Shown: positions 1 through 64,000 of the stretch, one piece after another
Layout of the letters: each line of letters begins with the position of its first letter
How positions within the stretch are numbered: the stretch's first letter is position 1
Notes under the pieces: generated by a model
Database searches by the model: none
What the model was told of the DNA's origin: nothing
What the model saw: only the letters and a program-made list of their open reading frames with translations
Position numbers and translations under genes: made by a program
DNA from: Candidatus Rifleibacteriota bacterium
GTDB taxonomy: Bacteria > Muiribacteriota > Ozemobacteria > Ozemobacterales > Ozemobacteraceae
Direction: 5' to 3'
Length of the DNA: 64,000 nt
Assembly (NCBI GenBank): GCA_015232575.1
Contig: JADFZL010000004.1
Location: 14,381-78,380, forward strand

Positions 1-1
1 T

Positions 2-184
2 CATTGCTGGGAAGCCCGCGCTGAATACAACCATGACCGCAAGGAATTCTGGATCGAGTTCTATATGAAGTCTTACCCGGACAGCACTGGAAGATTCAGA
101 TATGGTGCCGATACGAACAGACTGGAAGCAAAACTTGCGGCATTTGATCAAATGACCCAGAGATACGACCAGTACAACCGCTAA
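2..184 (+). CDS. 3' end of a gene that starts upstream of the window (the visible fragment ends ...RYDQYNR*); product unknown
   Basis: Open frame 2 runs from the window edge to a TAA at 182-184. No start codon lies inside the window. The fragment is too short for the ORF track. Confidence 0.3.
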   Translation, partial: HCWEARAEYNHDRKEFWIEFYMKSYPDSTGRFRYGADTNRLEAKLAAFDQMTQRYDQYNR

Positions 185-212
185 CCGCGACAAGAAAAGA
201 CAAGATTTTTGT

Positions 213-517
213 CCGCAGATTACGCAGATTATGCAGATTTTCAAGCTTTAAGCTTAAAGAAGATAAAGAGATTAAAAAGATTAAAGGAGATTGTAGTAAT
301 GTTGCTGAGCAGATATAAAAAACACGATTTTCTCTCAGTTTTTCTCTGTGCCTCTGCGTGAGATATATCTTTTCTTCAGCAGCGTGCTACAGTGTCGATT
401 AAAGGGCACTGGGGTGTGAAATAAATCATCCATATCTCATCTTTAATCTTAATCTGCGAAATCTGTGTAATCTGCGGATAGCTTTTTCTTTTATCTTGAA
501 TCTTGAATCTTTACATC
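213..517. repeat. Intergenic repeat, copy 1. Inverted 27-nt arms sit at 213-239 (ccgcagattacgcagattatgcagatt) and 452-478 (aatctgcgaaatctgtgtaatctgcgg). Phased AGATT/AATCT pentamers run on both sides. An internal block reads ttttctctgtgcctctgcgtgagat..cttttcttc.
   Basis: Direct comparison with 41880-42140 and 48354-48420. The same arms, the same flanking aaaagacaaga and the same AATCTT runs recur. Confidence 0.6.
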
Positions 518-537
518 AATTTAAGAAAATGTTGATT

Positions 538-2370
538 TTATTTCGTGCCGATTGGTGGATATGGTTGCGACGATGGCGTCGAAGATGTCTGGTCGGGCGG
601 AGTTGCGGATGCATCAGCAGATTTCTTTTTATCATCTGGAATAAGCGGTGGATATGGCTGCGTACTCTGCGTTGAACCGTGGGTATGTGCATCGCCGCAG
701 GCGCCGTCAAATCTTTCCTCGCCTTCTTCTTTTATCAGAACAAGTTCTTCTGAATCAGGGCTCTTCTCAAACCACTGATCAATTCTCTTTTCAAAAGCTT
801 TCAGAAATGCATCAACGCAAATTGGATCAAACTGCCTTCCAGAGAATTTCTTAAGTTCTTCAAGAGCAACATCAATACTGAGCCCTTTTCGATAAGGTCG
901 GTTGGAAGTCATTGCATCAAAAGCGTCAGCAACGCAGATTATTCGGCCTATAAGAGGAATTTCTTCTGCTTTGAGATGCGCAGGATATCCGCGTCCATCA
1001 AAATATTCGTGGTGGTGAAGAACTCCAGGTATTTTATCTGCAAGAAAATCAACCGGCTTGAGAATTTCTGCACCAATTACCGGATGCCGCTTGATCATTG
1101 TATATTCTTCGTCCGTCAGGCGTTCAGGTTTTCCGATAATGCTGTCTTTTATTCCGATTTTTCCAACGTCATGAAGAAGTCCGGCATATTTGATATTTTC
1201 AATCTCTTTCTTTTCCAGAAGCATTTCTTCTGCTATTGCAACAGAATAATTTGTAACACGTCTTGAATGACCGTGAGTATAAGGATCTTTGGCGTCTATA
1301 GCCGTTGCCAGAACGTCAACCGTAGAAAGATAAACGTTTTGAATGTATTTGTACAATCCGGCAATGTTTTCATATAGTCTGGCATTGTCAATTGCTGATA
1401 CAGCCTGGTTTGCAACAGCCTGCAGCATTTCAACATCGTGTTCATTGAATGGAATATCGCCGGTGCGGTTTAATACCTGAAGAACGCCGACAACTTCATC
1501 TTTCAGACACATTGGAACGCAAATCATTGACTTTGTTATGAAGCCTGAATTCTTGTCGGCCTGTTTAAAAAACCTTGGATCAGTCGATGTATCAGGGACA
1601 ATAACAGGTTTATTTTCTTTTGCACACCATCCCGAAAGGCCGGTTCCCATGGGAAGCCTTATTTCCTTGAGCTTGGCACCAACTTTCGCATCTCCCTGAA
1701 CTATGTGAAAATATAGTTCGTTTGTTACCTTATCAACAAGATAAACGGTTGAAGTCTCACAGCGCATTACTTTTGTTGCCATTCCCATGATTTTGTTGAG
1801 AAGTTGGTTAAGATCAAGAGTTGAGGATATTGCTTCACCAACTTGCAGCAAGGTTGTAAGCTCTGCCATTTGAAGCTTGATAAGCTCAATTTCCATGAAT
1901 CTGGAAATTGCGTCGCCTGCCATATCACGGAAAATAGGCAAATATTGCGCGCTTTCACCGGAATCAGAACCGTGAGTAAGTATCATAGCGCCAAACGATG
2001 ACTCAGCAGGTCCTATTGGAACAAATGAATACGGAGTTCCATTTCTGGATTCAACTTCTTCGCGGCTGATCGGAAGAGAATTTATTTTGGCATCGGCAAA
2101 CTTTTTGCACATTGATGCGAGGAAATTAGCATCACACCCATCATTGAATCTTACTCGCGCAGTTTTTATTGCGGCATCATAAAATATCAGCGCAAATCCT
2201 CTTTTCCCTGATAATTGATATGCCGTTTTACTTAAAATGGCAAGAAGAGCATCAGTGTCATTGCCGTGCGCAAGAATAGACTTCTGAGCTTCGTAGAAGA
2301 CCCGAATGGTCTCAAGATTTAAATTTTCGGCACTAGACAACCTTTTGCTCCAGATATTTCCTGAAATCAA
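538..2370 (-). CDS. GAF-domain and HD-GYP-domain protein (c-di-GMP phosphodiesterase family), with a Pro/Ser/Thr-rich low-complexity C-terminal tail
   Basis: HD motif LLHDVGKIGIKDSII and HHEYFDGRGYP (the GYP signature). GAF-like regions lie upstream. The tail is ...PYPPLIPDDKKKSADASATPPDQTSSTPSSQPYPPIGTK. Confidence 0.85.
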   Translation of the reverse strand: MISGNIWSKRLSSAENLNLETIRVFYEAQKSILAHGNDTDALLAILSKTAYQLSGKRGFALIFYDAAIKTARVRFNDGCDANFLASMCKKFADAKINSLPISREEVESRNGTPYSFVPIGPAESSFGAMILTHGSDSGESAQYLPIFRDMAGDAISRFMEIELIKLQMAELTTLLQVGEAISSTLDLNQLLNKIMGMATKVMRCETSTVYLVDKVTNELYFHIVQGDAKVGAKLKEIRLPMGTGLSGWCAKENKPVIVPDTSTDPRFFKQADKNSGFITKSMICVPMCLKDEVVGVLQVLNRTGDIPFNEHDVEMLQAVANQAVSAIDNARLYENIAGLYKYIQNVYLSTVDVLATAIDAKDPYTHGHSRRVTNYSVAIAEEMLLEKKEIENIKYAGLLHDVGKIGIKDSIIGKPERLTDEEYTMIKRHPVIGAEILKPVDFLADKIPGVLHHHEYFDGRGYPAHLKAEEIPLIGRIICVADAFDAMTSNRPYRKGLSIDVALEELKKFSGRQFDPICVDAFLKAFEKRIDQWFEKSPDSEELVLIKEEGEERFDGACGDAHTHGSTQSTQPYPPLIPDDKKKSADASATPPDQTSSTPSSQPYPPIGTK

Positions 2371-2664
2371 TTACTTCTTTCAAAAGTAAATCCCTAAAAT
2401 GTGTTCCAGTAAATTTATACCACAAGTATAACAAAAAGACACGATTCAAATGAAAGATTACAAAAAATATTTTACCATGATCTCAATATTTTTTCAGCTT
2501 TCTTTTTAAAGTAAACAAGAATATGCCGAAAACAGCTGCTTATAACCTACAGAAAGGTTTGTGAAAAAAATCGCATAAAGTTTTTCAGCGAAGAAGAACA
2601 TATATTCTGTGTATCAACATTGATGAGAAGAGAGTTTCAGAAAATATTTTTCCCATAGATTTTA

Positions 2665-3441
2665 TTATAACATACTCCCCGAAATTTTCAGATCAGATAT
2701 TCCTTTTTTTTCATCAAGTGAAAAAGACAAATATTCGGAAATGATTTTCCCTGTCGGAGGCGTGTATTCTATGTGATTTTTTTCGTGGAATTTTTGCCAC
2801 CAGTCTTCCGGATTCCATCCACAAATGTTCTTTTCACATCCGATTGTACCGATGTCTAGCGCAAAAAATCTTTCCGGAGATTTCTCAAGCAGATTAGCTG
2901 AATTTCCCATTCCCACTCCTGTAATAAATATTCGGTGCGGCAAATTTCCCAAATACCATGCGATAGCTTTTTTCAATGGAATGTCTGTTCCGGAGATGAA
3001 AACGAAAATTGGATAGTCATCCTGTTTTGATCCAATCCAATTAACAAAAACCTTTACCGGATCATCTGAAGGCTGGCGATCATTTGGAGTTGAAAGAGCG
3101 GCAATCCAGAACTTTGTTCCTTCATGCTCATGCAGAACTGCGCCTGCTCCTGGTGCTTTTCCAGGTAAATTCAGCGGTCTGACGAACATCTGCGGGTAAC
3201 TGTTCAAATAATCTCGTACAGCAGATCTTATTACGGCGTTTTCTCCGAGAATAACTGCATTTAACCCAGAATCAAACAAACTATCAAAGAAACCTTTTAT
3301 ATCAGGCTCTGTTAAAAGAATTTTATTTAGAAAAACAGTTATGAACGGAGAACCGGAACTGCGCAATCTCTTTAACCAGGCGCGAAGTGTTCCATAAGGA
3401 AGTTGGTGAAGTAATTCACTTAAAAAAAGGAAGTCAGCCAT
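2665..3441 (-). CDS. Hypothetical protein, 258 aa; no family recognised
   Basis: Long ORF with coherent codon usage. It is flanked by co-directional genes. Confidence 0.55.
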   Translation of the reverse strand: MADFLFLSELLHQLPYGTLRAWLKRLRSSGSPFITVFLNKILLTEPDIKGFFDSLFDSGLNAVILGENAVIRSAVRDYLNSYPQMFVRPLNLPGKAPGAGAVLHEHEGTKFWIAALSTPNDRQPSDDPVKVFVNWIGSKQDDYPIFVFISGTDIPLKKAIAWYLGNLPHRIFITGVGMGNSANLLEKSPERFFALDIGTIGCEKNICGWNPEDWWQKFHEKNHIEYTPPTGKIISEYLSFSLDEKKGISDLKISGSML

Positions 3442-3460
3442 ATTCAGGAATTATAGCACA

Positions 3461-4966
3461 TCAGTATAATGCATTCCAACTGAAAAAAAGTGTTTTCTCA
3501 ATTATGTCATTCACTTCATAAAGTGAGTGAATTTCTTTATTATCCTGATAACCCAGCTCCAGGGAATTGTATTTGTCTAATCTCTTTTCCAGCGACGTTT
3601 TCCAGAGATGTTCCACACGGGAAGAATAGAATAAATTTTCATAATCAAGAAAATCCCAGTCATTCCATTCTGTTTTGAGGTGGAAGATAAAACTGTCTGT
3701 CAGGAGATAGAAAAAATCAAGAGCTGCGTAAAAATGGTCTGAATCAGAATAAAAAATGCGCGGAAAGCCATATCTGATCTGTGACTCCTTCAAAAATAAA
3801 TTTATTCCGGTGCTGTCCTGAAAATAATCGCTCTCCCAGGTTAATGAATTGATTCTGAAATCCTGTTCTTTTCTGTTTACGTGTCCATATTGCTCATTTG
3901 AAAATACACATGAATGAAGAATTCTTTTCCTGGGTGAGTTTGTCAATCCAAGTGTAAATCTGTTGAAACTGTGGTCAAAAAGATAATGCTGTTCACTTTC
4001 CCGACTGTGCTTTCTCTGATACCAGGTATCTTCAAGAATCAGATCTGTCTGGAAATTTATCTGATAATTTCCCGAAAAAGTCAGTGATGGCTGGTAATAT
4101 CCATTGTCTATCTGAGTTCTTTTTCTGGTTCGTACATCACTTGTTAGTCTCAGGGAAATATCGCCGTGTATCGGCTCAGCAAGATATTTTGCCTTTTCAT
4201 CAAGATCATTCGGATTTCTCGACCAGTTGGTGTAGTAATCAACTGCTTTTCCAGTATTCATTCCAGTTGGAGTTTTTCGAAAAGTTGACCGGTTGCCGCG
4301 CACGGAACTGCCGACTGGCCTGTAGTTAAATTTTTCTGGAACCAGAGTGAAAATATTTAATATGAACGCGCCTTCCTGATAGTCTAACGATCTGTCATTC
4401 GGAAACAACCGCTCTTCGTAACCACCTTCAGCTATTATTCCTGAATTGTTGTTAATGCGATGGTTGAAGGAAGCTTTTCCTATATTTGAGTCGAAATCAT
4501 ACCAGTTATCAAGAGGGAGTCTGTAGATGTTGTTCAACCAGGCGATTTCAAGAACATCTCTGCTTCCGATTGCCTGACCGAATTTTGCAGAAAAGAAATG
4601 ATCTGTTAAGCGGTATTTGCGGGTATCAGTTGAAAAGGAGTAATAATCTTCTGACTTGAACGCCTGAACATTAACATTTTCATGGAAATCGATATAGTTG
4701 CTTTCAGAAAAATCATATTTTAGTCTCAAATCAAACTTGTTTTCACTTCCGGCAAAACTTTTATCGTATTCTAATTTCTTCGTATTCCATGTTCCGGTTG
4801 CATTCGGATAAAACAATTCTCCGTAATTTCTGTAAGTGCTTTCTGTTATTGTTTTTGATTCATAATCTACTTTAAAATCAGCTTTTCCAGCATTTGTCCT
4901 TGCAGGGAACAGATAGCAGGCTGACAAACACACAACCATAAAAAAGAAATAAAATCGTAATTTCAT
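3461..4966 (-). CDS. Hypothetical secreted or outer-membrane protein, probably a beta-barrel
   Basis: N-terminal signal peptide MKLRFYFFFMVVCLSACYLFPARTNA. Aromatic-rich amphipathic composition with an aromatic C-terminus. Confidence 0.6.
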   Translation of the reverse strand: MKLRFYFFFMVVCLSACYLFPARTNAGKADFKVDYESKTITESTYRNYGELFYPNATGTWNTKKLEYDKSFAGSENKFDLRLKYDFSESNYIDFHENVNVQAFKSEDYYSFSTDTRKYRLTDHFFSAKFGQAIGSRDVLEIAWLNNIYRLPLDNWYDFDSNIGKASFNHRINNNSGIIAEGGYEERLFPNDRSLDYQEGAFILNIFTLVPEKFNYRPVGSSVRGNRSTFRKTPTGMNTGKAVDYYTNWSRNPNDLDEKAKYLAEPIHGDISLRLTSDVRTRKRTQIDNGYYQPSLTFSGNYQINFQTDLILEDTWYQRKHSRESEQHYLFDHSFNRFTLGLTNSPRKRILHSCVFSNEQYGHVNRKEQDFRINSLTWESDYFQDSTGINLFLKESQIRYGFPRIFYSDSDHFYAALDFFYLLTDSFIFHLKTEWNDWDFLDYENLFYSSRVEHLWKTSLEKRLDKYNSLELGYQDNKEIHSLYEVNDIIEKTLFFSWNALY

Positions 4967-5324
4967 TTTGCTGCTTTCTGATTAATAAATTAATTGCCGA
5001 TAACATCATTCATATTCGAAAGTACACAATGCCCTGCAAAGAGGTTGATATGCATCATAAAATGTGTTTGACCGGCGAGAGGGGGCGTGTGCCCCCTCTA
5101 AAAAATATGCCTCTCTAAAAAATATCGTCTTGCTCTTCATCTTTGTCCGGTCCAAAAGGAGAATGATTTGAATCGAAAAGCGGATACCTTTCCTTGATGA
5201 AAGCAATGAAATCAAGAAGAGAAGCGGAATAATCACTCCAGACTGGTTTCCATTCAGAATTCTTCATACTCCCTCCTGCACTGAAATGAAAATTAATACT
5301 ATCGTTACAATACAAACCTAGAAT

Positions 5325-8018
5325 TTAACCAGCTTTCAGAGTCGACAATGCTTTTTCAACACATTCGACTTCTTCAAGTGGAACAGGGTTTTTCAGATAA
5401 TTTCGCAGAATTTCTTCTGCTCCCTTGAGATTCTGCTCAGCGATTGCAGATATAGCGCTTTTCCTGATCAGTTGTTCCGGATCATTGAGCAAGCCTTTCA
5501 AGATAGTCTGTGCCCATGGAAACTTGATTGATTTAAGTACGAATACGGCTGAATCCCTCATGGGAACCTGAGAATCCTCAGCCATAAGCTTAATATTCTT
5601 GTCTGCCTGGGGAATCTTCCACTTATGAAGTGCCTTGAGGGCGTTTCCTCTTATTCGGTTGTCAGTATCATTAATAAAAATCATAAGGTGATTTATTGCT
5701 TCCGAATCATCATTTGTTTCGAGTGCTTCTATTGCGTTGGCACGAGTTCTTGAATTCTGGTGAGACAGAAATTTAATAAGTACTGGAGTAAGCAATCTTG
5801 ATTTGAGATTTCCAATGAATTTTAACACTGTTGACAAAGTCTGTGGTGGAAGGTTTCTTTCAAGATATGTTTTCCAAACGGGAACTTCTGCCGCTGAAGA
5901 CTGCTTGATCAGCGCTTGAATTAAATCAAACGATACCTCATCTGGAAGCTCTGAAATCCTGTCTGCAAGAGGAGTAATATTCTCTTTACTTTCGACTTCA
6001 CTCTTAATTCCAGAAGGAACTTTGTCAGAAACCTTTTTAGGAGTTTCAAATTCGATGCCAGCTGCCACATAGAACTTCCGGCATTTTATTCCGACCTCTC
6101 TGACATGATTTCTGGCTTTTTCAGCCCAATATCTGTCAGGAGATTTTCCTTCAGTAATTATTTCAGTGAGAACTTTTTCAATCAGCTCAAAACCCTGCGA
6201 ACTGAAGTTTCCACGCTCAATGAGTTTTCCCATCTCAGTAATTCGGCCATCACCCTTAGCTTTTCCAATTCTTTCCAGAGTAAGCTTTTCTTCTTCTGCG
6301 AGTTCCTTATCTACATCAGAAAAAATGCTGTTGAAGGAAACCTGAACATCTGTTTTTTTGTTTATCAGTCTTGAAATAAACTCTTCTTCAAATCTTCCCG
6401 CTGCAATATATCCTTTACATATTTTCTGAAATACACTTTCTGATTTGGAAATTTCCCATAACCGCATGAGAAGATTCAGTGTCTCCTGAGCAAATTCAGC
6501 CGAAGGACGCCCGAGATAGGCATCTTTGAGCAATTCAACCATTGCAGAATCATCTGGAAACTCTTCAAGATATCTTTTCAAAACCACGTCAAACGAGTAG
6601 CGAATATTCTTGCTTTCTTTGACATAATCTCCAAATTGCTTCAGAGTGTCTTTGTCATGGCTGTGAATCAGACAAAACCCTGCAACCGTCTCTGCCTGCC
6701 TGGCATTCCATGATTTTTGCTGCAGGTAATGCCTGCCCAGCATTTCTGTTGCTAACTTGTTTTTCGGGGAGAGATCAAGAAGCGTCAGAGAATATCTCTC
6801 CGCTTTTGGAAAGTTCTTTGATTTAAAAGCAGCTTCAGTGAGCATTTCAAGATGGGCAATTCTTTCATCTTTTTCAAGAAATACTCCAAGCTTTTTTTCA
6901 AGTCTTGCCAATGCACGCGCTGGAAATTTGTTCATCAAAAACCTGATAAAATGCATGTCCAGCATTTCGAGGAATCCAAAAAATACAGTAAAAAGGAAAC
7001 CAACAACAGTTATTCCGATCAAAATCAGAACGGCTGTCATTATTCTGCGTTTTGTTTTCTGTTCAAAAGTTTTTCTGGCTAGAACAAGCGTTGGGTGCTT
7101 GGGAGAAACTGATGCAGCCAGATCCATATACTTTAGAGCTTCTTTTTCATTGCTTTTCTTTATAGCTTCAAGTGCCTGTATCATTTGTCCCCAGAATGAT
7201 TTTGGATTCTGTAAAAGAAGCATTTTTGCCTGTTCAGAAACATTCTCTGAAGGAATACGGTCTAAAAAGTAATCGCACGCGAATGACATCTCAAGGAGTT
7301 TCAAACTGTATTTTTCATTTTCTGAAAAATGCGGATTCTGATTAAGACAAACTCTTAAGGCGCCCCAGTCTTCTTTTTCGAAAAGCTCCAGTGCAGTTTT
7401 CCACTTCTCTGCAACACTTCCCTTGGATAGACGCAGATGATGCTCAATTGATAAGAGCCGTTGTTTTTGATCGCGGGTTGCACTATTCATTGCAATGAGC
7501 TTTTTAATTATTTCAGACTCAGTCGCCAGATCTCGCTCTGACTCAGCTTTTTGTAACTTCTGGTTCAATTCGATAACAATAGCATCATTTGGTGAAGATA
7601 ATTTTGGTTCATTTACTGTTTCGGGAGGTGGCTGCTGCAAATCAGCAGGTTTTTGAGGAAGGGTTTCCGCAGGCAAAACCCCGGTTGTTGAAGAGTTAAA
7701 TCCAACCATCTGCGGGGTTTCCAGATTAACCGTAGAAGATCCAGTTTTTGCAGGTATATTGGTGACTACATTTGCTGAAACAGATGCTGTAGCTGTTGCA
7801 GGAGAATCTGGAATATTTTCTGGCGTTTTTGCCGGAGAGACTGCAGGTTTCACTTTTTCTGTTTTACTTGTTTTAGCGGAAGTCTTTGTAGTCTTTCCTT
7901 TCTTAGAGGTTTTCTTTGCAGCTTCTAATTCGGCTCCAGAATAAAAAAATACAAGACAAAAAGCCGCCAATGCAGCTTTTGCAATTGCTTGAAAATAAAA
8001 ACGTTTTAATTTTGTCAT
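5325..8018 (-). CDS. Large envelope protein. Signal peptide, lysine-rich low-complexity N-terminal region, TPR-like helical region, one central transmembrane helix and C-terminal HEAT/PBS-lyase-like repeats. Paralog of 59042-63331.
   Basis: Signal peptide AKAALAAFCLVFFYSGA. Transmembrane helix IMTAVLILIGITVVGFLFTVFFGFL. HEAT-like repeats SRTRANAIEALE and DTDNRIRGNALKAL. The C-terminal 200 aa align to the end of the 1429-aa protein. Confidence 0.7.
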   Translation of the reverse strand: MTKLKRFYFQAIAKAALAAFCLVFFYSGAELEAAKKTSKKGKTTKTSAKTSKTEKVKPAVSPAKTPENIPDSPATATASVSANVVTNIPAKTGSSTVNLETPQMVGFNSSTTGVLPAETLPQKPADLQQPPPETVNEPKLSSPNDAIVIELNQKLQKAESERDLATESEIIKKLIAMNSATRDQKQRLLSIEHHLRLSKGSVAEKWKTALELFEKEDWGALRVCLNQNPHFSENEKYSLKLLEMSFACDYFLDRIPSENVSEQAKMLLLQNPKSFWGQMIQALEAIKKSNEKEALKYMDLAASVSPKHPTLVLARKTFEQKTKRRIMTAVLILIGITVVGFLFTVFFGFLEMLDMHFIRFLMNKFPARALARLEKKLGVFLEKDERIAHLEMLTEAAFKSKNFPKAERYSLTLLDLSPKNKLATEMLGRHYLQQKSWNARQAETVAGFCLIHSHDKDTLKQFGDYVKESKNIRYSFDVVLKRYLEEFPDDSAMVELLKDAYLGRPSAEFAQETLNLLMRLWEISKSESVFQKICKGYIAAGRFEEEFISRLINKKTDVQVSFNSIFSDVDKELAEEEKLTLERIGKAKGDGRITEMGKLIERGNFSSQGFELIEKVLTEIITEGKSPDRYWAEKARNHVREVGIKCRKFYVAAGIEFETPKKVSDKVPSGIKSEVESKENITPLADRISELPDEVSFDLIQALIKQSSAAEVPVWKTYLERNLPPQTLSTVLKFIGNLKSRLLTPVLIKFLSHQNSRTRANAIEALETNDDSEAINHLMIFINDTDNRIRGNALKALHKWKIPQADKNIKLMAEDSQVPMRDSAVFVLKSIKFPWAQTILKGLLNDPEQLIRKSAISAIAEQNLKGAEEILRNYLKNPVPLEEVECVEKALSTLKAG

Positions 8019-8258
8019 TCAAAAAAGTCCCCTTTTTTTGATGCTCCCATCTATATTGTAATCGGTAAAACAGGATTTATTATGAATTAATTTTTCACAG
8101 GCTGTCATAATATTAAAAAAAAATCATTTTCACTGATTGAAATTTTATTTTGTTATGACGATGAACTGACGGAAGACTAAACTAAAATGATCTCTCTGGG
8201 GAATTCTAACTCATAGTAAAAACGCTGGGACATAAATTAATTTTCAGGAGATTGCCGC

Positions 8259-9470
8259 TTGTCGCGCTTTATTGAATTCAATCAGAAGCTTTATTTCCGT
8301 TTCTGTCAGTTATCAGCGGCAATTTTAATGATACTGGTGGCAGAATTGTTTTTTTGTCCGGAAATAATATATGCAGGAATCAAACAGGAAAATAAGATTG
8401 AACGGGAAGAGAAGAATACGAGTTCTGATTTCTCTTTCTACAGGGAAAAATCTGTACAATCAGTAATTTATACTCATACAACGCCATTTCTTCGCAATGA
8501 ATTCAATTTCAGACATGTTTCTTACAAGTTTATTCCAGCGCCATGGTTTTTTCTTCCCGCACCCGAACAGCACACTACTTCTAATCAGCTTTGGCAGGCA
8601 TCTTTCAGCGGATATAATCTTACAGCTCCAATAGAATTCAAGGTTGGAAGAATATGGGCTGGAAACGAAACCTACAGGCCTGTAGACGGAGGATTCTTCG
8701 AATATAAGTGGGGTAACAGACTTTCATCAAACTTTCTTGTCGGAAAATCAGCTGCTGTAGATAATACTGCCAATCTATCTTATCCTGCAGTGTTTGAGGG
8801 ACAGTTGCGATATCGCTTTAATGAAAATGCTTTTCTCACGGCGGGAACCGGCCAGAGACAGGATAATTCTCATTCTATAGTGCAGATGGGCTATTCCATG
8901 GATGTTTTCAGGGTTATTGGCGAGTATAAAACTCATCAGGCATCAGAAACTTGGGGACTGAATCTGCATTACTTTACTTCACGCAAAATGGATCTAATTG
9001 GCAGTTATCGGCTTGAAGAAGGGCATGGTGTTAAGAATGGCAATATGCGTGCACTTCTTGGCTATGATATGGGGAAAGTATATCTGGAGGGCGGAACAGG
9101 TCTAAAATTTGAACCCGGACAACTTAGAAAGGAGAACAACAGCTACTACGAAAGTTCTATTACCTGGGGGCAGCCTAATCTAGGATTAGATGGAATCACT
9201 CTCGGATATCTCTTCGAACGTGGAAATGCCTCTGCAGCGCGTACGATCACTGGAACAGCAGAAAAGAGAGTTTCAAAGCAGACAAGAATAATTGTTGATT
9301 TATCAAACACAAGATTTGAAGACAGCGGAGAAAGTCTGCAGAATATAGATAGTCGTCTCTGGAGGAAAGTTGAATGGGGATTCTATGAACTTTCGTTCGG
9401 ATTTATCACCGGTTCAACTGTTGAATCACTCCAGAAAGAAGCAAAAATTAGAGCAAGTATGGAATTTTAA
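8259..9470 (+). CDS. Hypothetical outer-membrane or secreted beta-rich protein. It uses a TTG start with AGGAG 9 nt upstream.
   Basis: Hydrophobic N-terminus. Gly/Tyr/Asn-rich beta-strand-like composition ending ...ASMEF. It sits 79 bp upstream of the adenylation-ACP-reductase operon. Confidence 0.5.
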   Translation: MSRFIEFNQKLYFRFCQLSAAILMILVAELFFCPEIIYAGIKQENKIEREEKNTSSDFSFYREKSVQSVIYTHTTPFLRNEFNFRHVSYKFIPAPWFFLPAPEQHTTSNQLWQASFSGYNLTAPIEFKVGRIWAGNETYRPVDGGFFEYKWGNRLSSNFLVGKSAAVDNTANLSYPAVFEGQLRYRFNENAFLTAGTGQRQDNSHSIVQMGYSMDVFRVIGEYKTHQASETWGLNLHYFTSRKMDLIGSYRLEEGHGVKNGNMRALLGYDMGKVYLEGGTGLKFEPGQLRKENNSYYESSITWGQPNLGLDGITLGYLFERGNASAARTITGTAEKRVSKQTRIIVDLSNTRFEDSGESLQNIDSRLWRKVEWGFYELSFGFITGSTVESLQKEAKIRASMEF

Positions 9471-9548
9471 ATAAATTATTTTCTTGTCTTTACTGTTAAA
9501 AATTGGTTAAATGTTCTTAACACATAAAATTGGAGTCGAGAGAGAAAT

Positions 9549-12527
9549 ATGTTTACTGATAAGCTTAGTCTTGAAAATCTTTCATTTCCTTCTGAAAAAA
9601 TTGCTATTACATGGCATTCTGGAGAAGGTGTCTGGAAAGACATTACTTATGGTGAATTCCGAACTCAGGTTGACAAGATGTCTGCTTTGCTTCGTGAAAA
9701 AGGCATTGGTCGGAAAAATTCAGTAATATTCCTTGGTGAGAACCATCCTTTCTGGCTCCAGGCTTTTTTTGCACATATTAAGAATTCATCTGTCGTTATT
9801 CCGGTAGATGGTTCTGTTACCGACGAGAGACTGCTTGATATAGTAGCTCTTTCCGGAGCATCTGGAATTTTTGCAAGCCCGCTGCAACAGGCAAGACTCG
9901 AAAAAATCTGGAACAGGTTTCCGGAAAAATTTGCTATTTTCAGAAATGAACTGGAACCATGGCTTGAAAAAAATGGAAAAGCCGTTGAGCCGGCTAGTGT
10001 GCCCGATGGAACAGCGGCGATATTTTTCACTTCAGGTACAACCGGGCAGCCCAAGGGAATAGTTCTTTCAGAAAAAGCTCTGGCTGCATCAATTGTAATA
10101 GGTACAGGACTTGGAAATATTGGTTCTTCTGATATCATGTTGACTTTACTTCCGTTTACTCACGTATACGGAATGGTCGATGCCGGATTTGTTCCGCTTG
10201 CAACTGGTGCAAGAAACATTCTGATGTCTTCCTTTAATCCGATGGAAGTTTTTCAGGTGATTTCAAAATTCAGAGTGAATTTCTTAAATGTGGTTCCAAG
10301 ACTTGCTGAAGTTATTCTTGCCGTTCTCACGCAGAGTGACAGTAAATTAGCAGGCTTGAACCTTTTTGTTGGCGGTGCATCATGTAAGCCAGATGTAATA
10401 CGAATGCTTCGAAAGCGTGGCATAAAGACTTCCTTCGGGTTTGGAATGACCGAAACCGCGGGTGGAATACTCGCCAATGAAGGAGAACCGGCTGAATCGG
10501 TCGGAATTCCTCCGGAGGACATCGAAATAAAAATCGACAACCAGAGCGATGGATTTGGTGAAATACTTATTAAATCACCAACAATGCTGACCTGCGTTCT
10601 TAACAACGAGGAAGAAACAAAAAAAATCTTTCATAATGGCTTTTTGAAAACCGGTGATCTTGGAATGATTGATTCAAACGGTTATGTTCACATTAAAGGA
10701 CGCCTGAAAGACGTAATTGTATGCGGCGGCGGAATGAATGTATATCCCGATGAGCTTGAGGCAAGGCTTGAATTGTCACCATTCGTTGAGGAATATTCCG
10801 TGACGGTTATGAAAGAGGACGGTTATGAATTTCCAATGCTTGTTGTTAAGCCGCGTGCAGCCTTTTTTAAAGATAGACCAACTCTGGACATTCAGGAATA
10901 TATTTCAGAGCAGGTAAAAAAACAGATTTCAAGATGGGCTGAATGGGAAAGATTCAGAAAGATTATGATTTCTGAGAAGCCTCTTCCAAGGTCTTTCAAC
11001 CAGAAAGTCCAGAGACACGTTCTTTCAGCAATGTTTTCCCGAGACAATGAAGAAATTGCACTTTCTGAAAATAAACAAAAAACGGCTTCAGATAACAGTT
11101 CTTTAAATAAATATTTTGAAAAAACTGTGAAATTCCTTGCGCATTTCCTTTCCAAAAAACATGAGCAAGCGTTTTTGAAAGCATCCCTTAACGATTTCCC
11201 CCAACTGGACTCTCTCGGAAAAATAGCTTTGCTTGCCGCTTTTGAAAACCGCTTCAAGATCAGAATACCTGGAATTCAGATTGAAAATGAAAGCAGTATT
11301 GAAAATACAGCGTTTCTTCTTTCTAAATATCTCGAAAACAATGCTGGAACTTCAGCCGTTGAAACAGATAAAGATGTAAACTTTCTTCCGCCGGAAAGAG
11401 ATAATTCAAAAGATGCCGTTTCGGCAAGGCTTGATTTCCTGAAAGACTTATCTGGTGATGAACTTGAAGAATTTTCGCCGCCGGTTGCTGCATCGCATCT
11501 GACCGGAAACATCGAAGGTTTTATCGGTTATGCACAGATCCCAACGGGAATTGCCGGACCATTGCTTGTAAATGGAGACCATGCGAAAGGTGAATTTTAC
11601 CTTCCTCTTTCCACGACAGAAGGCGCACTTGTTTCATCAGTTTCAAGAGGCGCAAAATTGCTTACTTCAGCCGGAGGAGTAAACGTAAAAATCATTTCTG
11701 ATGGAGTCATACGGTCTCCTATTTTTATGTTCAACTCGTTGGGTGATATGATCAAATTTAAAGAATGGTTCGAAAATTCTTTAGATAAAATTAAATCTGT
11801 GGCAGCAAGTACTACACGCCACGGACGGCTGAAGGAAGTAGAAATGCTTCCGCTTGGGACTTCGCTTGCAATTAGAATGGTGTATTACAGCGGAGATGCT
11901 TCGGGACAGAACATGTGTACTATTGCGACTCAGAAAGTACTTGACTATGTTGCAGCAGAATATAAAGGTCCAATGACCGACTTATTTCTTGAATGCAATA
12001 TTTCAGGTGACAAAAAGATTAATGCGTTTAATTTTATCCGGGGTCGCGGAAAGAAAGTCATTGCTGAGGCGCGTATTCCGGGAATACATATCGAAGATAT
12101 ACTTCACACAACACCTGAAAGAATGGTTAAAAACTGGGAAATGTCCGTTCTTGGAAGTTTCCAGGCACACTCTTTCGGAATTCAGGCACACTATTCGAAC
12201 CTGTTGACCGCATTGTATCTGGCAACCGGCCAGGATGCAGCCTGCTCAGCAGAGTCGTCAGCCGGAATAACGCATCTTTCATTGTCAGGAAGCGATCTTA
12301 AAGCAAGTGTTACTGTCCCCGGAATAATGGTAGCCACGGTTGGAGGAGGGACACGCCTTGCCACTCAGCAGGCATGTCTGAGAATACTCGGGTGCACCGG
12401 AGAAGGAAAAGCAGGAAAGCTTGCAGAAATTACAGCAGCAGGAATACTTGCAGCCGAACTTTCACTGATTGGTGCAATGGCAGCCGGCGATTTCTCCAGT
12501 GCACATGCCAAATACGGAAGAAAGTAA
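9549..12527 (+). CDS. Tri-domain fusion. An AMP-dependent synthetase (fatty-acyl-AMP-ligase-like) is followed by an acyl carrier protein domain and then a class-I HMG-CoA-reductase-like catalytic domain.
   Basis: Adenylation motifs FTSGTTGQPKG, GFGMTETAG, TGDLG and GRLKDVIVCGG. Phosphopantetheine attachment motif LDSLGKIALLAAF. HMGR motifs IGYAQIPTGIAGPLLVNGD, LPLSTTEGALVSS, GDASGQNM, ATVGGGTRLATQQACLRILG and ...AAELSLIGAMAAGDFSSAH, which carries the catalytic His. RBS GGAG lies upstream. Confidence 0.85.
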   Translation: MFTDKLSLENLSFPSEKIAITWHSGEGVWKDITYGEFRTQVDKMSALLREKGIGRKNSVIFLGENHPFWLQAFFAHIKNSSVVIPVDGSVTDERLLDIVALSGASGIFASPLQQARLEKIWNRFPEKFAIFRNELEPWLEKNGKAVEPASVPDGTAAIFFTSGTTGQPKGIVLSEKALAASIVIGTGLGNIGSSDIMLTLLPFTHVYGMVDAGFVPLATGARNILMSSFNPMEVFQVISKFRVNFLNVVPRLAEVILAVLTQSDSKLAGLNLFVGGASCKPDVIRMLRKRGIKTSFGFGMTETAGGILANEGEPAESVGIPPEDIEIKIDNQSDGFGEILIKSPTMLTCVLNNEEETKKIFHNGFLKTGDLGMIDSNGYVHIKGRLKDVIVCGGGMNVYPDELEARLELSPFVEEYSVTVMKEDGYEFPMLVVKPRAAFFKDRPTLDIQEYISEQVKKQISRWAEWERFRKIMISEKPLPRSFNQKVQRHVLSAMFSRDNEEIALSENKQKTASDNSSLNKYFEKTVKFLAHFLSKKHEQAFLKASLNDFPQLDSLGKIALLAAFENRFKIRIPGIQIENESSIENTAFLLSKYLENNAGTSAVETDKDVNFLPPERDNSKDAVSARLDFLKDLSGDELEEFSPPVAASHLTGNIEGFIGYAQIPTGIAGPLLVNGDHAKGEFYLPLSTTEGALVSSVSRGAKLLTSAGGVNVKIISDGVIRSPIFMFNSLGDMIKFKEWFENSLDKIKSVAASTTRHGRLKEVEMLPLGTSLAIRMVYYSGDASGQNMCTIATQKVLDYVAAEYKGPMTDLFLECNISGDKKINAFNFIRGRGKKVIAEARIPGIHIEDILHTTPERMVKNWEMSVLGSFQAHSFGIQAHYSNLLTALYLATGQDAACSAESSAGITHLSLSGSDLKASVTVPGIMVATVGGGTRLATQQACLRILGCTGEGKAGKLAEITAAGILAAELSLIGAMAAGDFSSAHAKYGRK

Positions 12528-12530
12528 AGT

Positions 12531-13289
12531 ATGAAAGTCATATTCGTTACCTCAAGTGTTACTTATGTGAAAGATAATTATCTTTCACTTTTCAACAAAC
12601 TCTTCACCGGACTTGAAAAACTGCCTGATGTACATCCTGTTGCACTCGGAGTCCTTCAGGTGCCAAAACCGTACCTTTTGAAAAATATTTTCGGCCTAAT
12701 TGCACTTGGCGCCCCTGACGTAGGTCTTACGCTTATGCGCAATCTGGCTTCTTCATGTGTGAATGATCCGAGAATACAGCTGGCATCTGCGCGCGGAATG
12801 AAAGTCCTCAAACCGGGAAATGTAAATTCTCCAGATTCGTTGAAGGAAATCGCAGCGCTTTCTCCTGATCTGATTGTAAATATCCGAACCAGAAACATAT
12901 ATCGCGATGAAATTCTGAAACTCCCTAAAATAGCATGTATAAACATTCACCACGGACTTCTTCCTGATCACCGCGGTACCATGTGCGATTTGTGGGCCTG
13001 GGTTGAGGGACGCCCTGTCGGATTTACAATTCACAAAATGAATGCAAAGATCGATGACGGCGAGATTCTTTACCGAAAGGAAATTCCGGTGAAGAACGTG
13101 AAATCATATATCGAAATACCATTTATCTCGAGTCAGTACGAGGCGGATGGTCTTTTAATGTGCATCGAAAAGTTTTTACAAAATAGCAACTGGAAGGGTT
13201 TTCCAAACTCAAAATCAGGAGTTCCGCATACCAGAAATCCGTCTTTTTCAAAAATTAGTGAATGGCGAAAGATGGGACTGAAACTGTAA
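12531..13289 (+). CDS. Formyltransferase-family protein (Fmt/PurN/ArnA N-terminal fold)
   Basis: INIHHGLLPDHRG (catalytic N..H) and KIDDGEIL (catalytic D). The start lies 4 bp after the stop of the preceding gene. Confidence 0.8.
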   Translation: MKVIFVTSSVTYVKDNYLSLFNKLFTGLEKLPDVHPVALGVLQVPKPYLLKNIFGLIALGAPDVGLTLMRNLASSCVNDPRIQLASARGMKVLKPGNVNSPDSLKEIAALSPDLIVNIRTRNIYRDEILKLPKIACINIHHGLLPDHRGTMCDLWAWVEGRPVGFTIHKMNAKIDDGEILYRKEIPVKNVKSYIEIPFISSQYEADGLLMCIEKFLQNSNWKGFPNSKSGVPHTRNPSFSKISEWRKMGLKL

Positions 13290-13304
13290 TTATAGGAGAA
13301 AAAA

Positions 13305-14156
13305 ATGACTGTACCTAAAGTAAAAACCAGCGATCTTAAGCTTGGAAATATACGTGTGGAATATCTTGATATTGGCGAAGGCAAACCTGTTTTTTTCCTT
13401 CACGGTAATCCCGGAATGAAGGAAGAATGGGAAGCTCTTTCTGTTGCTTTGGCTCAGGAAGGTTTCAGAAGCGTAGTTCCAGATAGAATCGGGCATGGAA
13501 AATCAGATCCGATCCTTTTCAGCACTGATGATCCGGAGAGAACAACAGATATTTACCATGAATTGATAAAGAAAACCTGTTCCGGACAGGCATATCTCGT
13601 TGGATACTCTTTTGGCTGCTTTCTGGCACTCCGAATTGCAGAAAAATATCCCAAGGCAGTTTCAGGGCTGGGGCTCATAGCCCCATTCATTTTTCCAAGA
13701 GATCTGCAGGAAAAACCATCTTCCATGCCCAAACTGGCAAAAATTCCAGTAATTGGTGATCTTTTAGGATTGCTTGTACCATTTCTGGCAAAAGGAAAAA
13801 TGAAAGAACACATTGAACGCGTCTTCCAGCCACAAAAGCCTGGAGAAGATATAATGAGGAAGTCGCTTGAGCAATATTCAACATTCAAGTCCGTCATCGC
13901 CGCGATGAACGATAAAAACGAAATGATTGCTGCAAACCAGGAATTGATTGCACAGCTTCCATCAATAAAAAAGCGTGTAATAGTTATCGGTGGCAGCAAT
14001 GATGCAGTATGTGGGTCAGATGAACACATAAACCGAATTGCAGAATCAATAAGCGGTGCTGAAAAACGAATCATTCAAAACGGCGGACATGGAATAATCT
14101 TTTCTCATGTACGAGAAATATCTGAAATGATTGCATCTCACATAAAAAAGGACTGA
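13305..14156 (+). CDS. Alpha/beta-hydrolase fold protein
   Basis: HGNPG oxyanion-region motif. Nucleophile elbow GYSFG. Length of about 280 aa. It is the last gene of the operon. Confidence 0.8.
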   Translation: MTVPKVKTSDLKLGNIRVEYLDIGEGKPVFFLHGNPGMKEEWEALSVALAQEGFRSVVPDRIGHGKSDPILFSTDDPERTTDIYHELIKKTCSGQAYLVGYSFGCFLALRIAEKYPKAVSGLGLIAPFIFPRDLQEKPSSMPKLAKIPVIGDLLGLLVPFLAKGKMKEHIERVFQPQKPGEDIMRKSLEQYSTFKSVIAAMNDKNEMIAANQELIAQLPSIKKRVIVIGGSNDAVCGSDEHINRIAESISGAEKRIIQNGGHGIIFSHVREISEMIASHIKKD

Positions 14157-14248
14157 ATATCTGATATTGATACTGCGATTTTTATCCCCTGCCAGGTTTT
14201 TCAGTATTACAGACATGCGAATCGATAAGAATTAATGTTGTTTCGTTA

Positions 14249-14310
14249 TAATAAAAATACCTGCCCCCTTTCTCTGGCTTTATGCTGGAAGAGGGGGCAG
14301 GTATTTTTAT
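14249..14310. terminator. Bidirectional rho-independent terminator between convergent genes
   Basis: A-run, a GC stem acctgcccccttt / aagagggggcaggt, then a T-run tattttta. Read on the minus strand it is again a hairpin followed by a T-run. Confidence 0.65.
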
Positions 14311-14338
14311 TGATCAATGATTTGTTTGCTGGAGGCTT

Positions 14339-15631
14339 TTAATTCGAAACTATGAGGTCTAACAGAGAAATATAGCGCGATGCGATCCAGGAACTTTCCT
14401 GGATTGATTGAAATTCAAGGATTGGTCTTATTGTTAGAAGAATTTCGCGCCATTTTCTTTGTTCTTCAACTGGCTTGATTCTGAGAAACTGCAGAAGTTT
14501 GTGAATAGTTCTGTATTCATCCTTCTTTGTTTCTTTTGCTATGTTTTCACGCAGCCAGTACAATAGATCTTCATAGTAAACACTGCCTTCTTTGAGGCAT
14601 CTGTTGATTCTTTTGAATTTTATTATTACGTATTTTGAATGCAGGTATTTTAAACCAACATTTACGCTGATTGCCGCTGTCCTTGATACAATAACACCAA
14701 GCAACGCACCCATTGCCACATTTCCAATTACTGGAATTGGCAATGTTGCCATTGCAACAGATGAAATAACTGCGCCCTGGGTGGCCGAGGTTACAATAAA
14801 GCAGGCAAAACTTATTCCCAGCTTTATCGAAAAGTCTAATACCTCATCAATGGAAATATTTCCTAAGAGTCTTTCTCTGCTTATAGTACCTGTTTCAATT
14901 ATTTCGTCCACAGAGCTGGATGTTGCTTTGCCGGTAACCAGTTTGATGCATTTTGGAAAAAGTTTTTTTATCAAATTCTGAATCGGTTGCAGCTGAATAG
15001 ACTGTAAAAACATGTCAGCAGAATAATAAGTCAGTGCACTTATGCTGAGGTTTATGCCGGCAAGGCTTGCGGTCTTAATAGCCTCGCCAATGTCCACTTC
15101 AAGGTTGAGTTTAAAATTCAGTCTGCTGGATTTACTGTCAACTGGTTCAAGCGAAGGAGAATACTTTACGAAACCGCGAAAGTCCTTTCTTGGCGGCAGG
15201 GGAAAATCCTGTGAAAGATATTTTTCAGCTTTTTTGGAAAGTCCTTTTCCTGAAAAAACCTTGTACCCAACTATAACAAAATCCATTTTTTTATAGCCGG
15301 GTCTGAAAGACGATGAAGCAACAAAAGCATGAAAATTGCCCATGGAAGACATACTCAAAGTCTGGGCAACTTTTTTGATGGTCAATTCTATTATCAGACC
15401 TGTTTTGTGCAGAACGGTTTTAATCTTTGAAGAAGAATAATCAAGCTCAATCGGAGTAATATCGTCATTTGCTATTGCGGATTCTTCTTCGGTAAGCGCT
15501 TCATTAAAGTCAATTGTCTGCGCTGAAATAATAGAAGCATGGGAAAACATTGTACAGACAAAAAGGATGACAATGAAGAAAAATCTGCCACTTATGCGAA
15601 TATTCCGGTTTACAATTTCACTTGTTTTCAT
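14339..15631 (-). CDS. Hypothetical secreted or membrane protein with a glycine-zipper-like hydrophobic segment
   Basis: N-terminal hydrophobic signal. Segment ISFACFIVTSATQGAVISSVAMATLPIPVIGNVAMGALLGVIVS. Confidence 0.55.
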   Translation of the reverse strand: MKTSEIVNRNIRISGRFFFIVILFVCTMFSHASIISAQTIDFNEALTEEESAIANDDITPIELDYSSSKIKTVLHKTGLIIELTIKKVAQTLSMSSMGNFHAFVASSSFRPGYKKMDFVIVGYKVFSGKGLSKKAEKYLSQDFPLPPRKDFRGFVKYSPSLEPVDSKSSRLNFKLNLEVDIGEAIKTASLAGINLSISALTYYSADMFLQSIQLQPIQNLIKKLFPKCIKLVTGKATSSSVDEIIETGTISRERLLGNISIDEVLDFSIKLGISFACFIVTSATQGAVISSVAMATLPIPVIGNVAMGALLGVIVSRTAAISVNVGLKYLHSKYVIIKFKRINRCLKEGSVYYEDLLYWLRENIAKETKKDEYRTIHKLLQFLRIKPVEEQRKWREILLTIRPILEFQSIQESSWIASRYISLLDLIVSN

Positions 15632-15674
15632 GAATGTTTTTCCTTATACGGGGCACATTCCAGTTATGAAAATT

Positions 15675-15709
15675 ATTGCTGATCTGTCGATTTAAGGCAG
15701 ATCAGCAAT
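15675..15709 (-). terminator. Intergenic 12-bp perfect inverted repeat (attgctgatctg...cagatcagcaat) between two co-directional minus-strand genes. It could be a terminator or an attenuator hairpin.
   Basis: Seen directly in the sequence. Only a weak T-run follows on the minus strand. Confidence 0.35.
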
Positions 15710-15718
15710 ATTGAAATA

Positions 15719-17329
15719 TTACTTCGATTCGGTTGTTTTTGCCTGGTTTTTCAGAGTATTGTAATTATCAGTAGCTTTCTGCAAATCTGCCTGCATTTTC
15801 TTTGCACCTGCCTGGTCGCCCTGTTCAACAAGTCTGTTGTAATTAAGATAAGTTTCATAATACTTTCGTTCTGCATCCCGTAAAGTGCCTATAACCGGCG
15901 TTGTTCCGCGAGGGATGTCAGTTGATACCGGCGTCATTCCACCCTGCCAGGTTCCCGGACCATAAATTCCAAGGTTTTGTCCCTGACCAATGCTTATTGC
16001 CTGAGGATTTTCGTTGATAAAACTGTTTCCGGTTCCAACCATCGAACCTCTGTGAAATACAACATCAGATATCCATTTTGCAACTTTTCCACCGATGATA
16101 CCGCCAACGATACCTCCGATGATCGGCCCAAGTATTGGAATTGGTGCGCCAATTGCCATACCTATCGTCGAACCGATTGAAGAACCTGCCAGATCAATAT
16201 AGTCAACCGATTTGATTGCTTTTACAAGGTCAAATCTGTTTCCCTTTGCGTCAGCACCAAGCGAAGCTCCGATTTGTGAACCACCCATACTTGTAAATAC
16301 CGGAATAAATGCACCAACCATGGCTCCGATGGGTCCCGGGATGAAAGTCTTAACAACACTTGACACAACCTGACCACCTGCTGCGCCCAGAGCACCACCA
16401 ACGACTGAACCGGCGAATTCAATTGTTGCTACCTGTCTTGCTGCCTGCTGCAAAGATGGACGCTGTCCATTGATCATCTGCAGAGCCAGGTTTGTTCCAA
16501 CTGCAACAGTTGTAGTAACTGCAAGATTTGAAAGTGAAAAACTATTTTTTAACGATTGTCCTGCGTTTGCTACACCTTCATCAAGGCCCTTGCTGAGTTT
16601 TCCGCTGAAATTATCAGCATATTGAGGCGTTTCTGCCTCCATCATCATGTAGCCTTCAGTGTCTTTCTTTACCTGTTTGCCTTTTGAAAGGCTGGAGTTG
16701 CTGTCGTCTTTCTTCATTAACCCGACTTTTTGAGCAACTGAAGCAATCTTTGCACGAATAACACTGATAATGCGCTGAAGAGTAGATTTAATAGCATCAA
16801 TAATTGATTTAAGTTTCGATACTGCAACATTGCCGGCGCCATCCATGGGCATTTTGCCTGATTCAATTCCAAGTTTATTCAGACCAAGTCCGAGTTCTCC
16901 CTCGAAAGTCATATCAGGGGTAACGCCATTTGCGGCATTCCATTGACCGACCTGAGATTTGTAATTCTGTACACCACCATCAAGAGTGCTTTTTGCATTT
17001 CCCAGAATTGCTTTAATTCTCTGGCTTATGTTCATTGTATCCATATTTGATGGAGCAACTTGATTGTACAAAGGACGCGCTACGTCGTCAATCTGTGCCA
17101 GAGCTCTTTCAATGGATGTAAGATTGTGTGATAAAGTATTAACGTGTGGAAGCGACGACAGATCAATCTGGCTTCCTGCTTGAGATTGAGTTTGAAATTT
17201 CGACGAAACGCTGTATGCATCCTGTGCATGAACAGCAAACGTTGAAATGACAAACATGATCAGAGTCAGAATTGTTATTTTTTTTGAAATATTTCTGCTA
17301 AACATTTTCCCTACCCCCGTACAATTCAT
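15719..17329 (-). CDS. Hypothetical secreted protein. The N-terminal half is coiled-coil-like. The C-terminal segment is Gly/Ala/Ile-rich and resembles a glycine zipper.
   Basis: Signal peptide ILTLIMFVISTFAVHAQ. Gly-rich segments GSVVGGALGAAGGQ and IPILGPIIGGIVGGIIGG. Confidence 0.6.
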   Translation of the reverse strand: MNCTGVGKMFSRNISKKITILTLIMFVISTFAVHAQDAYSVSSKFQTQSQAGSQIDLSSLPHVNTLSHNLTSIERALAQIDDVARPLYNQVAPSNMDTMNISQRIKAILGNAKSTLDGGVQNYKSQVGQWNAANGVTPDMTFEGELGLGLNKLGIESGKMPMDGAGNVAVSKLKSIIDAIKSTLQRIISVIRAKIASVAQKVGLMKKDDSNSSLSKGKQVKKDTEGYMMMEAETPQYADNFSGKLSKGLDEGVANAGQSLKNSFSLSNLAVTTTVAVGTNLALQMINGQRPSLQQAARQVATIEFAGSVVGGALGAAGGQVVSSVVKTFIPGPIGAMVGAFIPVFTSMGGSQIGASLGADAKGNRFDLVKAIKSVDYIDLAGSSIGSTIGMAIGAPIPILGPIIGGIVGGIIGGKVAKWISDVVFHRGSMVGTGNSFINENPQAISIGQGQNLGIYGPGTWQGGMTPVSTDIPRGTTPVIGTLRDAERKYYETYLNYNRLVEQGDQAGAKKMQADLQKATDNYNTLKNQAKTTESK

Positions 17330-17543
17330 CTTTTCCCAAAACTTAGCTTGTATGAAGCAACCCTATACTTTTCAATTATATGAGTTGAAACGAAACTCGT
17401 CAATTGATTTGTTTATATTTCTTCACTTTTAAAATAATCCTGAACCATAAGAATATTTCTCATTGAAAAAACTGGTCAGTTGTATTAATGTTAATGGTTT
17501 TCAAAATTCTGTTATAGATAACAAATAATTCAAGGAGACATGT

Positions 17544-19433
17544 ATGAAAAAACGACTTGTGTATTTTTTCCAGATCATGCTTGCATTAAACGTGCTTGCA
17601 ACGACTGACCTGGAGGCTGCGGAACGTTCAGAAGTACCGGAGAAATACAAGTGGAACACTGCCGATCTTTTTCCGACCGAAGAAGCATGGAGCAACAAGG
17701 CAAAAGACATTGCAGCGCGTATTCCCAAATTGGCCGATTTTCAGGGGAAACTTGGCACCGACGCTGCCGGATTCTTTGCAGCTCTGGATACAATAATGGC
17801 TCTGGATAATGAACTTTCCCGGCTGATGACCTATGCCAGCATGAGAAGCGATGAAGATACGCGCGCCGGAAAACCCCGTGAAATGGAACAGACCGCAAAA
17901 GATCTGGCCGTAAAGTTTACTTCGACTACTTCCTTCATGCGCCCTGAAATTATCGCTCTTGGTGAAGCTAAAGTCATGGGGTTTGTAAATGAGGAAAAGA
18001 AACTTCTACCTTATAAACCCTGGCTTGAAGACATTCTGCGCTATATTCCACATACACTTTCTGTTGCAGAAGAAAAAATTGCTGCCCAGGCTCTCATGAT
18101 GGCTGATGCTTCAGAGAATGCATACAGCATTTTTACGAATGCCGATCTGCCTTACCCGGAAGTTACACTTTCTGACGGCACCAAAGTTCGCATTGATGCT
18201 TCGGCTTATGGAAATTACCGTGCTTCTCCAAATCGCGAAGACAGAATAAAAGTGTTCCAGACGTTCTGGACAGAGTACAAGAAGTTTGAACGAACCCTTG
18301 GCACAACACTTTATGGCCAGATCAAAGCGCATATTTTCAACAAAGAAATCCGCAAATATAACAGTTGTCTCGAAGCTGCACTTTTTGATTCGAATGTTTC
18401 GCAGACTGTTTACAAACAGTTAATCGCCGATGTTCATGCAAATCTTCCAACTCTGCACAGATATCTTAAACTTCGCAAGAAAATGATGGGCCTGGAAAAG
18501 CTTGGATACGAAGATCTTTATGCACCTATCGTGAAGGAAGTGGATTTGAAATACACTCCTGAAGAATCAATAAAACTGGTCATGGAAGCATGTGCTCCTC
18601 TTGGAAAGGATTACCTCACCGACCTGCAGATGAGTTTTGATAAGCGCTGGGTAGATTTTCTTCCAACAACTGGAAAAAAATCAGGCGCCTACAGTACTGG
18701 AGTTTATGGTGTACATCCTTACCAGCTTCAGAACTTCACAGGACAATATGACGAAGTTTCCACCGTGGCACACGAGTCAGGTCACTCTATGCATACCTAT
18801 CTTTCTGATAAGAACCAGCCCTACGTGACCCATGACTACAAAATCTTCGTGGCTGAAGTAGCATCGACACTGAATGAAAATTTCCTTCTGGATTACATGC
18901 TTAAAAATACCAAGAACAATGATGTCAAGCTCTTCCTGCTTGGCTCTTACCTTGACAGACTTCGCACCACACTTTTCAGACAGACTTTGTTTGCTGAATT
19001 TGAAATGTTGATCCATGAAATCGCTGAAAAGGGCGACCCTTTGACCGGTGAAAAACTTACAGAACTCTATCTGAGTCTGCTTAAGAAATACTACGGCCAT
19101 GAAGCCGGCGAATGCAATATTGACGATCTTTATGGAATTGAGTGGGCGTTTATTCCTCACTTCTATTACAATTTCTATGTCTACCAATATGCCACCAGCA
19201 TTACAGCTTCATCACTCATCGCCGACAAAATTCGCGCCGAAGCTCCGGCAGTAACTGCTCGTGATTCTTATCTGAAGATGCTTTCTTCCGGTTGTTCTAA
19301 ATATCCGATTGATCTTCTGAAAGACGCTGGCGTCGATATGACAACTTCAGCTCCGTTCAACGCTGCAATGAAGCAAATGAACACTATCATGGACGAAATG
19401 GAAAAAATTCTGGCCGAAAACACCAAAAAGTAA
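17544..19433 (+). CDS. pepF: Oligoendopeptidase F (M3B family), with a signal peptide and therefore probably secreted
   Basis: HESGHSMH zinc motif. Length of about 630 aa. RBS AAGGAG upstream. N-terminal signal peptide. Confidence 0.85.
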   Translation: MKKRLVYFFQIMLALNVLATTDLEAAERSEVPEKYKWNTADLFPTEEAWSNKAKDIAARIPKLADFQGKLGTDAAGFFAALDTIMALDNELSRLMTYASMRSDEDTRAGKPREMEQTAKDLAVKFTSTTSFMRPEIIALGEAKVMGFVNEEKKLLPYKPWLEDILRYIPHTLSVAEEKIAAQALMMADASENAYSIFTNADLPYPEVTLSDGTKVRIDASAYGNYRASPNREDRIKVFQTFWTEYKKFERTLGTTLYGQIKAHIFNKEIRKYNSCLEAALFDSNVSQTVYKQLIADVHANLPTLHRYLKLRKKMMGLEKLGYEDLYAPIVKEVDLKYTPEESIKLVMEACAPLGKDYLTDLQMSFDKRWVDFLPTTGKKSGAYSTGVYGVHPYQLQNFTGQYDEVSTVAHESGHSMHTYLSDKNQPYVTHDYKIFVAEVASTLNENFLLDYMLKNTKNNDVKLFLLGSYLDRLRTTLFRQTLFAEFEMLIHEIAEKGDPLTGEKLTELYLSLLKKYYGHEAGECNIDDLYGIEWAFIPHFYYNFYVYQYATSITASSLIADKIRAEAPAVTARDSYLKMLSSGCSKYPIDLLKDAGVDMTTSAPFNAAMKQMNTIMDEMEKILAENTKK

Positions 19434-19466
19434 AAGAATCTTTTTTGTAATATCAAAAAGTCTGTA

Positions 19467-19506
19467 TCAGATGGACCACCGCAATTGGTGGTCCATCTGA
19501 TTTTAT
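19467..19506 (+). terminator. Rho-independent terminator downstream of pepF
   Basis: Stem cagatggaccacc / ggtggtccatctg, followed by attttat. Confidence 0.6.
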
Positions 19507-19706
19507 GAAGCCTTACTGTTAAATCCTTAAAAGGCGCTTGTCATGTTTTACGTTTTGTGATAACAAGGTAAAAACAGATCGGATTTATAGATGAAAAGAG
19601 AGTTTTCTTCATGGTATAAGAAATATTAAAATACTTGATCAACTTTCTAAAATTTTTGATGTATGCAAATGGCAGGGAAAAATTTTATTTTGATGTGGAG
19701 GTTTAT

Positions 19707-20240
19707 ATGTATAAATCTTTTCTTACTATTTTTCTGGTGGCAGTGGTAGTTTTGATTTCCACGCCACTCTTTTCAACTCAGATTCTTTACATTGCTCCTG
19801 ACGGATTGACCATGAAATTGTCTCTCCAGAGCGATCCGGCGAAACAAGATCTGGTCCTGCTCACAGGAAATGTTGAGGGTAACCTTGGAAATATCAGTAG
19901 TATTACCATGCAGTTTTTCGGCTCTCCTGGAATTACGGTGGAACCAGCTTCAGCTTCTATTCCGCGAATTTCAAAAGGTGAAGCCGTTAAATTCGAAATC
20001 AGGGTAAAGGGCTTGGCTGAGCTTTCTGGAAAGGCAACTTCGTGGGTAAAGATGCGTGCAGATTATGTTCCAGATTATAAAACTTTAATTGAGCAGGTTA
20101 AAAACGATGAACAGGAATATCCTGACCAATATGCACGTCAGGATCTTCTTCAGGGCATTATGGAAGGGCAGGAAAAAACTGAAACAATTTCTCAGGTAAT
20201 TGGGTACCTGCTTTCGACCAACGAATCAAAAGATCGCTAA
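19707..20240 (+). CDS. Small secreted protein, 177 aa. Cassette member A1, paralog of 22641-23174.
   Basis: Start chosen at the ATG with GGAGG 6 nt upstream, inside the ORF-track call. Signal peptide. About 85% identical to A2. Confidence 0.65.
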   Translation: MYKSFLTIFLVAVVVLISTPLFSTQILYIAPDGLTMKLSLQSDPAKQDLVLLTGNVEGNLGNISSITMQFFGSPGITVEPASASIPRISKGEAVKFEIRVKGLAELSGKATSWVKMRADYVPDYKTLIEQVKNDEQEYPDQYARQDLLQGIMEGQEKTETISQVIGYLLSTNESKDR

Positions 20241-20252
20241 AGGAGCTGAATC

Positions 20253-21773
20253 ATGAAATTAAGAAGTCGCATTTTAAAGCTCATTTTTGTCTTTTCATAC
20301 TGCCTCCTTTGCTGTCCTTTGCTTTTTGCCGGCGAAGTTAAGTTTGAAATTGTAAAACTTCTAAAAGTTCTTGGTTACAAATACGTTAAAGGCGAGGAAA
20401 ACTGGCAGGATAAAATAGAAATAGGGGTTGGCGATTCGGAAAGATATTTGACCGAAAAATTTCAATACTCAAGTCGTGATGAAGTTGAAAAGCTCTTTAG
20501 AGAATGGTCGGGTGGTGAACTTACCAAAGAACAGAAAAAGACTCTTGAAGTGATCGATTGCGTAAAAGGCGAAATGATAAAAAGTCTTATGGCTCTGGGG
20601 AAAAAAAACCTGGGTAAAGATGATTGCGACATTGTCGTGAAAATATTTGACACATCTCTGGTTGAAAACGAAAGGGGAAAAGATAAAGTATTAAAAGAAT
20701 TCTGGCCGTGTTTCTCCAGAAACACCAGCAGTATTACCATTCCTACTGCTTATTTTGCTACTAAGAAGTATCCTGGAACAGTGCTTGTACATGAACTTGC
20801 TCACTCGGTAGATAAAGCTGTACATGAAGATAATGCTTACGGGCCTGATGGTTCTCACAGTGTTAATGAGATTACCAAGCCGATAGCAGCATTCAAAGAG
20901 GGCTGGGCTATATATAACGCATATGATGCTTTTCCCGGCGATTATGGAATTCCCTTCAATCTCAAGGAAGATGGAGTGAAAATCGAATCTGCTGATAAAG
21001 GAAAATACGATAACTACGCTGGAGAAAAAGTCACTGGAAAAGAAATTCTCTGTGTCGAGGGTGTCAATGCCAAGATTATGCAGCAAATTGCATCTGAATA
21101 CGGCCGGGAAAAACTTGAAAAAGCTTTTCTCGAATGCAATTCAAAAGGGACCACCATCAAGAATCTTTTTTCAAGTTTTGTAAAACTTAATCCCGATTCA
21201 ACAAAGAAAGTATTCGAGATACTGGATAAAGAAACATTAGGAATTCTTAAAGACAGTGAAATAACAGAAATTTTAGGAGATGGAAAAACAGTAAAGAGCC
21301 TTTTATCTGCCCGCAAACAATCTCCACTAAGCAGGGAAGCATCTGATAGAATTCAGTCCTTCATAGAAGATTATCAGAAAACTTTGAAAAATCTCATGGC
21401 ACAACCCCAGCCTCTTTCTGAAGAAGATGCAAAGATGCTTCAAAAGTATAAAAGATTAATAGCAGGGGAGATTGATCGTTTTAAGTCCAGTATTGCCGAA
21501 ATACAAAAGATTACCCGTAACAAAAAAGCTATGGCTGAATTTTCCCCGGCACGGCAAGCTGAATTAAAGGCGGATGCTAACTCGTTTAAGGAAATTTCTA
21601 AAAAGCAAAACGAATTTATGGAAACTTTTGAAAAATTTATGAAAGTCAGCGACAATAATAACCAGATGATTAAAAATAATGGTGTTGATGACTCCAATAT
21701 TAACACCACCCAACCAGAAGCACAGGAGCAGCCTGCTGAAGGCACTTCCGAAAAGGGGCTTTTTGGAAATTAG
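20253..21773 (+). CDS. Secreted HExxH...E metallopeptidase-like protein. Cassette member B1, paralog of 23187-24698.
   Basis: Signal peptide. VLVHELAHSVD followed about 30 aa later by FKEGWA, the pattern of a gluzincin-type zinc site. The C-terminal 28 aa are near-identical to B2. Confidence 0.65.
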   Translation: MKLRSRILKLIFVFSYCLLCCPLLFAGEVKFEIVKLLKVLGYKYVKGEENWQDKIEIGVGDSERYLTEKFQYSSRDEVEKLFREWSGGELTKEQKKTLEVIDCVKGEMIKSLMALGKKNLGKDDCDIVVKIFDTSLVENERGKDKVLKEFWPCFSRNTSSITIPTAYFATKKYPGTVLVHELAHSVDKAVHEDNAYGPDGSHSVNEITKPIAAFKEGWAIYNAYDAFPGDYGIPFNLKEDGVKIESADKGKYDNYAGEKVTGKEILCVEGVNAKIMQQIASEYGREKLEKAFLECNSKGTTIKNLFSSFVKLNPDSTKKVFEILDKETLGILKDSEITEILGDGKTVKSLLSARKQSPLSREASDRIQSFIEDYQKTLKNLMAQPQPLSEEDAKMLQKYKRLIAGEIDRFKSSIAEIQKITRNKKAMAEFSPARQAELKADANSFKEISKKQNEFMETFEKFMKVSDNNNQMIKNNGVDDSNINTTQPEAQEQPAEGTSEKGLFGN

Positions 21774-21791
21774 GACATTAGGAGAAATTTT

Positions 21792-22550
21792 ATGTTTAGA
21801 AAATTGTACAAGAGTCTAAACGGTTTGATGTTTGTGTTTGTGCTTCTCATGTCGTCGTTTCTTGGTGCTGCTGACAGAACAAACACATATCTTTTACCGA
21901 ATGAAGATGAAGGTTATGCCGGATACTGCCAAATTCATGCAGATGGTTCTTTTGCAATCTATCCGAATTCAGGGGGTGAAATAAAGGGAACAGGTGGAAG
22001 CAGTGCACTAAACCAGGCAATAAAGGATAATGGACTGCCGCCAAAAAAAGGTGGGTCTGTTGATCCACGTTTTTTTACGCTACCTCCGGGCAATTACGAC
22101 CTCGGAAGGGGAAAGTTAGAATACAAGGAAAATGGAGATATAACTATAAAGTTAAAGAGTGGAATCTCCGTTACCAGTTCAGGAGGTGGATTGAGTTTGG
22201 CTGCGCTGGCTCTGAATAATTATTTGACCTTTCCAGACTTGACAGAAGAAATAATGGGAAGTGCTGACAAGGGTTTGTTGCCTGCGTCTCAAAAATTCCC
22301 ACTTTCTGGAACGACTTCTCCTGATTCAACAGGCGGCGAAAGAAATGAGCTCAAAAATCCCAGCAACCCGAAAGTTGAAGTAACGGTTACTTCAATTGCT
22401 GATGATCAGAAAGTTTCCCATAAAGAAACTACAGTTCAAACAAATCAGCCTGTGGTTGTTCCACCTCAACTTGGAGCGGAAACTGGCACCTCGGCGCAAG
22501 AAAAGAAAGACGACAAGCTCAGCAAGCTGAGACCGCCAAGTTCCCAGTAA
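21792..22550 (+). CDS. Hypothetical secreted Gly/Ser-rich protein
   Basis: RBS GGAG upstream. Signal peptide LMFVFVLLMSSFLGAA. Confidence 0.55.
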   Translation: MFRKLYKSLNGLMFVFVLLMSSFLGAADRTNTYLLPNEDEGYAGYCQIHADGSFAIYPNSGGEIKGTGGSSALNQAIKDNGLPPKKGGSVDPRFFTLPPGNYDLGRGKLEYKENGDITIKLKSGISVTSSGGGLSLAALALNNYLTFPDLTEEIMGSADKGLLPASQKFPLSGTTSPDSTGGERNELKNPSNPKVEVTVTSIADDQKVSHKETTVQTNQPVVVPPQLGAETGTSAQEKKDDKLSKLRPPSSQ

Positions 22551-22640
22551 TTGGTGACAGTTAGGTCAAGTCTATGAGGTTTTTTCGTTAGGACTGATTG
22601 AGTTGTTACTGAAAAACTTTATTTCAATTTGGAGGATTGC

Positions 22641-23174
22641 ATGAATAAATCTATTCTTTTTATTTCTCTGTTTGCAGTGGTTGTTTTGATTGCTGTTCCT
22701 GTCTATTCAAGTCAGATTCTTTACGTCGCTCCCGATGGGCTGAATATGAAATTGTCTCTGCAAAGTGACCCGGGAAAACAAGATCTCGTTCTCCTTACCG
22801 GAAAAGTGGAAGGCAATCTTGGAAATATCAGCAATATTTCAATGCAATTTTTCGCTTCTCCGGGAATTACGGTAGAACCAGCTTCAGCGACTATTTTCAG
22901 TATTTCAAAAGGCGAAGTGGTCAAGTTTGAAATCAGGGTTAAGGGTCTCGCTGAGCTTGCAGGAAAGGCAACTTCCTGGGTAAAGATGCGTGCCAATTAC
23001 CTTCCGGATTATAAAGCTTTAATTGAACAGGTTAAAAACGATGAACAGGAATTTCCTGACCAGTATGCACGTCAGGATCTTCTTCAGGGCATTATGGAAG
23101 GGCAGGAAAAAACTGAAACAATTTCTCAGGTAATTGGGTACCTGCTTTCGACCAACGAATCAAAAAACCGGTAA
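22641..23174 (+). CDS. Small secreted protein, 177 aa. Cassette member A2.
   Basis: GGAGG RBS upstream of the ATG at 22641. Paralog of A1. Confidence 0.65.
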   Translation: MNKSILFISLFAVVVLIAVPVYSSQILYVAPDGLNMKLSLQSDPGKQDLVLLTGKVEGNLGNISNISMQFFASPGITVEPASATIFSISKGEVVKFEIRVKGLAELAGKATSWVKMRANYLPDYKALIEQVKNDEQEFPDQYARQDLLQGIMEGQEKTETISQVIGYLLSTNESKNR

Positions 23175-23186
23175 AGGAGCAGAATC

Positions 23187-24698
23187 ATGAAATTCGGAAA
23201 TCATATTTTCAAGCTCATTTTTATTTTTTCATACTGCTTACTTTGCAGCCAATCGCTTTTTGCCGGTGAAGTGAAGTTCGAAATTGTAAGACTTTTGAAG
23301 AAAGTTGATTCAAAATACCTGAAGACGCCAGGAGAAGAGATTTCACAGGGGCGCTCGGAAAGATATCTGAGCGAAACTTTTCAATGCTCCAGCAAGGATG
23401 AGGTTGAGAAACTCCTGAAAGAATGGTCAGGAGGAGAACTTGATAATGCCCAGAAAAAGATTGTTGAGATGGTGGGATATGGTAAAGATAAATTGACTAC
23501 AGATCTTATGACTTTGGGGAAAAAAAACAAGGGAAAAGATGACCGTGACATCATTGTGAAAATTTATGATTCATCTCTGGTTGAAAATGAATTAGGAAAA
23601 AAGTTTTTTATGAAAGAATTCTGGCCAAGTTCTTCTGGAGATACAATAAAGTTTCCTATTGCCTATGTCAGCAGCGTTGGCGGTAACCCCAGCAAAATTC
23701 TAGTGCATGAACTTTCCCACGCAATAGATAATAACCGGCGTGAAAGTGGCTCTTACGGTCCAGATGGTGACCATTCTCCGAGCGAGATTACCATGCCACG
23801 CTCAGCATTCGTAGAGGGCTGGGCTGAATATAATACGCTCTATGCTTTCCCCGGAAAGGATGGTGATGCATCCAAAGGCTTTGAAACAGTTCTCAATGCT
23901 GGAGTAAGAATTGAATCAAGTAAAGGAAAATATGATAAATATTCCGCGGAAAAAGTGACTGGAGAAGAAATTCTCAGTACTGAAGGTGTCAATGCTTTGA
24001 TTCTTCACAAAATTTCAGCAGAATTTGGTCGGAAAAAACTGGAAAAGGCTTTTTTAGACTCCAACTCAAAGAAAACGACTATCGGTGACTTTCTTTCAAG
24101 TTTTGTAAAACTCTATCCAGATTCGTTAAAAAAAGTTTTCAACATCCTGAATAAAGAAACATTTGGTATTCTCAGCGACAGTAAAATTACAGAAATTCTA
24201 GGAGATGGAAAAACTGTTGAAACTTTTTTAAAGAATAGGAAACAGCCCGCTTTCAGCAGAAATGCATCTGAAAAGATCCTGGTTTCAATCAGCGAAGACA
24301 GGAATACTATCAAAACCATTATGGAGAAACCTCAGCCTATCTCTGATTCTGATAAAGACACACTTCAAAAAGCTAAAGAGCAATTGGCAAAAAAAATGGC
24401 AGATTATGAAACCTGCGTTTCTGGAATAATTGAGTTAATGCAAAACAAAGAAGCCCTTAAAGAATATTCTCCTTCACGGGATGCTGAGCTTCGGAGTTAT
24501 GAGGTATCCGCCAGCGGGAATATCAAAAAACAAAAGAAATTTATGGATTCGGTTGACAATTTTTTGTTAGAGAACGAGAAAAATAACCTGCCAATTTCAA
24601 AAATAGATGTTGATGATTCCAATATTAACACCACACAACCGGAAGGTCAGGAACAGCCTGTCGAAGGAACTTCCGAAAAAGGGCTCTTTGGAAATTAG
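23187..24698 (+). CDS. Secreted HExxH...E metallopeptidase-like protein. Cassette member B2.
   Basis: ILVHELSHAID ... VEGWA. The same spacing to the preceding gene as in cassette 1. Confidence 0.65.
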   Translation: MKFGNHIFKLIFIFSYCLLCSQSLFAGEVKFEIVRLLKKVDSKYLKTPGEEISQGRSERYLSETFQCSSKDEVEKLLKEWSGGELDNAQKKIVEMVGYGKDKLTTDLMTLGKKNKGKDDRDIIVKIYDSSLVENELGKKFFMKEFWPSSSGDTIKFPIAYVSSVGGNPSKILVHELSHAIDNNRRESGSYGPDGDHSPSEITMPRSAFVEGWAEYNTLYAFPGKDGDASKGFETVLNAGVRIESSKGKYDKYSAEKVTGEEILSTEGVNALILHKISAEFGRKKLEKAFLDSNSKKTTIGDFLSSFVKLYPDSLKKVFNILNKETFGILSDSKITEILGDGKTVETFLKNRKQPAFSRNASEKILVSISEDRNTIKTIMEKPQPISDSDKDTLQKAKEQLAKKMADYETCVSGIIELMQNKEALKEYSPSRDAELRSYEVSASGNIKKQKKFMDSVDNFLLENEKNNLPISKIDVDDSNINTTQPEGQEQPVEGTSEKGLFGN

Positions 24699-24705
24699 TT
24701 TTTCA

Positions 24706-27246
24706 TCATTCGGCCCCTGTAAGGCTTACACTGGAATTTTTATCATCGATAGCCAGAATATAGGCTTTTTCGGCAGCGGGGCTGCATGGGTTGAAATATG
24801 GGTTGTACTGAATAGTTCCTCCGTGTTTAAAGTTTTCCATGGTTGAAGGTTTAGAGGTGGAATGATCTGGAGTGAGTTCGAATACTGCCATTCCGCCTCT
24901 GATATCCAGTTTGTTGGTGTTGGATGAGCCTGTTCCTGTTGTTGCCAGCACTCTGCCGCCCACCCCGGGAGATTCAGTTGTACCTTTGCTCAAGGCAACG
25001 AGATATGCGTTGATTTCTGTGTTGGGTGGTACATAAATGTTGCCGTCAAGAGCGATAATTGAGAATAAATGCCTGGAAACTCCATCAACTACATCACTAC
25101 TGGTTATGCCACCTTTAAACATAATGCTTTTCCGCTCAAGAATAAGAATTCCAGATTTATTCAACTTGATGGGTTTGTCGATTACAATTTCTGAATCTGT
25201 TCCCTGTCGAAGAATCAAATAGATGCCTGGACGGTTAAACTCATATCCTACAAGGCTTCCTCCGCTGAAAACCTTTGAAAAAACTCGGGAACCGAGGATT
25301 TCCATCTGTTGGGCATGGTCATTGATTCCAGAAAGATCAATTATTTGGGTAACACGAGGATACAAGCCCTTTTGAACTGTAGAATTGAAAGGAAATGAAC
25401 CGAAGTTGAGTTTTCGAAGGTCTCCGAAAAAGATTGTTTCTTCGTTATCAACAGAGGGAAGTATCGAACCGGAGCGGCTCTTAGAAAGCTGAATGTTCGT
25501 TACGGGAAGGTGGCAGGGCGGATTTTCTGAATTTAAAGAGTTCAAACCAGGAATTGCCTGCGATTTTCCTGGAAGCATCCCAATGCCACCAGTGCGACTT
25601 TTTGAGTTGTTCAAGTCGGGTAATATTCCATAACCCATCAGGTCAAAAATCATATTCAGGGCAACGCCCACCATAGGTGCCGATCCATGAACAGGAGCCC
25701 ACCATCGGGGTCTGATGCTTCGCAGTTTTTCAAATCCAGGTTTCGGCTCTCCAGTAGAGGTCTGGAAAATATCAGCATTTTTTGCAGCCCCCGTCAAAGC
25801 AGGAATTGTTTTGACAGGAGCGTCAGGGTCGTAGGTTGAAGAATCTTGACCGACCAGTATGCCCTTCTTGTTAGCGTCGTTAGTTAACATATAATACTGA
25901 AGAAATTCAGCATAAGCCGGTCCTGCTACCAGTGTACGGGAAGGTCTGAACCTGATTCCAAAAGGCAAAACCCATGAAGAGGACATGTCGTCTGCGGTGA
26001 TTGCTGTTCCGTCTGGTTTTACCCAAAGATTGTGTGTCCGCACTCCGGAATTGTTCGTATCAGAAAGGGTCGCATCAAATGTGAAAAAACCCTGCAATTT
26101 AGTGTGAACTTGATAAGGACCGCCTATTGGAGTCGGAGTTTTCAGAAGATCCGGGTCGGAAATCGGGTAGGGAAAGTTTCCTACGATTCCACCGCCGACC
26201 TGCGTCGGAAAGCTCAAATAGGTATGACCACCTATGCCACTGTTTCCAGTCATTCCGGGGTCGGGAAGAAAACCCGATGGAATGCGAACATGAACCGGAC
26301 CGTTGAGAGCGGTCGGATTTCTTCCGGAGGCTGTGGTAGGGCACATTCCAAGAAAAACCCATCCACGGGTTTGAAGATCTTTCGTTGCATCCTGCAATGG
26401 GAGACCTCCGGAAAGATTTACTGTGTCAGTTCCGTTTATGCAGACGAGTGGACGAAAGCTTGGTGCGCTGTAACTTTCTGAATTAAAGACGGTACGATCA
26501 TCCCATGAACCATCGAATTGATTGCGAACAGTATTATAAGACTGCGGACCCGGATTAAAAATTGAGAAAAGCGTAAACCGGCACCATGGCCCTGAAATCA
26601 TATTTACTATTTTGAACTGCCGACTGATGTTTGCCTGTCTGGTTAAGCCCCGAAAACTGACCTTACATGATAGCGTAAGCATTCCACGTCTTTCTACCGC
26701 GTCGAATCCGGCCGCAAGGTTATCAGGGTCAGACGGATCTTTGAGCCTTTCCATATTGGTAAAGGAAAGCCCCATCTCTTCAACTCTTGGGATGAATTTT
26801 CCGTATGAATAGCTTTTTATAACCTTTTGATAATCACCCGCCACCCTGCTCATAAGGTTGTTTGGATCACGTGGAGTGCCATTGATATCTGTCTTACCGC
26901 TTATAAGATTGAGCGTTTTCGCGTCTACTGGCTTGAAAAGGCTGAGTGCTTGAGCCTGAAGTGTTTCTCTTACAGACGGATCCTGTTGATTGATGACTTC
27001 TGCCAGGAAATATCCGCCGTTCATTGCCAGGGTTGACGTGACTTCGCTGATAGTACCGTGGTGAAGAAGAAGATTCTGAGAACGCATGATATTATTGTAA
27101 GCTAGAATGATTCCTATCAGGAACATCAGTACAAGGAAAACAACTCCTAATACCATTCCATTGCGCCGGTTCGATTTATAATTATTTCGGAGAGAATTTT
27201 TATGCACTGCAGATTCCTTGTACTTTTTGAATATTTTCAGACTCAA
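24706..27246 (-). CDS. Large hypothetical protein, 846 aa, with a single N-terminal membrane anchor and an extracytoplasmic body
   Basis: Transmembrane segment VLGVVFLVLMFLIGIILAY near the N-terminus. It is transcribed divergently from the pseudopilin genes. Confidence 0.55.
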   Translation of the reverse strand: MSLKIFKKYKESAVHKNSLRNNYKSNRRNGMVLGVVFLVLMFLIGIILAYNNIMRSQNLLLHHGTISEVTSTLAMNGGYFLAEVINQQDPSVRETLQAQALSLFKPVDAKTLNLISGKTDINGTPRDPNNLMSRVAGDYQKVIKSYSYGKFIPRVEEMGLSFTNMERLKDPSDPDNLAAGFDAVERRGMLTLSCKVSFRGLTRQANISRQFKIVNMISGPWCRFTLFSIFNPGPQSYNTVRNQFDGSWDDRTVFNSESYSAPSFRPLVCINGTDTVNLSGGLPLQDATKDLQTRGWVFLGMCPTTASGRNPTALNGPVHVRIPSGFLPDPGMTGNSGIGGHTYLSFPTQVGGGIVGNFPYPISDPDLLKTPTPIGGPYQVHTKLQGFFTFDATLSDTNNSGVRTHNLWVKPDGTAITADDMSSSWVLPFGIRFRPSRTLVAGPAYAEFLQYYMLTNDANKKGILVGQDSSTYDPDAPVKTIPALTGAAKNADIFQTSTGEPKPGFEKLRSIRPRWWAPVHGSAPMVGVALNMIFDLMGYGILPDLNNSKSRTGGIGMLPGKSQAIPGLNSLNSENPPCHLPVTNIQLSKSRSGSILPSVDNEETIFFGDLRKLNFGSFPFNSTVQKGLYPRVTQIIDLSGINDHAQQMEILGSRVFSKVFSGGSLVGYEFNRPGIYLILRQGTDSEIVIDKPIKLNKSGILILERKSIMFKGGITSSDVVDGVSRHLFSIIALDGNIYVPPNTEINAYLVALSKGTTESPGVGGRVLATTGTGSSNTNKLDIRGGMAVFELTPDHSTSKPSTMENFKHGGTIQYNPYFNPCSPAAEKAYILAIDDKNSSVSLTGAE

Positions 27247-27874
27247 ATTTCACAAGCTGTTTTCACCAGAAAATTATATCACGACCAAAGAGAAAAATTA
27301 ACTAAAATACCATTTTTTTTCAACGGTACGCATAATTATTAAGATTTTGAAAATGGAAAAAAACGATATTGGTTTGATGCGGGTTTTCAAGTCAGATTTT
27401 CACAGCCTTAATAACGATGCGTATCATTGTTTTGTTTTGATCATTTTTTTCCCTTTTGATAACTTGAATTTCGCACATTCTGTCGGTCGAAATGGCAAAA
27501 TCGGAATTCTGGAGAATATGTTAACGCATATGATCCGGCCCTCTCCTGCGGCGAAGGTGTGAAAAAATACCCTTTTTTTGGAAAAAGTGACCCTCGTAAG
27601 CCTCATCAGCAGAGAGTCGATTTCTTGAAAATCAATTATTTCACGGCTTCGTCGCGGATACGTGGGGAGCGAATAAAAGGTAATATGCCCCCCTTTATTA
27701 AGATTTGCTTAACTTAGATTTTGTTTTAAATTAGCAAAAATTTATGATAGAATGATCTAACTTCAGGCTTTCTGAAGTTTCTGAAATTGCCAGGAAAAAT
27801 CTATTTTATCTGCTGTGTCTTGACTGAGAGTTAAAATATGCAGAAGACCTGGTGGATAATTTTGAAAGGTTTTC

Positions 27875-28408
27875 GTGAATAAATTTCCTCGTTTTGGGTT
27901 CTCCCTTGTAGAGATTGTCGTGGCATTGTTTGTCATGGGGTTGGCTGTTGCTCCGATTATGGGACTGATGAGTCAGACAAATATTGATTCCACAGCTTCA
28001 ATGTATGAAGTTCTTGCTGGAAACTATGCGACCGAACTTGGCGAGCAGCTTCTTGATCTTTCTCTGAACCGTTCTCAACCTCGTTTTAAACAGATTGAAG
28101 CGGATACCCACCAATCCATTAAAGACCTCCTTGAAGGACTGAACGAGAGTCTTTCAGATACTTCTGTAACTAATCCAAGGGCTGTTTTTCTCCCAACCAG
28201 CAAAATTGGAATAATGGTTTCTCCACTGGATCCGGCTTTTACAAAGCGGAAAATAACTGTTGAACCCGTTACCGGACTGACGTATTCGGTCATGTATGGT
28301 GAGTGCTATCGTGTTCTTATTCAGCTTGCATGGCGTCTTCAGGGAGAATCGACTGCATTGCCGGCAAAGCACTCCCACGAAGCAATGATCCTTATCAGAA
28401 AGGATTAA
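27875..28408 (+). CDS. Protein with a prepilin-type N-terminal cleavage/methylation domain (type IV pilin or T2SS pseudopilin-like)
   Basis: Short leader MNKFPRFG, then FSLVEIVVALFVMGL with Glu at position +5. Confidence 0.7.
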   Translation: MNKFPRFGFSLVEIVVALFVMGLAVAPIMGLMSQTNIDSTASMYEVLAGNYATELGEQLLDLSLNRSQPRFKQIEADTHQSIKDLLEGLNESLSDTSVTNPRAVFLPTSKIGIMVSPLDPAFTKRKITVEPVTGLTYSVMYGECYRVLIQLAWRLQGESTALPAKHSHEAMILIRKD

Positions 28409-28421
28409 ATAAGAGCTTTCT

Positions 28422-29096
28422 ATGCATCAGTCTCTTCGAGCTGTTCATTCAGATATTAATGTCAGGAATTCTTCTGGTTTTACAATGATTGAACTCGTTG
28501 TCGCGACGGTCATTGGAGTTATCATAATGGGCAGCGTCTACATGTTGATGACCACAGGAATGCGCCAGACTACAAAAGGACGTGACCTTCTTGACGCCAT
28601 TCGTGAAGCGCATCAATTGTTTTCTTTTATCCGCAGAGATATGCTTGCTTCTGTTGTTTTGCAGGCACCTTCCTTGACAGATCCCTTGTATTCGGTAACC
28701 CTGGATGTAAATGATACTGACATGCCTCCTATGACCGGAACCAACTATGTGAGCACATTGGTTTTTGGCTTTTCGAATGCTACTGCCACATACCAGTTAA
28801 AGACTGATTCAAAAGGGTACAATTACATTCAGAGAACTCTTGTTTCTGGGAGTGGTGGTCCCTCTGCGGAAAACCACCAGTTTGCTGTTCGCCGGATGAA
28901 GTCATTTCGAGCTTTGGTGGTCCGAAAAAAACACAATACCGCTCAAGGGAAATCACCTTTTAATACGCGGCATCTTTTTTTTCAGATTATCCTCCAATCA
29001 GATTCCACCCAGAAAAATCTGTCGCAGAAAGAAGTTGTACTTACTTCGTTTTTCACTCCTTCGAATGTCGTCATTTCTGACTGGAATGCCTGGTAG
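28422..29096 (+). CDS. Second protein with a prepilin-type N-terminal domain
   Basis: FTMIELVVATVIGVIIMGSVYML. The true start is uncertain. Confidence 0.6.
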   Translation: MHQSLRAVHSDINVRNSSGFTMIELVVATVIGVIIMGSVYMLMTTGMRQTTKGRDLLDAIREAHQLFSFIRRDMLASVVLQAPSLTDPLYSVTLDVNDTDMPPMTGTNYVSTLVFGFSNATATYQLKTDSKGYNYIQRTLVSGSGGPSAENHQFAVRRMKSFRALVVRKKHNTAQGKSPFNTRHLFFQIILQSDSTQKNLSQKEVVLTSFFTPSNVVISDWNAW

Positions 29097-29428
29097 AGAC
29101 GCCTTCCAGTTTCTGATACTCAATCACCTCAAAGAACGTTTTTTTCCCCTGAGCAGAGGAAATCACCTTTGAAAAAGTTGAAAGATCTGGATTAAACATG
29201 TAATTCTCCTGTAAATAAATTTTGAGAAAGAACCCCTCTGTTTTTAACCCAATAGAAAAAAATGTACAATCAATGGTTGGTCAAATACCAATAAACTTGT
29301 TCTCCCGGAAACATTAAAAAACTCTCCAGATATTTTCGGTCTGGAGAGTTTTTTATATTAAGGTTTTTTTGCTACTCTAACCTGGCTTACCTTTCAAAAT
29401 GAGAAACTGTTACAGTTTTTCTCAATGA

Positions 29429-30082
29429 TTATTTTTCAAAAAGTGCGTTGAATGAATTAACCATATCAGGGAAGTTGGGTCCAGGGACATCAACAATGTT
29501 GAGGTTACGTATGTAATCGAGTCTACCGGAAGCTTTGTCGAAGGTAAATCTTACACGGTTATGCAAAAACATTGGCTGCATTATTACATTCATCTTGTTG
29601 GTACATTCATCGAAGGTTTTAAACTTGTCGCTGATCTGGGATCGAAGAATTGAATTTCTTTCACGAAAATACAAGATACGACGAATGGCTTCTTTAAGAG
29701 TCAGAGGTGCTGGAGGGCTGTATACAAGTACGTACAATTTCCCGAAGAATATTTTTGCACTTGCCAAATGGCGTCTGGTTCCGGAGTCGTCTTTTTGCAA
29801 CATGCTGACCTTTGCAGCCGAAAAAGCATAGAACATTTTTTGCGAGACTTCTATCTGGGCATACTGAAACCGTACTTTCATCATTTTAGACATCACATTT
29901 TCCACGAGGCTTTGAATTTCGGCTTTATCGCTTAAATTTTCAACAAGTGGAAACAATTGATTGCATGATTGACATATTTCGCCGATCAACTTCATTGATT
30001 CTTGATCTATGGGCTGTGCATGGCAAATAATCGGAATAATCAGCAAGGCAAGAATTAACAATTTTTTTATTTGAATTTTCAT
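29429..30082 (-). CDS. Hypothetical secreted protein
   Basis: Signal peptide LLILALLIIPIICHAQ. Confidence 0.5.
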   Translation of the reverse strand: MKIQIKKLLILALLIIPIICHAQPIDQESMKLIGEICQSCNQLFPLVENLSDKAEIQSLVENVMSKMMKVRFQYAQIEVSQKMFYAFSAAKVSMLQKDDSGTRRHLASAKIFFGKLYVLVYSPPAPLTLKEAIRRILYFRERNSILRSQISDKFKTFDECTNKMNVIMQPMFLHNRVRFTFDKASGRLDYIRNLNIVDVPGPNFPDMVNSFNALFEK

Positions 30083-30267
30083 AAATTTCTCCTTTGAAGT
30101 TTCGTTTTGATTCTAACTTGGCTTACTCTGCAAAATATGGAATTGTTACATGGAGAATAAATAAGAATGTTACCGTGAAAATGAGCTGTTCAATTTTACT
30201 TGACTGTGAATTTATTCTAGTGCTAGTATTTTTTGTCAATTTTATGAGGGTAGAAGATAAATATCTG

Positions 30268-33090
30268 ATGAAAGTTTTCAATCTCATTCTGTTCATTTAT
30301 TTTTTATCTGTATTTTCAGTATTCGCGGAAAATACAGCTCAGGTTGTTGAATCTGAAATAAAAACTTATCGTGTTGCTGTAATCAAAGATTTTCCTCCTT
30401 TGTACATGGTTGGCATTTCTGGAAAACCTTACGGATTTGCTATTGATATTCTTGAGAGCATAGCCAGAAAAAAGAAATTCAATATTGAATATGTTATTAC
30501 AGAAAATTGGGGCTCAGCAGCAGAACTTGTAAGAAATTCCGAAGTTGATTTTGTACCAGGATATGGAATTACAGCAAGCCGTCAAAAAGAATTCCTTTTT
30601 TCTGCTGAAATAGAGAATATGCCGGTGAGTTGCTTTGTAAAAAAGAAAGAAACCCGTATATTGAAAATAGATGATCTCAAAAATCCTTCTTTTAAAACAG
30701 CAGTAATTCAAAATAGTGCTGCTTATACTGAATTGACTGAGCGTGGTGGTTTTTTCATCAGGCAGAAGAATAATATAGACGATGGATTGAATGCTTTATT
30801 AGCGGGTGAAGTCGATGCTTTCATTTTTCCTGAACCTGTTCTTTTGAAAAAAGTACAGGATATGGGAATTGAAGATCTTATAGCAATTGTTGATAGTCCT
30901 CTCATTTACCTTAAACGTGGCTATCTTTTTAGAAAAACAGACACCAAACTGCTTGAAATGTTTAACGCTGAAATATCCAACATTGTTAAATCGCAGGAAT
31001 ATTCACAAATTTATCACAAATGGTATGGTACCCCTGAACACTTCTGGACAATTAAAAAAGTCGCTTTCTTAATGCTGGCAGTTTTTTCCGTATTATCAAT
31101 TCTATTCATTCTTTGGAAAAATTATTCTGTAGGCGTTATTAATGAAAAACTCCTCAGAAGTGAAGAAAATCTCCGTATTACACTTGATTCGATTGGAGAC
31201 GCGGTAATATCTACTGATACTGCCGGTTTTATCACTCGAATGAATCCCATTGCAGAAAAACTTACCGGCTGGAGTTTGGCAGATGCTGTTGGGAAACCAC
31301 TTTCTGAAGTATTTAGAATTGTTAATTCCACTACTCGTCAGGTAGCACCCAATCCTGTTGAACATGTTCTTTCTTCTGGTGAGATTGTTGGACTTGCAAA
31401 TCATACAGCGCTTATTTCAAAAAGCGGCGCTGAATTCCAGATTGCCGATTCAGGTGCACCCATAAAAAACGCTTCAGGGGAAGTTGTTGGAGTTGTAATG
31501 GTATTCCGTGATGTAACAGAGGAATATAATGCTGTAACAGCTTTTAAGGCAGAACGCGAGCGATTTATAAATGTCCTGAAAGGAACCAATGTTGGAACCT
31601 GGGAATGGAATATTCAAACAGGGGAGATTCTTTTTAACGATCGCTGGGCTGAAATGCTTGGATACAAGCTGGAAGAGCTTTTACCAACGACTATAGTTAC
31701 AGTAGATCATCTGTTGTACCCTGATGACGCAAAAGCGGTCAATGCCCTTATTGAAAAGCATTTTCAAGGCGAATTGAATTCTTTTGAGTGCGAAGTCCGC
31801 ATGAAGCACAAAAATGGTACATGGATATGGGTTTTGAGCAAAGGGTGCGTTATATCCAGAGCTCCTGATGGCAAGCCGTTGACGATGTATGGTACACAGC
31901 AGAACATTAATGAGCGCAAGCTCGCTGAAAAAGAAAAAGAGAAACTTCAGGAGCAGCTTCTGCAATCGCAGAAGATGGAATCAATAGGCAGGCTTGCTGG
32001 TGGTGTCGCGCACGATTTCAATAATATGCTCAGTATAATTCTTGGACATGTTGACCTGGCTATGATTGAAAAAGAATTTTCCCAGAACAGTATTGAACAG
32101 ATAAGATCTGCGGCATTGCGCTCCGCTGATCTTACGAAACAGCTTCTGACATTTGCCCGCAAACAGGCTATTCAGCCGAAAGTTCTAAATCTGAACAGTG
32201 TAATATCGAATATGCTGGATATGCTTCGTAAGTTGATTGGAGAAAACATTAAGATTGAATGGAATCCAACAGAAGATCTGGGTTCTGTAAAAATTGACAG
32301 TACACAGGTTGAGCAGATACTGGCAAATCTTTGCATAAATTCCCGTGACGCAATAACCAGAAATGGGAATATTATCATCAGAACGGCAAATGCTGATTTC
32401 GATACTTCCTCTGGAGGGAAAAATACCTCAAATTCTCTTCATTCCGGAATGTATGTTATGTTGTCTTTGTCCGATAATGGTTGTGGAATGGACAAAGAAA
32501 CACTTTCCCATTTATTTGAACCGTTTTTTACGACGAAAGAGCTTGGCAAAGGTACCGGGCTTGGGTTATCGACTGTTTATGGAGCAGTTGAACAGAATGG
32601 TGGTTTTATAAACGTATACAGTGAGCCCGACTTGGGAACTACTTTCAAATTATATTTTCCACGACACGACATTTCAGAGAGCATAACATCTGAAAATATT
32701 CCCTCAGAAAAAACTTCATCTGTCAGCGGAACTCTTTTATTGGTAGAAGACGAACTTGTACTTGCCCAAATGGCTGAAAAAATGCTGAAAATCGGTGGAT
32801 ATAATGTTATCACGACAACATCAGCAGAAGAAGCGCTTCAGGTAATTCAGGAACATAAAGGGAAGATCGACATCATGCTTACTGACGTTGTGATGCCGGG
32901 AATGAATGGCTATGAGCTCTATTTGCAGGTTAAAGAATTATATCCGGACATTCAATGTCTCTTCATGTCAGGACATACGTCTGATGTTCTTTCCAGGCAG
33001 GGGATTGTGGAAGAGGGTTTAAACTTCATCCAGAAGCCATTCTCAATGAAAGGTTTGATTGCAGCCCTCGGTAATCTGCATGCTGGGTAA
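30268..33090 (+). CDS. Hybrid sensor histidine kinase. Periplasmic solute-binding (family 3) domain, transmembrane segment, two PAS domains, HisKA, HATPase and a C-terminal receiver.
   Basis: DHp H-box GGVAHDFNNML. HATPase motifs DNGCGMD and GTGLGLS. Receiver motif LLLVEDE...MLTDVVMPGMNG. Start taken at MKVFNL, where a signal peptide begins; the ORF track extends the frame upstream to 30094. Confidence 0.8.
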   Translation: MKVFNLILFIYFLSVFSVFAENTAQVVESEIKTYRVAVIKDFPPLYMVGISGKPYGFAIDILESIARKKKFNIEYVITENWGSAAELVRNSEVDFVPGYGITASRQKEFLFSAEIENMPVSCFVKKKETRILKIDDLKNPSFKTAVIQNSAAYTELTERGGFFIRQKNNIDDGLNALLAGEVDAFIFPEPVLLKKVQDMGIEDLIAIVDSPLIYLKRGYLFRKTDTKLLEMFNAEISNIVKSQEYSQIYHKWYGTPEHFWTIKKVAFLMLAVFSVLSILFILWKNYSVGVINEKLLRSEENLRITLDSIGDAVISTDTAGFITRMNPIAEKLTGWSLADAVGKPLSEVFRIVNSTTRQVAPNPVEHVLSSGEIVGLANHTALISKSGAEFQIADSGAPIKNASGEVVGVVMVFRDVTEEYNAVTAFKAERERFINVLKGTNVGTWEWNIQTGEILFNDRWAEMLGYKLEELLPTTIVTVDHLLYPDDAKAVNALIEKHFQGELNSFECEVRMKHKNGTWIWVLSKGCVISRAPDGKPLTMYGTQQNINERKLAEKEKEKLQEQLLQSQKMESIGRLAGGVAHDFNNMLSIILGHVDLAMIEKEFSQNSIEQIRSAALRSADLTKQLLTFARKQAIQPKVLNLNSVISNMLDMLRKLIGENIKIEWNPTEDLGSVKIDSTQVEQILANLCINSRDAITRNGNIIIRTANADFDTSSGGKNTSNSLHSGMYVMLSLSDNGCGMDKETLSHLFEPFFTTKELGKGTGLGLSTVYGAVEQNGGFINVYSEPDLGTTFKLYFPRHDISESITSENIPSEKTSSVSGTLLLVEDELVLAQMAEKMLKIGGYNVITTTSAEEALQVIQEHKGKIDIMLTDVVMPGMNGYELYLQVKELYPDIQCLFMSGHTSDVLSRQGIVEEGLNFIQKPFSMKGLIAALGNLHAG

Positions 33091-33096
33091 AGTTTC

Positions 33097-33633
33097 TTAT
33101 TGATTATTGAGCCGTCCTTTGGAAAACCTGCTGAACAGCCTTCCTAAAAACACAAACATTACAATACCAATTGTTATCATTTCAGTTATTCCGCCGAAGA
33201 AATATATTCCCCAGCCGCGGAATTTTGAAATAAACCAGAATGCTATACTGCAAAATATTAAAAGTACAATAAAATCGGCTATTGAATGAATAATGGTTAA
33301 TTCAGTGAGGGGAAAGATAAGTTTTATGAAAAAAAGACTCCCGGCAAGACAGAGTGGACCGGAAGCAACAAGCATCGCATCAGCCTGAATAAGGTTTGCA
33401 GAAAAAAATCTGTGTGCAATAAAGAGAATGATTGTTTCTAAAATAAAGAAAAGCAGGGATGCTCCAATAACGAAATTTGCGACAAAACGCCCATCACGAT
33501 CAGTTTTTCCTCTTTTTCCAATTGCCGCAAAAACTGCTCCGACAATCGGAAAAATGATTGCCACGGCAAATATTACAGTTTTATAAACAAAAACAGCTCT
33601 CATAAAAGCAATAAAGGTGTCACCGATAGTCAT
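33097..33633 (-). CDS. Hypothetical integral membrane protein (about 5 transmembrane helices)
   Basis: Hydrophobicity pattern. Convergent with the kinase gene. Confidence 0.5.
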   Translation of the reverse strand: MTIGDTFIAFMRAVFVYKTVIFAVAIIFPIVGAVFAAIGKRGKTDRDGRFVANFVIGASLLFFILETIILFIAHRFFSANLIQADAMLVASGPLCLAGSLFFIKLIFPLTELTIIHSIADFIVLLIFCSIAFWFISKFRGWGIYFFGGITEMITIGIVMFVFLGRLFSRFSKGRLNNQ

Positions 33634-33758
33634 TCTGATTCTCCAGCATCTGCACTCAAGTTTTATCCTGAATTAGATTTATCAACTTTAAAGCATTATT
33701 GGTTGAAATCTGATAATATCATTTAATGATTGATAATTCAAATTGCTGAATTCAGTAG

Positions 33759-35783
33759 ATGTTGCATTTTAATAAATATTCAGTCATAATATTATCCGGA
33801 AAAGATTCATATCTAATCAGAAGCGAGGTTTGGAAATCAGTGAACATATTCGTATGTGATCAGATACCTCTGGAGCCTTTCTATCAAAGACTTTCAGAGG
33901 AAAAGAATTTTAAGATATGTCATTTTGTCAGAGAAAAGAGAAGCTGGGGCGATAATACCTCAGCGGGCGTGTATATTATTCATGAGAAATCTCTGAATCA
34001 TGAATATCTTGGATTGCTCGAAATATTCTTTGTTTCTGCTGAGTCCAGGCCTGTAATAATTATTGGTGACAATATTGCACAGGATTACATTGAATCTCTC
34101 TTTGAGAATCGTGCGTTTCTTCACTTTACTACCCCGGTCGATGTCAACAAACTGATCGAAGCAATTGATGAACTGACAAAAAATGCGGCCGATTTTGGAA
34201 GAAAAAGAGTCGAAAAGGAACTTTCCAAAGCTCAAAAGCAGATCGAAGATCTATACCAGATTGGAATAGCACTTTCTTCTGAAAAAGATCACAATCGCCT
34301 TCTGGAGCTCATTCTTTCGAAGAGCCGTGAAATTGCCGGTGCAGATGCCGGAAGCCTTTATCTGGTGGAATCTGAGAATAATCTGCGCTTCAAGTTGTCT
34401 CAGAATAGCTCACTAGACTGGCAGGTGAATGAAAATCTTCTGATTCCAATAAATGAAAAAAGCATTGCCGGGCAGGCGGCCCAAAGCGGTGAGCCCATAA
34501 ATCTTCTTGACGCATATTTCATTCCTCCAAGTTTTTCATTCACATTTAACAGAACTTATGATGAAAAAACCGGATACAGAACGAAATCAATGCTCGCTGT
34601 ACCAATGAAAAATCAGGTTGGCGAAATTACAGGTGTAATTCAACTTATTAATAAAAGAAAAGATTTTGAAACTCACAGGCGTGGAGAGCCCTTGAGGGAA
34701 GAGAACATTATTCCGTTTAACCGGAAAGACCTTGACCTTTTGAGCTCTCTGACCTCTCAGGCGTCAATCGCTCTTGAAAATTCAAGGTTGTATCAGGATA
34801 TTAAAAATCTCTTTGAGGGTTTTGTCAAAGCATCGGTTGTTGCAATAGAATCAAGAGACCCAACAACATTTGGTCACTCAGAAAGAGTCGCTCTTCTTAC
34901 GGTTGCTTTTGCAGAAAAAATTGACCGCATTTCTGATGGCCCGTTTGCATCAGTTAACTTTGAAAAAAATGATCTTGTACAAATACGATATGCTTCTTTG
35001 TTGCACGATTTCGGAAAAGTTGGAGTAAGAGAGGAAATTCTCGTAAAAGCAAGAAAACTTTTTCCACTTGAACTGGAACAGTTGAAGAGCCGTTTTAAAT
35101 ACATAAGAAAGAGTATTGAAGCAGATCATTATCATCACTGCCTTGATTGCGCATTGAAAGATGGAGTAGAAAAGTTCAGACTGATTCAGCCGATTCTTGA
35201 TCTGAGATATTCTGAAAAGCAAAGCGAGCTTGATGAAATACTTCAATTCCTTATCAGATCAAACGAACCGACCGTTCTTGAAGAAGGTAATTTCAACAGA
35301 TTGCTTGACATTGCAAAAATGAAATATTCAGATTTTGATGGTCAGACCACAGACTATCTTACAGAAAGAGAAACTCACGTACTATCCATAAGAAAAGGTT
35401 CTCTTTCAGAGGCCGAAAGAATCGAAATTGAATCACACGTTACTCACACGTTTAATTTTCTTACAAAAATTCCATGGACAAAAAACCTTGGGCGAATACC
35501 TGAAATTGCTTATGCACATCATGAAAAGCTTAATGGCAGGGGATATCCGAATCATCTCGAAAATCTTTCTATCCCGATTGAATCGAAGCTAATGACTATA
35601 TGTGATATTTTTGATGCTCTTACAGCTCAGGACAGGCCCTATAAAAAAGCACTTCCGCTTGAAAAAGCTCTTGATATAATGTACACTGAGGTGAATCATG
35701 GTCTCCTGTCTAAAGAGCTTCTGGATATTTTTGTAACCAACAGGCTTTACAGGGTAATTGAAGGAAAAACTTTTAAACCCTGA
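33759..35783 (+). CDS. GAF-domain and HD-GYP-domain protein with a degenerate receiver-like N-terminal region
   Basis: LLHDFGKVGVREEIL and HHEKLNGRGYP. Confidence 0.85.
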   Translation: MLHFNKYSVIILSGKDSYLIRSEVWKSVNIFVCDQIPLEPFYQRLSEEKNFKICHFVREKRSWGDNTSAGVYIIHEKSLNHEYLGLLEIFFVSAESRPVIIIGDNIAQDYIESLFENRAFLHFTTPVDVNKLIEAIDELTKNAADFGRKRVEKELSKAQKQIEDLYQIGIALSSEKDHNRLLELILSKSREIAGADAGSLYLVESENNLRFKLSQNSSLDWQVNENLLIPINEKSIAGQAAQSGEPINLLDAYFIPPSFSFTFNRTYDEKTGYRTKSMLAVPMKNQVGEITGVIQLINKRKDFETHRRGEPLREENIIPFNRKDLDLLSSLTSQASIALENSRLYQDIKNLFEGFVKASVVAIESRDPTTFGHSERVALLTVAFAEKIDRISDGPFASVNFEKNDLVQIRYASLLHDFGKVGVREEILVKARKLFPLELEQLKSRFKYIRKSIEADHYHHCLDCALKDGVEKFRLIQPILDLRYSEKQSELDEILQFLIRSNEPTVLEEGNFNRLLDIAKMKYSDFDGQTTDYLTERETHVLSIRKGSLSEAERIEIESHVTHTFNFLTKIPWTKNLGRIPEIAYAHHEKLNGRGYPNHLENLSIPIESKLMTICDIFDALTAQDRPYKKALPLEKALDIMYTEVNHGLLSKELLDIFVTNRLYRVIEGKTFKP

Positions 35784-35788
35784 ACCTT

Positions 35789-37051
35789 ATGAAGAAAATA
35801 TTGTTCAGAGTAGTTTATCAGGCCGTTTTTGGATGTCTGTTCATTTTTTCTGCTTTTCTTATTCCGATAATAAAAGGATTTTCAAGAAGAATCAGGGATG
35901 GATTGAAAAATTATCTGGGTTTTTTACCTGTTCTCTTTTCTGGGAATACTGTCTGGTTTCACTCGGTATCGCTTGGCGAAAGTCTTGTTTCCTTCTCCGT
36001 TGCAGAGACACTGAAAGAAAGATTTCCAGAATTGATTCTGACTTTTACTTCGACCCACCCTGATTGTCTTAAGCTTGCGAAGAAAAAGAATTTTTTTTCA
36101 GCTTCAGCATATCTTCCACTGGATTTTTTTCCGTTTTTAACTAAAGCATTAAACAACTGGAAGCCACGCTTGGTGCTCATCTCAGAAACTGATTTCTGGC
36201 CGGAGTTTATCTGGCAGTGCAAACACCGTGGAATTCCTGTTTTTCTTATAAATGGCAGAATAAGCACGAAGCATGAAAAGGCTTTTTCTTCATTTCGATC
36301 ACTGGGTGAAAATGTTTTTGACTCGTTTCAATTGCTTATGGTACAACGGGATGAGGATCGGAAAAGATTGATTAACATGGGTGCATCACCTTCAAAGATT
36401 GTCATAAGCGGTAACATAAAAGCTGATATTAAAATAAAAATAGATAATACAGTCCTTGATGAAATGAAAAGATGGGTCGGAAACAGTAAAATAATGGTGA
36501 TTGGGTCCCTGCATCCGATGGAATTGGAAATTCTTTTTCAGTCATTAATCAGATTGATTCAAAATTATGGTCTTAAGATAATTATTGCGCCAAGAGAAAT
36601 TAAAAATGCGGAAATCTGGTACAGGAAATTTTCTGAAAATGGAATCATGTGTGTTTTACGGACTTCATTAAGCGATGACAGGGCCGGACAGGTAATGATT
36701 CTGAATACAGTTGGCGAACTTGCTTCTATTTATTCGCTTGCTGATTTTGCTTTTATTGGTGGTACACTTTCCAGAGAAGTTGGTGGACATAACCCATTTG
36801 AAATTCTTTACTTCGGAAAGCCTTTGATGATGGGTCCTTTCAGCCGCAATTTCAATGATCTGGCCGTTTCTCTTCAAGATTTGGGTGCTTGTCTGACAGT
36901 ATCCAATTCAGAAGAATTCGAAAAGAATGTATGCCGTTTGATTTCAGATGATTCTTTTGCTCAAAAAATCGGGTTGGCTGGCAAATCAGTGTTTTCAGCC
37001 AATAGGGGAGCAATGCAGAAAACCCTGGAAGAAATAAGTAAAATTATATGA
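35789..37051 (+). CDS. waaA: 3-deoxy-D-manno-octulosonic acid (Kdo) transferase
   Basis: N-terminal anchor. WFHSVSLGES motif. Length of about 420 aa. Confidence 0.75.
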   Translation: MKKILFRVVYQAVFGCLFIFSAFLIPIIKGFSRRIRDGLKNYLGFLPVLFSGNTVWFHSVSLGESLVSFSVAETLKERFPELILTFTSTHPDCLKLAKKKNFFSASAYLPLDFFPFLTKALNNWKPRLVLISETDFWPEFIWQCKHRGIPVFLINGRISTKHEKAFSSFRSLGENVFDSFQLLMVQRDEDRKRLINMGASPSKIVISGNIKADIKIKIDNTVLDEMKRWVGNSKIMVIGSLHPMELEILFQSLIRLIQNYGLKIIIAPREIKNAEIWYRKFSENGIMCVLRTSLSDDRAGQVMILNTVGELASIYSLADFAFIGGTLSREVGGHNPFEILYFGKPLMMGPFSRNFNDLAVSLQDLGACLTVSNSEEFEKNVCRLISDDSFAQKIGLAGKSVFSANRGAMQKTLEEISKII

Positions 37052-37407
37052 ATTACATCGGCTATCTGATATGGGGTTTTTCGATTGGCTGGATGAGCGG
37101 TTTGATGGGCCTTGGAGGCGGTGTCTTTGTTATTCCTACGCTGATGTTTCTATTTGGAATGACTCAGCATCAGGCGCAAGGTACAAGTGTTGCGATGATG
37201 CTTCCACCGATTGGTCTGCTGGCAGCCCTGCAATATTATAAAGAGGGTCATGTAGTTATTCCAGTGGCAATTTTCGGGGCAATCGGTTTTTTTATCGGAG
37301 GTCATTTCGGTGCTGGAACTGCTGTACATCTCAGTGATTCAGTTCTGAGAAAAATTTTTGGTACAATTATGGTTGTTATGGGAATAAAAATGCTTTTTTC
37401 CCGATGA
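37048..37407 (+). CDS. Small membrane protein with TauE/SafE-like Gly-rich transmembrane motifs, about half a full domain
   Basis: GLMGLGGGVFVIP. Its start overlaps the waaA stop by 4 bp (ATGA). Confidence 0.45.
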   Translation: MNYIGYLIWGFSIGWMSGLMGLGGGVFVIPTLMFLFGMTQHQAQGTSVAMMLPPIGLLAALQYYKEGHVVIPVAIFGAIGFFIGGHFGAGTAVHLSDSVLRKIFGTIMVVMGIKMLFSR

Positions 37408-37674
37408 TTTTTTAAAAAAATTTAAACTTTTACTTTTTTTTCTGGTATATTGTAAAGTGACTGTGAAACGCCATGGAAATTTATATCGTTGATTCAGAGA
37501 AAAAGAAGTGTATTACCAAATATTGAGAGGTTTTTACTGATGATTAAGAAATAATCTGTTTTTCCTCTTGACTGTTTTAAAAAAATCCTTACAATTTAGG
37601 TACTTATCTTTTCTTCGTAGAAAAGAACAAAATAGTAAAATTTATTTATAAATTATTACAGGAGGTCTTGACCA

Positions 37675-38442
37675 ATGAAGGTAAGATCATTACTGGGAAT
37701 CGTTCTTCTTGTTTCGTTTATTGCGGGTGGTGCCGCGTGGGCGTTCCATGACTATCGTGATCTCCAGATGGCCAACTCAATGAGAGATCGTGGTGACTTC
37801 TATGGTGCCAGAGGACTTTATTACAGAATTGCTACGGATTATTCAACTTCAGACAGTATTCGCAGGGAAGCCGGTTATTTCGTGGGCTTCTGCAATGTCA
37901 GACTTAACGATCACTGGGCAGCAATCAAAGATTTCAATTGGTTCCTCAAAAATTTTGACAATGGTAATCCTGCTTTTATTGCTGATGCAATCTTTGTTCT
38001 TGGAAGAACTTTCGAAGTTGTGAACGATTACATTGCTGCCAAAAGATGCTATTATGATTGCGCAAGACGTTTCCCCTATTCTGAATTTTCTGCAAAATCA
38101 AAAGACAGACTCAGAATGATGGGCGAGTATATCAATTTCTCAGTTTCTTCAATGAATATGGCTGATTCCAATGGTGAAGCAGCTGTTGAAGGTTCTGCTG
38201 ATTCAACACAGAAAGTTCAGATTGGCGCAGCCTCTAAGAACGATCCATTCGCAGGTTTCGAAATTGACCAGGCAAAAGTTAACCGTGTAAACAAATTCCT
38301 CATGTCAGTTGAAAAAATGGAAAATGTTGACGCTGCGGTTCGCGAACTTGCACCAGAAGATGGTCGCCTCGAAGTAGTTAAAAAAGGTCTTTCTTCACTC
38401 AAGGAAAAAAATAAATTCAATAATTTGCACGATGCAAAGTAA
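37675..38442 (+). CDS. Secreted TPR-like repeat protein
   Basis: Signal peptide LLVSFIAGGAAWA. Helical-repeat composition. Confidence 0.5.
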   Translation: MKVRSLLGIVLLVSFIAGGAAWAFHDYRDLQMANSMRDRGDFYGARGLYYRIATDYSTSDSIRREAGYFVGFCNVRLNDHWAAIKDFNWFLKNFDNGNPAFIADAIFVLGRTFEVVNDYIAAKRCYYDCARRFPYSEFSAKSKDRLRMMGEYINFSVSSMNMADSNGEAAVEGSADSTQKVQIGAASKNDPFAGFEIDQAKVNRVNKFLMSVEKMENVDAAVRELAPEDGRLEVVKKGLSSLKEKNKFNNLHDAK

Positions 38443-38481
38443 TTAGGAACTGATTTTTTAAAATAATCAAGGAGGAATACT

Positions 38482-40491
38482 ATGCGCCGTTTGTATGTAA
38501 TTGTTCTTGCTTCGGTTGTTCTGCTCGGAGGTCTTCCGATTAATGCAGCACCGAGCCCATTCGAAGAGAACAACACAAAAATAAATCTTAACCAACAGGT
38601 TTCGGCCACATCCGGAACAACACAGGATCCAAATGCTATTTCCCCGCAGTCGGTTGATCAGTTGCTTGTTCAAGTTTCTGCCGGCAATGCCCTTTCTGGC
38701 CAATACGGCGGAAATCATGTAATCAAACATGCTATTATCAAAGGTTCTGTCTTTCTGAAAGACGAAACCGGCGGTGATTATGAGCGCGTAAGACTTATTG
38801 ACAGAATCTTTTCGCAGCATGGCTGCAAGTTGACAAAACAGCAGAAAAATCCGAAGGAATCAGGCAACTTCTTCAACAAGAAAAGATGGATGGAAGCTAC
38901 TTACGAATTTGAGGGTAAAGATTATGTAGTTACTGCAATTATTGGTTACTACTCAGGCAAAAAACTTGCCGACGTTTCCCCCGAATCTATTCCAACAGAG
39001 CCAGACCTTGCTGAAGCAGTAGCTCTTGAAAAAAGAGCAGCCGAAGATGAAAAAGCCATTCTTGCATGGGAATTTGAACTTGACAAACTGATTGTTGAGC
39101 TTCCACAGAAGGGCGCTTTTGATTTCAGTGGCAAGAACAGAATTAAGGCCAGAATGGAAGAAATCAACAATACCCTTATTCCAAATAAGATGAGTGCTAT
39201 TGCCCAGGCGAAACAGCAGGCTGTCAGTAAGCTTAACGCGCTTGCAGTGAGCTATCAGAACAAGGGTGATTATGCTCAGGCACTTGCTTACTATAAACTT
39301 CAGGGAATTAATGATAACGCGACCAGAATTAACGCAGGCGATTGTTATCAGGCACTGCAATCTTATGATTCAGCTATTGCAATGTATTCAGCTGTCAGTC
39401 CACAGACTGAAACCTCGGTTCTTAAGGTGGCAGATTGCAGACACGCTCAGGGTAAAGATGCTGAAGCCGCAGCAAAACTTATGGAAGTCTTGCAGAGTTT
39501 CAACAACTCAACCGAAGAGCAGGCTGCTCTAAGAAAGATCGACGAATGGGGTATTCTCACCAGTCAGCCAGCCCTTGCACCTCAAATCAGCGATATTTAC
39601 CTGCGGAAAGCATTCATAAATGCTGGAAATACCTCTGCAGCAGCAGCTGCCGCAGCTGATTACAAACGCGCTTGTGAGTTGAAAGCAGCTGGAAATGGTG
39701 CTGAAGGCTCCAGACAGATTGTCGCCGGATACCAGGCTGCAGTAAACAAAGATAACCAGGATATTAATAACGCACGAATCGCCGCTGACAGCCGATTCAA
39801 CAGGGAACGCGAAAATGCAAGAATTTCTCTTGTGTCAGCAGAACGCAATTACGACAATGCTATGATAAGAGCTCGTGTTCAGTACAACGAAGAAGTTCGT
39901 TCCGTTGAGTCAAGACTCAGCTCAGCACGTTCAAGACTTTCTTATCTTCAGAGTCATCCTCCTGTGACACCTCCCAGCACTGGTGGAACTGATCCATACG
40001 GTGGTTCAACCAAGCCTTCAACTGGTGGTTCCTCAACTGATCCATACGGCGGCTCGACCAAGCCTTCAACCGGTGGCTCCTCTACAGATCCATACGGCGG
40101 ATCAAGCAAGCCTTCAAACAGCGGTTCAAGCACAGATCCATATAATGCCGGGACAGACCCATATTCAGGTTCTAGTGGAACAGACCCGTATTCAGGCGGA
40201 ACCGGTGGTTCTTATGAATATCAGCTTTCCCAGGCACGTGCAGAAGTTTCAAGGCTTGAGAGAGAATTAAGTTCACTCAGATATGATCAGGCTGGTTACA
40301 TTGCCAGAAGAACAGCAATTGAGGGTGCAGCGCTTCAGAATGCACAGAGCAATTACAGAAGATACGATCTCAGCAAAAAAGATGCGTATATCGAAAACGA
40401 CAGCGCAGTTTCAGCTGCAAGAAGCAATCTTGCATCTCACCAGCGTGCGCTTTCTACAACTCAAAGACTGGCTGCTGCAAACGGTTTCTGA
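38482..40491 (+). CDS. Secreted coiled-coil-rich protein carrying (S/T)[11 protein letters not shown] tandem repeats
   Basis: Signal peptide. RBS AAGGAGG upstream. Repeats at 39979-40210. Confidence 0.6.
39979..40210 (+). repeat. In-frame 48-nt tandem repeat. About 3 good units plus degenerate ones, encoding [16 protein letters not shown].
   Basis: Read directly from the sequence. Confidence 0.7.
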
Positions 40492-40544
40492 TCGTCAGAA
40501 AAATCTAATAACCCAGTTCAGTTTTGTTGAACTGACTTAAAAAA

Positions 40545-40579
40545 AATCAGGTGCTCAAATGGGCGCCTGATTTTTTTTC
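40545..40579 (+). terminator. Rho-independent terminator
   Basis: Stem aatcaggtgc / gcgcctgatt, followed by tttttttt. Confidence 0.6.
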
Positions 40580-40766
40580 GGCATTCAGAACTTAACTAAA
40601 TCTGCATAAGAAAAAATACGTTGAATATGAGAAAGAACTTGTATTATACTTTGAAAGTTGAAAGTGCAAGTCTGGCTGCGGTATAATTCAAGTTAATTCG
40701 TGGGGAAAACGTGATGAACCGAGTGTCTAATTGGTAAAATTAATTTTTGGAAGGGAGTTTTCTTTT

Positions 40767-41216
40767 ATGCTGAAAAACGTGTTTATATCGATTCTGATGG
40801 TCTTACTTCTTGTCTCGGGGGGAAGCGCAATGATTCAAACTCTTCCAATTGACGAACTGGCTGGAATGTCCGATCTTATTGCAATTGCAAAGCTGAAAGA
40901 AACAAAGAAAGCTTCTGCAACTCCTGAAGGTTTTCAGATGCTCGAAAATACAATTATTATTGAAGAAGTATTGAAAGGCAGCGAAAAACCAGGCTATGAA
41001 GCTGTTTTTTCCACAATTGAAAATATGGAAGATAATCCTGTTATAAGAACTGAAGGCAAGTTCATTATTTTTCTAACAAAAAATGCCTCTCAGACCTGGA
41101 ATCTGACAAATATGGTGCAGGGCTACTGGCCGATTCTTGATGAAGGAAAATTTGCCGGAATGGGTCTTCGTTATGATATGCCAACCCTTAAAAAAGCAAT
41201 TGAAGGCAAAAAATAA
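40767..41216 (+). CDS. Small hypothetical secreted protein
   Basis: GGAAGGGAG RBS before the ATG at 40767. Signal peptide ISILMVLLLVSGGSA. Confidence 0.5.
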   Translation: MLKNVFISILMVLLLVSGGSAMIQTLPIDELAGMSDLIAIAKLKETKKASATPEGFQMLENTIIIEEVLKGSEKPGYEAVFSTIENMEDNPVIRTEGKFIIFLTKNASQTWNLTNMVQGYWPILDEGKFAGMGLRYDMPTLKKAIEGKK

Positions 41217-41872
41217 TGTCTAAAGGTGCTATTTTTGATATGGATGGCGTGCTTGCTGATACAGAGCCCGCCTATATTGAAGTAAACAGAAGATTTCTGA
41301 CTGCATGCGGTGTTGATTTTTCAAAACTTGACTATTCAGAATTTATTGGAATATCAGCACCGCTCATGTGGGGGCGCCTGAAAGAAAGGTATTCGCTGCC
41401 ACAAACTGTTGAGTGGCTTATAGCAAATGAACATGACTCTTTTAATAAATATGTTCAGGCATTCGATTCCCTTCCACATTTTACGGGCATTGATAAACTT
41501 CTGAACAGGCTTTCAGAACAGAATTACCGGATATCCATCGCTTCATCGTCATTCAGAAAGAATGTTGATCTGGTTTTGAATAAAACCGGATTAAGAAAAT
41601 ATTTTCATGAAATAGTCAGCGGAGAAGAAGTTGTAAACGGAAAACCCGCACCAGATATTTTTCTTCTGGCGGCAAAAAAACTCAATTTGTCTCCGTCTGA
41701 GTGTTTTGTAATCGAAGATTCCAATAATGGCCTGAGGGGTGCCATCGGTGCAGGAATGAAATGCATCGGTTTCAGAAATCCCACATCGGGAAATCAGGAT
41801 TTATCTGCAGCAACTTTTCTCATAGACGATTTCAGCGATTCTGTAATAGAAAAAATTATATCTTTTCAATAA
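41216..41872 (+). CDS. HAD-superfamily hydrolase (beta-phosphoglucomutase-like subfamily)
   Basis: Motif I IFDMDGVLADTEP. Motif IV EDSNNGLRGA. Confidence 0.8.
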   Translation: MSKGAIFDMDGVLADTEPAYIEVNRRFLTACGVDFSKLDYSEFIGISAPLMWGRLKERYSLPQTVEWLIANEHDSFNKYVQAFDSLPHFTGIDKLLNRLSEQNYRISIASSSFRKNVDLVLNKTGLRKYFHEIVSGEEVVNGKPAPDIFLLAAKKLNLSPSECFVIEDSNNGLRGAIGAGMKCIGFRNPTSGNQDLSAATFLIDDFSDSVIEKIISFQ

Positions 41873-41879
41873 CTCGTTG

Positions 41880-42140
41880 TAAAAAAGACAAGACAAGAGT
41901 TTTTTCCGCAGATTACGCAGATTTTCAAGATCAAGATCAAGATTGTAAGATCTTGATTTTGGATTTTAGATTCAAGATTTGATGTATGAGATTTTTTGGA
42001 TTAGGAAGAGATTGTGACAGTGTTGCAGAACAGATACAATTATTGGATAACAATGCGTGCATAGGCACTTCTGAAAATGTAGAATCTGTTTTTCTCTGTT
42101 TTTTTCCGCGCCTCTGCGTCTCTGCGTGAGATCGTTCTTT
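41880..42140. repeat. Intergenic repeat, copy 2. It has the aaaagacaaga flank, the ccgcagattacgcagatt arm, phased AGATT pentamers and the ttttctctg..cctctgcgt..ctgcgtgagat..cttttcttc block.
   Basis: Aligned by eye to copy 1. Confidence 0.55.
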
Positions 42141-42159
42141 TCTTCTGATAAGATTTTTT

Positions 42160-42247
42160 CTTCATGCTTTGCTGCCTTTTTGCCGAAATACTAACTGAAT
42201 AGGATTCTTTTTTTGCTTGGTTTTCAAGAAAAGGCAGGAGTAAAGAC
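42160..42247 (+). promoter_or_regulatory. Conserved leader and 5' UTR of giant gene 1 (cttcatgcttt...ttttcaagaaaa..caggagtaaagacATG)
   Basis: About 80% identical to 48452-48538, including the AGGAG RBS. Confidence 0.5.
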
Positions 42248-45200
42248 ATGAGGAGAAGTAGCATATTTCGTGTGCTGATTTTTTTGGTGTATCTGTTGAG
42301 TTTACAGGTTCACCTTCTGGCGGGTATTGAAAATTTAAAATGTACCATTACCGAACCAGCAGATACCGTCGGAAAGAAATTTAATTCTGGTGTAAGTGTT
42401 AAGTTGAATGCCAGTTGGGCAGGGGTAGCTACGCCTCCTTTTTCTGCGAGCTTTTTTTCCTCATCCGGGGCAGCGTCAAACGCACTTGGAACAACCGTTA
42501 CAAGTGGAAACAGCGCTGATTTTGTCACAACTGGCTCATCATTGGGCGCTGGGCAGAAGGGCTTCAAAGTAGAAGTTTATGAGACCTCAATACCAAATGC
42601 CACAATGTTGTCAGCAGCTTCTGACAAGAATATCGAAATCGACCTTATTCCACCTGCAATTACCGTTTCTCTTGATAACGGCTCTGTCTTTTCCCCGGGT
42701 ACTGGTTTTAATGTAGTAAAATTCACCGTTAGATCAAGCAAAAATGTTCAAGGTGTTCCTGATGTTACTATTTCTCCGGAAATTGCAGGTGCTTCGCCTG
42801 CTCCCGACGGAACGCCTACCGAAACAACTTTCAGATATACTCTTCAGCTTCCAACAAATGTTGTTGCAGGTGCTTATTCAATAAGAGCAGTCTGCAAAGA
42901 TACGACTCTTCCTCTCGATACAGCTAACTCCGGAAGCGGACAGACAGGTTTTACTGTAAAAAGCGATGGTCCTCAACCACCGACTGTAACCGTTTCAGAA
43001 CCAGTTTCTCCAATACAGCAAAAAAACTTTGTGGTGAAAGGGAAAATTACTAATGGAATGGTGAAACTTTCACTTCACGAAGGTGCTACGAAGATATCAG
43101 ATGCCGTCATTAACGGACTTGACTGGACTGCCACCGTTGCCAGCACTACTGAGGGTGAGCACAGATACACTGCAAGGGGTGCTGATGCTCTTGGGAACGT
43201 TTCCCCGGATTCTGCTGAAATCATCGTAAAGGTAGATATTACTCCACCTGCACGCGGAGTTCTTGTACAGCCGCAAAGTCCGACATCATCAGCAAAAATA
43301 AACATATCTGGAACATCTGCTGTTGATGCACTGAACAACGGAGTAAATTCTCCACCCGTTAAAGTTGGGCTGTATGCTATGGACGGGACAGAGATTGGTT
43401 CTGTTTCAGCAAATCTCGATGGATCGTTTACCTTTCTGAATGTGAATCTCTCTGATGGTGATAACCTGTTTTATGTAGTTACAGAAGATTCTGCTAATGG
43501 TCCTCCGGGAAACAGATCGACACCTTCTGTGCCTATAAGAGTTTTCCGTGACAATTCAGGTTCAACCGTTGCAACAGTTTTGATCGGATCATCCCAACTT
43601 GCATCTCAGCCAATTCCTTTAAGCGCAGACACCTGGCTGACAGCAGGAAATTACGGAGTTAAGATTGATTTTACGAAGGATATGGACGCCTCGTCTAAAA
43701 CTGCAATTTCCTACACACCTTTGAATGGAACTGAGCAGGTAAGCAATAACGGCTCCTGGATAGCATCAAGATCATTTTCGGGCATTATTACCATTCCAGG
43801 CGGACAATCTGCAGTTTACGATGGTCTGGCACCGGAACTGAAAATTTCTGCTGCAAAAGACATTGCAGGGAATGTAATGGCTCCACATACTATCCCGACT
43901 CCGTTTAATATTGATACTAACCCGCCCGTGACTGTAATGGATTCAATGGATACTTTATTTGTTGCAAGTGGAGCTACTTCAGTTACTATCAAGGGTTCCT
44001 CAAGCGATGCCGGCTCTGGTGTTGGTTATGTTGAAATTGCCTGGCAGCTATATTCAGGCGGAACAATTTCTTCACAGTCTGTTCCGATTTTTAATGGCGC
44101 GAATGCTTCCTGGACAGCTACCTGGGACGTTTCTACCCTTCCCGCCGGATATTACAAATTGTGGGCTATCGCTGCAGATCGTTCCAAACCAAATCCTAAC
44201 AGGGAAGCTATGATTCCAACAGGATTCAGGCTTGTTGCAGTTGACAGAGATGCGCCTTTAGTAACACGCGTGAGTATTGATGACCTTATTAAAGATATTA
44301 ATGACATGTATACCGGCACGACAGTGCCAGTTATTGCTTCGTCTGTGACAAAGCTCACCGCTGTTTTCTCAGATACCAGCGGTTGGGGAATTGATTTTTC
44401 CAGAACTGTGTTTACACTTGTACATCAAGGAAGCAGCACAAATATCGCTGGAAATTATGCCAACAACGGAACAGATACAATGTTTTTCACTTTTCCGCAG
44501 TTATCGCAGGCTGGAACATACACAGTATCAGTGAATCCGTTTGATAAAGCTGGAAATTCCATGCCACTTGTAGCAACAAGAACATTTGTTATCGACAACG
44601 GCGGACCCGTGGGAGTAAATTTTGAGCCTGTTGCAGGCATTTATGCTAATAATACCAATCCCGCAATTGCCACAGATCAGGTCTGGGCTTTTATTGATGA
44701 CCGTGAGGCTGATTATTCAAGTTCGACAATAGAGGTTGTCTATAATGGAAACACCACTGGACTTCAATTAAAGAGTGCCTCAACGACAGCCCTGGTCTGG
44801 GATTTCACCGGAGATTCTGCTACTCATACTTCCGATCAGAGCATCGATGGAAGATATAACATTACCGTAGTTCCATGGGATATTTTCGGAAATCGTGGAA
44901 ATGCAGTAAATTCACACTTCTTCCTTGATACACGGGCTCCGGTTGTTACCCAGGCTGACCCAGCGTCTTCATCCTGGAATGGTTTGTCGATGAGAACAAT
45001 AAAAGCCGGTGTTTCAGATGCTCCAAAGGATCATGTTACTTATGGCGGAGCAGCAGTTGCCAAAGATGCATCATGGCAGAATTCAAATGGCAGCGGAATC
45101 AATCAGTCTTCTGCATCATTCAGCGCAAATGTTGAGTTTCTCAGTAAAACTCTGCCTGGCGGGTTTTCTTCTGCTAACATGATGGAAATTACCATGCCAG

Positions 45201-47635
45201 CTATAGCAGTGGCAGATACTAATCCACCTGGATGGGGCACAATTACTGCAAATATCAAATTAGATGATAATGTAAACAGTCTCAGAGCTAACACTGCTTC
45301 ATACACGTGGAATTTATTCATGGATTACATGAGACCTGTAATGACTTTTTCAAAACCTCTTTCAAGCGGAAAATATTGTAAGAATAGTATCAATATTGGC
45401 GGTTCTGCAAGCGACAGAGGAGCTGCAACAAGTAATCTCTACGTTCAAAAGGTTGAAGTTTCCAAGGACCAGACAACTTACAATGCAGCAGACTTTGCGA
45501 TGGGAAAAATCGGCAGCTGGACCTATAAAATGGATATTTCTGAAATGACTGACGGTGCACATAAGTTCTATGGAAGGGCTTATGACAGAGGCAACAATAT
45601 GTCAAACCCAGATAATGCTTATGCTGATGCCGGTGTTGAAACAGTTGTTACATTTACTGTCGATAGAACTCCACCAGCACCACCGACTCCGATTATTCCA
45701 CTTAGTGACAGTATTACAAACAATCGTGGACAGCGATTTAAATGGAACAAAGTAACAGATGGTGATCAGTATCTGTTTCAGGTTGCTGATGATGCAAGTT
45801 TTAATAATGTTATCAATAACCTTATACAGAGCGGAGATGCCAGCTATACTGGTCTTCTCGGTCAGGTCACTTATCTTCCTGAAGCATCTTTTTCTGTGCC
45901 CAAAGACGGAACATTCTATTGGAGAGTTGCTTCCGTTGAACTTTGCAATGATGGTTATAACATCAGCAGTTTTTCAACAACAATGAGGTTTACAGTCGAT
46001 ACAGTCAAGCCAAAAATTCTTGAAGTGCAGCCGACACCATCGACTGGCAACAAGATCACAACCGGCATGGTAACATTTACTGTCCGGTTCAGCGAAGCCA
46101 TGGATACAACAATTCTTCCGACGGTTTCTATTACATCAGCCGGCGGTCAGCTCATGCTTATAGAGACAGTAACTTTCAAAGATAATACCTGGACGGGCAC
46201 AACCGTAATTCCAAAAGATACAAGTGCATTGTATGATGGATTGGCTGTGATTCAGGTAACCAACGCCAAGGATCTCGCCACAAACCAGATGGAAAATGAT
46301 TCGACAAACACAGTTGTAATCAATACTGGTCCTGCTTTTGAAACAAAATTGTTTTCAAATCCGGCTCATGAGTATGAAATTATGATTGTGACAAGATCAA
46401 GCGAAGCTCTTCAGGCGCCTCCAACATGTTCTGTTACACAGGGCGGAGAGAAGGTGCCGGTTGTAATGAACTTTCTGAAAGAAAAGTTCTATACCGGAGG
46501 CTATCGAATTGATCCAGAGCATTCTGGCAAGGCTTATATTGATATCAGCGGCAGCGATTTGTACGGTATGACTGGCAAAGGTTCTGTTGAATTCAACGTT
46601 GCCGGGGTAGATCTGGAAACAAGTATAAGATGGATTTCTGAGGATGCAGCGAGCGAATTGCTTATTGGCTCGGGAACATTCAGAAACAAAGCTTCTATTT
46701 ACATGCTTCCCAAAACAGGAAGTGATGCTGTTAACCCGCTGGCATCGAAAAAAGCTTCTGTAAAACGTGCATCTGCTGTTAAAGATTTGTCAGAACTTTC
46801 AAAGGAAGAGCTGGTTGAATTAAAAGCACTCGAAGAACTTGGGCCTTCCTCGGTAAAAGTCTCGAGAAAGATGCGTTTTACTACAAATTACGAGATTCCA
46901 GCGGAAATGAATATTGATCCAAAGCGTGTTGGAATTTATCGATACTCTTCAAATGGCTGGACTTACTGCAAGAGCGAAATGAAAGGCAACAAAGTCTCTG
47001 CCGAACTTGATGGGCTTGGTAAGCTTTCGTTAATGGCAGATCTCAAGGCACCCGTAATGGCTTCCATTTTCCCGTCACAGGGAGAACGGCTTGAAGATGC
47101 CGATTTTACAATTGAAGGTAAGATTTCTGATAAAGGTGCAGGTTTGCTTCTTGAATCGGTAAAGATAAGCATTGATGGGAATCAGGTTTCTGATGTTACA
47201 GTCGAAGAAGACGGAACTTTCAGATATGCGCCCAGAAAGACACTTCCAAAAGGTGATCATGTTCTTGAAATAACTGCAAGTGACAAGGCTGGAAATCAGA
47301 TTGTTACATCAATTACCTTCGTAGCGCCTGGTCCGTTTGCAATTGAAGATTTGAAAGCTTATCCAAATCCTGCAAGAGGCGATGCAATGTGGTTTGCATA
47401 CAATTTTGGGCAGAGAGCTGAGGAAATCAAGCTGAAAATCTATGATGTAGCCGGACACGAAGTCACTTCCTTTGAGACGTTTGATTTTAACGCGCTTTCG
47501 ACCGGAAAACTTAAATGGGATTTAAGAAACGATGACGGAAAGAGAGTTGCTAACGGAGTGTATCTTTATAAAATTGAAGCCATCAAAAATGGGCAGAAGA
47601 TCAAAAGCCGCGGAAAACTGGCGGTTTTGAGATAG
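42248..47635 (+). CDS. Giant (1795-aa) cell-surface protein with many Ig-like repeats and a C-terminal T9SS-type sorting domain
   Basis: Signal peptide. C-terminus YPNPARGDAMWFAYNF...IKLKIYDVAGHEV...GVYLYKIEAIKNGQKIKSRGKLAVLR. Paralog of 48539-56143. Confidence 0.8.
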   Translation: MRRSSIFRVLIFLVYLLSLQVHLLAGIENLKCTITEPADTVGKKFNSGVSVKLNASWAGVATPPFSASFFSSSGAASNALGTTVTSGNSADFVTTGSSLGAGQKGFKVEVYETSIPNATMLSAASDKNIEIDLIPPAITVSLDNGSVFSPGTGFNVVKFTVRSSKNVQGVPDVTISPEIAGASPAPDGTPTETTFRYTLQLPTNVVAGAYSIRAVCKDTTLPLDTANSGSGQTGFTVKSDGPQPPTVTVSEPVSPIQQKNFVVKGKITNGMVKLSLHEGATKISDAVINGLDWTATVASTTEGEHRYTARGADALGNVSPDSAEIIVKVDITPPARGVLVQPQSPTSSAKINISGTSAVDALNNGVNSPPVKVGLYAMDGTEIGSVSANLDGSFTFLNVNLSDGDNLFYVVTEDSANGPPGNRSTPSVPIRVFRDNSGSTVATVLIGSSQLASQPIPLSADTWLTAGNYGVKIDFTKDMDASSKTAISYTPLNGTEQVSNNGSWIASRSFSGIITIPGGQSAVYDGLAPELKISAAKDIAGNVMAPHTIPTPFNIDTNPPVTVMDSMDTLFVASGATSVTIKGSSSDAGSGVGYVEIAWQLYSGGTISSQSVPIFNGANASWTATWDVSTLPAGYYKLWAIAADRSKPNPNREAMIPTGFRLVAVDRDAPLVTRVSIDDLIKDINDMYTGTTVPVIASSVTKLTAVFSDTSGWGIDFSRTVFTLVHQGSSTNIAGNYANNGTDTMFFTFPQLSQAGTYTVSVNPFDKAGNSMPLVATRTFVIDNGGPVGVNFEPVAGIYANNTNPAIATDQVWAFIDDREADYSSSTIEVVYNGNTTGLQLKSASTTALVWDFTGDSATHTSDQSIDGRYNITVVPWDIFGNRGNAVNSHFFLDTRAPVVTQADPASSSWNGLSMRTIKAGVSDAPKDHVTYGGAAVAKDASWQNSNGSGINQSSASFSANVEFLSKTLPGGFSSANMMEITMPAIAVADTNPPGWGTITANIKLDDNVNSLRANTASYTWNLFMDYMRPVMTFSKPLSSGKYCKNSINIGGSASDRGAATSNLYVQKVEVSKDQTTYNAADFAMGKIGSWTYKMDISEMTDGAHKFYGRAYDRGNNMSNPDNAYADAGVETVVTFTVDRTPPAPPTPIIPLSDSITNNRGQRFKWNKVTDGDQYLFQVADDASFNNVINNLIQSGDASYTGLLGQVTYLPEASFSVPKDGTFYWRVASVELCNDGYNISSFSTTMRFTVDTVKPKILEVQPTPSTGNKITTGMVTFTVRFSEAMDTTILPTVSITSAGGQLMLIETVTFKDNTWTGTTVIPKDTSALYDGLAVIQVTNAKDLATNQMENDSTNTVVINTGPAFETKLFSNPAHEYEIMIVTRSSEALQAPPTCSVTQGGEKVPVVMNFLKEKFYTGGYRIDPEHSGKAYIDISGSDLYGMTGKGSVEFNVAGVDLETSIRWISEDAASELLIGSGTFRNKASIYMLPKTGSDAVNPLASKKASVKRASAVKDLSELSKEELVELKALEELGPSSVKVSRKMRFTTNYEIPAEMNIDPKRVGIYRYSSNGWTYCKSEMKGNKVSAELDGLGKLSLMADLKAPVMASIFPSQGERLEDADFTIEGKISDKGAGLLLESVKISIDGNQVSDVTVEEDGTFRYAPRKTLPKGDHVLEITASDKAGNQIVTSITFVAPGPFAIEDLKAYPNPARGDAMWFAYNFGQRAEEIKLKIYDVAGHEVTSFETFDFNALSTGKLKWDLRNDDGKRVANGVYLYKIEAIKNGQKIKSRGKLAVLR

Positions 47636-47639
47636 TCTT

Positions 47640-48293
47640 ATGGAGACAGAAAAAATGGAAAAGAAAAACTTAATATTTGTCTTTCTGGTTCCGGTGTTAA
47701 TGATGCTGAACGGATGTGGTGGTGGTGTTGCCGGCGAAGGCAGCAATGACTATCCGCAAACCAGCGGCACGACAATTATCAGGGCGAATTCTTTCAATGA
47801 TAAGGGCTGGGACCTGATTTCAAAAGCTCAGTATCAAAGTGCAATAACCTCTTTTAATCAGGTGCTGGCAGATAATCCGACAGCCCAGGAAGCCTGTGAG
47901 GCAAACTCAGGGCTTGGATGGGCACGTGGTCGAATAGGCACTATGAAGGACGGTATGGAGTGGTTTGCAAAAGCAGTTGATGGTTCCAATGATGCAAAAG
48001 TTGGACTGGCTGCTGCTTATGTTCAGTTGGGTTCAAAAAGTGATCTCGAAAAAGCTGTTGATTTGCTCTATACAAAGCTAGGTGGAGAAAATCCGCACTT
48101 TCATTATACCACCTCAAGACCTACCGGTGTAAGCGATGCCGAATGTCATGCTCTTCTAGCTTTTGCGTTTGCTGGAATCGGAAAAAACGATGAAGCGACA
48201 ATTCAGCTTGATTATGCAAAGGAATTGAATCCAAATTGGCAGAATACAACAATTGACCAGATAAACAATGTCGTAGAATTCCTTAATAAATAA
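47640..48293 (+). CDS. TPR-like lipoprotein. Partner of giant protein 1 and paralog of 56148-56822.
   Basis: Lipobox MMLNGC. Starts 5 bp after the giant-gene stop. Confidence 0.65.
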   Translation: METEKMEKKNLIFVFLVPVLMMLNGCGGGVAGEGSNDYPQTSGTTIIRANSFNDKGWDLISKAQYQSAITSFNQVLADNPTAQEACEANSGLGWARGRIGTMKDGMEWFAKAVDGSNDAKVGLAAAYVQLGSKSDLEKAVDLLYTKLGGENPHFHYTTSRPTGVSDAECHALLAFAFAGIGKNDEATIQLDYAKELNPNWQNTTIDQINNVVEFLNK

Positions 48294-48353
48294 TATTGCT
48301 GTCATTTCGACTAAATTTGACCTTTCGGAGATCTCTCATTCTTTTGGTCACTT

Positions 48354-48420
48354 AATCTGCGTAATCTGTGTAATCTGCGGACAGCTTTTAATCTTTAATC
48401 TTGAAATCTTGTAATCTTTA
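48354..48420. repeat. Intergenic repeat, copy 3 (aatctgcgtaatctgtgtaatctgcgga followed by phased AATCTT units)
   Basis: A 28-nt arm nearly identical to 451-478, followed by the same AATCTT array. Confidence 0.55.
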
Positions 48421-48451
48421 CCTTCTGCGGTAACGTGGGGGTGTATTTTTT

Positions 48452-48538
48452 CCTTCATGCTTTAGCTCTTTTTTGTCGAAATATGAACGAATAGAAATAT
48501 TTTTTCGCTCGTTTTTCAAGAAAAACAGGAGTAAAGAC
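48452..48538 (+). promoter_or_regulatory. Conserved leader and 5' UTR of giant gene 2
   Basis: Paralogous to 42160-42247. Confidence 0.5.
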
Positions 48539-51500
48539 ATGAGGAGACAATGGTTTTGTGTGCTGATTTTTCTGGCGGTGTTTCTGCTGGGTTGTCAGGC
48601 GCACCTGATAGCTGATATACAGGGACTGAAATTATTAGTTTCTGATCCCGCAGATCCGCTTGGAAAGAAATTTAATGGCGGTCAAACTATTAGACTCAAC
48701 GCGAGTTGGGAAGGAGGAACGGTTGCTACTCCTCCTTTTTCGATCAGTTTTTATTCTGGTTCAACAAAGCTTGATACATCTAACCAGTCTTCAACATCAA
48801 AGGAATTTACAGTAACTGCCTCAACTTTAGGGAACGGTCTGAAAAATTTCAAAGTTGAAGTTATTGAAACAGCTGTTCAAAATGCGGTTATGAAATCAGC
48901 AGATTCTGACAAATCAGTTGATGTTGACCTCACTCCGCCCACAGTCGAAGTTATACTTGATAATGGAACTGTATTTTCACCTAATCCCGGATTTAATTTA
49001 GTCAAATTTACCGTAAAATCAAGTAAGAATGTTCAGGGAAGTCCTGATGTTACGGTTACTCCGACAATTACCGGAGTTACAATTACTCCAGATGGAACAC
49101 CCACCGAAAAGACTTTCAAATATAATCTGCAGCTTCCCGCAGGTGTTACTGCCAGCGATTATTCCATAAAAGCAGTTGCCAGAGATACGACTCTTCCTTC
49201 CGGTACAGAAAACTCTGGAAATGGACAGGCAGTTTTTACCGTTAAAAGTGAAGGTCCGCTAACTCCCACAATAAATGTTTCTGAACCAGCTTCTCCAGTT
49301 TTGCAGAAAAGTTTTTCCCTGAAAGGAAAAACAACTGCTGGAATGACAAAAATTACCGTTTACGAGGGAGCTACCGAGATTGTTCTGGGGACAATTACCG
49401 GGACTGACTGGACCGCTACCGTTCCAGTTGATAAAGCTACCGAGGGCGAGCATAAATACACTGTAAAAGGTCTTGATGCTCTGGGTAACCTGTCTCCGGC
49501 ATCATCGGAATTCACCGTTAAGGTAGATGCTTCCGCCCCCGATCAGGGCGTTCTTGTTGCACCAACTGGTTCTACCTCAGCAGCAAAGATTAAACTGAAC
49601 GGAACATCTGCTATTGATCCTCTGAAAAACGGTGTTAATTCTCCTCCGGTAAAAGTTGGTCTTTATAAAATGGGCGGAAGTCAAATTGCCTCAGTTACTG
49701 CTACTGTCGACGGAGCTTTTTCGTTTAACGATGTAAGTCTGGTCGAAGGTGAGAATTTTTTCTATGTTATTACAGAAGATTCAGCAAACGGTCCCCCGGG
49801 AAATAAATCAAATCCATCGACTCAGATAAAAGTCGTTCGCGATAATTCCCTTACACCTACTATTACTGTTTCCCAACCAGCATCTCCAGTTCAGCAGAAA
49901 AGTTTTTCGCTGAAAGGGAAAATAACCACTGGAATGACAAAAATTACAGTTTATGAAGGCGCCACAGAGATTTCACAGGGAACTATAAGCGGGAGTGACT
50001 GGAACGCTTTTGTGCCTAATGTGAACGAGGGCGAGCACAAATACATTGTAAAAGGCATCGATGCTCTCGGTAACGAATCTCCTCCATCGCCGGAATTTAT
50101 CGTAAAGGTAGATGTAACTGCACCTGCTGCTGGCGTTCTTGTACAACCGCAGAGCCCGACTTCGGCCACAAAGATTAATATAACCGGAACTTCTGCTGTC
50201 GATAATGTGAATAACGGTGTCAATTCTCCACCGGTTAAAGTTGCTTTGTACAAAATGGGCGGAAGTGAAATCGCCACAGTTGCTGCAGCTGTTGATGGAA
50301 CGTTTTCATTCTCTGATGTAGATATTGTAGATGGCGATAATTTCTTCTATGTTGTTACAGAAGATTCAGCTAATGGTCCTCCGGGAAATAAATCAAACCC
50401 GTCAGCTCAGATAAAAGTAGTTCGCGATACTACCGCGCCAAGTGTCGGTTCTGTTCTCATTGGTTCTTCGCAGCTTGCTACTCAGCCTCTTCCTTTGAGT
50501 GAAACAAATCCTCTGGGCACCGGTTCCTATGGAATTCAGATTGATTTTTCCAAAGATATGGATGCAACAGTTAATCCATCGGTTTCTTATACTCCTTTGA
50601 ACGGAACTGAGCAGGTCAGCACGACTGGTACCTGGATAGCATCAAAAACTTTTTTAGCTTCAATAAGTATTCCATCGGGGCAATCTGCTACTTTTGATGG
50701 TATTGCAAAAGAGCTGAAAATTTCTGGTGCGAAAGACACTGCTGGAACTGTAATGAGTCCATATACCCTTACAAATCCATTTAAAATAGTCACTACACCT
50801 CCAGTACCACCAATAACGCCGACAACACCTATTGTGGGTTTAAAGTGCACCATTACTGAACCTGCAGATACCGTTGGAAAAAAATATAATGCTGGTGTCA
50901 GTGTTAAGCTTAACACAAGCTGGACTTCAGGGGGCACACCTCCTTTTTCTGCAAGTTTTTTCGCTTTGTCCGGGGCTGCGGCAAATTCACTTGGAACAGC
51001 TATTTCAAGTACCAACTCGGCAGACTTTGTAACTACCGGGGCGAAATTGGGTGCTGGACAGAAAGGTTTCAAAGTTGATGTCTTGGAAACGGCTATTCCG
51101 AATATTCCGATGGTATCAGCTACTTCCGACAAGAATATTGAAATTGATATTACTGCGCCTGTAATCACAATTACTCTTGATAATGGCTCTACATTTTCTC
51201 CGAGTGCTGGATTTAACGTGGTGAAATTCACGGTAAAATCAAGCAAGGGCGTTCAGGGAGTACCAGATATTTCTATTTCTCCTGAAATTGCGGGAGCTGC
51301 ACCAGCTCCGGATGGAACGCCTACTGAAACGAATTTTAAATATACCCTTCAACTTCCAGCCACTGTTGTTGCGGGCGGATATACAATAAAGGCAGTTTGT
51401 AAAGATACAACCCTTCCTCTTGAAACGGCAAACTCCGGCACCGGTCAGATTGGTTTCAGTGTAAACGGTAATGGACCTCAGCCGACAACAGTCATAATAT

Positions 51501-54500
51501 CTGAACCAGCTTCTCCGGTTCAGCAGAAAAACTTTTCTCTGAAAGGGAAAATTTCCAACGGAATGACAGCAATTTCGGTTTTTGAGAATGGCGCAAAAGT
51601 AGCTGATGGTGTAATAAACGGCCCTGACTGGAGCGCCAGTCTAGCCAATGCCCCTGAAGGCTTACACAGATACACTGTGAGAGGCACAGATGCTCTCGGA
51701 AATTTATCTCCTGAATCTGCTGAAATCATAGTAAAAGTAGATCTGACTTCGCCAACCCGCGGCGTCCTGGTTCAGCCGCAAAGTCCAACGTCGTCAGATA
51801 AAATCAGCATAACCGGAACATCGGCTCTTGATCCGTTGAATAACGGAGTAAATTCGCCTCCGGTTAAAGTTGGTCTGTATTCAATGAGTGGTACAGAAAT
51901 GGGTTCTGTTACAGCCAATCTTGACGGCACGTTTACTTTTCTCAATGTAAACCTGGCTGATGGCGATAACGTTTTCTATGTTATTACAGAAGATTCAGCA
52001 AACGGGCCTCCTGGAAACAGATCTAATCCGTCTGCTCCGATAAAAATCATTCGCGATAATGCAGGGTCGAATATCGCTGCTGTTTTGATTGGTTCTCCAA
52101 AACTTGCAACCCAGCCTCTTCCAATTGTTGGAGATACCTGGCTTTCAGCCGGAAGCTATGGCATTCAGGTCGATTTTTCAAAGGAAATGGATTCCTCGAT
52201 AAAACCTGTAATTTCTTATACGCCTCTGAATGGAATTATACAGGTAAGTAATAATGGCTCCTGGGTTGCATCGAGAACGTTTTCATGCACTATTACCATT
52301 CCAGGCGGACAGTCTGCCGCTTATGACGGAATGGCAATAGAACTGAAAATCTCCGCAGCAAAAGACATTGCAGGAACTGTAATGGCTGCGTATACTGTTT
52401 CAAATCCTTTCAGAATCGATACAAAGTCGCCCGTTACTGTAATGGATTCAATGGCTCCAATATTAGTGGCAAGCGGAGTTACTTCAGTAAATATCAAAGG
52501 TTCATCCAGCGATTCCGGCTCTGGAGTCGGTTATGTCGAAATTGCCTGGCAGAATAAGGCAGGCGGAGCAATTTCATCGCAGACTGTTCCGATTTTCAAT
52601 GGAGCTAACGCTTCATGGACGACTTATTGGGATGTATCGGCTCTTTCCGAAGGATACTACAAATTGTGGGCAGTAGCAGCAGACAGAGCAGAGCCTAATC
52701 CAAATAAAGAAGCAATGTACCCGACTGGTTTCAGGCTTGTCGCCGTTGACCGTGATATGCCGACAGTAAACCGCGTGAGTCTGAATGATATTCTTAAAGA
52801 TATTAACGACATGTATTCCGGCACCACAGTGCCTGTAATAGCTTCCTCTGTGACAAAGCTCATTGCAGTTTTTTCAGATCCCAGCGGCTGGGGAATTGAT
52901 TTTTCGAGGTCGCTGTTTACACTTATGCATGAAGAAAGTGGTACAAATATTACCGGGAATTACACAAACAACGGAACTGATACAATGTATTTCACTTTTC
53001 CGAAGTTGACACTGAGTGGAACATACACCGTTTCAGTAAATCCGATGGATAAATCTGGTAATGCCATGCCGCTTGTTGCAACAAGAACATTTATAATTGA
53101 TAACGGCGGACCTTCGACAGTCACTTTCCAGCCGATTTCCGGAGCTTATGCCAACAATACTAATCCGGCAATAGCATTAGATCAGCTGTGGGCCTTCATT
53201 GATGACCCTGAGGCTGATTATATAAATTCAACAATTGCCGTGGCTTATAATGGAATGAAAACCGGGGCTCAGATAAATGGCGCATCCACAACAGCCCTGA
53301 TCTGGGATTTCACCGGAAATACTGCTACTCATACGGCTGATCAGAGCATTGATGGAAGATATAACCTGACTGTTGTACCACGTGACACTTTCGGAAATAC
53401 TGGAAATACTGTTAAATCGCACTTCTTCCTTGATACACAGGCTCCGGTTGTAACTAATGCTGAACCAGCGTCATCATCGTGGTGCGGTTTGGCTATGACG
53501 AATATAAAAGCAGGCGTTTCAGATGCTCCAAATGATCAGGTTACCTATAGGGGTGCTGCAATTGCCAAAGATGCATCATGGCAGAATTCCGAAGGAAGTG
53601 GACTGAAATATTCCACAGCGTCTTTTACTGCAAATGTTGAATTTATGAGTAAAATAATGCCTGGCGCGTTTTCCTCAAACAACATGATGGAAATAAATAT
53701 GCCCGCTATATCTGTATCTGATCCTGCTGCTGCAGGCTGGGGAACAATTACGGCAAATCTTAAAATTGATGATAATGTAAACAGCCTTAACCCCAACAGT
53801 GCATCTTATTCATGGCGTATTTTCATGGATTACATGAGACCTTTAATGACTTTTTCCAAGCCGCTTTCCAGTGGAAAATACTGCCGGAAAACCCTTGATC
53901 TGGGCGGTTCTGCTTCTGACAGGGGAAGAGACGACAGAAACATCTATGTTCAAAAAGTCGAGTTTTCAAAAGATCAGGCAACCTATATTCAGGCAGATTT
54001 TGCAATGGGAAAAATCGGCAGTTGGACTTATAATAAACTGGATATTTCTGAAATGACAGATGGGCCGCATAAACTCTATGGAAGAGCCTACGATCGTGGT
54101 TTCAACATGTCCAACCCTGATAATGCGTTTGCTGATTCCGGCGTTGAAACAGTTGTTACATTTACTGTTGACAGAACACCACCAGAAGCACCAACTGCGA
54201 TTCTTCCGCTGAATGAAAGTATTACAAATAATCGCGGGCAGCGATTCAAATGGAATAAAGTAACCGATGGCGATCAGTATTTATTTCAGATTGCTGACGA
54301 TGTAAACTTCAACAATGTTCTCAATAATCTCATTCAGCCTGGCGATGCTACATATTCAGGACTTCTGGGCCAGGTAACTTACCTTCCCGAAGCATCTTTT
54401 TCTGTTGCGAAAGATGGAACATTCTACTGGAGAGTTGCTGCAATTGAGGTATGTAATGATGGTTTCAATATAAGCGCTTTCTCGCCGACCATGCGTTTTA

Positions 54501-56143
54501 TTGCTGACACAGTAAAGCCGAAGATTCTTGGAGTGCAGCCGACGCCATCGACAGGCAACAAGATTACGACTGGCATGGTAACATTTACTGTAAGATTCAC
54601 TGAAACGATGGATACAACAGTTATTCCGACGGTTTCACTTACATCTGCGGGTGGGCAGCTTATGCTTATTGAGACAGTTTCGTTCAAAGACAACACCTGG
54701 ACAGGTACAACAGTAATTCCGAAAGATACGAGTGCGCTATACGATGGACTGGCTGTGCTTCAGGTGACAAATGCCAAGGATCTCGCCACAAACCAGATGG
54801 AAAACGATACGTCCAGTACGGTTGTTATCAACACCGGTCCAGCGTTTGAAACAAAATTGTTTTCCAACCCGGCACATGAATTCGAAATAATGATTGTTAC
54901 AAGATCAAGCGAAGCGCTTCAGGCTCCTCCAACGTGTTCAGTTACACAGGGAGCAGAAAAGGTGCCAGTGGTAATGAACTTTTTGAAAGAAAAGTTTTAT
55001 ACCGGCGGCTATCGAATTGATCCAGAACGTTCTGGTAAGGCTTTCATTGATATCAGCGGAAGCGATATTTATGGTATGACCGGCAGAGGTTCTGTTGAAT
55101 TCAACGTTGCCGGAGTAGATCAGGAATCAAGCATCAGATGGGTTTCTGAAGATGCAGCCAGTGAATTACTTATCGGTTCGGGAACATTCAGGAAAAAGGC
55201 TTCTATTTACATGCTTCCGGGAACGGGAAGTGAAGAAGAAAATCCGATGGTATCAAAGAAAGCGTCGGTAAAGCGTGCTTCTGCGATTAAAGATTCATCA
55301 GAACTTTCTAAGGAAGAACTGATTGAAATTAAAAAACTTGAAGAATTTGGACCATCTTCTCTTAAAGTCTCAAGGAAAATGCGTTATAGCACCAATTACG
55401 AGATTCCATCGGGAATAAATATTGATCCTGAGAAAGTTGGAATCTATCGATATTCTTCTGGTGGGTGGACTCACTGCAAGAGTATCGTTAAAGGAAACAA
55501 AATATCAGCTGAACTTGATGGGCTCGGAAAGCTCGCATTGATGGCAGATCTCAAAGCTCCGGTAATGGCTTCGATATTTCCTTCTAATGGTGAGCGCCTT
55601 GAAGATGCCGATTTCACAATCGAAGGTAAGATTTCTGATAAAGGCGCAGGGTTGCTTCTTGAATCGGTTAAGATCAGCATTGACGGAAATCAGGTTACTG
55701 ATGTTACCGTAGAAGAAGATGGAAGCTTCAGATATGTGCCTCGTAAAACACTTCCAAAGGGAGATCATGTTCTGGAAATCTCTGCAAGCGATAAAGCAGG
55801 AAACCAGATTGTTACATCAATTACCTTTGTAGCACCCGGACCGTTTGCTATTGAAGATCTGAAGGCTTATCCGAACCCGGCGAGAGGTGATGCGATATAT
55901 TTTGCATACAACTTTGGACAGAAAGCAGAAGAAATCAGGCTGAAAATCTATGATACAGCCGGACAACAGGTAACTTCCTTTGATACTTTTGACTTCGACA
56001 AACTCTCGTCAGGGAAACTCAAGTGGGACTTGAGAAATGACGATGGTAAGAAGGTGGCAAATGGAGTTTATCTTTATAAAATTGAAGCCATCAAAAATGG
56101 TCAGAAAATAAAAAGTCGTGGAAAACTGGCAGTTTTGAGATAG
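48539..56143 (+). CDS. Giant (about 2534-aa) cell-surface Ig-repeat protein with a T9SS-type C-terminal sorting domain. It is the gene-1 homolog carrying an extra N-terminal module of about 760 aa.
   Basis: ATG at 48539 preceded by caggagtaaagac, identical to gene 1; the ORF track's TTG start at 48473 is rejected. Signal peptide MRRQWFCVLIFLAVFLLGCQA. The C-terminal sorting domain is conserved. Confidence 0.8.
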   Translation: MRRQWFCVLIFLAVFLLGCQAHLIADIQGLKLLVSDPADPLGKKFNGGQTIRLNASWEGGTVATPPFSISFYSGSTKLDTSNQSSTSKEFTVTASTLGNGLKNFKVEVIETAVQNAVMKSADSDKSVDVDLTPPTVEVILDNGTVFSPNPGFNLVKFTVKSSKNVQGSPDVTVTPTITGVTITPDGTPTEKTFKYNLQLPAGVTASDYSIKAVARDTTLPSGTENSGNGQAVFTVKSEGPLTPTINVSEPASPVLQKSFSLKGKTTAGMTKITVYEGATEIVLGTITGTDWTATVPVDKATEGEHKYTVKGLDALGNLSPASSEFTVKVDASAPDQGVLVAPTGSTSAAKIKLNGTSAIDPLKNGVNSPPVKVGLYKMGGSQIASVTATVDGAFSFNDVSLVEGENFFYVITEDSANGPPGNKSNPSTQIKVVRDNSLTPTITVSQPASPVQQKSFSLKGKITTGMTKITVYEGATEISQGTISGSDWNAFVPNVNEGEHKYIVKGIDALGNESPPSPEFIVKVDVTAPAAGVLVQPQSPTSATKINITGTSAVDNVNNGVNSPPVKVALYKMGGSEIATVAAAVDGTFSFSDVDIVDGDNFFYVVTEDSANGPPGNKSNPSAQIKVVRDTTAPSVGSVLIGSSQLATQPLPLSETNPLGTGSYGIQIDFSKDMDATVNPSVSYTPLNGTEQVSTTGTWIASKTFLASISIPSGQSATFDGIAKELKISGAKDTAGTVMSPYTLTNPFKIVTTPPVPPITPTTPIVGLKCTITEPADTVGKKYNAGVSVKLNTSWTSGGTPPFSASFFALSGAAANSLGTAISSTNSADFVTTGAKLGAGQKGFKVDVLETAIPNIPMVSATSDKNIEIDITAPVITITLDNGSTFSPSAGFNVVKFTVKSSKGVQGVPDISISPEIAGAAPAPDGTPTETNFKYTLQLPATVVAGGYTIKAVCKDTTLPLETANSGTGQIGFSVNGNGPQPTTVIISEPASPVQQKNFSLKGKISNGMTAISVFENGAKVADGVINGPDWSASLANAPEGLHRYTVRGTDALGNLSPESAEIIVKVDLTSPTRGVLVQPQSPTSSDKISITGTSALDPLNNGVNSPPVKVGLYSMSGTEMGSVTANLDGTFTFLNVNLADGDNVFYVITEDSANGPPGNRSNPSAPIKIIRDNAGSNIAAVLIGSPKLATQPLPIVGDTWLSAGSYGIQVDFSKEMDSSIKPVISYTPLNGIIQVSNNGSWVASRTFSCTITIPGGQSAAYDGMAIELKISAAKDIAGTVMAAYTVSNPFRIDTKSPVTVMDSMAPILVASGVTSVNIKGSSSDSGSGVGYVEIAWQNKAGGAISSQTVPIFNGANASWTTYWDVSALSEGYYKLWAVAADRAEPNPNKEAMYPTGFRLVAVDRDMPTVNRVSLNDILKDINDMYSGTTVPVIASSVTKLIAVFSDPSGWGIDFSRSLFTLMHEESGTNITGNYTNNGTDTMYFTFPKLTLSGTYTVSVNPMDKSGNAMPLVATRTFIIDNGGPSTVTFQPISGAYANNTNPAIALDQLWAFIDDPEADYINSTIAVAYNGMKTGAQINGASTTALIWDFTGNTATHTADQSIDGRYNLTVVPRDTFGNTGNTVKSHFFLDTQAPVVTNAEPASSSWCGLAMTNIKAGVSDAPNDQVTYRGAAIAKDASWQNSEGSGLKYSTASFTANVEFMSKIMPGAFSSNNMMEINMPAISVSDPAAAGWGTITANLKIDDNVNSLNPNSASYSWRIFMDYMRPLMTFSKPLSSGKYCRKTLDLGGSASDRGRDDRNIYVQKVEFSKDQATYIQADFAMGKIGSWTYNKLDISEMTDGPHKLYGRAYDRGFNMSNPDNAFADSGVETVVTFTVDRTPPEAPTAILPLNESITNNRGQRFKWNKVTDGDQYLFQIADDVNFNNVLNNLIQPGDATYSGLLGQVTYLPEASFSVAKDGTFYWRVAAIEVCNDGFNISAFSPTMRFIADTVKPKILGVQPTPSTGNKITTGMVTFTVRFTETMDTTVIPTVSLTSAGGQLMLIETVSFKDNTWTGTTVIPKDTSALYDGLAVLQVTNAKDLATNQMENDTSSTVVINTGPAFETKLFSNPAHEFEIMIVTRSSEALQAPPTCSVTQGAEKVPVVMNFLKEKFYTGGYRIDPERSGKAFIDISGSDIYGMTGRGSVEFNVAGVDQESSIRWVSEDAASELLIGSGTFRKKASIYMLPGTGSEEENPMVSKKASVKRASAIKDSSELSKEELIEIKKLEEFGPSSLKVSRKMRYSTNYEIPSGINIDPEKVGIYRYSSGGWTHCKSIVKGNKISAELDGLGKLALMADLKAPVMASIFPSNGERLEDADFTIEGKISDKGAGLLLESVKISIDGNQVTDVTVEEDGSFRYVPRKTLPKGDHVLEISASDKAGNQIVTSITFVAPGPFAIEDLKAYPNPARGDAIYFAYNFGQKAEEIRLKIYDTAGQQVTSFDTFDFDKLSSGKLKWDLRNDDGKKVANGVYLYKIEAIKNGQKIKSRGKLAVLR
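49256..50443 (+). repeat. Intragenic tandem direct repeat, 2 x ~594 bp (198-aa Ig-like unit: ...SEPASPVQQKSFSLKGK...TEDSANGPPGNKSNPS.QIKVVRD)
   Basis: The two units are about 80% identical. Further copies lie at about 51490-52080 and in gene 1 at about 42970-43560. Confidence 0.7.
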
Positions 56144-56147
56144 TTTT

Positions 56148-56822
56148 ATGGAGACAGACAAAATGCAGAGAAAACAGAAAAAAGTGCAGAAAAAAGGGCT
56201 ATTTGTTCTCATTTTTATTCCGGTAATGATGATGCTGAGCGGGTGCGGTGGAGGTGTTGCCGGCGAAGGTGGAAACCAGTATCCACAGACCAGCGGCACA
56301 ACAATTGTCAGGGCAAATTCTTTCAATGATGAAGGCTGGGACCTCATTTCAAAAGGTCAGTATCAGAGTGCAATAGCGCTTTTTAATCAGGTTCTTGCAG
56401 ATAATCCGACAGCTCAGGAAGCCTGCGAGGCGAATTCGGGTCTCGGGTGGGCACGCGGTCGGATAGGAAGTCTGAAAGATGGCATGGAATGGTTTGCAAA
56501 AGCTGTTGATGGCTCAAACGATGCAAAAGTTGGTATGGCTGCTGCTTATATTCAGATGGGTTCGAAAAGCGATCTGGAAAACGCCGTTGATTTGCTCTAC
56601 ACGAAACTCGGAGGAGAAAATCCGCACTTTCATTATACCACTTCGAGAGCTACCGGAGTAAGCGATGCAGAATGTCATGCTCTTCTTGCTTTTGCGTTTG
56701 CCGGAATCGGAAGGAGCGATGATGCAACCATTCAGCTTGATTATGCAAAGGAATTGAATCCAAACTGGCAGTCAACGACGATTGAACAAATTAACAATGT
56801 CGTCGATTTCCTGAATAAATGA
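56148..56822 (+). CDS. TPR-like lipoprotein, partner of giant protein 2
   Basis: Lipobox MMLSGC. 5-bp gap to the upstream gene. About 85% identical to 47640-48293. Confidence 0.65.
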   Translation: METDKMQRKQKKVQKKGLFVLIFIPVMMMLSGCGGGVAGEGGNQYPQTSGTTIVRANSFNDEGWDLISKGQYQSAIALFNQVLADNPTAQEACEANSGLGWARGRIGSLKDGMEWFAKAVDGSNDAKVGMAAAYIQMGSKSDLENAVDLLYTKLGGENPHFHYTTSRATGVSDAECHALLAFAFAGIGRSDDATIQLDYAKELNPNWQSTTIEQINNVVDFLNK

Positions 56823-56916
56823 GCATCTGTTTATTACTTTTCTCCAGCTCATCTCTCGGGCTCCATCTACCCGGAATCTCCGTGGGAGAGGGTTGGGGTG
56901 AAGGTCTCAATAACAT

Positions 56917-58806
56917 TTGGAAATGGTACAAGTGATGAAAAAACATAATCAAAGTATGGAAATAAGGTTTATTATGCTGCTGGCGCTTGCCGGGGCTTTA
57001 TTTGGATTTACCGGATGTTTGAATTCTTCTGCCCCGAAACTTGGTGCTGTAAGCGGGAAAGTCTTCGATTCAAACGGTCATATTCTGCAGGGAGCAAAAG
57101 TAGAAATATACGGCGCAGATCACATTGTACTGACTGACGAGCTTGGAAGATACTATATTGGCAGCGTAGAGCCCGGTGCAAAGCGCGTAGTTGCTACATG
57201 GAACGGCAGATCTGTCATCGTGAATGTTGAAATTCCGCGTGGTGCAACTCTTGAAAATACAGATATTACATTTACAACTGTAGATCAGCTTCCACCAATC
57301 ATTTCAGATGTCTCAGTTGCAGCGGTTGCTGAAACATATTCAGTAATAACCTGGAAAACAGATGAGCCCGCTGATTCAGTAATAGACTACGCTACCGGGC
57401 CGATCGGGCTTGGAACTTTTACAATGAAGTATACCGATTCGGCGCTGGTTTTTGACCATGTTGCAACTCTTTCACATCTGATTCCCAATGTTATATGGCA
57501 TTTCAGAGTGCGTTCAAGAGATTATTTCGCCAACGAGGGAGTTTCTTCTGAATATCAGTTCAGTACTCCTGGCGGCGCTCCACCTGAGGTTCCGCTTGAT
57601 TTTGCTTTGAGTGCGCCATCCGAAATGGAACGTGTAAAAGCCACATGGCGAAGTTTTATTGCTACTGATTCCGATTTAAAGGGTTACAATCTTTATCGCT
57701 CTGATTCCAGAAGTGGGCCGTTTGCGAGGGTTAATGCCGACCCGATACCTCTGGCGGCAGATGCTTCCGGAACAGTGGCAACCTTTACAACTTATACAGA
57801 CGGCGGTTTGAAAATAGGATGGAAATACTATTATTACCTTAAGGCTGTCGATATTGCAATGAATGAAAGTGCTCCAACAAATACGCTTTCAATTGTGACG
57901 CCGGGAAGTCTTGCTGAAAACCGTGTATGGAAAGCAGTTGAAAGTCCATATATTCTTCAGGGAGACTTAAGAGTGCGCGGTGGAGCAATACTCACTGTTG
58001 AACCGGGCGTGGAAGTTAAATTCAGTACAAAAGATTCTCTTCCCGATTCAAATGGTGCAACAATGTCTGAACTTATTGTTCAGGGTGCTCTTATGGCTGT
58101 TGGAAATCCTGAGAACCGTATTATATTCACTTCGGCTGAAACTTTTCCCAAAAAAGGCTGCTGGGGCGGTTTAAAATTTCTCTCAACTATCGAGCCTGAA
58201 AATCAGCTTAAATACATTACTTTGCTGTTTGCTGACACAGGTGTAAGAAGTGAAGGTTCTGCACCGGCGATAGAAAACTCTGAATTCGGTCTTTGTGTGG
58301 TCGGCCTGGACATCGGGTTGTCAACGGCTTTGAACCCGAGGTATAATGTTGTTCGGGATTGCGATATCGGTCTTGTTTCTGCTAATTCAAACATTAGAAA
58401 CAATCTGTTTATTGACAATCAGGTTGGTGCCGCACTTCTCGGCGCTGATTCCTTTGAACACAACACAGTTGACTGTCTTGTCGGACTTGAGGTTCCTTTC
58501 GGAACTCCGGTGATAAAAAACAATATCATTTCATATATCGGTAATGGTCAGGGGTTATACGGTATCAATCAGACTGCGACAACCGCAACTCCAACAATTT
58601 CCTACAATGACATTTTTGGATTTGCAATTCCGACAAATGGTCTCACAGTTGCGACCGGGCCGGGAAATATAGCAAGTGACCCGCTGTTTCTCGGCGGTAT
58701 GCCTTATGATTATCACCTTCAGACCGTCGCAGCAGGATACGCCTCAGATTCGCCTTGTCTGACCGCTGGTGAAAATCAGGTACAGCAAGGCAGATACGGC
58801 CCGTAA
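56917..58806 (+). CDS. Secreted protein or lipoprotein with a carboxypeptidase-regulatory-like domain, an FN3-like domain and right-handed parallel beta-helix repeats
   Basis: FTGC lipobox-like signal. GKVFDSNGHILQGAKVEIYG. beta-helix repeats NSEFGLCVVGLDIG and NNLFIDNQVGA. Confidence 0.6.
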   Translation: MEMVQVMKKHNQSMEIRFIMLLALAGALFGFTGCLNSSAPKLGAVSGKVFDSNGHILQGAKVEIYGADHIVLTDELGRYYIGSVEPGAKRVVATWNGRSVIVNVEIPRGATLENTDITFTTVDQLPPIISDVSVAAVAETYSVITWKTDEPADSVIDYATGPIGLGTFTMKYTDSALVFDHVATLSHLIPNVIWHFRVRSRDYFANEGVSSEYQFSTPGGAPPEVPLDFALSAPSEMERVKATWRSFIATDSDLKGYNLYRSDSRSGPFARVNADPIPLAADASGTVATFTTYTDGGLKIGWKYYYYLKAVDIAMNESAPTNTLSIVTPGSLAENRVWKAVESPYILQGDLRVRGGAILTVEPGVEVKFSTKDSLPDSNGATMSELIVQGALMAVGNPENRIIFTSAETFPKKGCWGGLKFLSTIEPENQLKYITLLFADTGVRSEGSAPAIENSEFGLCVVGLDIGLSTALNPRYNVVRDCDIGLVSANSNIRNNLFIDNQVGAALLGADSFEHNTVDCLVGLEVPFGTPVIKNNIISYIGNGQGLYGINQTATTATPTISYNDIFGFAIPTNGLTVATGPGNIASDPLFLGGMPYDYHLQTVAAGYASDSPCLTAGENQVQQGRYGP

Positions 58807-59041
58807 TATCCAGCAATTTGAATAAAAAGTCTATTTCAATGGCTCTCTTGCAGCGTCAGGCAGCAGAGAGTCCTTTTGCTTTTCTTTTCATGTCTTTACT
58901 CTCGCGAGAATTTTTCAGAGCAGAGTTGATGCTTTTTGTTTCGCTGTATGGTATCATCTTTGCGAATGTATTTTTTGATGCAGATAAAGCTGTCTGTGTT
59001 GAGAGATTCATATTCTAACAATGGATTTACTACGCCTTTAA

Positions 59042-62000
59042 ATGAAAAGTGATAAAATTTTTATAATTTTTCTCGTAATATCTTGTCTTTTTTTGCCTGA
59101 TGTTCTTAAGGCAGCTAAAAAGAAAGATAAAACAAAACCGGTTTCTGAAAAAAAGATAGCTTCTGATGACAAAAAACCGGTTCTGCCAGAAAAAAAAGAA
59201 CCTGAGCAGCCGCCGGAGAAAACGACTGAAAAAGTTCCTGCTGAAACAGTTGCTCATGAATTTGCACCAGTACAGAAGCTTCTTGATGAAAATCAGGAAG
59301 ATAAAGCTATTGAAAAAATCAGAATTATTCTGAATCCTGATTCATCATCTCAAACAAGACAGATCGCTGCTGACATCCTTTTTTCAAGAACTTTGAGATT
59401 GAAGGAGTTGAACAGCTCTAATACGGACTCTGAAATTAATAAAAAAATTCTTTTGCTGCTTGCAGAATCACGTGACATTGAACCAGATTCTCCTGGCAGA
59501 TGGCAGAAGGTTATTGAGGAGCTGATAATTCAGAAAGCCAACGATTCACTTATTCTTTCAGAAGCGGATGCCTTTCTTCTGAAACACGGAGACAATCTGA
59601 TTAAGGAGCCTCAACAGGTAAATAAAAAAACACTGGAAGCTCTTCAAAAACTTTATAACAATTATGGTATGGAACTTCAGGAATTTCAGATTCTCGAGAT
59701 TCTTGCATGCTTTCCAGATGCAGATAAGGTAACTATTTCCAATGCAAATTTTTCTCATGAAAAATTACTTAAAAGACGCCAGGAATTTGCTGAAAGAATA
59801 AAATTTCTGATTGAATACGGAAGTCTGGAAGAAGCAGAAAAACTTATGCAGAGCCTGAAGCGGCTTGATCCGAAGGCTCCTCTGCAGAAATATGCAATTC
59901 GCCTTGAACAGGCGAAACAGCTGAAAAAACTGTTGCATGAAGCATACGTTTCATTGAGATCTGGAAATATTTCTGGAGCAATAAGCATTTCCCAGAGCGT
60001 TCTGAAGATTGATCCTGAGAATTTTACTGCAAAAGAATATATCAGACGCGCAGAAGAGAGGCGCGGAGAACAGAAAACCAGCGGTAAATCCGGGATTGAC
60101 CGACTTACAATGATGAAGCGCGATTTAAACCTTCAGCTTCAGCGTGCTGAAAAGACTGAAAATCTGTCTGAAATTCTTAAAATTCTGAAAGAGCTCGATA
60201 TAGAAGGTGTTAGCACCTCTGAGCAGCGTTTAAGAATGGGCGTGGTTGAATCAGAAATTCTGGGGTCCCGTCTTTTGATAAATGAGCGATGGAACGAGGC
60301 CCAGAAGGTTTTTAAAGAAAACGACTGGAAGAAACTTCTGAAAATTCTTAATAGAAATCCATTTTTGTCTGAATCGCCAGAACGCCTTGCCAAATACTGG
60401 GAAATGAAGCTGATGTGCGAGTCATATCAGGGAATTAAAGAAGAACACGAACTGCTTGAATCAGCAAAAAAACTTGAAAGTATCTTCCCAAAAAGTTTCT
60501 GGGTAAGATTTCTCAGGCTAAAAATAGCCATGGACAAAATGCAGTACAAAGAAGCAGCCGAGCTGTATAAATCAGCTGCTGAAATAGATGCGGCGAACCC
60601 GATTCTTTCAGAATATAAAAGAATTCTCTGGCTTCAGGAACATGGCTGGAAGTTTATTCCAGTTCTGGGGTTGATCTTTTTCTATTTTCTTGGAAGGATG
60701 ATTCCGGTTTTTTTTGTCTGGTATGAGGAATTTGTGTGGTTCGTAATGTCATGGCTTGCTCCCAGATTTCCGAAGTTTGCTTTGAACAGGCTTGAAGCCC
60801 GTTTTGGCACTGTAAGAGATTCTGAAAAAGTGAAATTTTTCGAGGCTCTTGTTACGGCAGCGTTCAGGTCAGGTGAGATTCAGAAAGCCCGGAGATATTC
60901 AGACATTCTTTCTGAAAGTTCTCCCGGGAATCCTGTTATTCTGAAAGAAGGTGGGCAGCATTTACTGTCTCTTGCAAAGCCTGACCTCGGACAGTTGAAT
61001 CAGCTTATTGACTTTGCTCTTTCAGAGAGTAATAACAGGCAAACTATAGAAAAAGTCGGAAAGCTAATAATCAGAAATAAATTGATCAATGCAGAAGCCG
61101 TAAAGGTTCTGAAGCTTTATGTTGCTGCTTTTCCAGAAGATAAAGATTGTATTCTCTTTCTTGGAGAGGCTTTTGGAAGCATAAGTCCGACTCAGGTTGG
61201 GCGTGATGGTCTTGAATTAATGGAAAAAGCTTATAGATTCAATGGTTCTGATGAACTTGGTGAACGTATTTTTACAGTCAAACTTGCCTGCGGGCTGATT
61301 GACGGGAGCGTAAATTTTCTGATCGAAGCCAGGCAGTCAGGACGTCGATTTCAGGCTTTACAAGCTCTTGAGAAGCTGGAAACAGAAATTGATAATGTAA
61401 TTTCGCAGGTTAAACAGAGTTTACAGGCAATGGATCGTGAAAAAACTATGGATGCACTCGCATCAGTTGGCGAAATGAGGTTTCTAAACGACAGACAGAA
61501 ATCTCAATTGTTTGATTTGCTTGAGCCTGTTATTCGCGAAGAAGATGCTTCTATAAGATATAAAGCACAAAAAATCAGAGATCATGTCAGAGAAATTGCG
61601 TCAAAATCAGAGGGAATAAAGGAAAAGATTCTGAATATCATGATACCGGAATCAATAGAATCTAACCCTGAAGATTCTGCCTCCTTTGTTTTACCTGATT
61701 CTCAACTAGCTTCTGAAAAATTAATTCCATCTGAAGCCTCTGCGCCTGGTGTTGCATTGATTAAATCTGAGTCTGATAATTCTGATATTTCTGGCGATGC
61801 GAAACTTTTGTCTGATTCTCAAGAAGATTTCAGAAAAGAACCAGAGCAGGTGTCAGAGGCAGAGTCCGAAACAGAAACAGAAACAGAAACAGAAACAGAG
61901 ACAGAAACAGAAACAATGCAAAATCCAGAACCTGAGCCAGTTACGCTGTCTGCGGGATTGGTTTTTTCTGAAGATTCAACCGCTGAGGAAAAAATTGATT

Positions 62001-63331
62001 CTGAAATTACATCAGATAATAGTTTGGATGTTTCAAAGATTTCCACAAAAAGTGATGAACCTTTATCAGAAAATCTTTTCAAAGACCTGGATGATTATTC
62101 ACCAGCGCCGGAAGTTTCTGAGGAGATAATTCAGAAAATAGAGAGGTATAAGAATATGGGTCAAAACAACAGCTTTTTTGCAGAGCTTTCAAAAATTACT
62201 TCAGAACTTGATAAGAAAGAAGCCGTTGACGACAACGTGAAAGTCTGGGAGAAACCGACTGTCGAGGCTAAAATAGCTCTTTTCGATTTATCTGATCTTA
62301 GTTCTTCTGCTGGATTACCATCTTTGGAAGCCACCGCAGCACCTTCAGCAGTAGTGGATAAGGCTTCGCAAAAACCTGAAGACAGGGAAGATGAAGACAG
62401 TAAATCTCTCAGCTCAATAAAAAAAGATATTAAGACAATTGCACAAGTGCAGGCTGATTCTCAGAGTTCTCAACTGAAACAAGCTTCGGCGCTAGTTTTC
62501 CCTGATCTGAAATTCCCCGAAGATCATGAGGGGCCAACTGTTTTACCTGATGTTTCACGCGAAACTACGAAATCGAAATCATCTGAACTTACCAGAATTA
62601 TTGAAATGAATAAAGCGGTTGAAACTAATAAAGAACCTGTGAAAAATGATTTAAACTCATGCAATTCAGATGTTGCAGCAGATATTTCAGTTCTGGGAGC
62701 ATCTCCGGATTTGGCGAAAGTTGATCTTTTAATTGCAAATTCCAGAGAAGAAGACATTCCTGCGTGGGCAGCCTATTTGAATTCTCCAATTTCACTCAAT
62801 ACTTTGCAATATGTCCTTAGAAAGCTTGGAACAATGAAGTTGCAGAAGCTAACTCCGGTTCTTGTTGGCTTCATTGGACATCCGGTTCAGAGGGTCAAAG
62901 CAAATCTTATTGAGGGAATGGAGTTTAACAGTGATCCATCCGTTATTCCAGTTCTGACAGGTTTTCTGAATGATTCAGACAATAGAATCAGAGCAAATGC
63001 AATAAAAGCCCTGAAAAGCTTTGGCTTTAATTCTATTTTTGAAGAAATCAAAAGTATGGTTGACGACAAGCGTGTCAACATGCGGGATTCTTCTATTTTT
63101 CTTTTAAAAGACATTAAAAATTCAGAATCGACAAAGCTACTTGAAAAATTGCTATATGATGTTGATCCGTTCGTCCGAAAAAATGCAATAAAGGCTATGG
63201 CACAGCAGGGACTTCAGGAGAATATCGAAATATTGAAGAAATATCAGCACATTACCAATGACCAGGAAGAAAAAGAGCTCATTACAAAGGCAGTTGACTA
63301 CATTTCAAAAAGAAATCCGGTAATTGAATAG
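59042..63331 (+). CDS. Large (1429-aa) envelope protein with a signal peptide, TPR-like region, hydrophobic segment, acidic low-complexity region and C-terminal HEAT-like repeats. Paralog of 5325-8018.
   Basis: HEAT-like repeats NDSDNRIRANAIKALKSF and DVDPFVRKNAIKAMAQQG. Hydrophobic segment FIPVLGLIFFYFLGRMIPVFFVWY. An (ET)n run. Confidence 0.7.
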   Translation: MKSDKIFIIFLVISCLFLPDVLKAAKKKDKTKPVSEKKIASDDKKPVLPEKKEPEQPPEKTTEKVPAETVAHEFAPVQKLLDENQEDKAIEKIRIILNPDSSSQTRQIAADILFSRTLRLKELNSSNTDSEINKKILLLLAESRDIEPDSPGRWQKVIEELIIQKANDSLILSEADAFLLKHGDNLIKEPQQVNKKTLEALQKLYNNYGMELQEFQILEILACFPDADKVTISNANFSHEKLLKRRQEFAERIKFLIEYGSLEEAEKLMQSLKRLDPKAPLQKYAIRLEQAKQLKKLLHEAYVSLRSGNISGAISISQSVLKIDPENFTAKEYIRRAEERRGEQKTSGKSGIDRLTMMKRDLNLQLQRAEKTENLSEILKILKELDIEGVSTSEQRLRMGVVESEILGSRLLINERWNEAQKVFKENDWKKLLKILNRNPFLSESPERLAKYWEMKLMCESYQGIKEEHELLESAKKLESIFPKSFWVRFLRLKIAMDKMQYKEAAELYKSAAEIDAANPILSEYKRILWLQEHGWKFIPVLGLIFFYFLGRMIPVFFVWYEEFVWFVMSWLAPRFPKFALNRLEARFGTVRDSEKVKFFEALVTAAFRSGEIQKARRYSDILSESSPGNPVILKEGGQHLLSLAKPDLGQLNQLIDFALSESNNRQTIEKVGKLIIRNKLINAEAVKVLKLYVAAFPEDKDCILFLGEAFGSISPTQVGRDGLELMEKAYRFNGSDELGERIFTVKLACGLIDGSVNFLIEARQSGRRFQALQALEKLETEIDNVISQVKQSLQAMDREKTMDALASVGEMRFLNDRQKSQLFDLLEPVIREEDASIRYKAQKIRDHVREIASKSEGIKEKILNIMIPESIESNPEDSASFVLPDSQLASEKLIPSEASAPGVALIKSESDNSDISGDAKLLSDSQEDFRKEPEQVSEAESETETETETETETETETMQNPEPEPVTLSAGLVFSEDSTAEEKIDSEITSDNSLDVSKISTKSDEPLSENLFKDLDDYSPAPEVSEEIIQKIERYKNMGQNNSFFAELSKITSELDKKEAVDDNVKVWEKPTVEAKIALFDLSDLSSSAGLPSLEATAAPSAVVDKASQKPEDREDEDSKSLSSIKKDIKTIAQVQADSQSSQLKQASALVFPDLKFPEDHEGPTVLPDVSRETTKSKSSELTRIIEMNKAVETNKEPVKNDLNSCNSDVAADISVLGASPDLAKVDLLIANSREEDIPAWAAYLNSPISLNTLQYVLRKLGTMKLQKLTPVLVGFIGHPVQRVKANLIEGMEFNSDPSVIPVLTGFLNDSDNRIRANAIKALKSFGFNSIFEEIKSMVDDKRVNMRDSSIFLLKDIKNSESTKLLEKLLYDVDPFVRKNAIKAMAQQGLQENIEILKKYQHITNDQEEKELITKAVDYISKRNPVIE
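61868..61915 (+). repeat. Hexanucleotide repeat (GAAACA)8 with one GAGACA variant, in frame, encoding (ET)8
   Basis: Read directly from the sequence. Confidence 0.8.
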
Positions 63332-63413
63332 CTCTGTTATTCGGCTTACGAAAATCGCCGGAAGAACTTGTTTGAGGTAGAGTTATGCACGACCCCCTTT
63401 CGAAAAGAGTCTT

Positions 63414-63998
63414 TTACCGATTGAAAACTTTTTCTTTGATGAACTGGTATCTCAGAGGGTTTAATACTCGAAGAATTTCTGGCTCTGATACGAATCTGGC
63501 AACGGATTCTGCCATGTCTTCATAGAGATTGGAGTTTCCGTAGTCGCTTACTGATGGAGGTTCGGGCATCCCTTTTTTCCAGAATAAGTTTTGCCACTCT
63601 GTTTCAAGCTTTTGATGAGCCATGAAATAACAGTGCGCGAACTCGTGTACAAGAGTTTGCTTGAATGTGATAGGGTCTCTCAGTGAAATATTGTAGAGAT
63701 AAATAAAAACGTCCTTGTTTTCTATTCTTCCATCAGACCAGGTAAGAGTTTTAAACTCAGCGCGCCCTCCAACAAGCGGACCCTGGGTTGAACGGCCTTC
63801 TCTAATAAGTAATTCAGGCCATATTGTAAAATATTTCGGAAGAGAAGATAAAACCTGATATGTATATTCAAGCGCTTCCTTTGTCCATTTTGTGCCATCA
63901 ATACCATCAAGAAGTCTTAGATCAAATTCATTTTCTATCTTTGCACGTAATTGTTCCTCTGAATCACACAGAACAGAGTGAAAGCTTGTTTCCTTCAC
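63414..63998 (-). CDS. HExxH zinc-metallopeptidase-like protein, possibly N-terminally truncated by the window edge
   Basis: TLVHEFAHCYFMAH motif. The ORF reaches the window end. Confidence 0.5.
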   Translation of the reverse strand: MKETSFHSVLCDSEEQLRAKIENEFDLRLLDGIDGTKWTKEALEYTYQVLSSLPKYFTIWPELLIREGRSTQGPLVGGRAEFKTLTWSDGRIENKDVFIYLYNISLRDPITFKQTLVHEFAHCYFMAHQKLETEWQNLFWKKGMPEPPSVSDYGNSNLYEDMAESVARFVSEPEILRVLNPLRYQFIKEKVFNR

Positions 63999-64000
63999 AC

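Follow-up and report, generated by a model that had tools for sequence, protein, structure and literature searches.

The window analyzed here, a 64-kb stretch of a Candidatus Riflebacteria/Ozemobacteraceae MAG, carries near its start a noncoding region dense in the pentamers AGATT and AATCT, and related sequence returns upstream of two giant surface-protein genes; the question is what this repeat is and why it stands where it does. A first-pass annotation, made from the letters alone, had read it as a family of helically phased pentamers with inverted 27-bp arms, and hence as a candidate array of sites for a regulator, nucleoid, or iteron-binding protein, or as a MITE-like element. Our analysis leads to a different reading, to which we assign a probability of about 60%: the window carries, at approximately positions 192 to 515, one full copy of a nonautonomous, REPIN- or MITE-like derivative of a cassette that encodes a predicted GxxExxY nuclease, and partial copies of it at 41885-42145 and at 48325-48420.

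Architecture of the three loci

Each arm of the best copy (locus 1) is built of three tandem 9-bp units, CGCAGATTA, and the features of all three loci are collected in Table 1. The left 27-mer of locus 1 is CCGCAGATTACGCAGATTATGCAGATT (213-239), as first located, and the right one is AATCTGCGAAATCTGTGTAATCTGCGG, which lies at 451-477 rather than one base further along at 452-478; the arms extend to 28 nt once the adjoining T/A is counted, are 89% complementary, and stand 211 nt apart. Within the window the motif exceeds chance: the 27-mer occurs three times at up to 3 mismatches, versus 0 in 100 shuffles, and GCAGATTNNGCAGATT occurs nine times at up to 2 mismatches, versus 0.92 expected, with seven of the nine inside the three loci. 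The density of AGATT/AATCT in these loci is 24 to 39 per kb, versus 4.2 per kb window-wide (a 6- to 9-fold excess). These pentamers are spaced 9 bp apart within the arms and 6 to 10 bp apart outside them, and Tandem Repeats Finder detects a 9-bp period at 214-239, 451-476, and 48353-48379, periods of 9 and 18 at 254-292 (the pentamers lying 9 to 10 bp apart in 240-286), and a period of 7 at 493-511 in the outer-right flank of locus 1. The pentamer pattern is tandem repetition of 9-mers and 6- to 8-mers, not a 10.5-bp helical phase, and what had been taken for helical phasing is the length of the tandem unit.

Table 1. Features of the repeat loci, numbered from the first letter of the window
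Feature	Position	Strand	Basis or remark
Locus 1, outer-left flank aagaaaagacaagatttttg	192..211	+	Counterpart at 41885-41904, 87% over 47 nt; alignment
Locus 1, left arm T-CCGCAGATT-ACGCAGATT-ATGCAGATT, three 9-bp units	212..239	+	Matches 5' arms of GxxExxY genes in L142 and L095
Locus 1, degenerate A/G-rich AAGATT/GAGATT tandem repeats, inward of the left arm	240..286	+	Tandem Repeats Finder; fold
Locus 1, conserved internal block GAGATTGTAGTAATGTTGCTGAGCAGATATAA	287..318	+	Homologous to 42005-42037; alignment
Locus 1, second motif: CTCTCAG/CTCTGTG/CTCTGCG units, GTGAGAT, T-rich tail TCTTTTCTTC	332..377	+	Alignment
Locus 1, right arm AATCTGCG-A-AATCTGTG-T-AATCTGCGG-A	451..478	+	Inverted 212-239; minimum-free-energy and centroid pairing
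Locus 1, outer-right flank tagctttttcttttatcttgaatcttgaatcttta	479..515	+	Counterpart at 48382-48420; alignment
Locus 2, outer-left flank and two-unit left arm TCCGCAGATTACGCAGATT	41885..41923	+	Arm itself at 41905-41923
Locus 2, expanded CAAGAT/AGATT repeats	41924..42004	+	Includes a 14-pair hairpin at 41931-41962
Locus 2, GAGATTGT..CAGATACAA block, 60-nt insert, CTCTGCGTCTCTGCGTGAGAT-cgt-TCTTTTCTTC	42005..42145	+	Ends 103 nt before the ATG at 42248
Locus 3, right third: gagatctctcattctttt.., right arm AATCTGCGTAATCTGTGTAATCTGCGGA (48354-48381), AATCTT-rich outer-right flank	48325..48420	+	

Alignment of the three loci confirmed the shared flanks and internal block noted earlier. Homology between loci 1 and 2 runs from aaagacaaga, across the arm and GAGATTGT..TGTTGC.GA.CAGATA, to CTCTGCGTGAGAT...TCTTTTCTTC, the end block reading CTCTG(T/C)G..CTCTGCGTGAGAT-nnn-TCTTTTCTTC, and the right third of locus 1 is matched by locus 3, its AGCTTTT..ATCTTGAATCTT flank included. 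The arms and arrays had been described as recurring at the two further loci; the homology is real, but locus 2 has a two-unit left arm and no right arm, and locus 3 has a right arm and no left arm. Loci 2 and 3 represent complementary portions of a single element, and neither can form the hairpin. These half-copies are probably remnants; they may stem from a copy that was broken up during duplication of the giant-gene unit, or they may be independent truncated copies, and they may contribute upstream sequence to the giant genes.

Two internal segments deserve separate mention. The conserved block of locus 2 passes a sigma-70 consensus scan (TTGTGA-17-TACAAT, directed toward the gene, in a promoter-like stretch at 42012-42040), whereas its counterpart at 287-318 in locus 1 is weakly promoter-like (TTGTAG-17-TATAAA) and fails the same scan; together they offer only a hint that the block may act as a promoter. 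Further inward, a string of the second-motif type, CTCTGCGTGAGATNNNTCTTTTC, occurs in seven metagenome contigs of 51 to 69% G+C, preceded by tandem CTCTGCG units. At one of our comparison loci (cited below by L numbers), L125, repeats of this type form hairpin arrays, and in unrelated metagenome contigs CTCTGCG..GTGAGAT..TCTTTTC is the right end of CGCAGAG-type hairpins that lie beside CACAGAT-type hairpins. In the window, this second cross-phylum motif lies within the 211-nt spacer of locus 1. Positions 332-377 look like the solo right arm of a CGCAGAG-type hairpin repeat and, because the motif recurs as such a hairpin end elsewhere, the window element would be a composite of two repeat families.

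Genomic context and predicted fold

Locus 1 takes up the space between convergent genes, namely an ORF ending at 184 and a GAF/HD-GYP gene on the minus strand (538-2370), and the ORFs found in 184-537 are spurious read-throughs of the repeats. Loci 2 and 3 stand upstream of tandem paralogous units (42248-48293 and 48539-56822), each made up of a giant Ig-domain protein and, after it, a TPR protein; locus 3 lies 119 to 214 nt upstream of the ATG at 48539. The earlier placement of the family upstream of large envelope genes is thus correct for loci 2 and 3 but not for the best copy. The proposed link to T9SS cargo is not supported: the source MAG does not belong to the Bacteroidota, and the Por_Secre_tail (T9SS sorting-domain) matches of the giant proteins fall below the Pfam cutoff. 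In line with the Ozemobacteraceae assignment, oligopeptidase F shares 77% identity with proteins of that family.

As plus-strand RNA, locus 1 is predicted to fold into a long hairpin with imperfect pairing, the outer flanks included (-112.4 kcal/mol, z score of -8.0). In the minimum-free-energy structure the outer-left flank pairs with the outer-right flank, and the repeats of 240-286 pair with 425-450. The minus-strand RNA reaches -89.8 kcal/mol, and the plus strand is favored through two G-U pairs. At locus 1 the stem is not followed by a T-run, and a scan detected no terminator-like site there. On the basis of the fold, locus 1 is probably a transcript-end or RNase III-type structure between the convergent genes, where a hairpin would stop or process both transcripts. 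Rfam models gave nothing at gathering score in the window; permissive searches of 100-620 returned only chance-level matches (E > 1), and the L142 cassette described below gave none at all.

Two other Riflebacteria (L161 and L162) carry an orthologous HD-GYP gene, with 73% and 68% protein identity, and both retain the upstream order of 505-aa ORF, YmdB, and HD-GYP. No arms were found in the 3' intergenic region or in 9.8 kb of these relatives; their downstream neighbor differs, however, so that this is not a clean empty site and the absence is weak evidence. After the HD-GYP gene of one relative, an ordinary terminator hairpin takes the place of the arms.

Distribution in genomes and viral contigs

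When one genome per species was scanned for exact CCGCAGATTANNCAGATT, at least 120 loci were recovered. By record titles they belong to a dozen or more phyla, those among the matches listed including Planctomycetota, Verrucomicrobiota, Acidobacteriota, Chloroflexota, Pseudomonadota, Bacteroidota, Nitrospirota, Spirochaetota, Desulfobacterota, Gemmatimonadota, NC10, and Lentisphaerota. By our own arithmetic, 16 fixed bases searched on both strands of 596 Gb should yield about 280 matches by chance; the raw match count is therefore no proof, and we took only the extended pattern, that is, a third unit, a partner arm, or a gene association, as evidence. Among the matches listed, a third unit is present in 80 of 145 and an inverted partner lies within 500 nt in 66 of 145. 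The arm takes the form (W)AT-CCGCAGATT-ACGCAGATT-NCGCAGAT in other genomes, usually as an inverted pair with a spacer of 5 to 480 nt, and the 49 paired hairpins among the matches listed have total lengths of 43 to 477 nt. Their ends read (W)AT|CCGCAGATT...AATCTGCGG|AT(W), i.e., (W)AT|CCGCAG...CTGCGG|AT(W). No target-site duplication was seen in 19 elements, in which the AT/AT or AA/TT at the ends belongs to the palindrome and the flanks outside the inverted repeat are unrelated. As in the window, several genomes hold multiple copies, with a shared spacer or in tandem element arrays (L001, L059, L086, L087, and L101).

The same scan of viral contigs gave at least 113 matches, approximately 61 of them with the extended pattern, and chance matches in coding sequence account for about a third or more of the viral-contig total. 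Solo arms are common and, lacking a partner, cannot form hairpins. Judged by ORF proxies, arms in other genomes occur in convergent, divergent, and tandem contexts alike, and for the gene-start proxy the control rate is already 40%. In annotated collections, replicons of Segatella, Persicobacter, and Gemmatirosa carry arm matches that bear no annotation, and the annotated phage collection yielded chance matches only. A full-text literature search for the arm strings gave no paper, and one on the proteins of 23S rRNA intervening sequences yielded nothing pertinent.

Association of the arms with GxxExxY genes

Clustering of the small ORFs beside arms at the 120 genome loci listed produced one recurrent family, GxxExxY (TIGR04256, with E values of 1e-41 to 1e-43 in NCBIfam; also PF13366), found in L016, L033, and L095 and as a remnant in L088. 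An arm-adjacent gene of this family is present at 4 of the 120 genome loci listed and at 0 of 100 viral-contig loci, so most arm copies lie far from any nuclease gene. The L095 gene sits between two arms. In L016, the 3' end of the gene enters the right arm, and only this 3' arm is present on a contig that ends on the 5' side. Truncated remnants lie between or beside arms in L088, where 39 C-terminal residues are left between two arms, and in L157.

Searching in the opposite direction, from the protein, proved the stronger test of this link: a GxxExxY profile retrieved at least 8,000 clusters. Proteins labeled Thiosymbion, Terriglobia, Sideroxydans, Dehalococcoidia, Chlorobi, and Coatesbacteria share 55 to 75% identity. 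Among the best 120 of these clusters, 78 have termini that are translated arms, the N-termini PQITQISQI or MTQI.. corresponding to CCGCAGATTACGCAGATTTCGCAGATT and the C-termini NLRESAKSAD or SKSAKSA corresponding to AATCTGCGnGAATCTGCGAAATCTGCGGAT; arms are often mistranslated into the ends of annotated GxxExxY proteins. C[GA]CAGAT arms accompany the gene, which encodes about 125 aa, at all eight loci examined (L095, L016, L134, L142, L152, L156, L157, and L159), in genomes of 33 to 69% G+C, and both arms are also present in L134, L152, L157, and L159. The L142 cassette is inserted between sdhA and sdhB at an identical site in ten samples, and its arms are predicted to pair as a stem of about 31 bp that encloses the entire ORF. 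The L156 cassette lies between alaS and ruvX, with its start codon within the left arm. More distantly related GxxExxY genes, belonging to other subfamilies (L088, in its full copy, L129, L130, and L131), are flanked by analogous arms that consist of different 8- to 9-mers, CGCGAAAAG, CGCAGATAA, CACGAAAAN, and CGCAAAGA.

The window arms share the form of the CGCAGAT subfamily, namely 2 to 4 tandem units of 8 to 10 bp with a C[GA]CAGAT core and an outer (W)AT-CCGCAG, and the window arm is 89% identical to the L142 cassette arm over 37 nt. Only at locus 1 are the arms also inverted and complementary, as in the cassettes of that subfamily. A tblastn search of the whole window with three GxxExxY proteins found no such gene between the window arms, which makes the window copies gene-less derivatives; no similarity to a decayed GxxExxY gene was detected in the locus 1 spacer, and domain scans of the ORFs together with tblastn for GxxExxY found no GxxExxY gene, transposase, or RAYT anywhere within the 64 kb.

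Predicted nature of the GxxExxY protein

An AlphaFold model of GxxExxY is confident, with a pLDDT of 92.9, and its best structural matches in the PDB are Cas4 SSO0001, lambda exonuclease, MGME1, and the nuclease domains of AdnAB/AddAB. Four invariant residues, E27, D67, E77, and K79, are consistent with a PD-(D/E)XK active site. The protein is accordingly best described, at the level of a structure prediction, as a putative minimal Cas4/RecB-like PD-(D/E)XK nuclease; sequence searches found no solved homologue. A 2012 survey entered the family as "Unknown," with "multiple transfers" (PMC3424549), and no function is given in the few papers found that mention GxxExxY, PDDEXK_3, TIGR04256, or PF13366.

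Pairing and conservation of the arms

We counted paired positions over a set of 44 hairpins and cassettes, each anchored by its outer ends. Paired cells make up 88.7%, versus 79.4% in shuffled pairings, and double-sided changes occur in 137 cells, versus 58.6, with 0 of 500 shuffles reaching the observed values; arm pairing is maintained by compensatory changes, as in L159, where CACCGATT is paired with AATCGGTG. Across the same 44, ten pairs of the heptamer core are invariant, and the 1 to 2 bases between units are often mismatched. Part of this invariance arises by construction, the genome set having been fetched with a pattern that fixes one arm, but cassettes retrieved through the protein, which are free of that bias, show the same heptamer core. 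G-U and A-C mismatches are equally frequent in the arms, and no single transcribed strand is therefore favored overall. Conservation beyond what pairing needs, combined with subfamily-specific units, is what would be expected if each nuclease recognizes its own arms.

Interpretation and rival explanations

The arms at locus 1, with their three tandem 9-bp units and CGCAGAT heptamer core, share their sequence with the inverted terminal arms around GxxExxY genes in many other bacteria, and the relation of the gene-less copies to the gene-bearing cassette would be that of REPINs to RAYT genes or of MITEs to a parent element. The invariant heptamer units could then serve as recognition sites of the cognate nuclease, which would mobilize, spread, or maintain the repeats, the gene-less copies depending on a nuclease encoded elsewhere in the genome. 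The earlier idea of a protein-binding site may thus survive in another form: the invariance of the heptamer core hints at a protein that recognizes it, and the likelier candidate is the nuclease of the cassette itself, not a regulator. The earlier MITE-like label comes close, the element being intergenic, multicopy, noncoding, and built on an inverted repeat. We also raise, more tentatively, a broader proposal: that GxxExxY and its tandem-nonamer arms constitute a class of selfish or mobile cassettes not described before, with a minimal Cas4/RecB-fold enzyme as the cognate partner of a REPIN-like repeat and with protein subfamilies that have coevolved with their arms. Such a class would extend over a dozen or more phyla and phage contigs, its arms, by looping the cassette out of the transcript, would let it lie harmlessly within operons, and one Riflebacteria copy would have been split or recombined around the tandem duplication of the giant genes.

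Among known systems, the hairpin repeat most resembles REPIN-RAYT, with another enzyme fold and tandem-nonamer arms. Both consist of short intergenic palindromic repeats, often in inverted pairs that yield long hairpins, with many gene-less copies, a small nuclease-type gene flanked by repeats, no target-site duplication, and protein subfamilies that each have their own repeat sequence. The differences are that the nuclease here is of the PD-(D/E)XK (Cas4/RecB-like) type rather than an HUH/Y1 transposase, that each arm repeats a 9-mer in tandem where a REP is a single palindrome, and that the arm sequence is common to several phyla, whereas REPs are lineage specific. No Y1/HUH RAYT domain was found in the window ORFs scanned, and the sole recurrent neighbor elsewhere, at the loci listed, is the PD-(D/E)XK protein. 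MITEs such as the Correia elements of Neisseria are likewise small, intergenic, multicopy, and without an ORF, have terminal inverted repeats, and may lie upstream of genes or form RNA hairpins; here, in contrast, a target-site duplication is lacking, spacers differ widely from genome to genome, and solo arms are common. To our knowledge, no DDE transposase parent is known for the hairpin repeat, and its gene-bearing forms encode a protein that is not a known transposase. The intervening sequences of 23S rRNA also place a small ORF within inverted repeats whose stem loops the insert out of a transcript. RNase III cuts those stems, and inserts of this type can sit inside essential transcription units. 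Their ORF, however, encodes an S23p/four-helix-bundle protein, a different family, and no arm copy was seen inside an rRNA gene. Integron attC sites, CRISPR arrays, and Tn7-like or IS ends were set aside on architecture as we know it, the arms being two inverted 9-mer arrays at scattered single loci that do not themselves form arrays.

The strongest competitor, which we nevertheless consider unlikely, is a host-selected RNA stem that ends or insulates transcription units or is cut by RNase III, and that is kept for this function rather than as a selfish element. Locus 1 suits it well, lying between convergent genes with a fold far better than shuffles and a favored plus strand, and so do the cassettes that sit between sdhA and sdhB and between alaS and ruvX without disrupting these operons, their arms enclosing the ORF. 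In addition, gene ends read into an arm within 70 nt in 45 to 54% of cases, versus 16 to 20% at random, by a crude ORF proxy. Structure alone, however, would not keep the heptamer core across genomes of 33 to 69% G+C, and the equality of G-U and A-C mismatches, the missing T-run at locus 1, and the frequency of solo arms all speak against selection for a transcribed stem. An RNA role is compatible with the nuclease-cassette reading as a secondary effect; a stem enclosing the ORF could explain why cassettes are tolerated inside the sdh and alaS-ruvX operons.

We regard as very unlikely the idea closest to the first-pass annotation, an array of regulator or nucleoid-protein sites controlling the giant surface-protein genes. 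Two of the three loci do lie 100 to 340 nt upstream of these paralogous genes, the promoter-like site of locus 2 points at its gene, and iterons and regulator arrays likewise are short tandem direct repeats with a conserved core. With a period of 9 bp and the best copy between convergent gene ends, however, the regulator or iteron reading is unsupported. The upstream copies are different halves of one element placed before tandem duplicates, relatives lack the element at the orthologous HD-GYP locus, and the arms occur in arbitrary, unrelated contexts in at least a dozen phyla as well as on viral contigs. Iterons, moreover, have units of 17 to 22 bp, and the arms here are inverted, scattered over the chromosomes of many phyla, and without a replication gene or origin context. 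Least probable of all, and in our view hardly credible, is that the units are sites of a universal host factor, such as weak DnaA boxes. The thought arises because the unit length is 9 bp and the end sequences TTATCCGCA and TTATCCACAGATT resemble TTATCCACA; many ends read TTATCCGCAG, and at a few, in L095 and L117, the sequence is TTATCCACAG, which makes a perfect DnaA box. The DnaA consensus, however, requires A in CACA, where the common form has G, the inner units match at only 5 to 6 of 9 positions, and the different units of other GxxExxY subfamilies fit coevolving protein-repeat pairs rather than a universal factor.

Implications

If the nuclease-cassette reading is true, GxxExxY/PDDEXK_3, a family with thousands of clusters and no known function, would gain a testable role and a DNA partner, and a widespread intergenic repeat, often mistranslated into protein ends, would gain an explanation. 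It would also represent a second, independent nuclease-repeat partnership of the REPIN-RAYT type, built on a PD-(D/E)XK scaffold, and it raises the question of how near-identical 9-mers persist in genomes as far apart as 33% and 69% G+C. As for the window itself, direct evidence would be needed before the repeat is taken to regulate the giant envelope genes.

Repeat arms, GxxExxY cassettes and gene remnants

GxxExxY cassettes, in which the gene for this small predicted nuclease lies between the inverted repeat arms, were found inside conserved operons at two loci outside the window (L142 and L156; see the table), where the next start codon is just 25 to 75 nt from the cassette; the L142 cassette occupies an identical position in ten samples. 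Genuine copies of the arm, about 60 in all, also occur in viral contigs from IMG/VR (L163-L262), which may be phage genomes or host flanks. Many of these copies are solo arms near gene ends or starts, and no GxxExxY gene was found in the arm-bearing stretches of these contigs. At two further loci (L157 and L088), truncated C-terminal remnants of the gene persist with the right arm still attached, which is consistent with an origin of gene-less copies by internal decay or deletion.

Among the best 120 GxxExxY protein clusters of a larger profile-search result (P0001-P0120), many ORFs have been extended by gene callers into the repeat arms, which leaves public protein records with artefactual ends, among them PQITQISQI, NLRESAKSAD, and SKSVKSAQSADNP. 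One hairpin in Candidatus Thiosymbion oneisti has a 476-nt spacer in which GGTTCATCCCCGCAGGCACGGGGAAC, a sequence that looks like a type I-E CRISPR repeat, occurs once (L095, positions 1700-1800).

Features of the window and of loci from other genomes or contigs
Feature	Location	Details
GxxExxY cassette in conserved operon	L142 1451-1921	between sdhA and sdhB
GxxExxY cassette in conserved operon	L156 1173-1654	between alaS and ruvX-mltG
C-terminal GxxExxY gene remnants, truncated	L157 about 1700-1830; L088 4273-4410	..NFG.KSLQYKR..; right arm still attached
Tandem CTCTGCG(N) units	window 332-377 and 42090-42145; L122-L128	GTGAGAT-nnn-TCTTTTC at their end
Giant Ig-domain protein plus TPR protein, paralogous tandem units	window 42248-48293 and 48539-56822	68-82% DNA identity in blocks
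Duplicated pair of unannotated ORFs	window 19635-21773 and 22629-24698	about 2.9 kb apart; 72-79% identity
In-frame tandem repeat within ORF 38482-40491	window 39987-40130	48-bp unit x about 3
In-frame tandem repeat within ORF 59042-63331	window 61854-61919	GAAACA hexamer x about 8 (18-bp super-unit)
992-aa single ORF	window 9549-12527	AMP-binding (adenylating) domain plus complete HMG-CoA reductase domain
Perfect 20-bp inverted repeat	window 14250-14311	AATAAAAATACCTGCCCCCT / AGGGGGCAGGTATTTTTATT; convergent genes either side

A second motif associated with the hairpins

The CTCTGCG(N)/GTGAGAT-nnn-TCTTTTC motif has a cross-phylum distribution, occurring in seven metagenome contigs of 51 to 69% G+C. 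In one of these (L125) it forms the right end of tandemly arranged hairpins, and in three others (L124, L126, and L127) it adjoins hairpins of the CACAGAT or CACAAAG type.

Other features of the window

Paralogous gene units in tandem occur twice in the window, once as the giant Ig-domain and TPR protein units and once as the unannotated ORF pair. The inverted repeat at 14250-14311 has the appearance of a standard bidirectional terminator and illustrates a conventional gene end for the Candidatus Rifleibacteriota genome.

Follow-up and report, generated by a model that had tools for sequence, protein, structure and literature searches.

The fatty acyl-CoA reductase FcrA is related to class I HMG-CoA reductase (HMGR). 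In the study that described it (Grossi et al. 2025, ISME J 19:wraf035; PMC11948995), the tested enzyme, Pb-FcrA of Candidatus Promineifilum breve, used NADPH to convert fatty acyl-CoA with chains of at least C14 to alcohols; it formed alcohol, left free aldehyde unreduced, did not reduce HMG-CoA, and was not inhibited by simvastatin. According to that study, FcrA enzymes (i) keep the catalytic residues Glu559, Lys691, Asp767, and His866; (ii) replace Ser684 with Glu and Leu862 with a bulky residue; and (iii) replace the HMG-binding Lys (K735; printed as Lys795) with a non-basic, generally small residue. The legend of its supplementary Fig. S11 lists "FadD+ACP" among the N-terminal fusion types of FcrA; no fusion of this type was tested there.

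The window (the 64-kb stretch of DNA analyzed here) encodes a 992-residue protein in which an adenylation domain and a carrier domain precede an HMGR-like domain with the FcrA features. This protein is probably a self-contained, carrier-dependent FcrA-type fatty acid reductase serving a fatty-alcohol-derived envelope lipid pathway. An identical protein in the database, from a metagenome-assembled genome (MAG) of Candidatus Riflebacteria, is annotated "AMP-binding protein". The three open reading frames of the original prediction, which encode the fusion, a formyltransferase-family protein, and an α/β hydrolase, lie at the positions that it gave (Table 1). The gap between the fusion and formyltransferase genes is 3 nt rather than the 4 bp first counted, and that between the formyltransferase and hydrolase genes is 15 nt, as described; the formyltransferase gene is translationally coupled to the fusion gene. 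The clean bidirectional terminator described earlier was borne out: its RNA fold has an energy of -43.6 kcal/mol (z = -9.85), none of 200 shuffled sequences was equally stable, and it has an A-tract at its 5′ side and a T-tract at its 3′ side. By contrast, the three-gene unit was incomplete. A conserved outer-membrane β-barrel gene lies upstream, with a TTG start preceded by AGGAG and a product ending in Phe; it is the fourth gene, and the unit is therefore larger than three genes. Every motif quoted in the original prediction was found in the sequence, and searches with the Pfam profiles (HMMs) AMP-binding, HMG-CoA_red, Formyl_trans_N, and Abhydrolase_1 all gave matches, with PP-binding below threshold in the query.

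Table 1. Features of the fatty acid reductase locus, in coordinates of the window.
Feature	Position	Strand	Basis or remark
Outer-membrane β-barrel (porin-like) protein, secreted, 403 aa	8259..9470	+	Conserved with the fusion
Fusion protein: adenylation, carrier, and FcrA-type HMGR-like reductase, 992 aa	9549..12527	+	ORF, Pfam, homologues
FadD-type adenylation domain, about aa 1-500	9549..11048	+	Pfam AMP-binding, residues 14-347, E 7e-58
Acyl carrier domain, about aa 515-600; phosphopantetheine site Ser555, codon 11211-11213	11091..11348	+	
FcrA-type class I HMGR-fold reductase domain, aa 624-991	11418..12521	+	Pfam HMG-CoA_red
Formyltransferase-family protein, 252 aa, N-terminal FT domain only	12531..13289	+	Pfam Formyl_trans_N, E 5e-17
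α/β-fold serine hydrolase or acyltransferase, 283 aa	13305..14156	+	Pfam Abhydrolase_1, E 1.5e-22
Bidirectional intrinsic terminator	14249..14312	.	Common to the unit and the convergent gene 14339-15631(-)

The adenylation domain contains the motifs TSGTTGxPKG, GFGMTET, and TGDL and an invariant lysine, K486, which we take to be the conserved A10-motif lysine; its C-terminal subdomain matches AMP-binding_C_3 (E 9e-4). The best NCBIfam match of the domain is the long-chain-fatty-acid--CoA ligase PRK06187 (E 4e-66); among solved structures it lies nearest to feruloyl/fatty-acyl-CoA synthetases, FadD13, and Thermus LC-FACS, and its AlphaFold pLDDT is about 85. The original prediction called the domain fatty-acyl-AMP-ligase (FAAL)-like; by its closest solved relatives, it is of the FadD (acyl-CoA-synthetase) type, not the FAAL type. 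The nearest relatives outside the fusion family are AMP-ACP-PlsC and AMP-ACP-FAR-PlsC (ElbD-like) lipid enzymes, and FAR and PlsC domains are present in the next-best homologues, such as P0028 and P0030. Pfam gave no match in the fusion protein to FAR (PF07993/PF03015), PlsC (PF01553), or an SDR-type thioester reductase (PF07993 or other SDR).

The carrier domain scored 13.7 bits with PP-binding, below the Pfam cutoff of 20.8. Despite this score, we judge the domain to be genuine because (i) F550, L553, D554, S555, L556, and G557 of the motif F-x-Q-L-D-S-L-G are invariant in 19 of 19 fusion family members; (ii) several homologues exceed the PF00550 threshold; and (iii) AlphaFold predicts a carrier-like run of helices (residues 520-533, 540-543, 555-569, and 584-597), in which Ser555 opens a helix. 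These three lines of evidence bear out the ACP with an LDSLG phosphopantetheine site that had been proposed.

The C-terminal domain matches HMG-CoA_red (PF00368) over residues 624-991 and profile positions 2-368 of 368 (E 3e-107), and in the PDB it is most similar to the archaeal HMGR 6hr7 (Methanothermococcus; E 7e-91). The catalytic residues E691, K822, and H986 do not vary among the 19 family members, nor does the D821/K822/K823 stretch, and D896 is present in 18 of the 19. Both the HMGR fold and the catalytic residues are thus present, in agreement with the hallmark class I blocks reported in the original prediction. Comparison of the substrate pocket with that of human HMGR revealed that (i) the position of human S684 is occupied by E815, a Glu invariant in 19 of 19 members; (ii) the position of human K735 is occupied by M865 and by M, L, I, V, or T throughout the 19 members, never by Lys; and (iii) the position of human L862 is occupied by F982, invariant in the fusion family. 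When these three positions were tabulated in 169 sequences, made up of representatives and the fusion family, the canonical enzymes had S, K, and L (7 of 7), and the 116 FcrA-like sequences had E or D at the first, no Lys at the second, and F or W at the third (113 of 116). In a neighbor-joining tree of 164 domains built without the Pb-FcrA and N. pharaonis sequences, the canonical enzymes formed a separate 10-tip clade and the fusion family was placed among the E684-type sequences; because the tree was built without the experimentally characterized sequences, membership of the FcrA clade rests on the signature residues. The fusion family also has its own invariant His874 and Gln879. As a monomer, the reductase domain gave a poor AlphaFold model. 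In the fusion family, the K735 position holds a medium-sized, hydrophobic residue, compared with a "generally small" one in FcrA (PMC11948995), so the pocket, and hence the chain length, may differ from those of the tested FcrA. Judged by its pocket, where the HMG carboxylate-binding residues are exchanged in the manner that defines FcrA, the domain is not an HMG-CoA reductase.

Most likely, the fusion protein reduces a fatty acyl thioester on its carrier by four electrons and so yields a fatty alcohol, with a domain that would replace the SDR-type reductase domain. The FcrA signature supports the original prediction that a carrier-tethered acyl group is reduced by an HMGR-type instead of an SDR-type domain, although the idea is not new. 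A free fatty acid, probably of medium to long chain, would be adenylated by the FadD-type domain and loaded as a thioester on the phosphopantetheine arm of Ser555 in the in-cis carrier. The arm would then present this thioester to the reductase domain with its class I HMGR fold at the C-terminus, where, by homology to the assayed FcrA, Glu, Lys, Asp, and His together with two NAD(P)H would reduce it via a bound hemithioacetal or aldehyde to a primary fatty alcohol, with regeneration of the holo-carrier. The fusion gene, presumably co-transcribed with those of the formyltransferase and the serine α/β hydrolase behind the outer-membrane β-barrel gene, would feed with them a fatty-alcohol-derived envelope lipid pathway, to which relatives appear to add UbiA, a PEP-synthase/Rph-like dikinase, DUF3419, an APH/EcKL kinase, and an MMPL exporter.

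Alternatively, the reductase might halt after two electrons and release a fatty aldehyde as a pathway intermediate, for example for amination followed by N-formylation. Aldehyde release is common among A-T-R enzymes, carboxylic acid reductases for example, and an aldehyde-derived amine would be a substrate for the formyltransferase; however, HMGRs transfer four electrons and keep the intermediate aldehyde bound, and we consider such a release unlikely. The assayed FcrA likewise gave alcohol and did not act on free aldehyde (PMC11948995). In our survey of 80 neighborhoods (46 Riflebacteria-type loci and 34 of other phyla), no conserved aminotransferase was found, which is a weak check since the 10 HMMs used include none for aminotransferase.

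The formyltransferase matches Formyl_trans_N with 62.8 bits (cutoff 26.1). Its catalytic residues N138, H140, and D175, aligned to the Fmt/ArnA motifs, are invariant in 16 diverse members, consistent with the conserved N/H/D noted originally. Among solved structures it is nearest to Fmt and the ArnA FT domain (E about 2e-15), LgrA gives a weak match (E about 3e-4), and it falls far short of the cutoff of every NCBIfam equivalog (for example, 65.6 against 201.5 for fmt). The fusion and formyltransferase genes are adjacent in 42 of the 46 Riflebacteria-type loci, and lie on separate contigs in one Riflebacteria genome. This adjacency and the translational coupling could point to an NRPS-like A-T-R enzyme with an amino acid or amino-fatty acid as its substrate, which would be N-formylated on the carrier and released as an N-formyl amino aldehyde or alcohol. 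Formyltransferase domains for carrier-bound aminoacyl groups exist, as in the F domain of linear gramicidin synthetase (LgrA), and the invariant pocket Glu815 could pair with an amine. Several observations nevertheless make such an enzyme quite improbable: (i) the adenylation domain is FadD-type, its top NCBIfam and PDB matches are all fatty or aryl acid CoA ligases, and the amino-acid adenylation model does not appear in the best 25; (ii) the same Glu is general in FcrA enzymes, which take plain fatty acyl chains (PMC11948995); (iii) the formyltransferase has no FcrA or carrier domain nearby in 28 of the 34 loci of other phyla and is unlinked in the one Riflebacteria genome; and (iv) it is much nearer to Fmt, ArnA, and sugar N-formyltransferases than to LgrA. 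The remaining alternative, a genuine HMG-CoA reductase of the mevalonate pathway, with HMG or a related acid as the substrate activated on the adenylation and carrier domains, agrees with the full-length HMG-CoA_red match, the strong similarity to 6hr7, and the UbiA-family prenyltransferase frequently nearby in relatives, but is scarcely credible: it is largely refuted by E815, M865, and F982, since the Glu would repel the carboxylate and the salt-bridge Lys is missing, the score with TIGR00533 (HMG_CoA_R_NADP, an NCBIfam equivalog) is 354.9 bits against a cutoff of 441.8, the FcrA with the same signature did not reduce HMG-CoA (PMC11948995), and no mevalonate-pathway genes were found in the scanned ORFs of the window or in neighboring loci.

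For an FcrA-type fatty acid reductase, the surveyed neighborhoods point to a lipid pathway. The formyltransferase family belongs to a multi-phylum cluster, whose other members are DUF3419, a hydrolase, UbiA, MMPL, a dikinase resembling PEP synthase, a second acyl ligase, and an FcrA-kinase fusion, and DUF3419 and the formyltransferase are direct neighbors in at least 10 loci. Lipid-type neighbors of the relatives are MMPL, DAGK_cat, UbiA, and DUF3419, and elsewhere FcrA domains occur in fusions with ACBP, DUF3419, and APH/EcKL kinases; none of DUF3419, UbiA, the dikinase, and MMPL was found in the 64-kb window. The hydrolase contains HGNPG, presumably the oxyanion motif, and the nucleophile elbow GYSFG, and among solved structures it most resembles arylesterases, perhydrolases, and haloalkane-dehalogenase-like folds. 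This partner is not constant: it is located downstream of the formyltransferase in 11 of the 46 Riflebacteria-type loci; a UbiA-family gene takes its place in many relatives, and a related hydrolase and a second AMP-ligase share one ORF in nine loci of other phyla. Our leading guess for the formyltransferase, a weakly supported one, is N-formylation of an amine that a later pathway step would introduce, such as a homoserine-type head group that DUF3419 would put on the alcohol. An N-formylated lipid derivative is a possible product.

The original prediction could not match this architecture to a characterized enzyme. That statement is not supported: FcrA was characterized in 2025 and "FadD+ACP" fusions are listed in the same paper, although none of those fusions was tested. 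The words "formyl", "kinase", and "Riflebacteria" are absent from the text of PMC11948995, and DUF3419 and UbiA partners are not discussed in the parts covered. Also absent from that paper are the conserved upstream outer-membrane β-barrel gene, the adjacency of fusion and formyltransferase in Riflebacteria-type loci, and the membership of the formyltransferase family in a multi-phylum lipid gene cluster. The enzyme type is therefore already known, and the conserved formyltransferase link and the wider lipid cluster appear not to have been described before.

Comparison with known systems places each component as follows. The formyltransferase shares Formyl_trans_N with its Asn, His, and Asp with the Fmt/ArnA/sugar-formyltransferase branch. 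Fmt and ArnA carry a C-terminal domain, Formyl_trans_C, which has no match in the 252-residue protein; the acceptors of that branch are Met-tRNA, UDP-Ara4N, and a dTDP-amino sugar, and the equivalog scores lead to no such assignment here. The DUF3419-formyltransferase pair of the relatives resembles, by analogy only, the betaine-lipid pair BtaA/BtaB; DUF3419 is the Pfam family named in papers on the betaine lipid synthase BTA1. BtaA moves the 3-amino-3-carboxypropyl group of SAM onto a lipid hydroxyl, and the next enzyme modifies the new amine. In BtaA/BtaB, that enzyme is a methyltransferase acting on a diacylglycerol lipid, whereas here it would be a formyltransferase with a fatty alcohol or derivative as the acceptor.

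Canonical class I HMGRs (human; Methanothermococcus 6hr7) share with the reductase domain the fold, the NADPH motif DAxGxN, and the catalytic Glu, Lys, Asp, and His; S684, K735, and L862 are replaced here, the adenylation and ACP domains are fused, and the mevalonate-pathway context is missing. Carboxylic acid reductases and NRPS terminal reductase modules have the same A, T, R order, phosphopantetheine arm, and nicotinamide-dependent reductase, but they end in a Rossmann-fold SDR acting as a single domain, whereas the C-terminus here has the class I HMGR fold, whose active site in canonical enzymes lies between subunits. By its domain content, the fusion would work like an A-T-R module, yet is not a member of the CAR/NRPS reductive release family. 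ElbD, the FadD-ACP-FAR-PlsC ether-lipid enzyme of Myxococcus, follows the same logic of in-cis carrier loading and a fused reductase giving a fatty alcohol; ElbD combines an SDR/FAR reductase with a PlsC acyltransferase, and the present protein has the HMGR fold and no acyltransferase domain. The closest counterpart, FcrA, shares the fold, the catalytic tetrad, the S684-to-Glu replacement, the loss of the HMG-binding Lys, and the bulky aromatic residue at L862, and the predicted reaction, fatty acyl thioester to fatty alcohol with NADPH, is the same. The tested Pb-FcrA uses free acyl-CoA and has an N-terminal β-rich "Lad" domain, whereas the fusion has adenylation and carrier domains instead, and presumably generates its own substrate, held in cis on the carrier. 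The gene context differs as well: in place of wax ester (WS/DGAT) or PlsC/AGPS ether-lipid genes, the partners here are a formyltransferase, a hydrolase, and an outer-membrane barrel.

The three ORFs of the original prediction are present at exactly the coordinates that it had assigned to them (table). The second and third genes encode products matching Pfam Formyl_trans_N (E 5e-17) and Abhydrolase_1 (E 1.5e-22), respectively. A 3-nt gap separates the fusion gene from the formyltransferase (FT) gene, and a 15-nt gap containing AGGAG separates the latter from the hydrolase gene. The terminator is very strong and, with A- and T-tracts on either side of it, can serve both convergent transcription units; it was found by direct folding, a simple terminator scan having missed it, probably because its loop exceeds the 8-base limit of the scan. 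The three-gene unit originally proposed stands in part: the hydrolase is a variable partner, and in many relatives a UbiA-family gene lies 3' of the FT gene instead. The closest related locus (L001) keeps the divergent HEAT arrangement with a 927-aa HEAT_2 protein and has an unannotated 405-aa protein, of similar size, at the position of the terminator-convergent gene. In the Ozemobacter-type loci L002, L010, and L092, the cluster occupies a conserved chromosomal position, with pyruvate:ferredoxin oxidoreductase subunits, RsfS, an RsmE-like methyltransferase, and a MiaB-like radical SAM gene upstream of the fusion. Elsewhere in the window, 2 giant predicted surface proteins both have weak, sub-cutoff matches to the T9SS-type Por_Secre_tail C-terminal sorting domain, and the ORFs 3' of their genes look paralogous to each other.

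Features of the operon, its flanks, and other regions of the window
Feature	Position	Strand	Description
HEAT-repeat protein	5325-8018	-	897 aa; N-terminal signal or TM segment; divergent from operon
Outer-membrane beta-barrel	8259-9470	+	upstream of fusion
Fusion	9549-12527	+	992 aa; AMP-binding + HMG-CoA_red (Pfam)
Ser555 codon	11211-11213	+	carrier domain of fusion
H874 and Q879	~12168-12185	+	FcrA-type domain of fusion
Formyltransferase (FT)	12531-13289	+	252 aa
Alpha/beta-hydrolase	13305-14156	+	283 aa
Terminator	14249-14312	both	-43.6 kcal/mol, z -9.85; A- and T-tracts flank it
Convergent gene	14339-15631	-	430 aa; unannotated
Convergent gene	15719-17329	-	536 aa; unannotated; weak glycine-zipper match
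Giant predicted surface protein	42248-47635	+	1795 aa; Big_13 + FlgD_ig domains
ORF 3' of giant gene	47640-48293		~220 aa
Giant predicted surface protein	48473-56143	+	2556 aa; Big_13 + FlgD_ig domains
ORF 3' of giant gene	56148-56822		~220 aa

The AMP-binding domain (Pfam, E 7e-58) spans residues 14–347 of the fusion. It had been read as fatty-acyl-AMP-ligase-like; its best NCBIfam match, long-chain-fatty-acid--CoA ligase, and its nearest solved structures, namely feruloyl/fatty-acyl-CoA synthetases, FadD13, and Thermus LC-FACS, place it in the FadD type instead. With a carrier in cis, such a domain would function as an acyl-carrier synthetase. An NRPS-like amino acid substrate is disfavoured by the absence of the amino-acid adenylation model from its best matches. 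Profile support is weakest for the carrier domain (PP-binding, 13.7 bits versus a cutoff of 20.8), and several relatives of the fusion exceed the PF00550 threshold. All 19 full-length relatives share an invariant F-x-Q-L-D-S-L-G motif, and this family alignment settles the predicted phosphopantetheine site despite the sub-cutoff score. In the AlphaFold model, the carrier region is predicted to form helices at residues 520–533, 540–543, 555–569, and 584–597, with Ser555 opening one of them. An identical protein is deposited as “AMP-binding protein” from a Candidatus Riflebacteria MAG. The homologue search recovered only ~19 full-length relatives (42–66% identity); those named by organism are from Riflebacteria or Ozemobacteraceae, and the remainder are metagenome sequences. 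The next-best matches, AMP-ACP-PlsC and AMP-ACP-FAR-PlsC (ElbD-like) lipid enzymes, cover the adenylation half only.

The HMG-CoA_red domain (Pfam, residues 624–991, E 3e-107) is complete, covering profile positions 2–368 of 368; among solved structures, the archaeal class I HMGR 6hr7 is nearest to it (E 7e-91). The HMGR part of the AlphaFold model of the whole fusion (monomer, 19 sequences) has pLDDT < 50 over long stretches. The catalytic residues are kept, with E691, K822, and H986 invariant and D896 present in 18 of the 19 relatives. The HMG-recognition residues (human HMGR numbering) are lost: (i) S684 is replaced by an invariant Glu (E815); (ii) K735 by M, L, I, V, or T; and (iii) L862 by an invariant Phe (F982). 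These signature residues, together with a score below the NCBIfam cutoff, largely rule out a canonical HMGR or mevalonate function. According to Grossi et al. 2025 (PMC11948995), the same 3 pocket substitutions define FcrA, a class I HMGR homologue that uses NADPH to convert fatty acyl-CoA of at least C14 to the alcohol, is inactive on HMG-CoA, and is insensitive to simvastatin. An exhaustive search with the domain alone against 1.84 billion representatives gave 3486 matches; among 169 tabulated sequences, which comprise the best representatives of these matches and the fusion family itself, the canonical S, K, L combination occurs in 7, and E/D at 684 with no Lys at 735 and F/W at 862 occurs in 116.

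The Fig. S11 legend of that paper lists “FadD+ACP” and “Lad” as N-terminal fusion types of FcrA; the enzyme assayed there is the CoA-dependent Lad type, and the “FadD+ACP” type is listed and not assayed (PMC11948995). Judged from its residues and domain order, the present enzyme would be a carrier-dependent FcrA, a new variant of known chemistry. The original prediction was right to propose HMGR-type reduction of a tethered acyl group and wrong to regard the architecture as unmatched to any known enzyme, given the published FcrA (2025, PMC11948995). Literature searches for work linking HMG-CoA reductase to adenylation, a carrier protein, reductive release, formyltransferase, or Riflebacteria returned nothing relevant besides this paper; those on UbiA with formyltransferase, MMPL and Bdellovibrio returned nothing relevant, and no follow-up to PMC11948995 was found. 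In the loop before the AH-x-x-N motif, the Riflebacteria fusion family has an invariant His (H874) and Gln (Q879) of its own, at positions occupied by Gly and Asn in most other HMGR/FcrA sequences; these 2 residues may reshape the acyl pocket.

FcrA-type domains are elsewhere fused to A-ACP plus a kinase, ACP alone, DUF3419, DUF3419 plus a kinase, ACBP, PilZ, and an AfsA hotdog domain. These FcrA/HMGR-like fusion types are undescribed. In the domain search, homologues P0273, P0355, P0250, P0309, P0268, P0316, P0265, P0255, and P0266 carry such fusions, arranged as A-ACP-FcrA-EcKL kinase (~1450–1500 aa), FcrA-DUF3419, DUF3419-FcrA-APH, FcrA-APH, FcrA-ACBP, PilZ-HMGR-like, and AfsA-hotdog-HMGR-like. 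The pocket signature is different in the PilZ and AfsA types (R590 to I/V/L and S684 to R/K/Q).

The FT family extends beyond the fusion. Scanning one genome per species with the FT-family alignment gave 80 loci, whose partners were sought with local HMMs. At the 46 loci of the Riflebacteria/Wallbacteria/Bacillota type, FcrA adjoins FT in 42, and the A domain and FcrA form one ORF in 36 of them. The other 34 loci belong to Bdellovibrionota, Verrucomicrobiota, Planctomycetota, Myxococcales, Terriglobia, Moraxellaceae, and others. Constant among their partners are a stand-alone second acyl ligase (30/34), UbiA (26/34), and a dikinase of ~900 aa that resembles PEP synthase, PigC, and Rph (26/34); DUF3419 occurs in 20/34 and the hydrolase in 19/34 (fused to the ligase in 9). 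FcrA is nearby in only 6 of the 34, kinase-fused in 3 and next to DUF3419 in 3. DUF3419 is the immediate neighbour of FT in at least 10 loci, and in Phosphitispora fastidiosa FT adjoins DUF3419 and a 908-aa FcrA-APH/EcKL kinase fusion. One Riflebacteria genome carries the barrel, the fusion, and UbiA on one contig without FT, and FT with the second ligase, UbiA, dikinase, and DUF3419 on another; the adjacency of fusion and FT is therefore frequent, not obligatory. The fusion set and the FT set seem to belong to a single larger pathway. The literature searched yielded no description of the multi-phylum DUF3419–FT cluster, and tblastn detected no UbiA, DUF3419, MMPL, dikinase, or second ligase in the 64-kb window.

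Examples of this cluster (range L013–L091) are L077 5843-16881, L065 9998-16696, and L013 6982-15939; its members are DUF3419, FT, hydrolase, second AMP-ligase, UbiA, and the ~900-aa dikinase, sometimes with MMPL and an FcrA-kinase fusion, in Bdellovibrionota, Verrucomicrobiota, Planctomycetota, Myxococcales, Terriglobia, Bacillota, and Riflebacteria. At L065 10726-13137 and L077 10597-13233, a single ORF encodes the hydrolase, at the N terminus, and the second acyl-AMP ligase, in the same domain order as in OleB-OleC fusions. The second ligase matches OleC (beta-lactone synthetase) models with E ~1e-62. The OleB/OleC analogy was rejected, because this match is as weak as generic FadD matches and the hydrolase nucleophile is Ser, not the Asp of OleB.

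In a scheme built on the observed domain identities, catalytic and carrier residues, FcrA signature, operon structure, and gene associations, the adenylation domain would load a fatty acid onto the Ser555-phosphopantetheine, the FcrA-type domain would reduce the thioester with two NADPH to a fatty alcohol, and the alcohol would enter an envelope-lipid pathway. Because FT retains its catalytic Asn, His, and Asp and has Fmt, ArnA, and sugar N-formyltransferases as its nearest relatives, it would by default be expected to N-formylate an amine. Betaine-lipid papers tie the Pfam family DUF3419 to the synthase BTA1; this link, the DUF3419-FcrA fusions of some lineages, and the DUF3419–FT neighbours lead to the working guess of a formylated homoserine-type ether, in which the alcohol might, on weak indications, be etherified with a homoserine-type group before the amine is formylated. 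The kinase fusions and the dikinase beside UbiA suggest an alternative or extra branch via alkyl phosphates. Tentatively, and with the odds somewhat against so broad a proposal, A-ACP-FcrA, the dedicated FT family, and their recurrent partners (DUF3419, UbiA, the PEP-synthase/Rph-like dikinase, the FcrA-fused APH/EcKL kinase, the hydrolase–second-ligase fusion, MMPL, and the Riflebacteria barrel) could constitute an undescribed multi-phylum pathway from fatty acids to a new class of fatty-alcohol-derived envelope lipids, for example an O-alkyl ether with an N-formylated homoserine-type head or a lipid built from an alkyl phosphate or diphosphate that the UbiA enzyme would use.

FcrA-type reductases and the dedicated FT family are recurrently linked, by fusion or adjacency, to DUF3419, UbiA, dikinase, kinases, and MMPL exporters in Riflebacteria, Wallbacteria, Bacillota, Bdellovibrionota, Verrucomicrobiota, Planctomycetota, Myxococcota, and Acidobacteriota, which points to a widespread lipid pathway; the literature searched contains no account of this pathway. 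Its named carriers Phosphitispora fastidiosa and Halobacteriovorax marinus are presumably cultured, so the lipid product could be accessible to lipidomics. Fatty acyl reduction by the HMGR fold is already published, having first been recognised in 2025. Only a CoA-dependent FcrA has been assayed so far, and the present locus clearly exemplifies the predicted carrier-dependent form. The predicted activity would convert a free fatty acid to a fatty alcohol within one self-contained enzyme. Carboxylic acid reductases and ElbD would be functional parallels to the fusion, but its reductase fold differs from theirs, which makes it of interest for enzymology and fatty-alcohol biocatalysis.

Follow-up and report, generated by a model that had tools for sequence, protein, structure and literature searches.

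A duplicated gene pair for a predicted secreted gluzincin-type metallopeptidase and a small putative partner protein in Candidatus Riflebacteria

AprI/Inh is a small periplasmic beta-barrel inhibitor that is encoded together with the secreted serralysin/AprA and shields the cell from premature protease activity. Serralysins are metzincins (M10), which leave the cell by type I export and have no signal peptide. A comparable arrangement is found in the KLIKK operons of Tannerella forsythia, where the potempins, small secreted proteins of 98-132 residues, are lipoproteins of the outer membrane that fold as OB or eight-stranded barrels, and the KLIKK peptidases, which span disparate catalytic classes, carry a T9SS C-terminal domain whose last residues are KLIKK (PMC9890683, PMC4404884). 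The small inhibitor gene lies upstream of the peptidase gene (PMC9890683).

We analysed a stretch of 64,000 nucleotides, here called the window, from a Candidatus Riflebacteria MAG, in which a small gene (A) and a larger gene (B) occur together twice. As in AprA/AprI, a predicted secreted zinc metalloprotease is encoded with a small putative partner protein; unlike a serralysin, B has the features of a gluzincin and an N-terminal signal peptide. The likeness to the potempin/KLIKK pairs, which are co-transcribed, extends further. The gene for the small secreted protein directly precedes the peptidase gene in the same orientation, there are several pairs per genome, and the C-terminal ends of the peptidases are nearly identical while the catalytic parts differ, as in B. 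However, A1 and A2 are longer than potempins (177 aa) and are not lipoproteins, and the two B proteins, paralogues within a single family, have a helical bundle followed by a short disordered tail. We detected no sequence homology of the cassette proteins to the potempin/KLIKK proteins, nor of A to AprI/Inh.

Two homologous cassettes in the window

The genes are ordered A1-B1-C-A2-B2, all on the plus strand. A1 (19707..20240) encodes a protein of 177 aa in which a signal-peptide-like N terminus is followed by a beta-rich part and a helical tail, and B1 (20253..21773) a predicted secreted gluzincin-fold metallopeptidase of 506 aa. Their paralogues are A2 (22641..23174; 177 aa, 85% amino-acid identity) and B2 (23187..24698; 503 aa, 57% identity). 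The original prediction of two cassettes with the same gene order at 19707-21773 and 22641-24698, coding for proteins of 177 and roughly 500 residues, was borne out; the length of A, counted from the ATG that follows GGAGG, also agrees with GenBank (HQM10_07335 and HQM10_07350). The 12-nt A-B spacer noticed in both cassettes was confirmed as well (AGGAGCTGAATC versus AGGAGCAGAATC, 11 of 12 positions identical) and contains AGGAG. Signal peptides of the cassette proteins were judged by eye.

Homology between the cassettes starts about 45 nt 5' of A (about 19664 and 22598), runs to the B stop codons and does not continue beyond these limits. In the tree B1 and B2 are sisters, and the two cassettes go back to an old, lineage-specific tandem duplication of the A-B gene pair. 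The copies are homologous as proposed but not directly adjacent, being separated by gene C (21792..22550, plus strand; HQM10_07345), which encodes 252 aa with a signal-peptide-like N terminus. Gene C is unrelated to A and B, is present in a single copy and lacks homologues in the related loci.

Upstream of A1 and 3' of pepF, the sequence contains a plus-strand hairpin (19468..19505) whose 13-bp stem precedes ATTTTAT, likely a terminator parting pepF from the cassette operon. A Kdo transferase encoded in the window indicates a diderm context. Rfam and tRNA scans of the whole window returned no matches, and PHROGs and PADLOC searches nothing meaningful. The window also holds a second, unrelated tandem duplication of two genes.

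The B proteins as members of a new family

In B1, a signal peptide (residues ~1-27) precedes the catalytic domain (~28-355); a helical bundle (361-475) follows, and the disordered tail terminates in GLFGN. Both B proteins carry the HELxH and EGWA motifs described in the original prediction. In B1, HELAH (20790..20804, plus strand) provides the predicted two zinc ligands and catalytic base (H180, E181 and H184) on a predicted helix of residues 174-186, and EGWA (20898..20909, plus strand) provides E216 on a predicted 'glutamate helix' of residues 210-226. The corresponding plus-strand motifs of B2 are HELSH (23706-23720) and EGWA (23814-23825). H180, E181, H184, H202, E216 and E269 are invariant in 54 homologues, and D199 and E206 nearly so. 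E216 is presumed to be the third zinc ligand, an assignment weakened by the equal invariance of H202 and the near-invariance of D199 and E206.

The AlphaFold2 model of B (pLDDT 90.2, pTM 0.85; the two paralogues alone gave an unusable model with pLDDT 47) matches the catalytic domains of thermolysin, LasB, M1 and M36 peptidases, and a Foldseek search against the PDB produced no significant match. As modelled, B has a two-lobed, thermolysin-like fold of the gluzincin type, clan MA(E). The gluzincin-like zinc site that had been suggested agrees with the invariant H180/E181/H184/E216, with the location of E216 on a predicted helix after the HExxH helix, and with the match to thermolysin-like structures. 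We propose that B would be exported via the Sec pathway and act as an extracytoplasmic endopeptidase, with zinc bound by H180, H184 and E216 and with E181 as the general base.

B differs from the described gluzincin families in several respects. The second His and the Glu are 18 residues apart in M1 and 19 in M4, but 31-32 in B. Compared with clan MA(E) gluzincins, B lacks GxMEN (absent from both B1 and B2), the M4 ExxxD motif and an FTP/PepSY propeptide. Compared with M4, M1 and M36, it has an additional invariant YGxDGxH loop and E269, and the C-terminal modules of the family (an NPF/LFG tail preceded by a helical bundle or DUF4124) are also different. No Pfam or NCBIfam peptidase model matched B above threshold; Pfam gave no match to Peptidase_M4/M4_C or FTP/PepSY in B1, B2 or the 64 family members scanned, and none to Peptidase_M1 in B. 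Weak sequence matches to zincin families (M91, M35, BepA/M48, M61 and DUF6055) all fell on the HExxH region. Similarity to Peptidase_M91 (NleD-like effectors) and Aspzincin_M35 is weak and local to the HExxH helix, with scores below the Pfam gathering cut-offs (13.9-16 versus 25 bits and 14.1 versus 30 bits, respectively). We rejected an aspzincin-type third ligand, because the Asp of DxxYG, D193 in B1, is replaced by Ser in B2 and shows no conservation across the family. Parvalbumin/EF-hand matches to residues 286-365 (E>=0.017) were taken as chance or helix-pair similarity.

Word-indexed searches with B1, A1 and a 54-sequence profile returned only the query itself and its paralogue, as would be expected of orphan genes. 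That reading was abandoned when an exhaustive scan found 151 relatives of B, 83 of them at E<=1e-10. The family comprises about 150 unannotated clusters at 50% identity, and 115 of the 151 representative proteins have HExxH followed by EGxA within 70 residues, most commonly with a gap of 31-32 residues. Relatives with named genomes are nearly all from Riflebacteria, a phylum of anaerobic digesters, groundwater and sediments, and a genome often carries several paralogues; two more are encoded in the same MAG (HQM10_04260 and HQM10_10605). The named members that we saw are labelled 'hypothetical', in one case DUF4124. A metagenome scan for the window's own clade found only relatives about 30% identical and no close relative, and a literature search on metalloproteases or peptidases of Riflebacteria found nothing relevant. 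We regard B as a new family in a system of an already known type.

The A protein as a putative partner of B

A has no match in Pfam, NCBIfam or the PDB and no detectable relative of known function. The suggestion that it is a cognate partner of B gained support from the conserved adjacency of the two genes in other Riflebacteria. In 18 of 59 related loci (11 of 39 in the first set), a homologue of A adjoins B and is read from the same strand, arranged as A-B-B', A-B or B-A and frequently with a 4-nt overlap of stop and start codons; overlapping coordinates are seen, for example, in loci L016, L023, L033 and L034. This adjacency, often with overlapping stop and start codons, supports a physical partner, whereas about two-thirds of the B homologues have no adjacent A, indicating that A is not generally required. 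Neither A1 nor A2 contains a Cys within or beyond the signal sequence, and so neither has a lipobox, while some Ozemobacteraceae homologues have, by eye, a lipobox-like LTAC or LAAC. At the sequence level we could reject the idea that A is a propeptide split off from B (hhalign probability of 2% for A versus B).

The inferred role of A is that of an inhibitor or latency factor, a logic known from AprI/Inh with the serralysins and from potempins with the KLIKK peptidases. Translational coupling would produce A in a fixed ratio with B; A would bind B and most likely act as a latency or inhibitor-type partner that holds B inactive in the periplasm. One observation fits poorly with a cognate inhibitor specific for the active-site cleft: the two A proteins differ little, whereas B1 and B2 have diverged in their active-site regions.

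The same observation suits a different role, in which A is a non-inhibitory subunit of B: it might recruit substrates as an adaptor, serve to anchor or target the enzyme, or act as a folding chaperone and then be released. With 85% identity between the A copies against a pN of 0.30-0.39 around the B active site, A could sit on a conserved surface of B and not at its specificity cleft. Adjacency and translational coupling would suit any stoichiometric partner, and a foldase acting in trans is conceivable since B has no recognisable propeptide domain. On the other hand, A has no domain or fold assignment, and the many B paralogues without A show that folding in the family does not generally depend on it. 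We regard a non-inhibitory subunit as rather unlikely, but as an alternative that deserves consideration.

Uneven divergence between the copies

The mosaic conservation of the cassettes is statistically real (permutation p<1e-5), and uniform divergence was not seen. Nucleotide identity is 80% (290/364) in A outside 20084-20232 and 67% across B. The original prediction described a nearly identical region from the 3' end of A through the 5' end of B; this holds for the A 3' end but not for the B 5' end, where 82 of 100 nt are identical and the first 38 residues agree at 27 positions. Likewise, the much-diverged gene bodies were found in B and not in A, given their overall amino-acid identities. 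B1 and B2 have diverged furthest near the active site and within the C-terminal helical bundle; this suggests that the copies may have sub-functionalised in specificity.

At the 3' end of A, two plus-strand tracts (20084..20232 and 23018..23166) are identical at 145 of 149 nt, including a perfect run of 102 nt (20130-20231 = 23064-23165). The tract ends 9 nt 5' of the A stop codon, just upstream of the B ribosome-binding site. Window-wise dS (Jukes-Cantor corrected) is mostly about 0.5 to saturated through both gene bodies, but only 0.06 in A codons 136-165, and third-position mismatches in the A comparison are similarly uneven (46/120 versus 5/58, Fisher p=2e-5). Because conservation within the A family is lowest in the perfectly identical part (aa 142-175; entropy 1.93, against 1.56-1.81 elsewhere), protein-level constraint cannot explain its identity; together with the near-zero synonymous change, this points to gene conversion, by which about 100-150 nt at the A 3' end were homogenised between the copies.

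It is improbable that the 102-nt run was instead kept identical by nucleotide-level selection, as an RNA element for B translation or an antisense promoter. Its position just before the B ribosome-binding site would fit, as would a promoter-like TTAACC-16-TATAAT on the minus strand at the tract edge in both copies. However, such sites are no commoner than in shuffled sequence, the segment varies in other A homologues, and Rfam has no match for the tract. RNA structure as the cause was rejected in view of the unremarkable folding of both strands (z of -0.5 and -1.35).

Gene conversion had also been proposed for the conserved end of B. The C-terminal tail (VDDSNINTTQPEAQEQPAEGTSEKGLFGN; 21684..21770, plus strand, in B1) is indeed conserved, with two differences in the last 29 residues and 79 of 90 nt identical. 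Since 9 of the 11 nucleotide differences are at third positions, conservation here is at the protein level and not due to conversion, and the extreme C terminus is a motif found across the family (NPF-G-E / G-L-F-G-N). Support for conversion is confined to the one short tract in A.

Both genes are under purifying selection, with dN/dS of 0.14 for A and 0.27 for B, the latter approximate as synonymous sites are near saturation, and dN exceeds dS in none of the 30-codon windows. The diversifying selection originally suggested is therefore not supported. A polymorphic secreted effector/partner system, with ends conserved for recombination and middles under positive selection, is very improbable, even though the uneven divergence, highest near the B active site and in the C-terminal bundle, resembles one and the 102-nt identical direct repeat, with copies 2934 nt apart, could drive recombination or copy-number change. 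B divergence is gradual along collinear proteins, not a modular or variable-domain swap, and all catalytic residues are kept; conversion is limited to a single short tract, the B C terminus is conserved as protein with synonymous differences, and the metagenome scan yielded no close relative. Nor is there an immunity-like gene downstream: unlike immunity genes of polymorphic toxins, A lies upstream of B and is better conserved than B. Least probable of all is the reading of B as a zincin-fold protein that is catalytically dead or does not act as a protease (a binding protein, for instance), with A as a merely co-transcribed neighbour, which would suit the missing above-threshold family assignment of B but not the invariance of HExxH, E216 and further polar residues in 54 sequences only ~20-38% identical to B1 (B2 aside), as is typical of an active enzyme.

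Taken as a whole, the locus is probably best explained by an old duplication of an A-B pair, in which a secreted zinc protease is accompanied by a latency-type partner, and by a mosaic that would reflect strong constraint on A, protein-level constraint at the B N terminus and the C-terminal hydrophobic-Gly motif, and short conversion. Duplication and conversion are ordinary genome evolution. More tentatively, and with considerable doubt, A and B could form an undescribed two-component extracytoplasmic protease system that among named genomes is almost restricted to Riflebacteria, a new gluzincin family at the MEROPS level whose latency is imposed in trans by a small beta-rich partner of novel fold. 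As a pseudo-substrate or a site of autoprocessing, the C-terminal motif of B might provide an additional level of control; thermolysin-type enzymes prefer a bulky hydrophobic residue at P1', and the motif contains such a residue.

If B is an active peptidase, it would represent a new gluzincin family, so far without a Pfam or NCBIfam model, that among named genomes is almost confined to a poorly studied candidate phylum, often in multiple copies. The A partner would add an example, possibly with a new fold, to the logic of a protease with its cognate regulator known from AprA/AprI and KLIKK/potempin. Recognition of the family would be of use for annotation and for understanding protein degradation in Riflebacteria.

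Organization of the duplicated locus

Two gene pairs, A1 (19707-20240) with B1 (20253-21773) and A2 (22641-23174) with B2 (23187-24698), lie on the plus strand behind pepF, encoding an M3 oligoendopeptidase F (17544-19433, plus strand), and a hairpin with a 13-bp stem and a T-rich tail (19468-19505, plus strand). The small A proteins are predicted to be secreted, as are the B proteins with their HExxH...EGWA motif. The pairs are separated by C (21792-22550, plus strand; HQM10_07345), an unrelated 252-aa ORF with a signal-peptide-like N-terminus. A is spaced from B by AGGAGCTGAATC in one pair and by AGGAGCAGAATC in the other. Identical entries are found in GenBank for the two A proteins (HQM10_07335 and HQM10_07350) and the two B proteins (HQM10_07340 and HQM10_07355), all from a 412-kb contig of a Candidatus Riflebacteria MAG. 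Global alignment of the two stretches revealed homology from about 19664/22598 through the B stop codons and none outside these limits.

Within 24706-29096, the minus strand encodes an 846-aa protein that has a membrane anchor at its N-terminus and matched no family; its gene converges on B2, with 7 nt separating the two stop codons. Past this gene, two pseudopilin-like genes with prepilin-type N-methylation motifs may be part of a type II secretion or type IV pilus-like apparatus. The window also encodes a Kdo transferase, indicating a diderm cell with LPS, so that proteins with Sec signal peptides, which we called by eye, would get to the periplasm at least.

Elsewhere, another two-gene unit has been duplicated in tandem (42248-48293 and 48473-56822). 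Its larger genes encode Ig-domain giants, 1795 and 2556 aa long (79% identity over 1767 aa), both ending in Big_13 and a FlgD_ig/Por_Secre_tail-like domain; behind each lies a ~220-aa lipoprotein-like ORF (86% identity within the ORF pair). Tandem duplication of such units is therefore not unusual here. The interval 9549-14156 encodes a 992-aa protein in which an AMP-binding (adenylating) domain is fused to an HMG-CoA reductase domain; genes for a formyltransferase-like protein and an alpha/beta hydrolase come next, and together these may form a small biosynthetic cluster.

Origin of the uneven conservation

The two A proteins are 85% identical, and the two B proteins 57% (67% at the nucleotide level over aligned codons). 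The mosaic conservation described in the original prediction is real: a perfect 102-nt run at the 3' end of A (20130-20231 and 23064-23165) sits within a 149-nt stretch carrying four mismatches, the remainder of A is 80% identical, and shuffling the mismatch positions 100,000 times never produced a window as clean as this stretch. The 5' end of B had been described as nearly identical as well, which was overstated, as its first 100 nt are 82% identical. At the other end of B, the last 29 residues differ at two positions (79/90 nucleotides identical).

Window-wise synonymous divergence in the bodies of A and B is mostly about 0.5 to saturated, indicating that the duplication is old, and it collapses in A codons 121-177 (dS 0.20, next 0.06). 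Third positions are mismatched at 5/58 in the collapsed 3' part of A versus 46/120 upstream (Fisher p=2e-5). Within the A family, conservation is lowest across aa 142-175, the segment that is perfectly identical between the copies, and RNA folding of the tract was unremarkable on either strand. Short gene conversion is the best explanation for the identical tract in A. The proposal of gene conversion is thus supported for the 3' end of A and not for the C-terminus of B, where 9 of the 11 nucleotide differences fall at third positions, which shows conservation as protein. In both A copies, a promoter-like TTAACC-16-TATAAT (10/12 matches), antisense to A on the minus strand (20074-20101 and 23008-23035), marks the upstream edge of the tract; promoter-like sites overall were no more numerous than in shuffled sequence.

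Diversifying selection on a polymorphic effector, the other proposed origin, is supported nowhere, since omega stands at 0.14 in A and 0.27 in B (Nei-Gojobori, with synonymous sites close to saturation) and no 30-codon window has dN > dS; purifying selection is simply stronger on A than on B. B1 and B2 differ most around the catalytic loops (residues ~150-240) and in a clade-specific helical bundle (~354-460), a pattern that fits a change of specificity under ongoing purifying selection. An old tandem duplication gave rise to the two diverged cassettes, and a short conversion event would have occurred afterwards.

B as a predicted gluzincin-fold metallopeptidase

No Pfam or NCBIfam family matched B over threshold, and the only sub-threshold matches were Peptidase_M91 and Aspzincin_M35 around HExxH. 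A word-indexed search with B retrieved the two paralogues B1 and B2 only. An exhaustive HMMER scan with a B1+B2 profile identified 151 representative clusters (E<=1e-10 for 83), with matches spanning B1 residues ~60-370. Among 54 aligned members, H180, E181, H184, H202, E216 and E269 are invariant and W151, P152, Y196, G197, D199, E206, A213, G217 and A219 nearly so, giving the consensus HExxHxxD...YGxDGxHYxNExTxPRAAFxEGWAxF. Of the 151 representatives, 115 have EGxA no more than 70 residues after HExxH, with 31-32 the most common distance. None of 64 members scanned matched a peptidase Pfam family over threshold; their weak matches are all zincins (DUF6055, SprT-like, M61 and M90, with BepA/M48 in the PDB) and, where coordinates were reported, are located in the HExxH region.

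AlphaFold2 modelled B confidently from the 54-sequence alignment (pLDDT 90.2, pTM 0.85); HExxH falls in helix 174-186, and helix 210-226 contains E216. The gluzincin assignment of the original prediction was right in that HExxH and E216 are invariant and both on helices in the model. Structural matches of the model include helical bundles (CorA, syntaxin Habc and spectrin, ~110-135 residues aligned), which we attribute to the predicted C-terminal helices 361-475. Foldseek returned no significant match, so the structural relationships of B are remote. Our conclusion is that B represents a hitherto undescribed family of metallopeptidases with a gluzincin fold; we infer its zinc binding, third-ligand identity and activity.

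Scans of species-representative genomes and metagenomes yielded 60 loci, found with one peptide pattern around EGWA, so that family counts and fractions linked to A are lower bounds or otherwise biased. Nearly all loci in named genomes belong to Riflebacteria, Ozemobacteraceae or Rifleibacterium, and the remaining few to Avigastranaerophilus, Methylomirabilis and unclassified bins. Several genomes contributed more than one B locus, and the MAG of the window has at least two further paralogues, HQM10_04260 and HQM10_10605. Neighbour joining pairs B1 with B2 and places HQM10_04260 nearest to them, on a long branch away from the rest. One clade of solo B genes (L001, L003, L007, L018, L031) has conserved synteny: dnaX lies upstream, the downstream gene encodes a protein of 540-560 aa whose N-terminal segment is hydrophobic, and the opposite strand carries a small conserved ORF.

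About half of the 151 representatives carry a short motif at the extreme C-terminus, a bulky hydrophobic residue between small ones, in the form V.V......NPF[GSA][DE] or GL[FL]G[NQM]; both B1 and B2 end in GLFGN (21753-21770 and 24678-24695). It could be a sorting signal, pseudo-substrate or autoprocessing site. Four representatives (P0015, P0022, P0023, P0025) have a DUF4124 domain after the catalytic domain and before the NPF tail, in the position of the helical bundle of B1 and B2, and NCBI names one such protein just "DUF4124 domain-containing protein".

A as a candidate partner of B

A is not homologous to B and has no relative in Pfam, NCBIfam or the PDB. In the A alignment, a signal-peptide-like N-terminus is followed by a ~95-residue segment of alternating hydrophobic residues, a pattern read by eye that probably forms a beta-sandwich or barrel, and a helical tail; Y28, P31, G61, F70, W113, Y120, P122, D123, P139 and L147 are invariant. 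Lipobox-like LAAC or LTAC was seen by eye in the signal peptides of four of the 13 aligned sequences (L011, L016, L023, L033), and A may be a lipoprotein in Ozemobacteraceae.

Profile searches of fetched loci found A homologues in 18/59, a fraction likewise biased or a lower bound, each adjoining a B gene and on its strand, save two loci with convergent A. The arrangements are A-B-B' (Ozemobacteraceae), A-B, B-A and B-B-A. In A-B-B' units (L010, L011, L016, L023, L033, L046-L049), both B genes are ancient paralogues from separate tree clades, a doubling of B that differs from the whole-cassette duplication in the window. The A stop and B start overlap by 4 nt at L016, L023, L033 and L034.

For serralysins the precedent is AprI/Inh, which together with the potempin/KLIKK pairs is the closest precedent for the A-B pairing. 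Potempins are small proteins inhibiting KLIKK peptidases encoded directly downstream (PMC9890683; PMC4404884). That A is a cleft-specific inhibitor of B is argued against by the near identity of A1 and A2, when the active-site regions of B have diverged, by the two thirds of B homologues that lack A, and by the absence of a lipobox from A1 and A2. Conserved linkage and translational coupling argue for A as a stoichiometric partner of B. The locus is a predicted operon for two diverged copies of a putative secreted zinc endopeptidase, both accompanied by a small candidate partner.

Follow-up and report, generated by a model that had tools for sequence, protein, structure and literature searches.

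How does a bacterium outside the Bacteroidota come to encode two giant proteins, side by side, that both end in what looks like a T9SS sorting domain and are both followed by a small lipoprotein? The window analysed here is a stretch of 64,000 nucleotides from the metagenome-assembled genome of a bacterium in an uncultured phylum, Candidatus Riflebacteria, a host that NCBI taxonomy lists under 'Bacteria candidate phyla' and not in the FCB group. The question matters because reviews place such C-terminal tails, and the proteins that handle them, only in the Bacteroidota and their FCB relatives (PMC10202324; PMC11285876). Judged by FCB membership, the giants would not count as T9SS C-terminal domain (CTD) proteins at all, since their host is outside that group. 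The reading we favour, with a probability of roughly 0.6, is that the giants are surface proteins displayed by a T9SS-like route, encoded by a duplicated gene pair with cognate lipoproteins and transcribed by a sigma-28-type factor.

The two units are made up as follows.

42248..47635, + strand: giant 1, an ORF of 1795 aa, orthologous to proteins of 1773-1829 aa in about 30 Riflebacteria species.
47640..48293, + strand: TPR lipoprotein 1, likely start 47655 (212 aa), with lipobox LNGC, then GGGVAGEG, then a TPR domain.
48422..48451, + strand: terminator-like hairpin and T-run between unit 1 and promoter 2, found by pattern scan as a consensus match only.
48539..56143, + strand: giant 2, 2534 aa, identical to NCBI MBF0407168.1, a 'T9SS type A sorting domain-containing protein'.
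56148..56822, + strand: TPR lipoprotein 2, likely start 56163 (219 aa), an NCBI 'tetratricopeptide repeat protein'.

The initial annotation described two units with a common layout of giant, sorting-type C-terminus and small lipoprotein, and took them for a segmental duplication. All of these elements are present and the tandem duplication is genuine. Positions 42334-48291 and 50839-56820 are collinear in blastn at 78.5% nucleotide identity over 5986 nt, and the leader with the 5' part of the gene (42154-43518 against 48447-49809) aligns at 69%. At the protein level (blastp), residues 30-1795 of giant 1 match residues 790-2556 of the giant 2 reading frame at 79% identity. The giant paralogues have a dS of 1.08, a dN/dS of 0.11 that stays near 0.1 along their whole length, and a single 1-aa indel in 1767 aa; the lipoprotein pair has values of 0.75 (dS) and 0.10 (dN/dS). 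The duplication is old and selected, and both giant-lipoprotein pairs have been kept under purifying selection ever since. Giant 1 and the core of giant 2 are 73-79% identical, against 64-65% for giant 1 and its counterpart in locus L010, while the two lipoproteins share 85% of their residues, against 69%. On these identities the duplication is younger than the split from the nearest relative. It is a lineage-specific tandem duplication of genes 1 and 2 of a three-gene operon.

A metagenome assembly can of course mislead, and the second unit might have arisen through the collapse or expansion of a repeat, or through the chimeric joining of sequences from two populations. We consider this very improbable. 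The copies differ at 21.5% of their nucleotides, with a dS of about 1.1, and are therefore not mis-assembled identical repeats; the initial annotation had itself named a collapsed repeat as something that would refute its reading. Both copies are intact and under purifying selection, the junction between them (48294-48446) is unique sequence with the terminator-like hairpin and then a second promoter, no trace of the third gene follows unit 1, and unit 2 carries a unique module. Both lipoproteins lie on one deposited contig of 412 kb.

That module is what makes giant 2 longer. Its reading frame spans 48473-56143, the start being ATG 48539 (MRRQW...) and not TTG 48473, and the protein divides into two parts.

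48539..50833, + strand: extra N-terminal module (blastp and blastn), comprising a signal peptide, a copy of giant 1 aa 27-444, a second copy of giant 1 aa 227-553, and a Pro/Thr linker.
50834..56143, + strand: core, collinear with mature giant 1 at 79% amino acid identity with one 1-aa indel.

The giant 1-like N-terminus does restart at 50834 (IVGLKCTITEP...), as first described, behind the Pro/Thr-rich linker that closes the module at about 50783-50833. The module had been taken for a divergent copy of the first 760 aa; it is indeed copied from the N-terminal part of giant 1, but it covers residues 1-553 of that protein, with an internal duplication of about residues 227-444. Residues 1-444 of giant 1 correspond to 23-466 of giant 2 at 59% identity and residues 227-553 to 444-770 at 61%, and the internal repeat is seen in the DNA as 49259-49844 against 49850-50429 at 76%. 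Overall the module is 59-62% identical to giant 1 and 53-59% to the sister species, and its two internal copies are 74% identical to each other. The N-terminus of copy 2 was lengthened by about 760 aa through partial internal duplications, after the tandem duplication.

It was on such grounds that the initial annotation read the family as variable adhesins or S-layer-like proteins whose length changes by recombination and modular accretion. A module gained by partial duplications fits that reading, tandem paralogues are a substrate for recombination, and modules of a similar Ig-like kind are found in the giant adhesins SiiE and Lap. The rest of the family argues otherwise: in about 30 species the orthologues keep a nearly constant length (1773-1829 aa) and give a single collinear alignment, dN/dS is about 0.1 throughout, the paralogues are separated by one 1-aa indel, and the paralogue alignment has no low-dS stretch that would indicate gene conversion. 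Among the sampled Riflebacteria loci, two giant-lipoprotein units and a 2534-aa giant are found in this window only, so the family is not a length-variable adhesin and the long form is a one-off. We regard the variable-adhesin reading as improbable.

What the body of the giants consists of can be stated in part. Giant 1 has a Sec-type signal peptide at about aa 1-26 (judged by eye, MRRSSIFRVLIFLVYLLSLQVHLLAG), an all-beta, Ig-like body, a Big_13 domain at aa 1637-1688 and the CTD at aa 1700-1795. The term 'Ig-repeat' is right for the part of the protein where Pfam finds Big_13, Big_6, Big_7, Big_3_3 and Cna_B; most of the length is without a Pfam match. The similarity of the Ig modules to SiiE and Lap is at the level of fold only. 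A giant RTX/BIg adhesin of the T1SS kind (SiiE, LapA, Bap) was considered and rejected, as there is an N-terminal signal peptide, the family-model search returned no RTX repeats in the giants, and the neighbouring genes encode lipoproteins.

The operon from which the units derive consists of a giant of about 1800 aa, a 213-aa TPR lipoprotein and a 620-aa lipoprotein with CarboxypepD_reg, fn3 and beta-helix domains. The last of these is present once in the window.

56917..58806, + strand: third operon gene (start codon provisional), one copy, a lipoprotein with lipobox FTGC and CarboxypepD_reg, fn3/Pur_ac_phosph_N and right-handed beta-helix domains.

This gene follows directly after the lipoprotein in all loci and, at 56-76% identity, is the best conserved of the three. 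The operon is found in single copy in 36 other Riflebacteria loci (GTDB species), wherever the contig reaches, and also in five contexts. It is conserved, single-copy and collinear across the Riflebacteria, and the ancestral state is a single giant gene.

The product of the operon's second gene is a TPR lipoprotein of the outer-membrane type, about 213 aa long, whose Cys-Gly-Gly-Gly tether is conserved; the organism has LPS (KdtA at 35789-37051). The likely starts at 47655 and 56163 each have a GGAG 9 nt upstream, and they agree with the NCBI models of 212 and 219 aa and with the family alignment. A lipobox followed by GGG was part of the first description and is borne out, with L-[NS]-G-C and then GGG in both proteins: LNGC and LSGC both fit the pattern L-x-[GA]-C, and the G-C does not vary among 28 family members or the class 2/3 paralogues. 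In the AF2 model of lipoprotein 2 (pLDDT 84) a TPR superhelix at aa 59-223 stands behind the conserved, disordered tether.

The initial annotation saw a 5-bp gap between giant and lipoprotein in both units and suggested from its constancy that the lipoprotein is an obligate partner. The gap is 4 nt to the first in-frame ATG and 19 nt to the likely starts, and its equality in the two units was inherited through the duplication; it is therefore not independent evidence of coupling. The better argument is the neighbourhood itself. In each of the 36 Riflebacteria loci whose sequence extends far enough the lipoprotein gene adjoins that of the giant, and two further classes of Riflebacteria giants (about 4.2k and 3.3k aa), which share the same CTD, have a TPR lipoprotein of their own. 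In loci L166, L167, L169 and L170 these giants measure 3300-4311 aa, their CTDs score 95-123 bits, and the gene of a paralogous TPR lipoprotein begins -1 to 14 nt after each of them, its product 26-30% identical to those of the window (E 1e-6 to 1e-13). There are 112 lipoprotein clusters in total, and those bearing a name are Riflebacteria. This gene arrangement strongly supports a predicted obligate partnership.

A cognate TPR lipoprotein of this kind would serve its own giant specifically, whether as pilotin, adaptor or anchor. It is like the pilotins PilF, PilW, Tgl and TadD in its size, its lipobox and its 4-5-repeat TPR superhelix; its client, in contrast, would be a CTD-bearing giant. 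We do not accept it as a pilotin of the PilF/PilW/Tgl type. Its NCBIfam scores of about 16-23 bits are far under the cutoffs (PilW 16.3 against 154, Tgl 16.4 against 225, BamD 16.4 against 81), the cassette loci contain no secretin gene, and the TPR fold is generic.

The argument for a T9SS-like route begins with the end of the giants.

47345..47632, + strand: sorting-type CTD of giant 1 (FlgD_ig / T9SS type-A-like by model scores), PDB relative PorU C-terminus.
55853..56140, + strand: sorting-type CTD of giant 2 by model scores, the C-terminal part of the PorU model giving 88 bits.

In both giants the CTD stops at the last residue, and the N-terminus carries a Sec signal judged by eye. The annotation as a T9SS-type sorting domain, for which a domain search had been proposed, finds support in family models that score at or near their cutoffs. 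FlgD_ig (PF13860) exceeds its cutoff of 27 in giant 1 (27.6) and giant 2 (32.7); TIGR04183 (cutoff 23) scores just under in giant 1 (22.5) and over in giant 2 (24.6); the Por_Secre-type model PF18962 is near but under its cutoff of 27 in both (24.8 and 26.6). The PorU C-terminus is the sole PDB sequence relative of the whole of giant 1, and the CTD of giant 2 as a single sequence finds PorU residues 1019-1147 at E 1.3e-7. A profile of seven CTDs finds PorU (6za2, residues 1055-1151) at 5.8e-12, PorZ (5m11, residues 672-758) at 2e-4 and FlgD at 0.02. By sequence comparison the CTD is homologous to T9SS type-A CTDs, its best solved relatives being those of PorU and PorZ; the structure model of the domain itself has low confidence (pLDDT 62). 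A type-B CTD cargo with a PorP/SprF partner was rejected, as CHU_C scores 18.7 and 21.1 against a cutoff of 27 and the adjoining gene encodes a TPR lipoprotein.

It is important to ask whether such a domain must have anything to do with T9SS. It may be a mere structural Ig-like module of the FlgD_ig fold, with export by a Riflebacteria-specific route in which the TPR and beta-helix lipoproteins are the export or anchoring factors. FlgD_ig is the sole model clearly above cutoff for both giants, the CTD profile also matches tandem internal FlgD_ig repeats in Firmicutes such as Acetivibrio cellulolyticus, published surveys report no T9SS outside the FCB group (PMC11285876), and the giant gene is always accompanied by two lipoprotein genes. 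The window and all 36 loci of the 1.8k cassette are also without a PorV/PorQ-family gene. Against this, among the best 150 of 46,360 profile matches there are about 80 in which the protein ends precisely with the domain (those named are different Riflebacteria giants of 675-5683 aa), and the domain is closer to PorU and PorZ than to FlgD. Moreover, a PorV/PorQ-family barrel gene comes right after a paralogous giant-lipoprotein pair at L170:10921-11880; it scores 135 bits with NF033709 (curated cutoff 90), a family that may take in FadL-like barrels with other roles, and its sole PDB match is PorV (6h3i). Consecutive accessions imply the same lipoprotein-PorV/PorQ adjacency in two other assemblies, and a weaker PorV/PorQ-family barrel adjoins a CTD giant in the Margulisbacteria. 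We therefore think it unlikely, while still the most serious alternative, that the CTD is a structural module only.

The homology of the CTD and the barrels of related genomes are what point to a T9SS-like route in the Riflebacteria. Of the T9SS core (SprA/Sov, PorK/L/M/N, PorV, PorU), the window and the related loci yielded one family, the PorV/PorQ-family gene of the related genomes. On this T9SS-like reading, the giant would be exported by Sec and would then cross the outer membrane, or be fixed at it, by means of its CTD. A barrel of the PorV/PorQ family would be part of this route, by analogy with PorU and PorZ, which remain attached to PorV and PorQ through their CTDs. The likeness to the PorU-PorV and PorZ-PorQ pairs of P. 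gingivalis lies in the CTD homology, in a beta-sandwich of about 95 aa with which a Sec-exported protein terminates, in the Ig-like (Big_13) domain that precedes it, as at the PorU C-terminus, and in the PorV/PorQ-family barrel encoded beside a paralogous Riflebacteria giant. The type-A CTDs of PorU and PorZ are retained, docked on the PorV-family barrel. The differences are that our host lies outside the Bacteroidota/FCB, that the models score here only at their cutoffs, and that the cargo is a giant Ig-like protein and not a sortase or an LPS-delivery protein.

Tannerella forsythia, one of the Bacteroidota with a complete T9SS, also has a tandem gene pair for large surface proteins: its S-layer proteins TfsA and TfsB are Ig-like paralogues that carry T9SS CTDs and share the cell surface. 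They are not known to have cognate lipoprotein genes. In the Riflebacteria the ancestral state is a single gene. A dedicated TPR lipoprotein for each cargo is not described in the T9SS review; the closest logic is that of SprB-SprF in Flavobacterium johnsoniae, where the gene of a giant repetitive surface protein is clustered with that of a cargo-specific outer-membrane partner needed for secretion or anchoring (PMC10202324). Our pairs share this one-partner-per-cargo logic, but the partner is a small TPR lipoprotein and not a PorP/SprF beta-barrel, and the CTD is type-A/FlgD_ig-like. It is a tentative and at present doubtful step from here to the general claim that the Riflebacteria, outside the FCB, run a T9SS-like surface display in which giants of about 1.8k, 3.3k and 4.2k aa with PorU/PorZ-like CTDs each have a private TPR lipoprotein as adaptor or anchor and use PorV/PorQ-family barrels. 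If true, CTD-dependent sorting would extend beyond its accepted phylogenetic range, and the Riflebacteria would possess a type of giant-adhesin or surface-layer apparatus, coupled to motility, that has not been described so far.

The link to motility comes from the promoters.

42162..42188, + strand: promoter 1, sigma-28-like, TCATGCTT-N12-GCCGAAA, a candidate by its sequence.
42189..42247, + strand: 5' leader of giant 1 with an invariant AGGAG Shine-Dalgarno.
48455..48481, + strand: promoter 2, sigma-28-like, TCATGCTT-N12-GTCGAAA, a motif match.

The 'conserved leader' that the initial annotation found in both units is this sigma-28-like motif together with an unstructured 5'UTR. The family consensus is TGTCAAGTTT-N12-GCCGAAA (also given as TCAAGTTT-N12-GCCGAAA), at a distance of 60-90 nt before the start codon; in the window itself the -35 elements are degenerate. 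The motif precedes every giant orthologue at fixed spacing, with 0-1 mismatch in 28 of 30 loci, and in 794 kb of Riflebacteria DNA it is confined to the upstream regions of these orthologues. AGGAG and ATGAGG are invariant in 13 aligned leaders, in which RNAalifold finds no conserved base pairs. Both giant genes are preceded by conserved predicted promoters of their own and by unstructured leaders in which the ribosome-binding site is strong. Paralogous giants carry TAAAGTTA-N12-GCCGATAA and ..A.GTTT-N12-GCCGAT[GT]A; the 4311-aa giant of L167 is without the motif.

These promoters share with sigma-28 (FliA) promoters the two blocks, the GCCGA core in the -10 element and (T/C)AAGTTT in the -35. 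They differ from the FliA consensus, TAAAGTTT-N11-GCCGATAA (PMC7286023), in having a spacer of 12 nt and not 11 and, in the 1.8k family, a -10 of GCCGAAA and not GCCGATAA, and the genes downstream encode surface proteins and not flagellar proteins. It is by this resemblance that we assign the giant promoters, provisionally, to sigma-28. If, as we propose, a sigma factor of the sigma-28 (FliA) type transcribes the giant genes, their expression would coincide with that of the late motility genes.

Could the giants then be structural parts of the flagellar apparatus, or accessories to it such as a sheath or a filament-associated layer? Three giant classes have sigma-28-like promoters, the CTD matches FlgD_ig, and there are flagellar genes in the Ozemobacteria, whose flagellar protein FlgV is conserved together with sigma-28 (PMC11607428). 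We find the idea quite improbable, as the Sec-type signal peptides and lipoprotein partners are unlike flagellar type III export and the FlgD match is weaker than those to PorU and PorZ. In addition, neither the window nor the 891 kb of Riflebacteria DNA that was fetched contains a flagellar gene. Sigma-28 regulons, for their part, commonly include non-flagellar genes.

One more gene stands beyond the operon.

59042..63331, + strand: TPR/HEAT protein of 1429 aa.

It is tied to the operon in the nearest relative only: locus L006 has a HEAT protein of 1520 aa at the corresponding place, and the other genomes lack one.

In the window, the first two genes of an operon conserved among Riflebacteria stand in tandem duplicate. 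The duplication is old, selected and lineage-specific, and one of the two giant copies, giant2, has an N-terminal extension. Each unit pairs a giant surface protein with a downstream TPR lipoprotein. The coordinates of the giants and lipoproteins are those of the ORF listing and translation.

Promoter motifs and genes of the two units, with the genes that follow
42162-42188, promoter 1, TCATGCTT-N12-GCCGAAA
42248-47635, + strand, giant1, 1795 aa
47640-48293, + strand, lipoprotein 1 ORF, 217 aa
48455-48481, promoter 2, TCATGCTT-N12-GTCGAAA
48473-56143, + strand, giant2 ORF
56148-56822, + strand, lipoprotein 2 ORF, 224 aa
56917-58806, third gene, after unit 2, 629 aa
59042-63331, TPR/HEAT gene, after the third gene, 1429 aa

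The initial annotation described two consecutive units of the same layout, and the ORFs, blastn and protein alignment bear this out. By blastn there is a single long collinear match between 42334-48291 and 50839-56820 (78.5% over 5986 nt). The leader and 5' part at 42154-43518 match 48447-49809 (69%), 42978-43919 matches 49854-50795 (69%) and, within unit 2, 49259-49844 matches 49850-50429 (76%). At the protein level residues 30-1795 of giant1 equal 790-2556 of giant2 (79% identity), 1-444 equal 23-466 (59%) and 227-553 equal 444-770 (61%). The extra module of giant2 is therefore a diverged copy, as had been proposed, but one of the first 553 residues plus an internal duplication of a two-domain segment rather than of the first 760. 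A complete mature giant1-like protein does restart from 50834, joined via a Pro/Thr linker. The true start of giant2 is ATG 48539; the upstream regions of both giants align as far as AGGAG and ATGAGGAG. Read from this start, giant2 has 2534 aa and the very sequence of NCBI MBF0407168.1. The lipoprotein genes probably start at 47655 and 56163; GGAG lies 9 nt 5' of each, and both the family alignment and the NCBI models, of 212 and 219 aa, are concordant. With these starts the gap between giant and lipoprotein is 19 nt; the constant 5-bp gap reported earlier arises from taking the first in-frame ATG.

The two units are neither an assembly artefact nor a recent event. In the codon alignment the giant cores differ at dS 1.08 and dN 0.12 (dN/dS 0.11), with a sole 1-aa indel in 1767 aa, and the lipoproteins differ at dS 0.75 with dN/dS 0.10. 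Both lipoproteins sit in one deposited 412-kb contig, and the sequence of the junction, 48294-48446, is unique and includes a terminator-like hairpin (48422-48441) directly 5' of the second promoter. It could be argued that gene conversion keeps the units similar. This explanation is rejected: all 100-codon windows of the two cores have a dS between 0.6 and 2.4, and none a low one. The cores are 73-79% identical to each other and 64-65% to the nearest relative, L010; the lipoproteins are 85% identical to each other and 69% to the nearest relative. The copies within the window are thus closer to each other than to L010, so the duplication is lineage-specific. The extra module has 59-62% identity to giant1 and the giant2 core and 53-59% to L010; either it is older or, as is more likely, it evolves faster. 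The two copies inside it share 74% identity, and the internal duplication is therefore the most recent event. Duplication as such is ordinary. It also offers a natural experiment: one cell contains two cargo-partner pairs that have diverged together, which can inform us about the determinants of partner specificity.

The many conserved families of unknown function in Riflebacteria have attracted notice (PMC10849945). The lipoprotein search identifies the source as a Candidatus Riflebacteria MAG (Ozemobacteraceae) and gave 43 relatives, about 213 aa long and 52-69% identical. Five genomic contexts each show one cassette, consisting of a 1795-1828-aa giant, the TPR lipoprotein and a 614-626-aa CarboxypepD_reg/fn3/beta-helix protein, often with a divergent CarboxypepD_reg+TIG gene upstream. 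With each GTDB species represented by a single genome, a survey gave 36 loci. Among them two or three small contigs are probably mis-binned, and the loci with names are all Riflebacteria (Ozemobacter sibiricus, Rifleibacterium amylolyticum, HGW-Riflebacteria-1/-2, GWC2_50_8). Counting only loci with enough sequence, each has one copy of every cassette gene, with the lipoprotein always 3' of the giant (57-70% identity) and the third gene always after the lipoprotein (56-76%). The giant aligns to residues ~25-1795 of giant1 as one segment in nearly every locus (38-65% identity), and its best-conserved stretch is residues ~1150-1450. Among the loci surveyed, two units and the 2534-aa form of the giant occur in the window only. 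The idea that these are variable adhesins built by modular accretion is contradicted by single-copy, collinear orthologues of near-constant length, with giant ORFs of 1773-1829 aa.

CTD proteins and T9SS genes are stated to be confined to the Bacteroidota/FCB (PMC10202324, PMC11285876). NCBI taxonomy places the Rifleibacteriota outside that group, which is not where a T9SS is expected. The giants end in a domain that scores at or near the cutoffs of the T9SS type-A models.

Scores of the giant C-termini, in bits (giant1, giant2, cutoff)
FlgD_ig (Pfam): 27.6, 32.7, cutoff 27
Por_Secre_tail PF18962: 24.8, 26.6, cutoff 27
CHU_C (Pfam): 18.7, 21.1, cutoff 27
TIGR04183: 22.5, 24.6, cutoff 23
PorU NF033707, last ~145 model positions only: 70, 88, cutoff 420 for the whole protein

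The sole sequence relative of the whole 1795-aa giant1 in the PDB is the C-terminus of PorU (6za2, E 3e-6), and the last 260 aa of giant2 match PorU at E 1.3e-7. A profile of seven CTDs finds the CTDs of PorU (5.8e-12) and PorZ (2e-4), then FlgD (0.02). Foldseek puts PorU first with a low-confidence structure model of the last 260 aa (pLDDT 62), which lends weak support. The domain is homologous to bona fide T9SS CTDs. The T9SS-type sorting domain of the initial annotation stands as far as kinship with PorU and PorZ goes, and its membership of type A is borderline by model score. PorU and PorZ are the two cases where the CTD is retained and docks onto PorV and PorQ (PMC10202324).

When the final 150 aa of giant2 were used in a word-index search, 5 fragments came back, too few to inform on distribution; an exhaustive CTD profile search returned 46,360 proteins. 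About 80 of the best 150 profile matches have the domain at the exact C-terminus; the remainder are tandem FlgD_ig-repeat proteins, e.g. from Acetivibrio. The named terminal matches are different Riflebacteria proteins of 675-5683 aa, among them a 4173-aa protein of the complete genome OZ223236.1, and one named match is a Margulisbacteria protein. The 5683-aa protein, MBF0407401.1, is probably from the same MAG as giant2, as its accession is within giant2's NCBI range. The CTD is thus a C-terminal tag common to several giant proteins of this phylum.

Four loci with larger giants show the same pairing with a small protein. In L166 and L169 this is a second locus of Riflebacteria genomes, in which giants of ~4.1k and ~3.3k aa flank a lipoprotein of about 250 aa.

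Larger giants and their neighbours
L166 (OZ223236.1 1176841-1209362): 4173-aa giant, 3-nt gap, 258-aa protein, then a 3272+-aa giant
L167: 4311-aa giant, 1-nt overlap with a 264-aa protein
L169: 4009+-aa giant, 3-nt gap, 250-aa protein, 3321+-aa giant
L170: 3300-aa giant, 14-nt gap, 231-aa protein, then a PorV/PorQ-family barrel

All four giants tested carry the same terminal CTD (95-123 bits with the CTD HMM built here), and where the ends were read (L166, L169, L170) the final residues are K[LI]AVLR. The small proteins beside these 3.3-4.3k giants are all lipoproteins: they carry ..GCGG(G/S).. and a linker of low complexity, and their TPR domain is homologous to the window lipoprotein (26-30% identity, E 1e-6 to 1e-13). 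Since giants of other classes each have a homologous TPR lipoprotein, "one giant, one TPR lipoprotein" is the rule. A lipoprotein profile search found 112 clusters, ~58 of the 213-aa class and ~54 of the 230-270-aa classes, and the named ones are all Riflebacteria; the contigs of several have the lengths of contigs that carry 4.1-4.3k giants. The rule thus covers three ancient paralogous giant-TPR lipoprotein pairs, one per giant class. The tandem giant-lipoprotein-giant-lipoprotein layout pre-exists elsewhere in Riflebacteria genomes. Foldseek with the window lipoprotein gives generic TPR matches only.

The barrel at L170 (10921-11880), after the 3300-aa giant and its lipoprotein, matches NF033709 "PorV/PorQ family protein" at full length (135 bits, cutoff 90), and its matches to the PorQ and PorV equivalog models are below their cutoffs. 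Its sole PDB relative is F. johnsoniae PorV (6h3i_F, E 1.7e-4), and its last residue is Phe. NCBI names its cluster members "PorV/PorQ family protein [Candidatus Ozemobacteraceae]", and in two further assemblies barrel accessions are consecutive with those of 230-aa lipoproteins. Neither the window nor any locus with the 1.8k cassette (the three-gene operon with a giant of ~1800 aa) has a PorV-like gene. KdtA is encoded in the window at 35789-37051, so the organism makes LPS. A Candidatus Margulisiibacteriota locus (L168, JBFWNS010000009.1) has a 5696-aa giant whose CTD is related, and two genes upstream of it a weaker PorV-like homologue (69.8 bits). This giant has no TPR lipoprotein partner; next to it downstream come an NHL protein and a toxin-like protein of the RHS/YD-shell type.

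The conserved leader described for both units does contain a conserved element, which is a promoter motif; outside it the intergenic DNA of the giant loci cannot be aligned. In the upstream alignment the motif is TGTCAAGTTT-N12-GCCGAAA followed by (T)GAGAAAT, 60-90 nt before the giant start codon. Of 30 loci, 28 have it with 0-1 mismatch, and within 794 kb of Riflebacteria DNA it occurs 5' of giants only; a looser pattern gave the same over 891 kb. The motif resembles the FliA consensus, TAAAGTTT-N11-GCCGATAA (PMC7286023; PMC12784957), with a spacer of N12 instead of N11. Upstream of the 4173-aa giant of the complete genome is TAAAGTTA-N12-GCCGATAA, and upstream of the 3.3k giants ..A.GTTT-N12-GCCGAT(G/T)A; the motif is absent from L167, with its 4311-aa giant. 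Among the flagellar proteins, FlgV is co-conserved with sigma-28, and it is present in Ozemobacteria (PMC11607428). The motif is a conserved sigma-28-like promoter; from resemblance and conservation we infer that sigma-28 would control giant transcription, which would link surface architecture to the motility programme. A sigma-54 reading fails for lack of a GG-N10-GC element, and a sigma-70 reading finds only weak sigma-70-like sites nearby. Leader RNA structure prediction gave zero conserved pairs, and neither Rfam nor a tRNA scan gave a match anywhere in the window.

A metagenome scan with TCAAGTTT-N12-GCCGAWA found at least 120 stretches. Most matches in the 80 examined as loci are intra-coding; none of these loci showed Riflebacteria giants or an enrichment of flagellin or motility genes, and the scan is neutral on sigma-28. 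On three unrelated metagenome contigs (L047, L057, L114) the pattern lies 11 nt upstream of a conserved ~76-aa HTH protein (...ILTVMEVARFLRVPKSTVYKLAR); there, in another phylum, a mobile-element gene may really use it as its promoter. Short AGATT/AATCT-rich repeats lie upstream of both units in opposite orientation, at 41900-41990 (CCGCAGATTACGCAGATT...CAAGATCAAGAT) and 48360-48420 (AATCTGCGTAATCTGTGTAATCTGCGG...AATCTTTAATCTTGAAATCTTG), and the first makes a 14-bp hairpin at 41931-41962.

We believe these observations are compatible with the following scheme. The giants would be exported by Sec and would then pass through, or be anchored by, a T9SS-like route that depends on the CTD. The TPR lipoprotein would be a cargo-specific pilotin, adaptor or anchor for its giant. 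If the N-terminus is the distal end, the extension of giant2 would lengthen the exposed part. Such a design would work like a T9SS cargo with its cognate outer-membrane partner (PorU-PorV, PorZ-PorQ, SprB-SprF), and the review of these systems describes cargo-cognate PorP/SprF barrels and no cargo-cognate (TPR) lipoprotein (PMC10202324). Cognate TPR lipoproteins, if real, offer a simple and testable case of adaptors or anchors that are specific to one cargo. As NCBI automatic names already mark both the CTD and the PorV/PorQ family, the novelty lies in the system-level pattern and in the phylum and not in the domains. Our literature search found no paper linking Riflebacteria with T9SS, and none on Ozemobacter or Rifleibacterium that bears on this operon. 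It matters that CTD giants form a phylum-wide and strongly selected set outside the FCB, one of them beside a PorV/PorQ-family barrel. If this is real, the known range of the CTD sorting signal is widened.

Other features of the window deserve mention. A second tandem duplication, of a two-gene unit, lies at 19635-24698: ORF 19635-20240 is 83% identical to 22629-23174 over 181 aa, 20253-21773 is 55% identical to 23187-24698 over ~510 aa, and the units are separated by a 252-aa gene (21792-22550). Each of these genes has a signal-peptide-like N-terminus and no Pfam match. At 9549-12527 (+) a 992-aa fusion of unusual architecture joins an acyl-CoA ligase/synthetase (aa 16-501) to an NADPH-type HMG-CoA reductase (aa 621-991; TIGR00533, 355 bits). 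Two adjoining small genes at 27875-29096 (+) have prepilin-type N-terminal methylation motifs (N_methyl) and probably encode pseudopilins or minor pilins. Large HEAT/TPR-repeat proteins are encoded at 5325-8018 (-) (897 aa) and at 59042-63331; the latter protein, of 1429 aa, includes a low-complexity stretch of (ET)n, and its synteny with a HEAT protein 3' of the cassette, of 1520 aa, is seen in the nearest relative only (L006).
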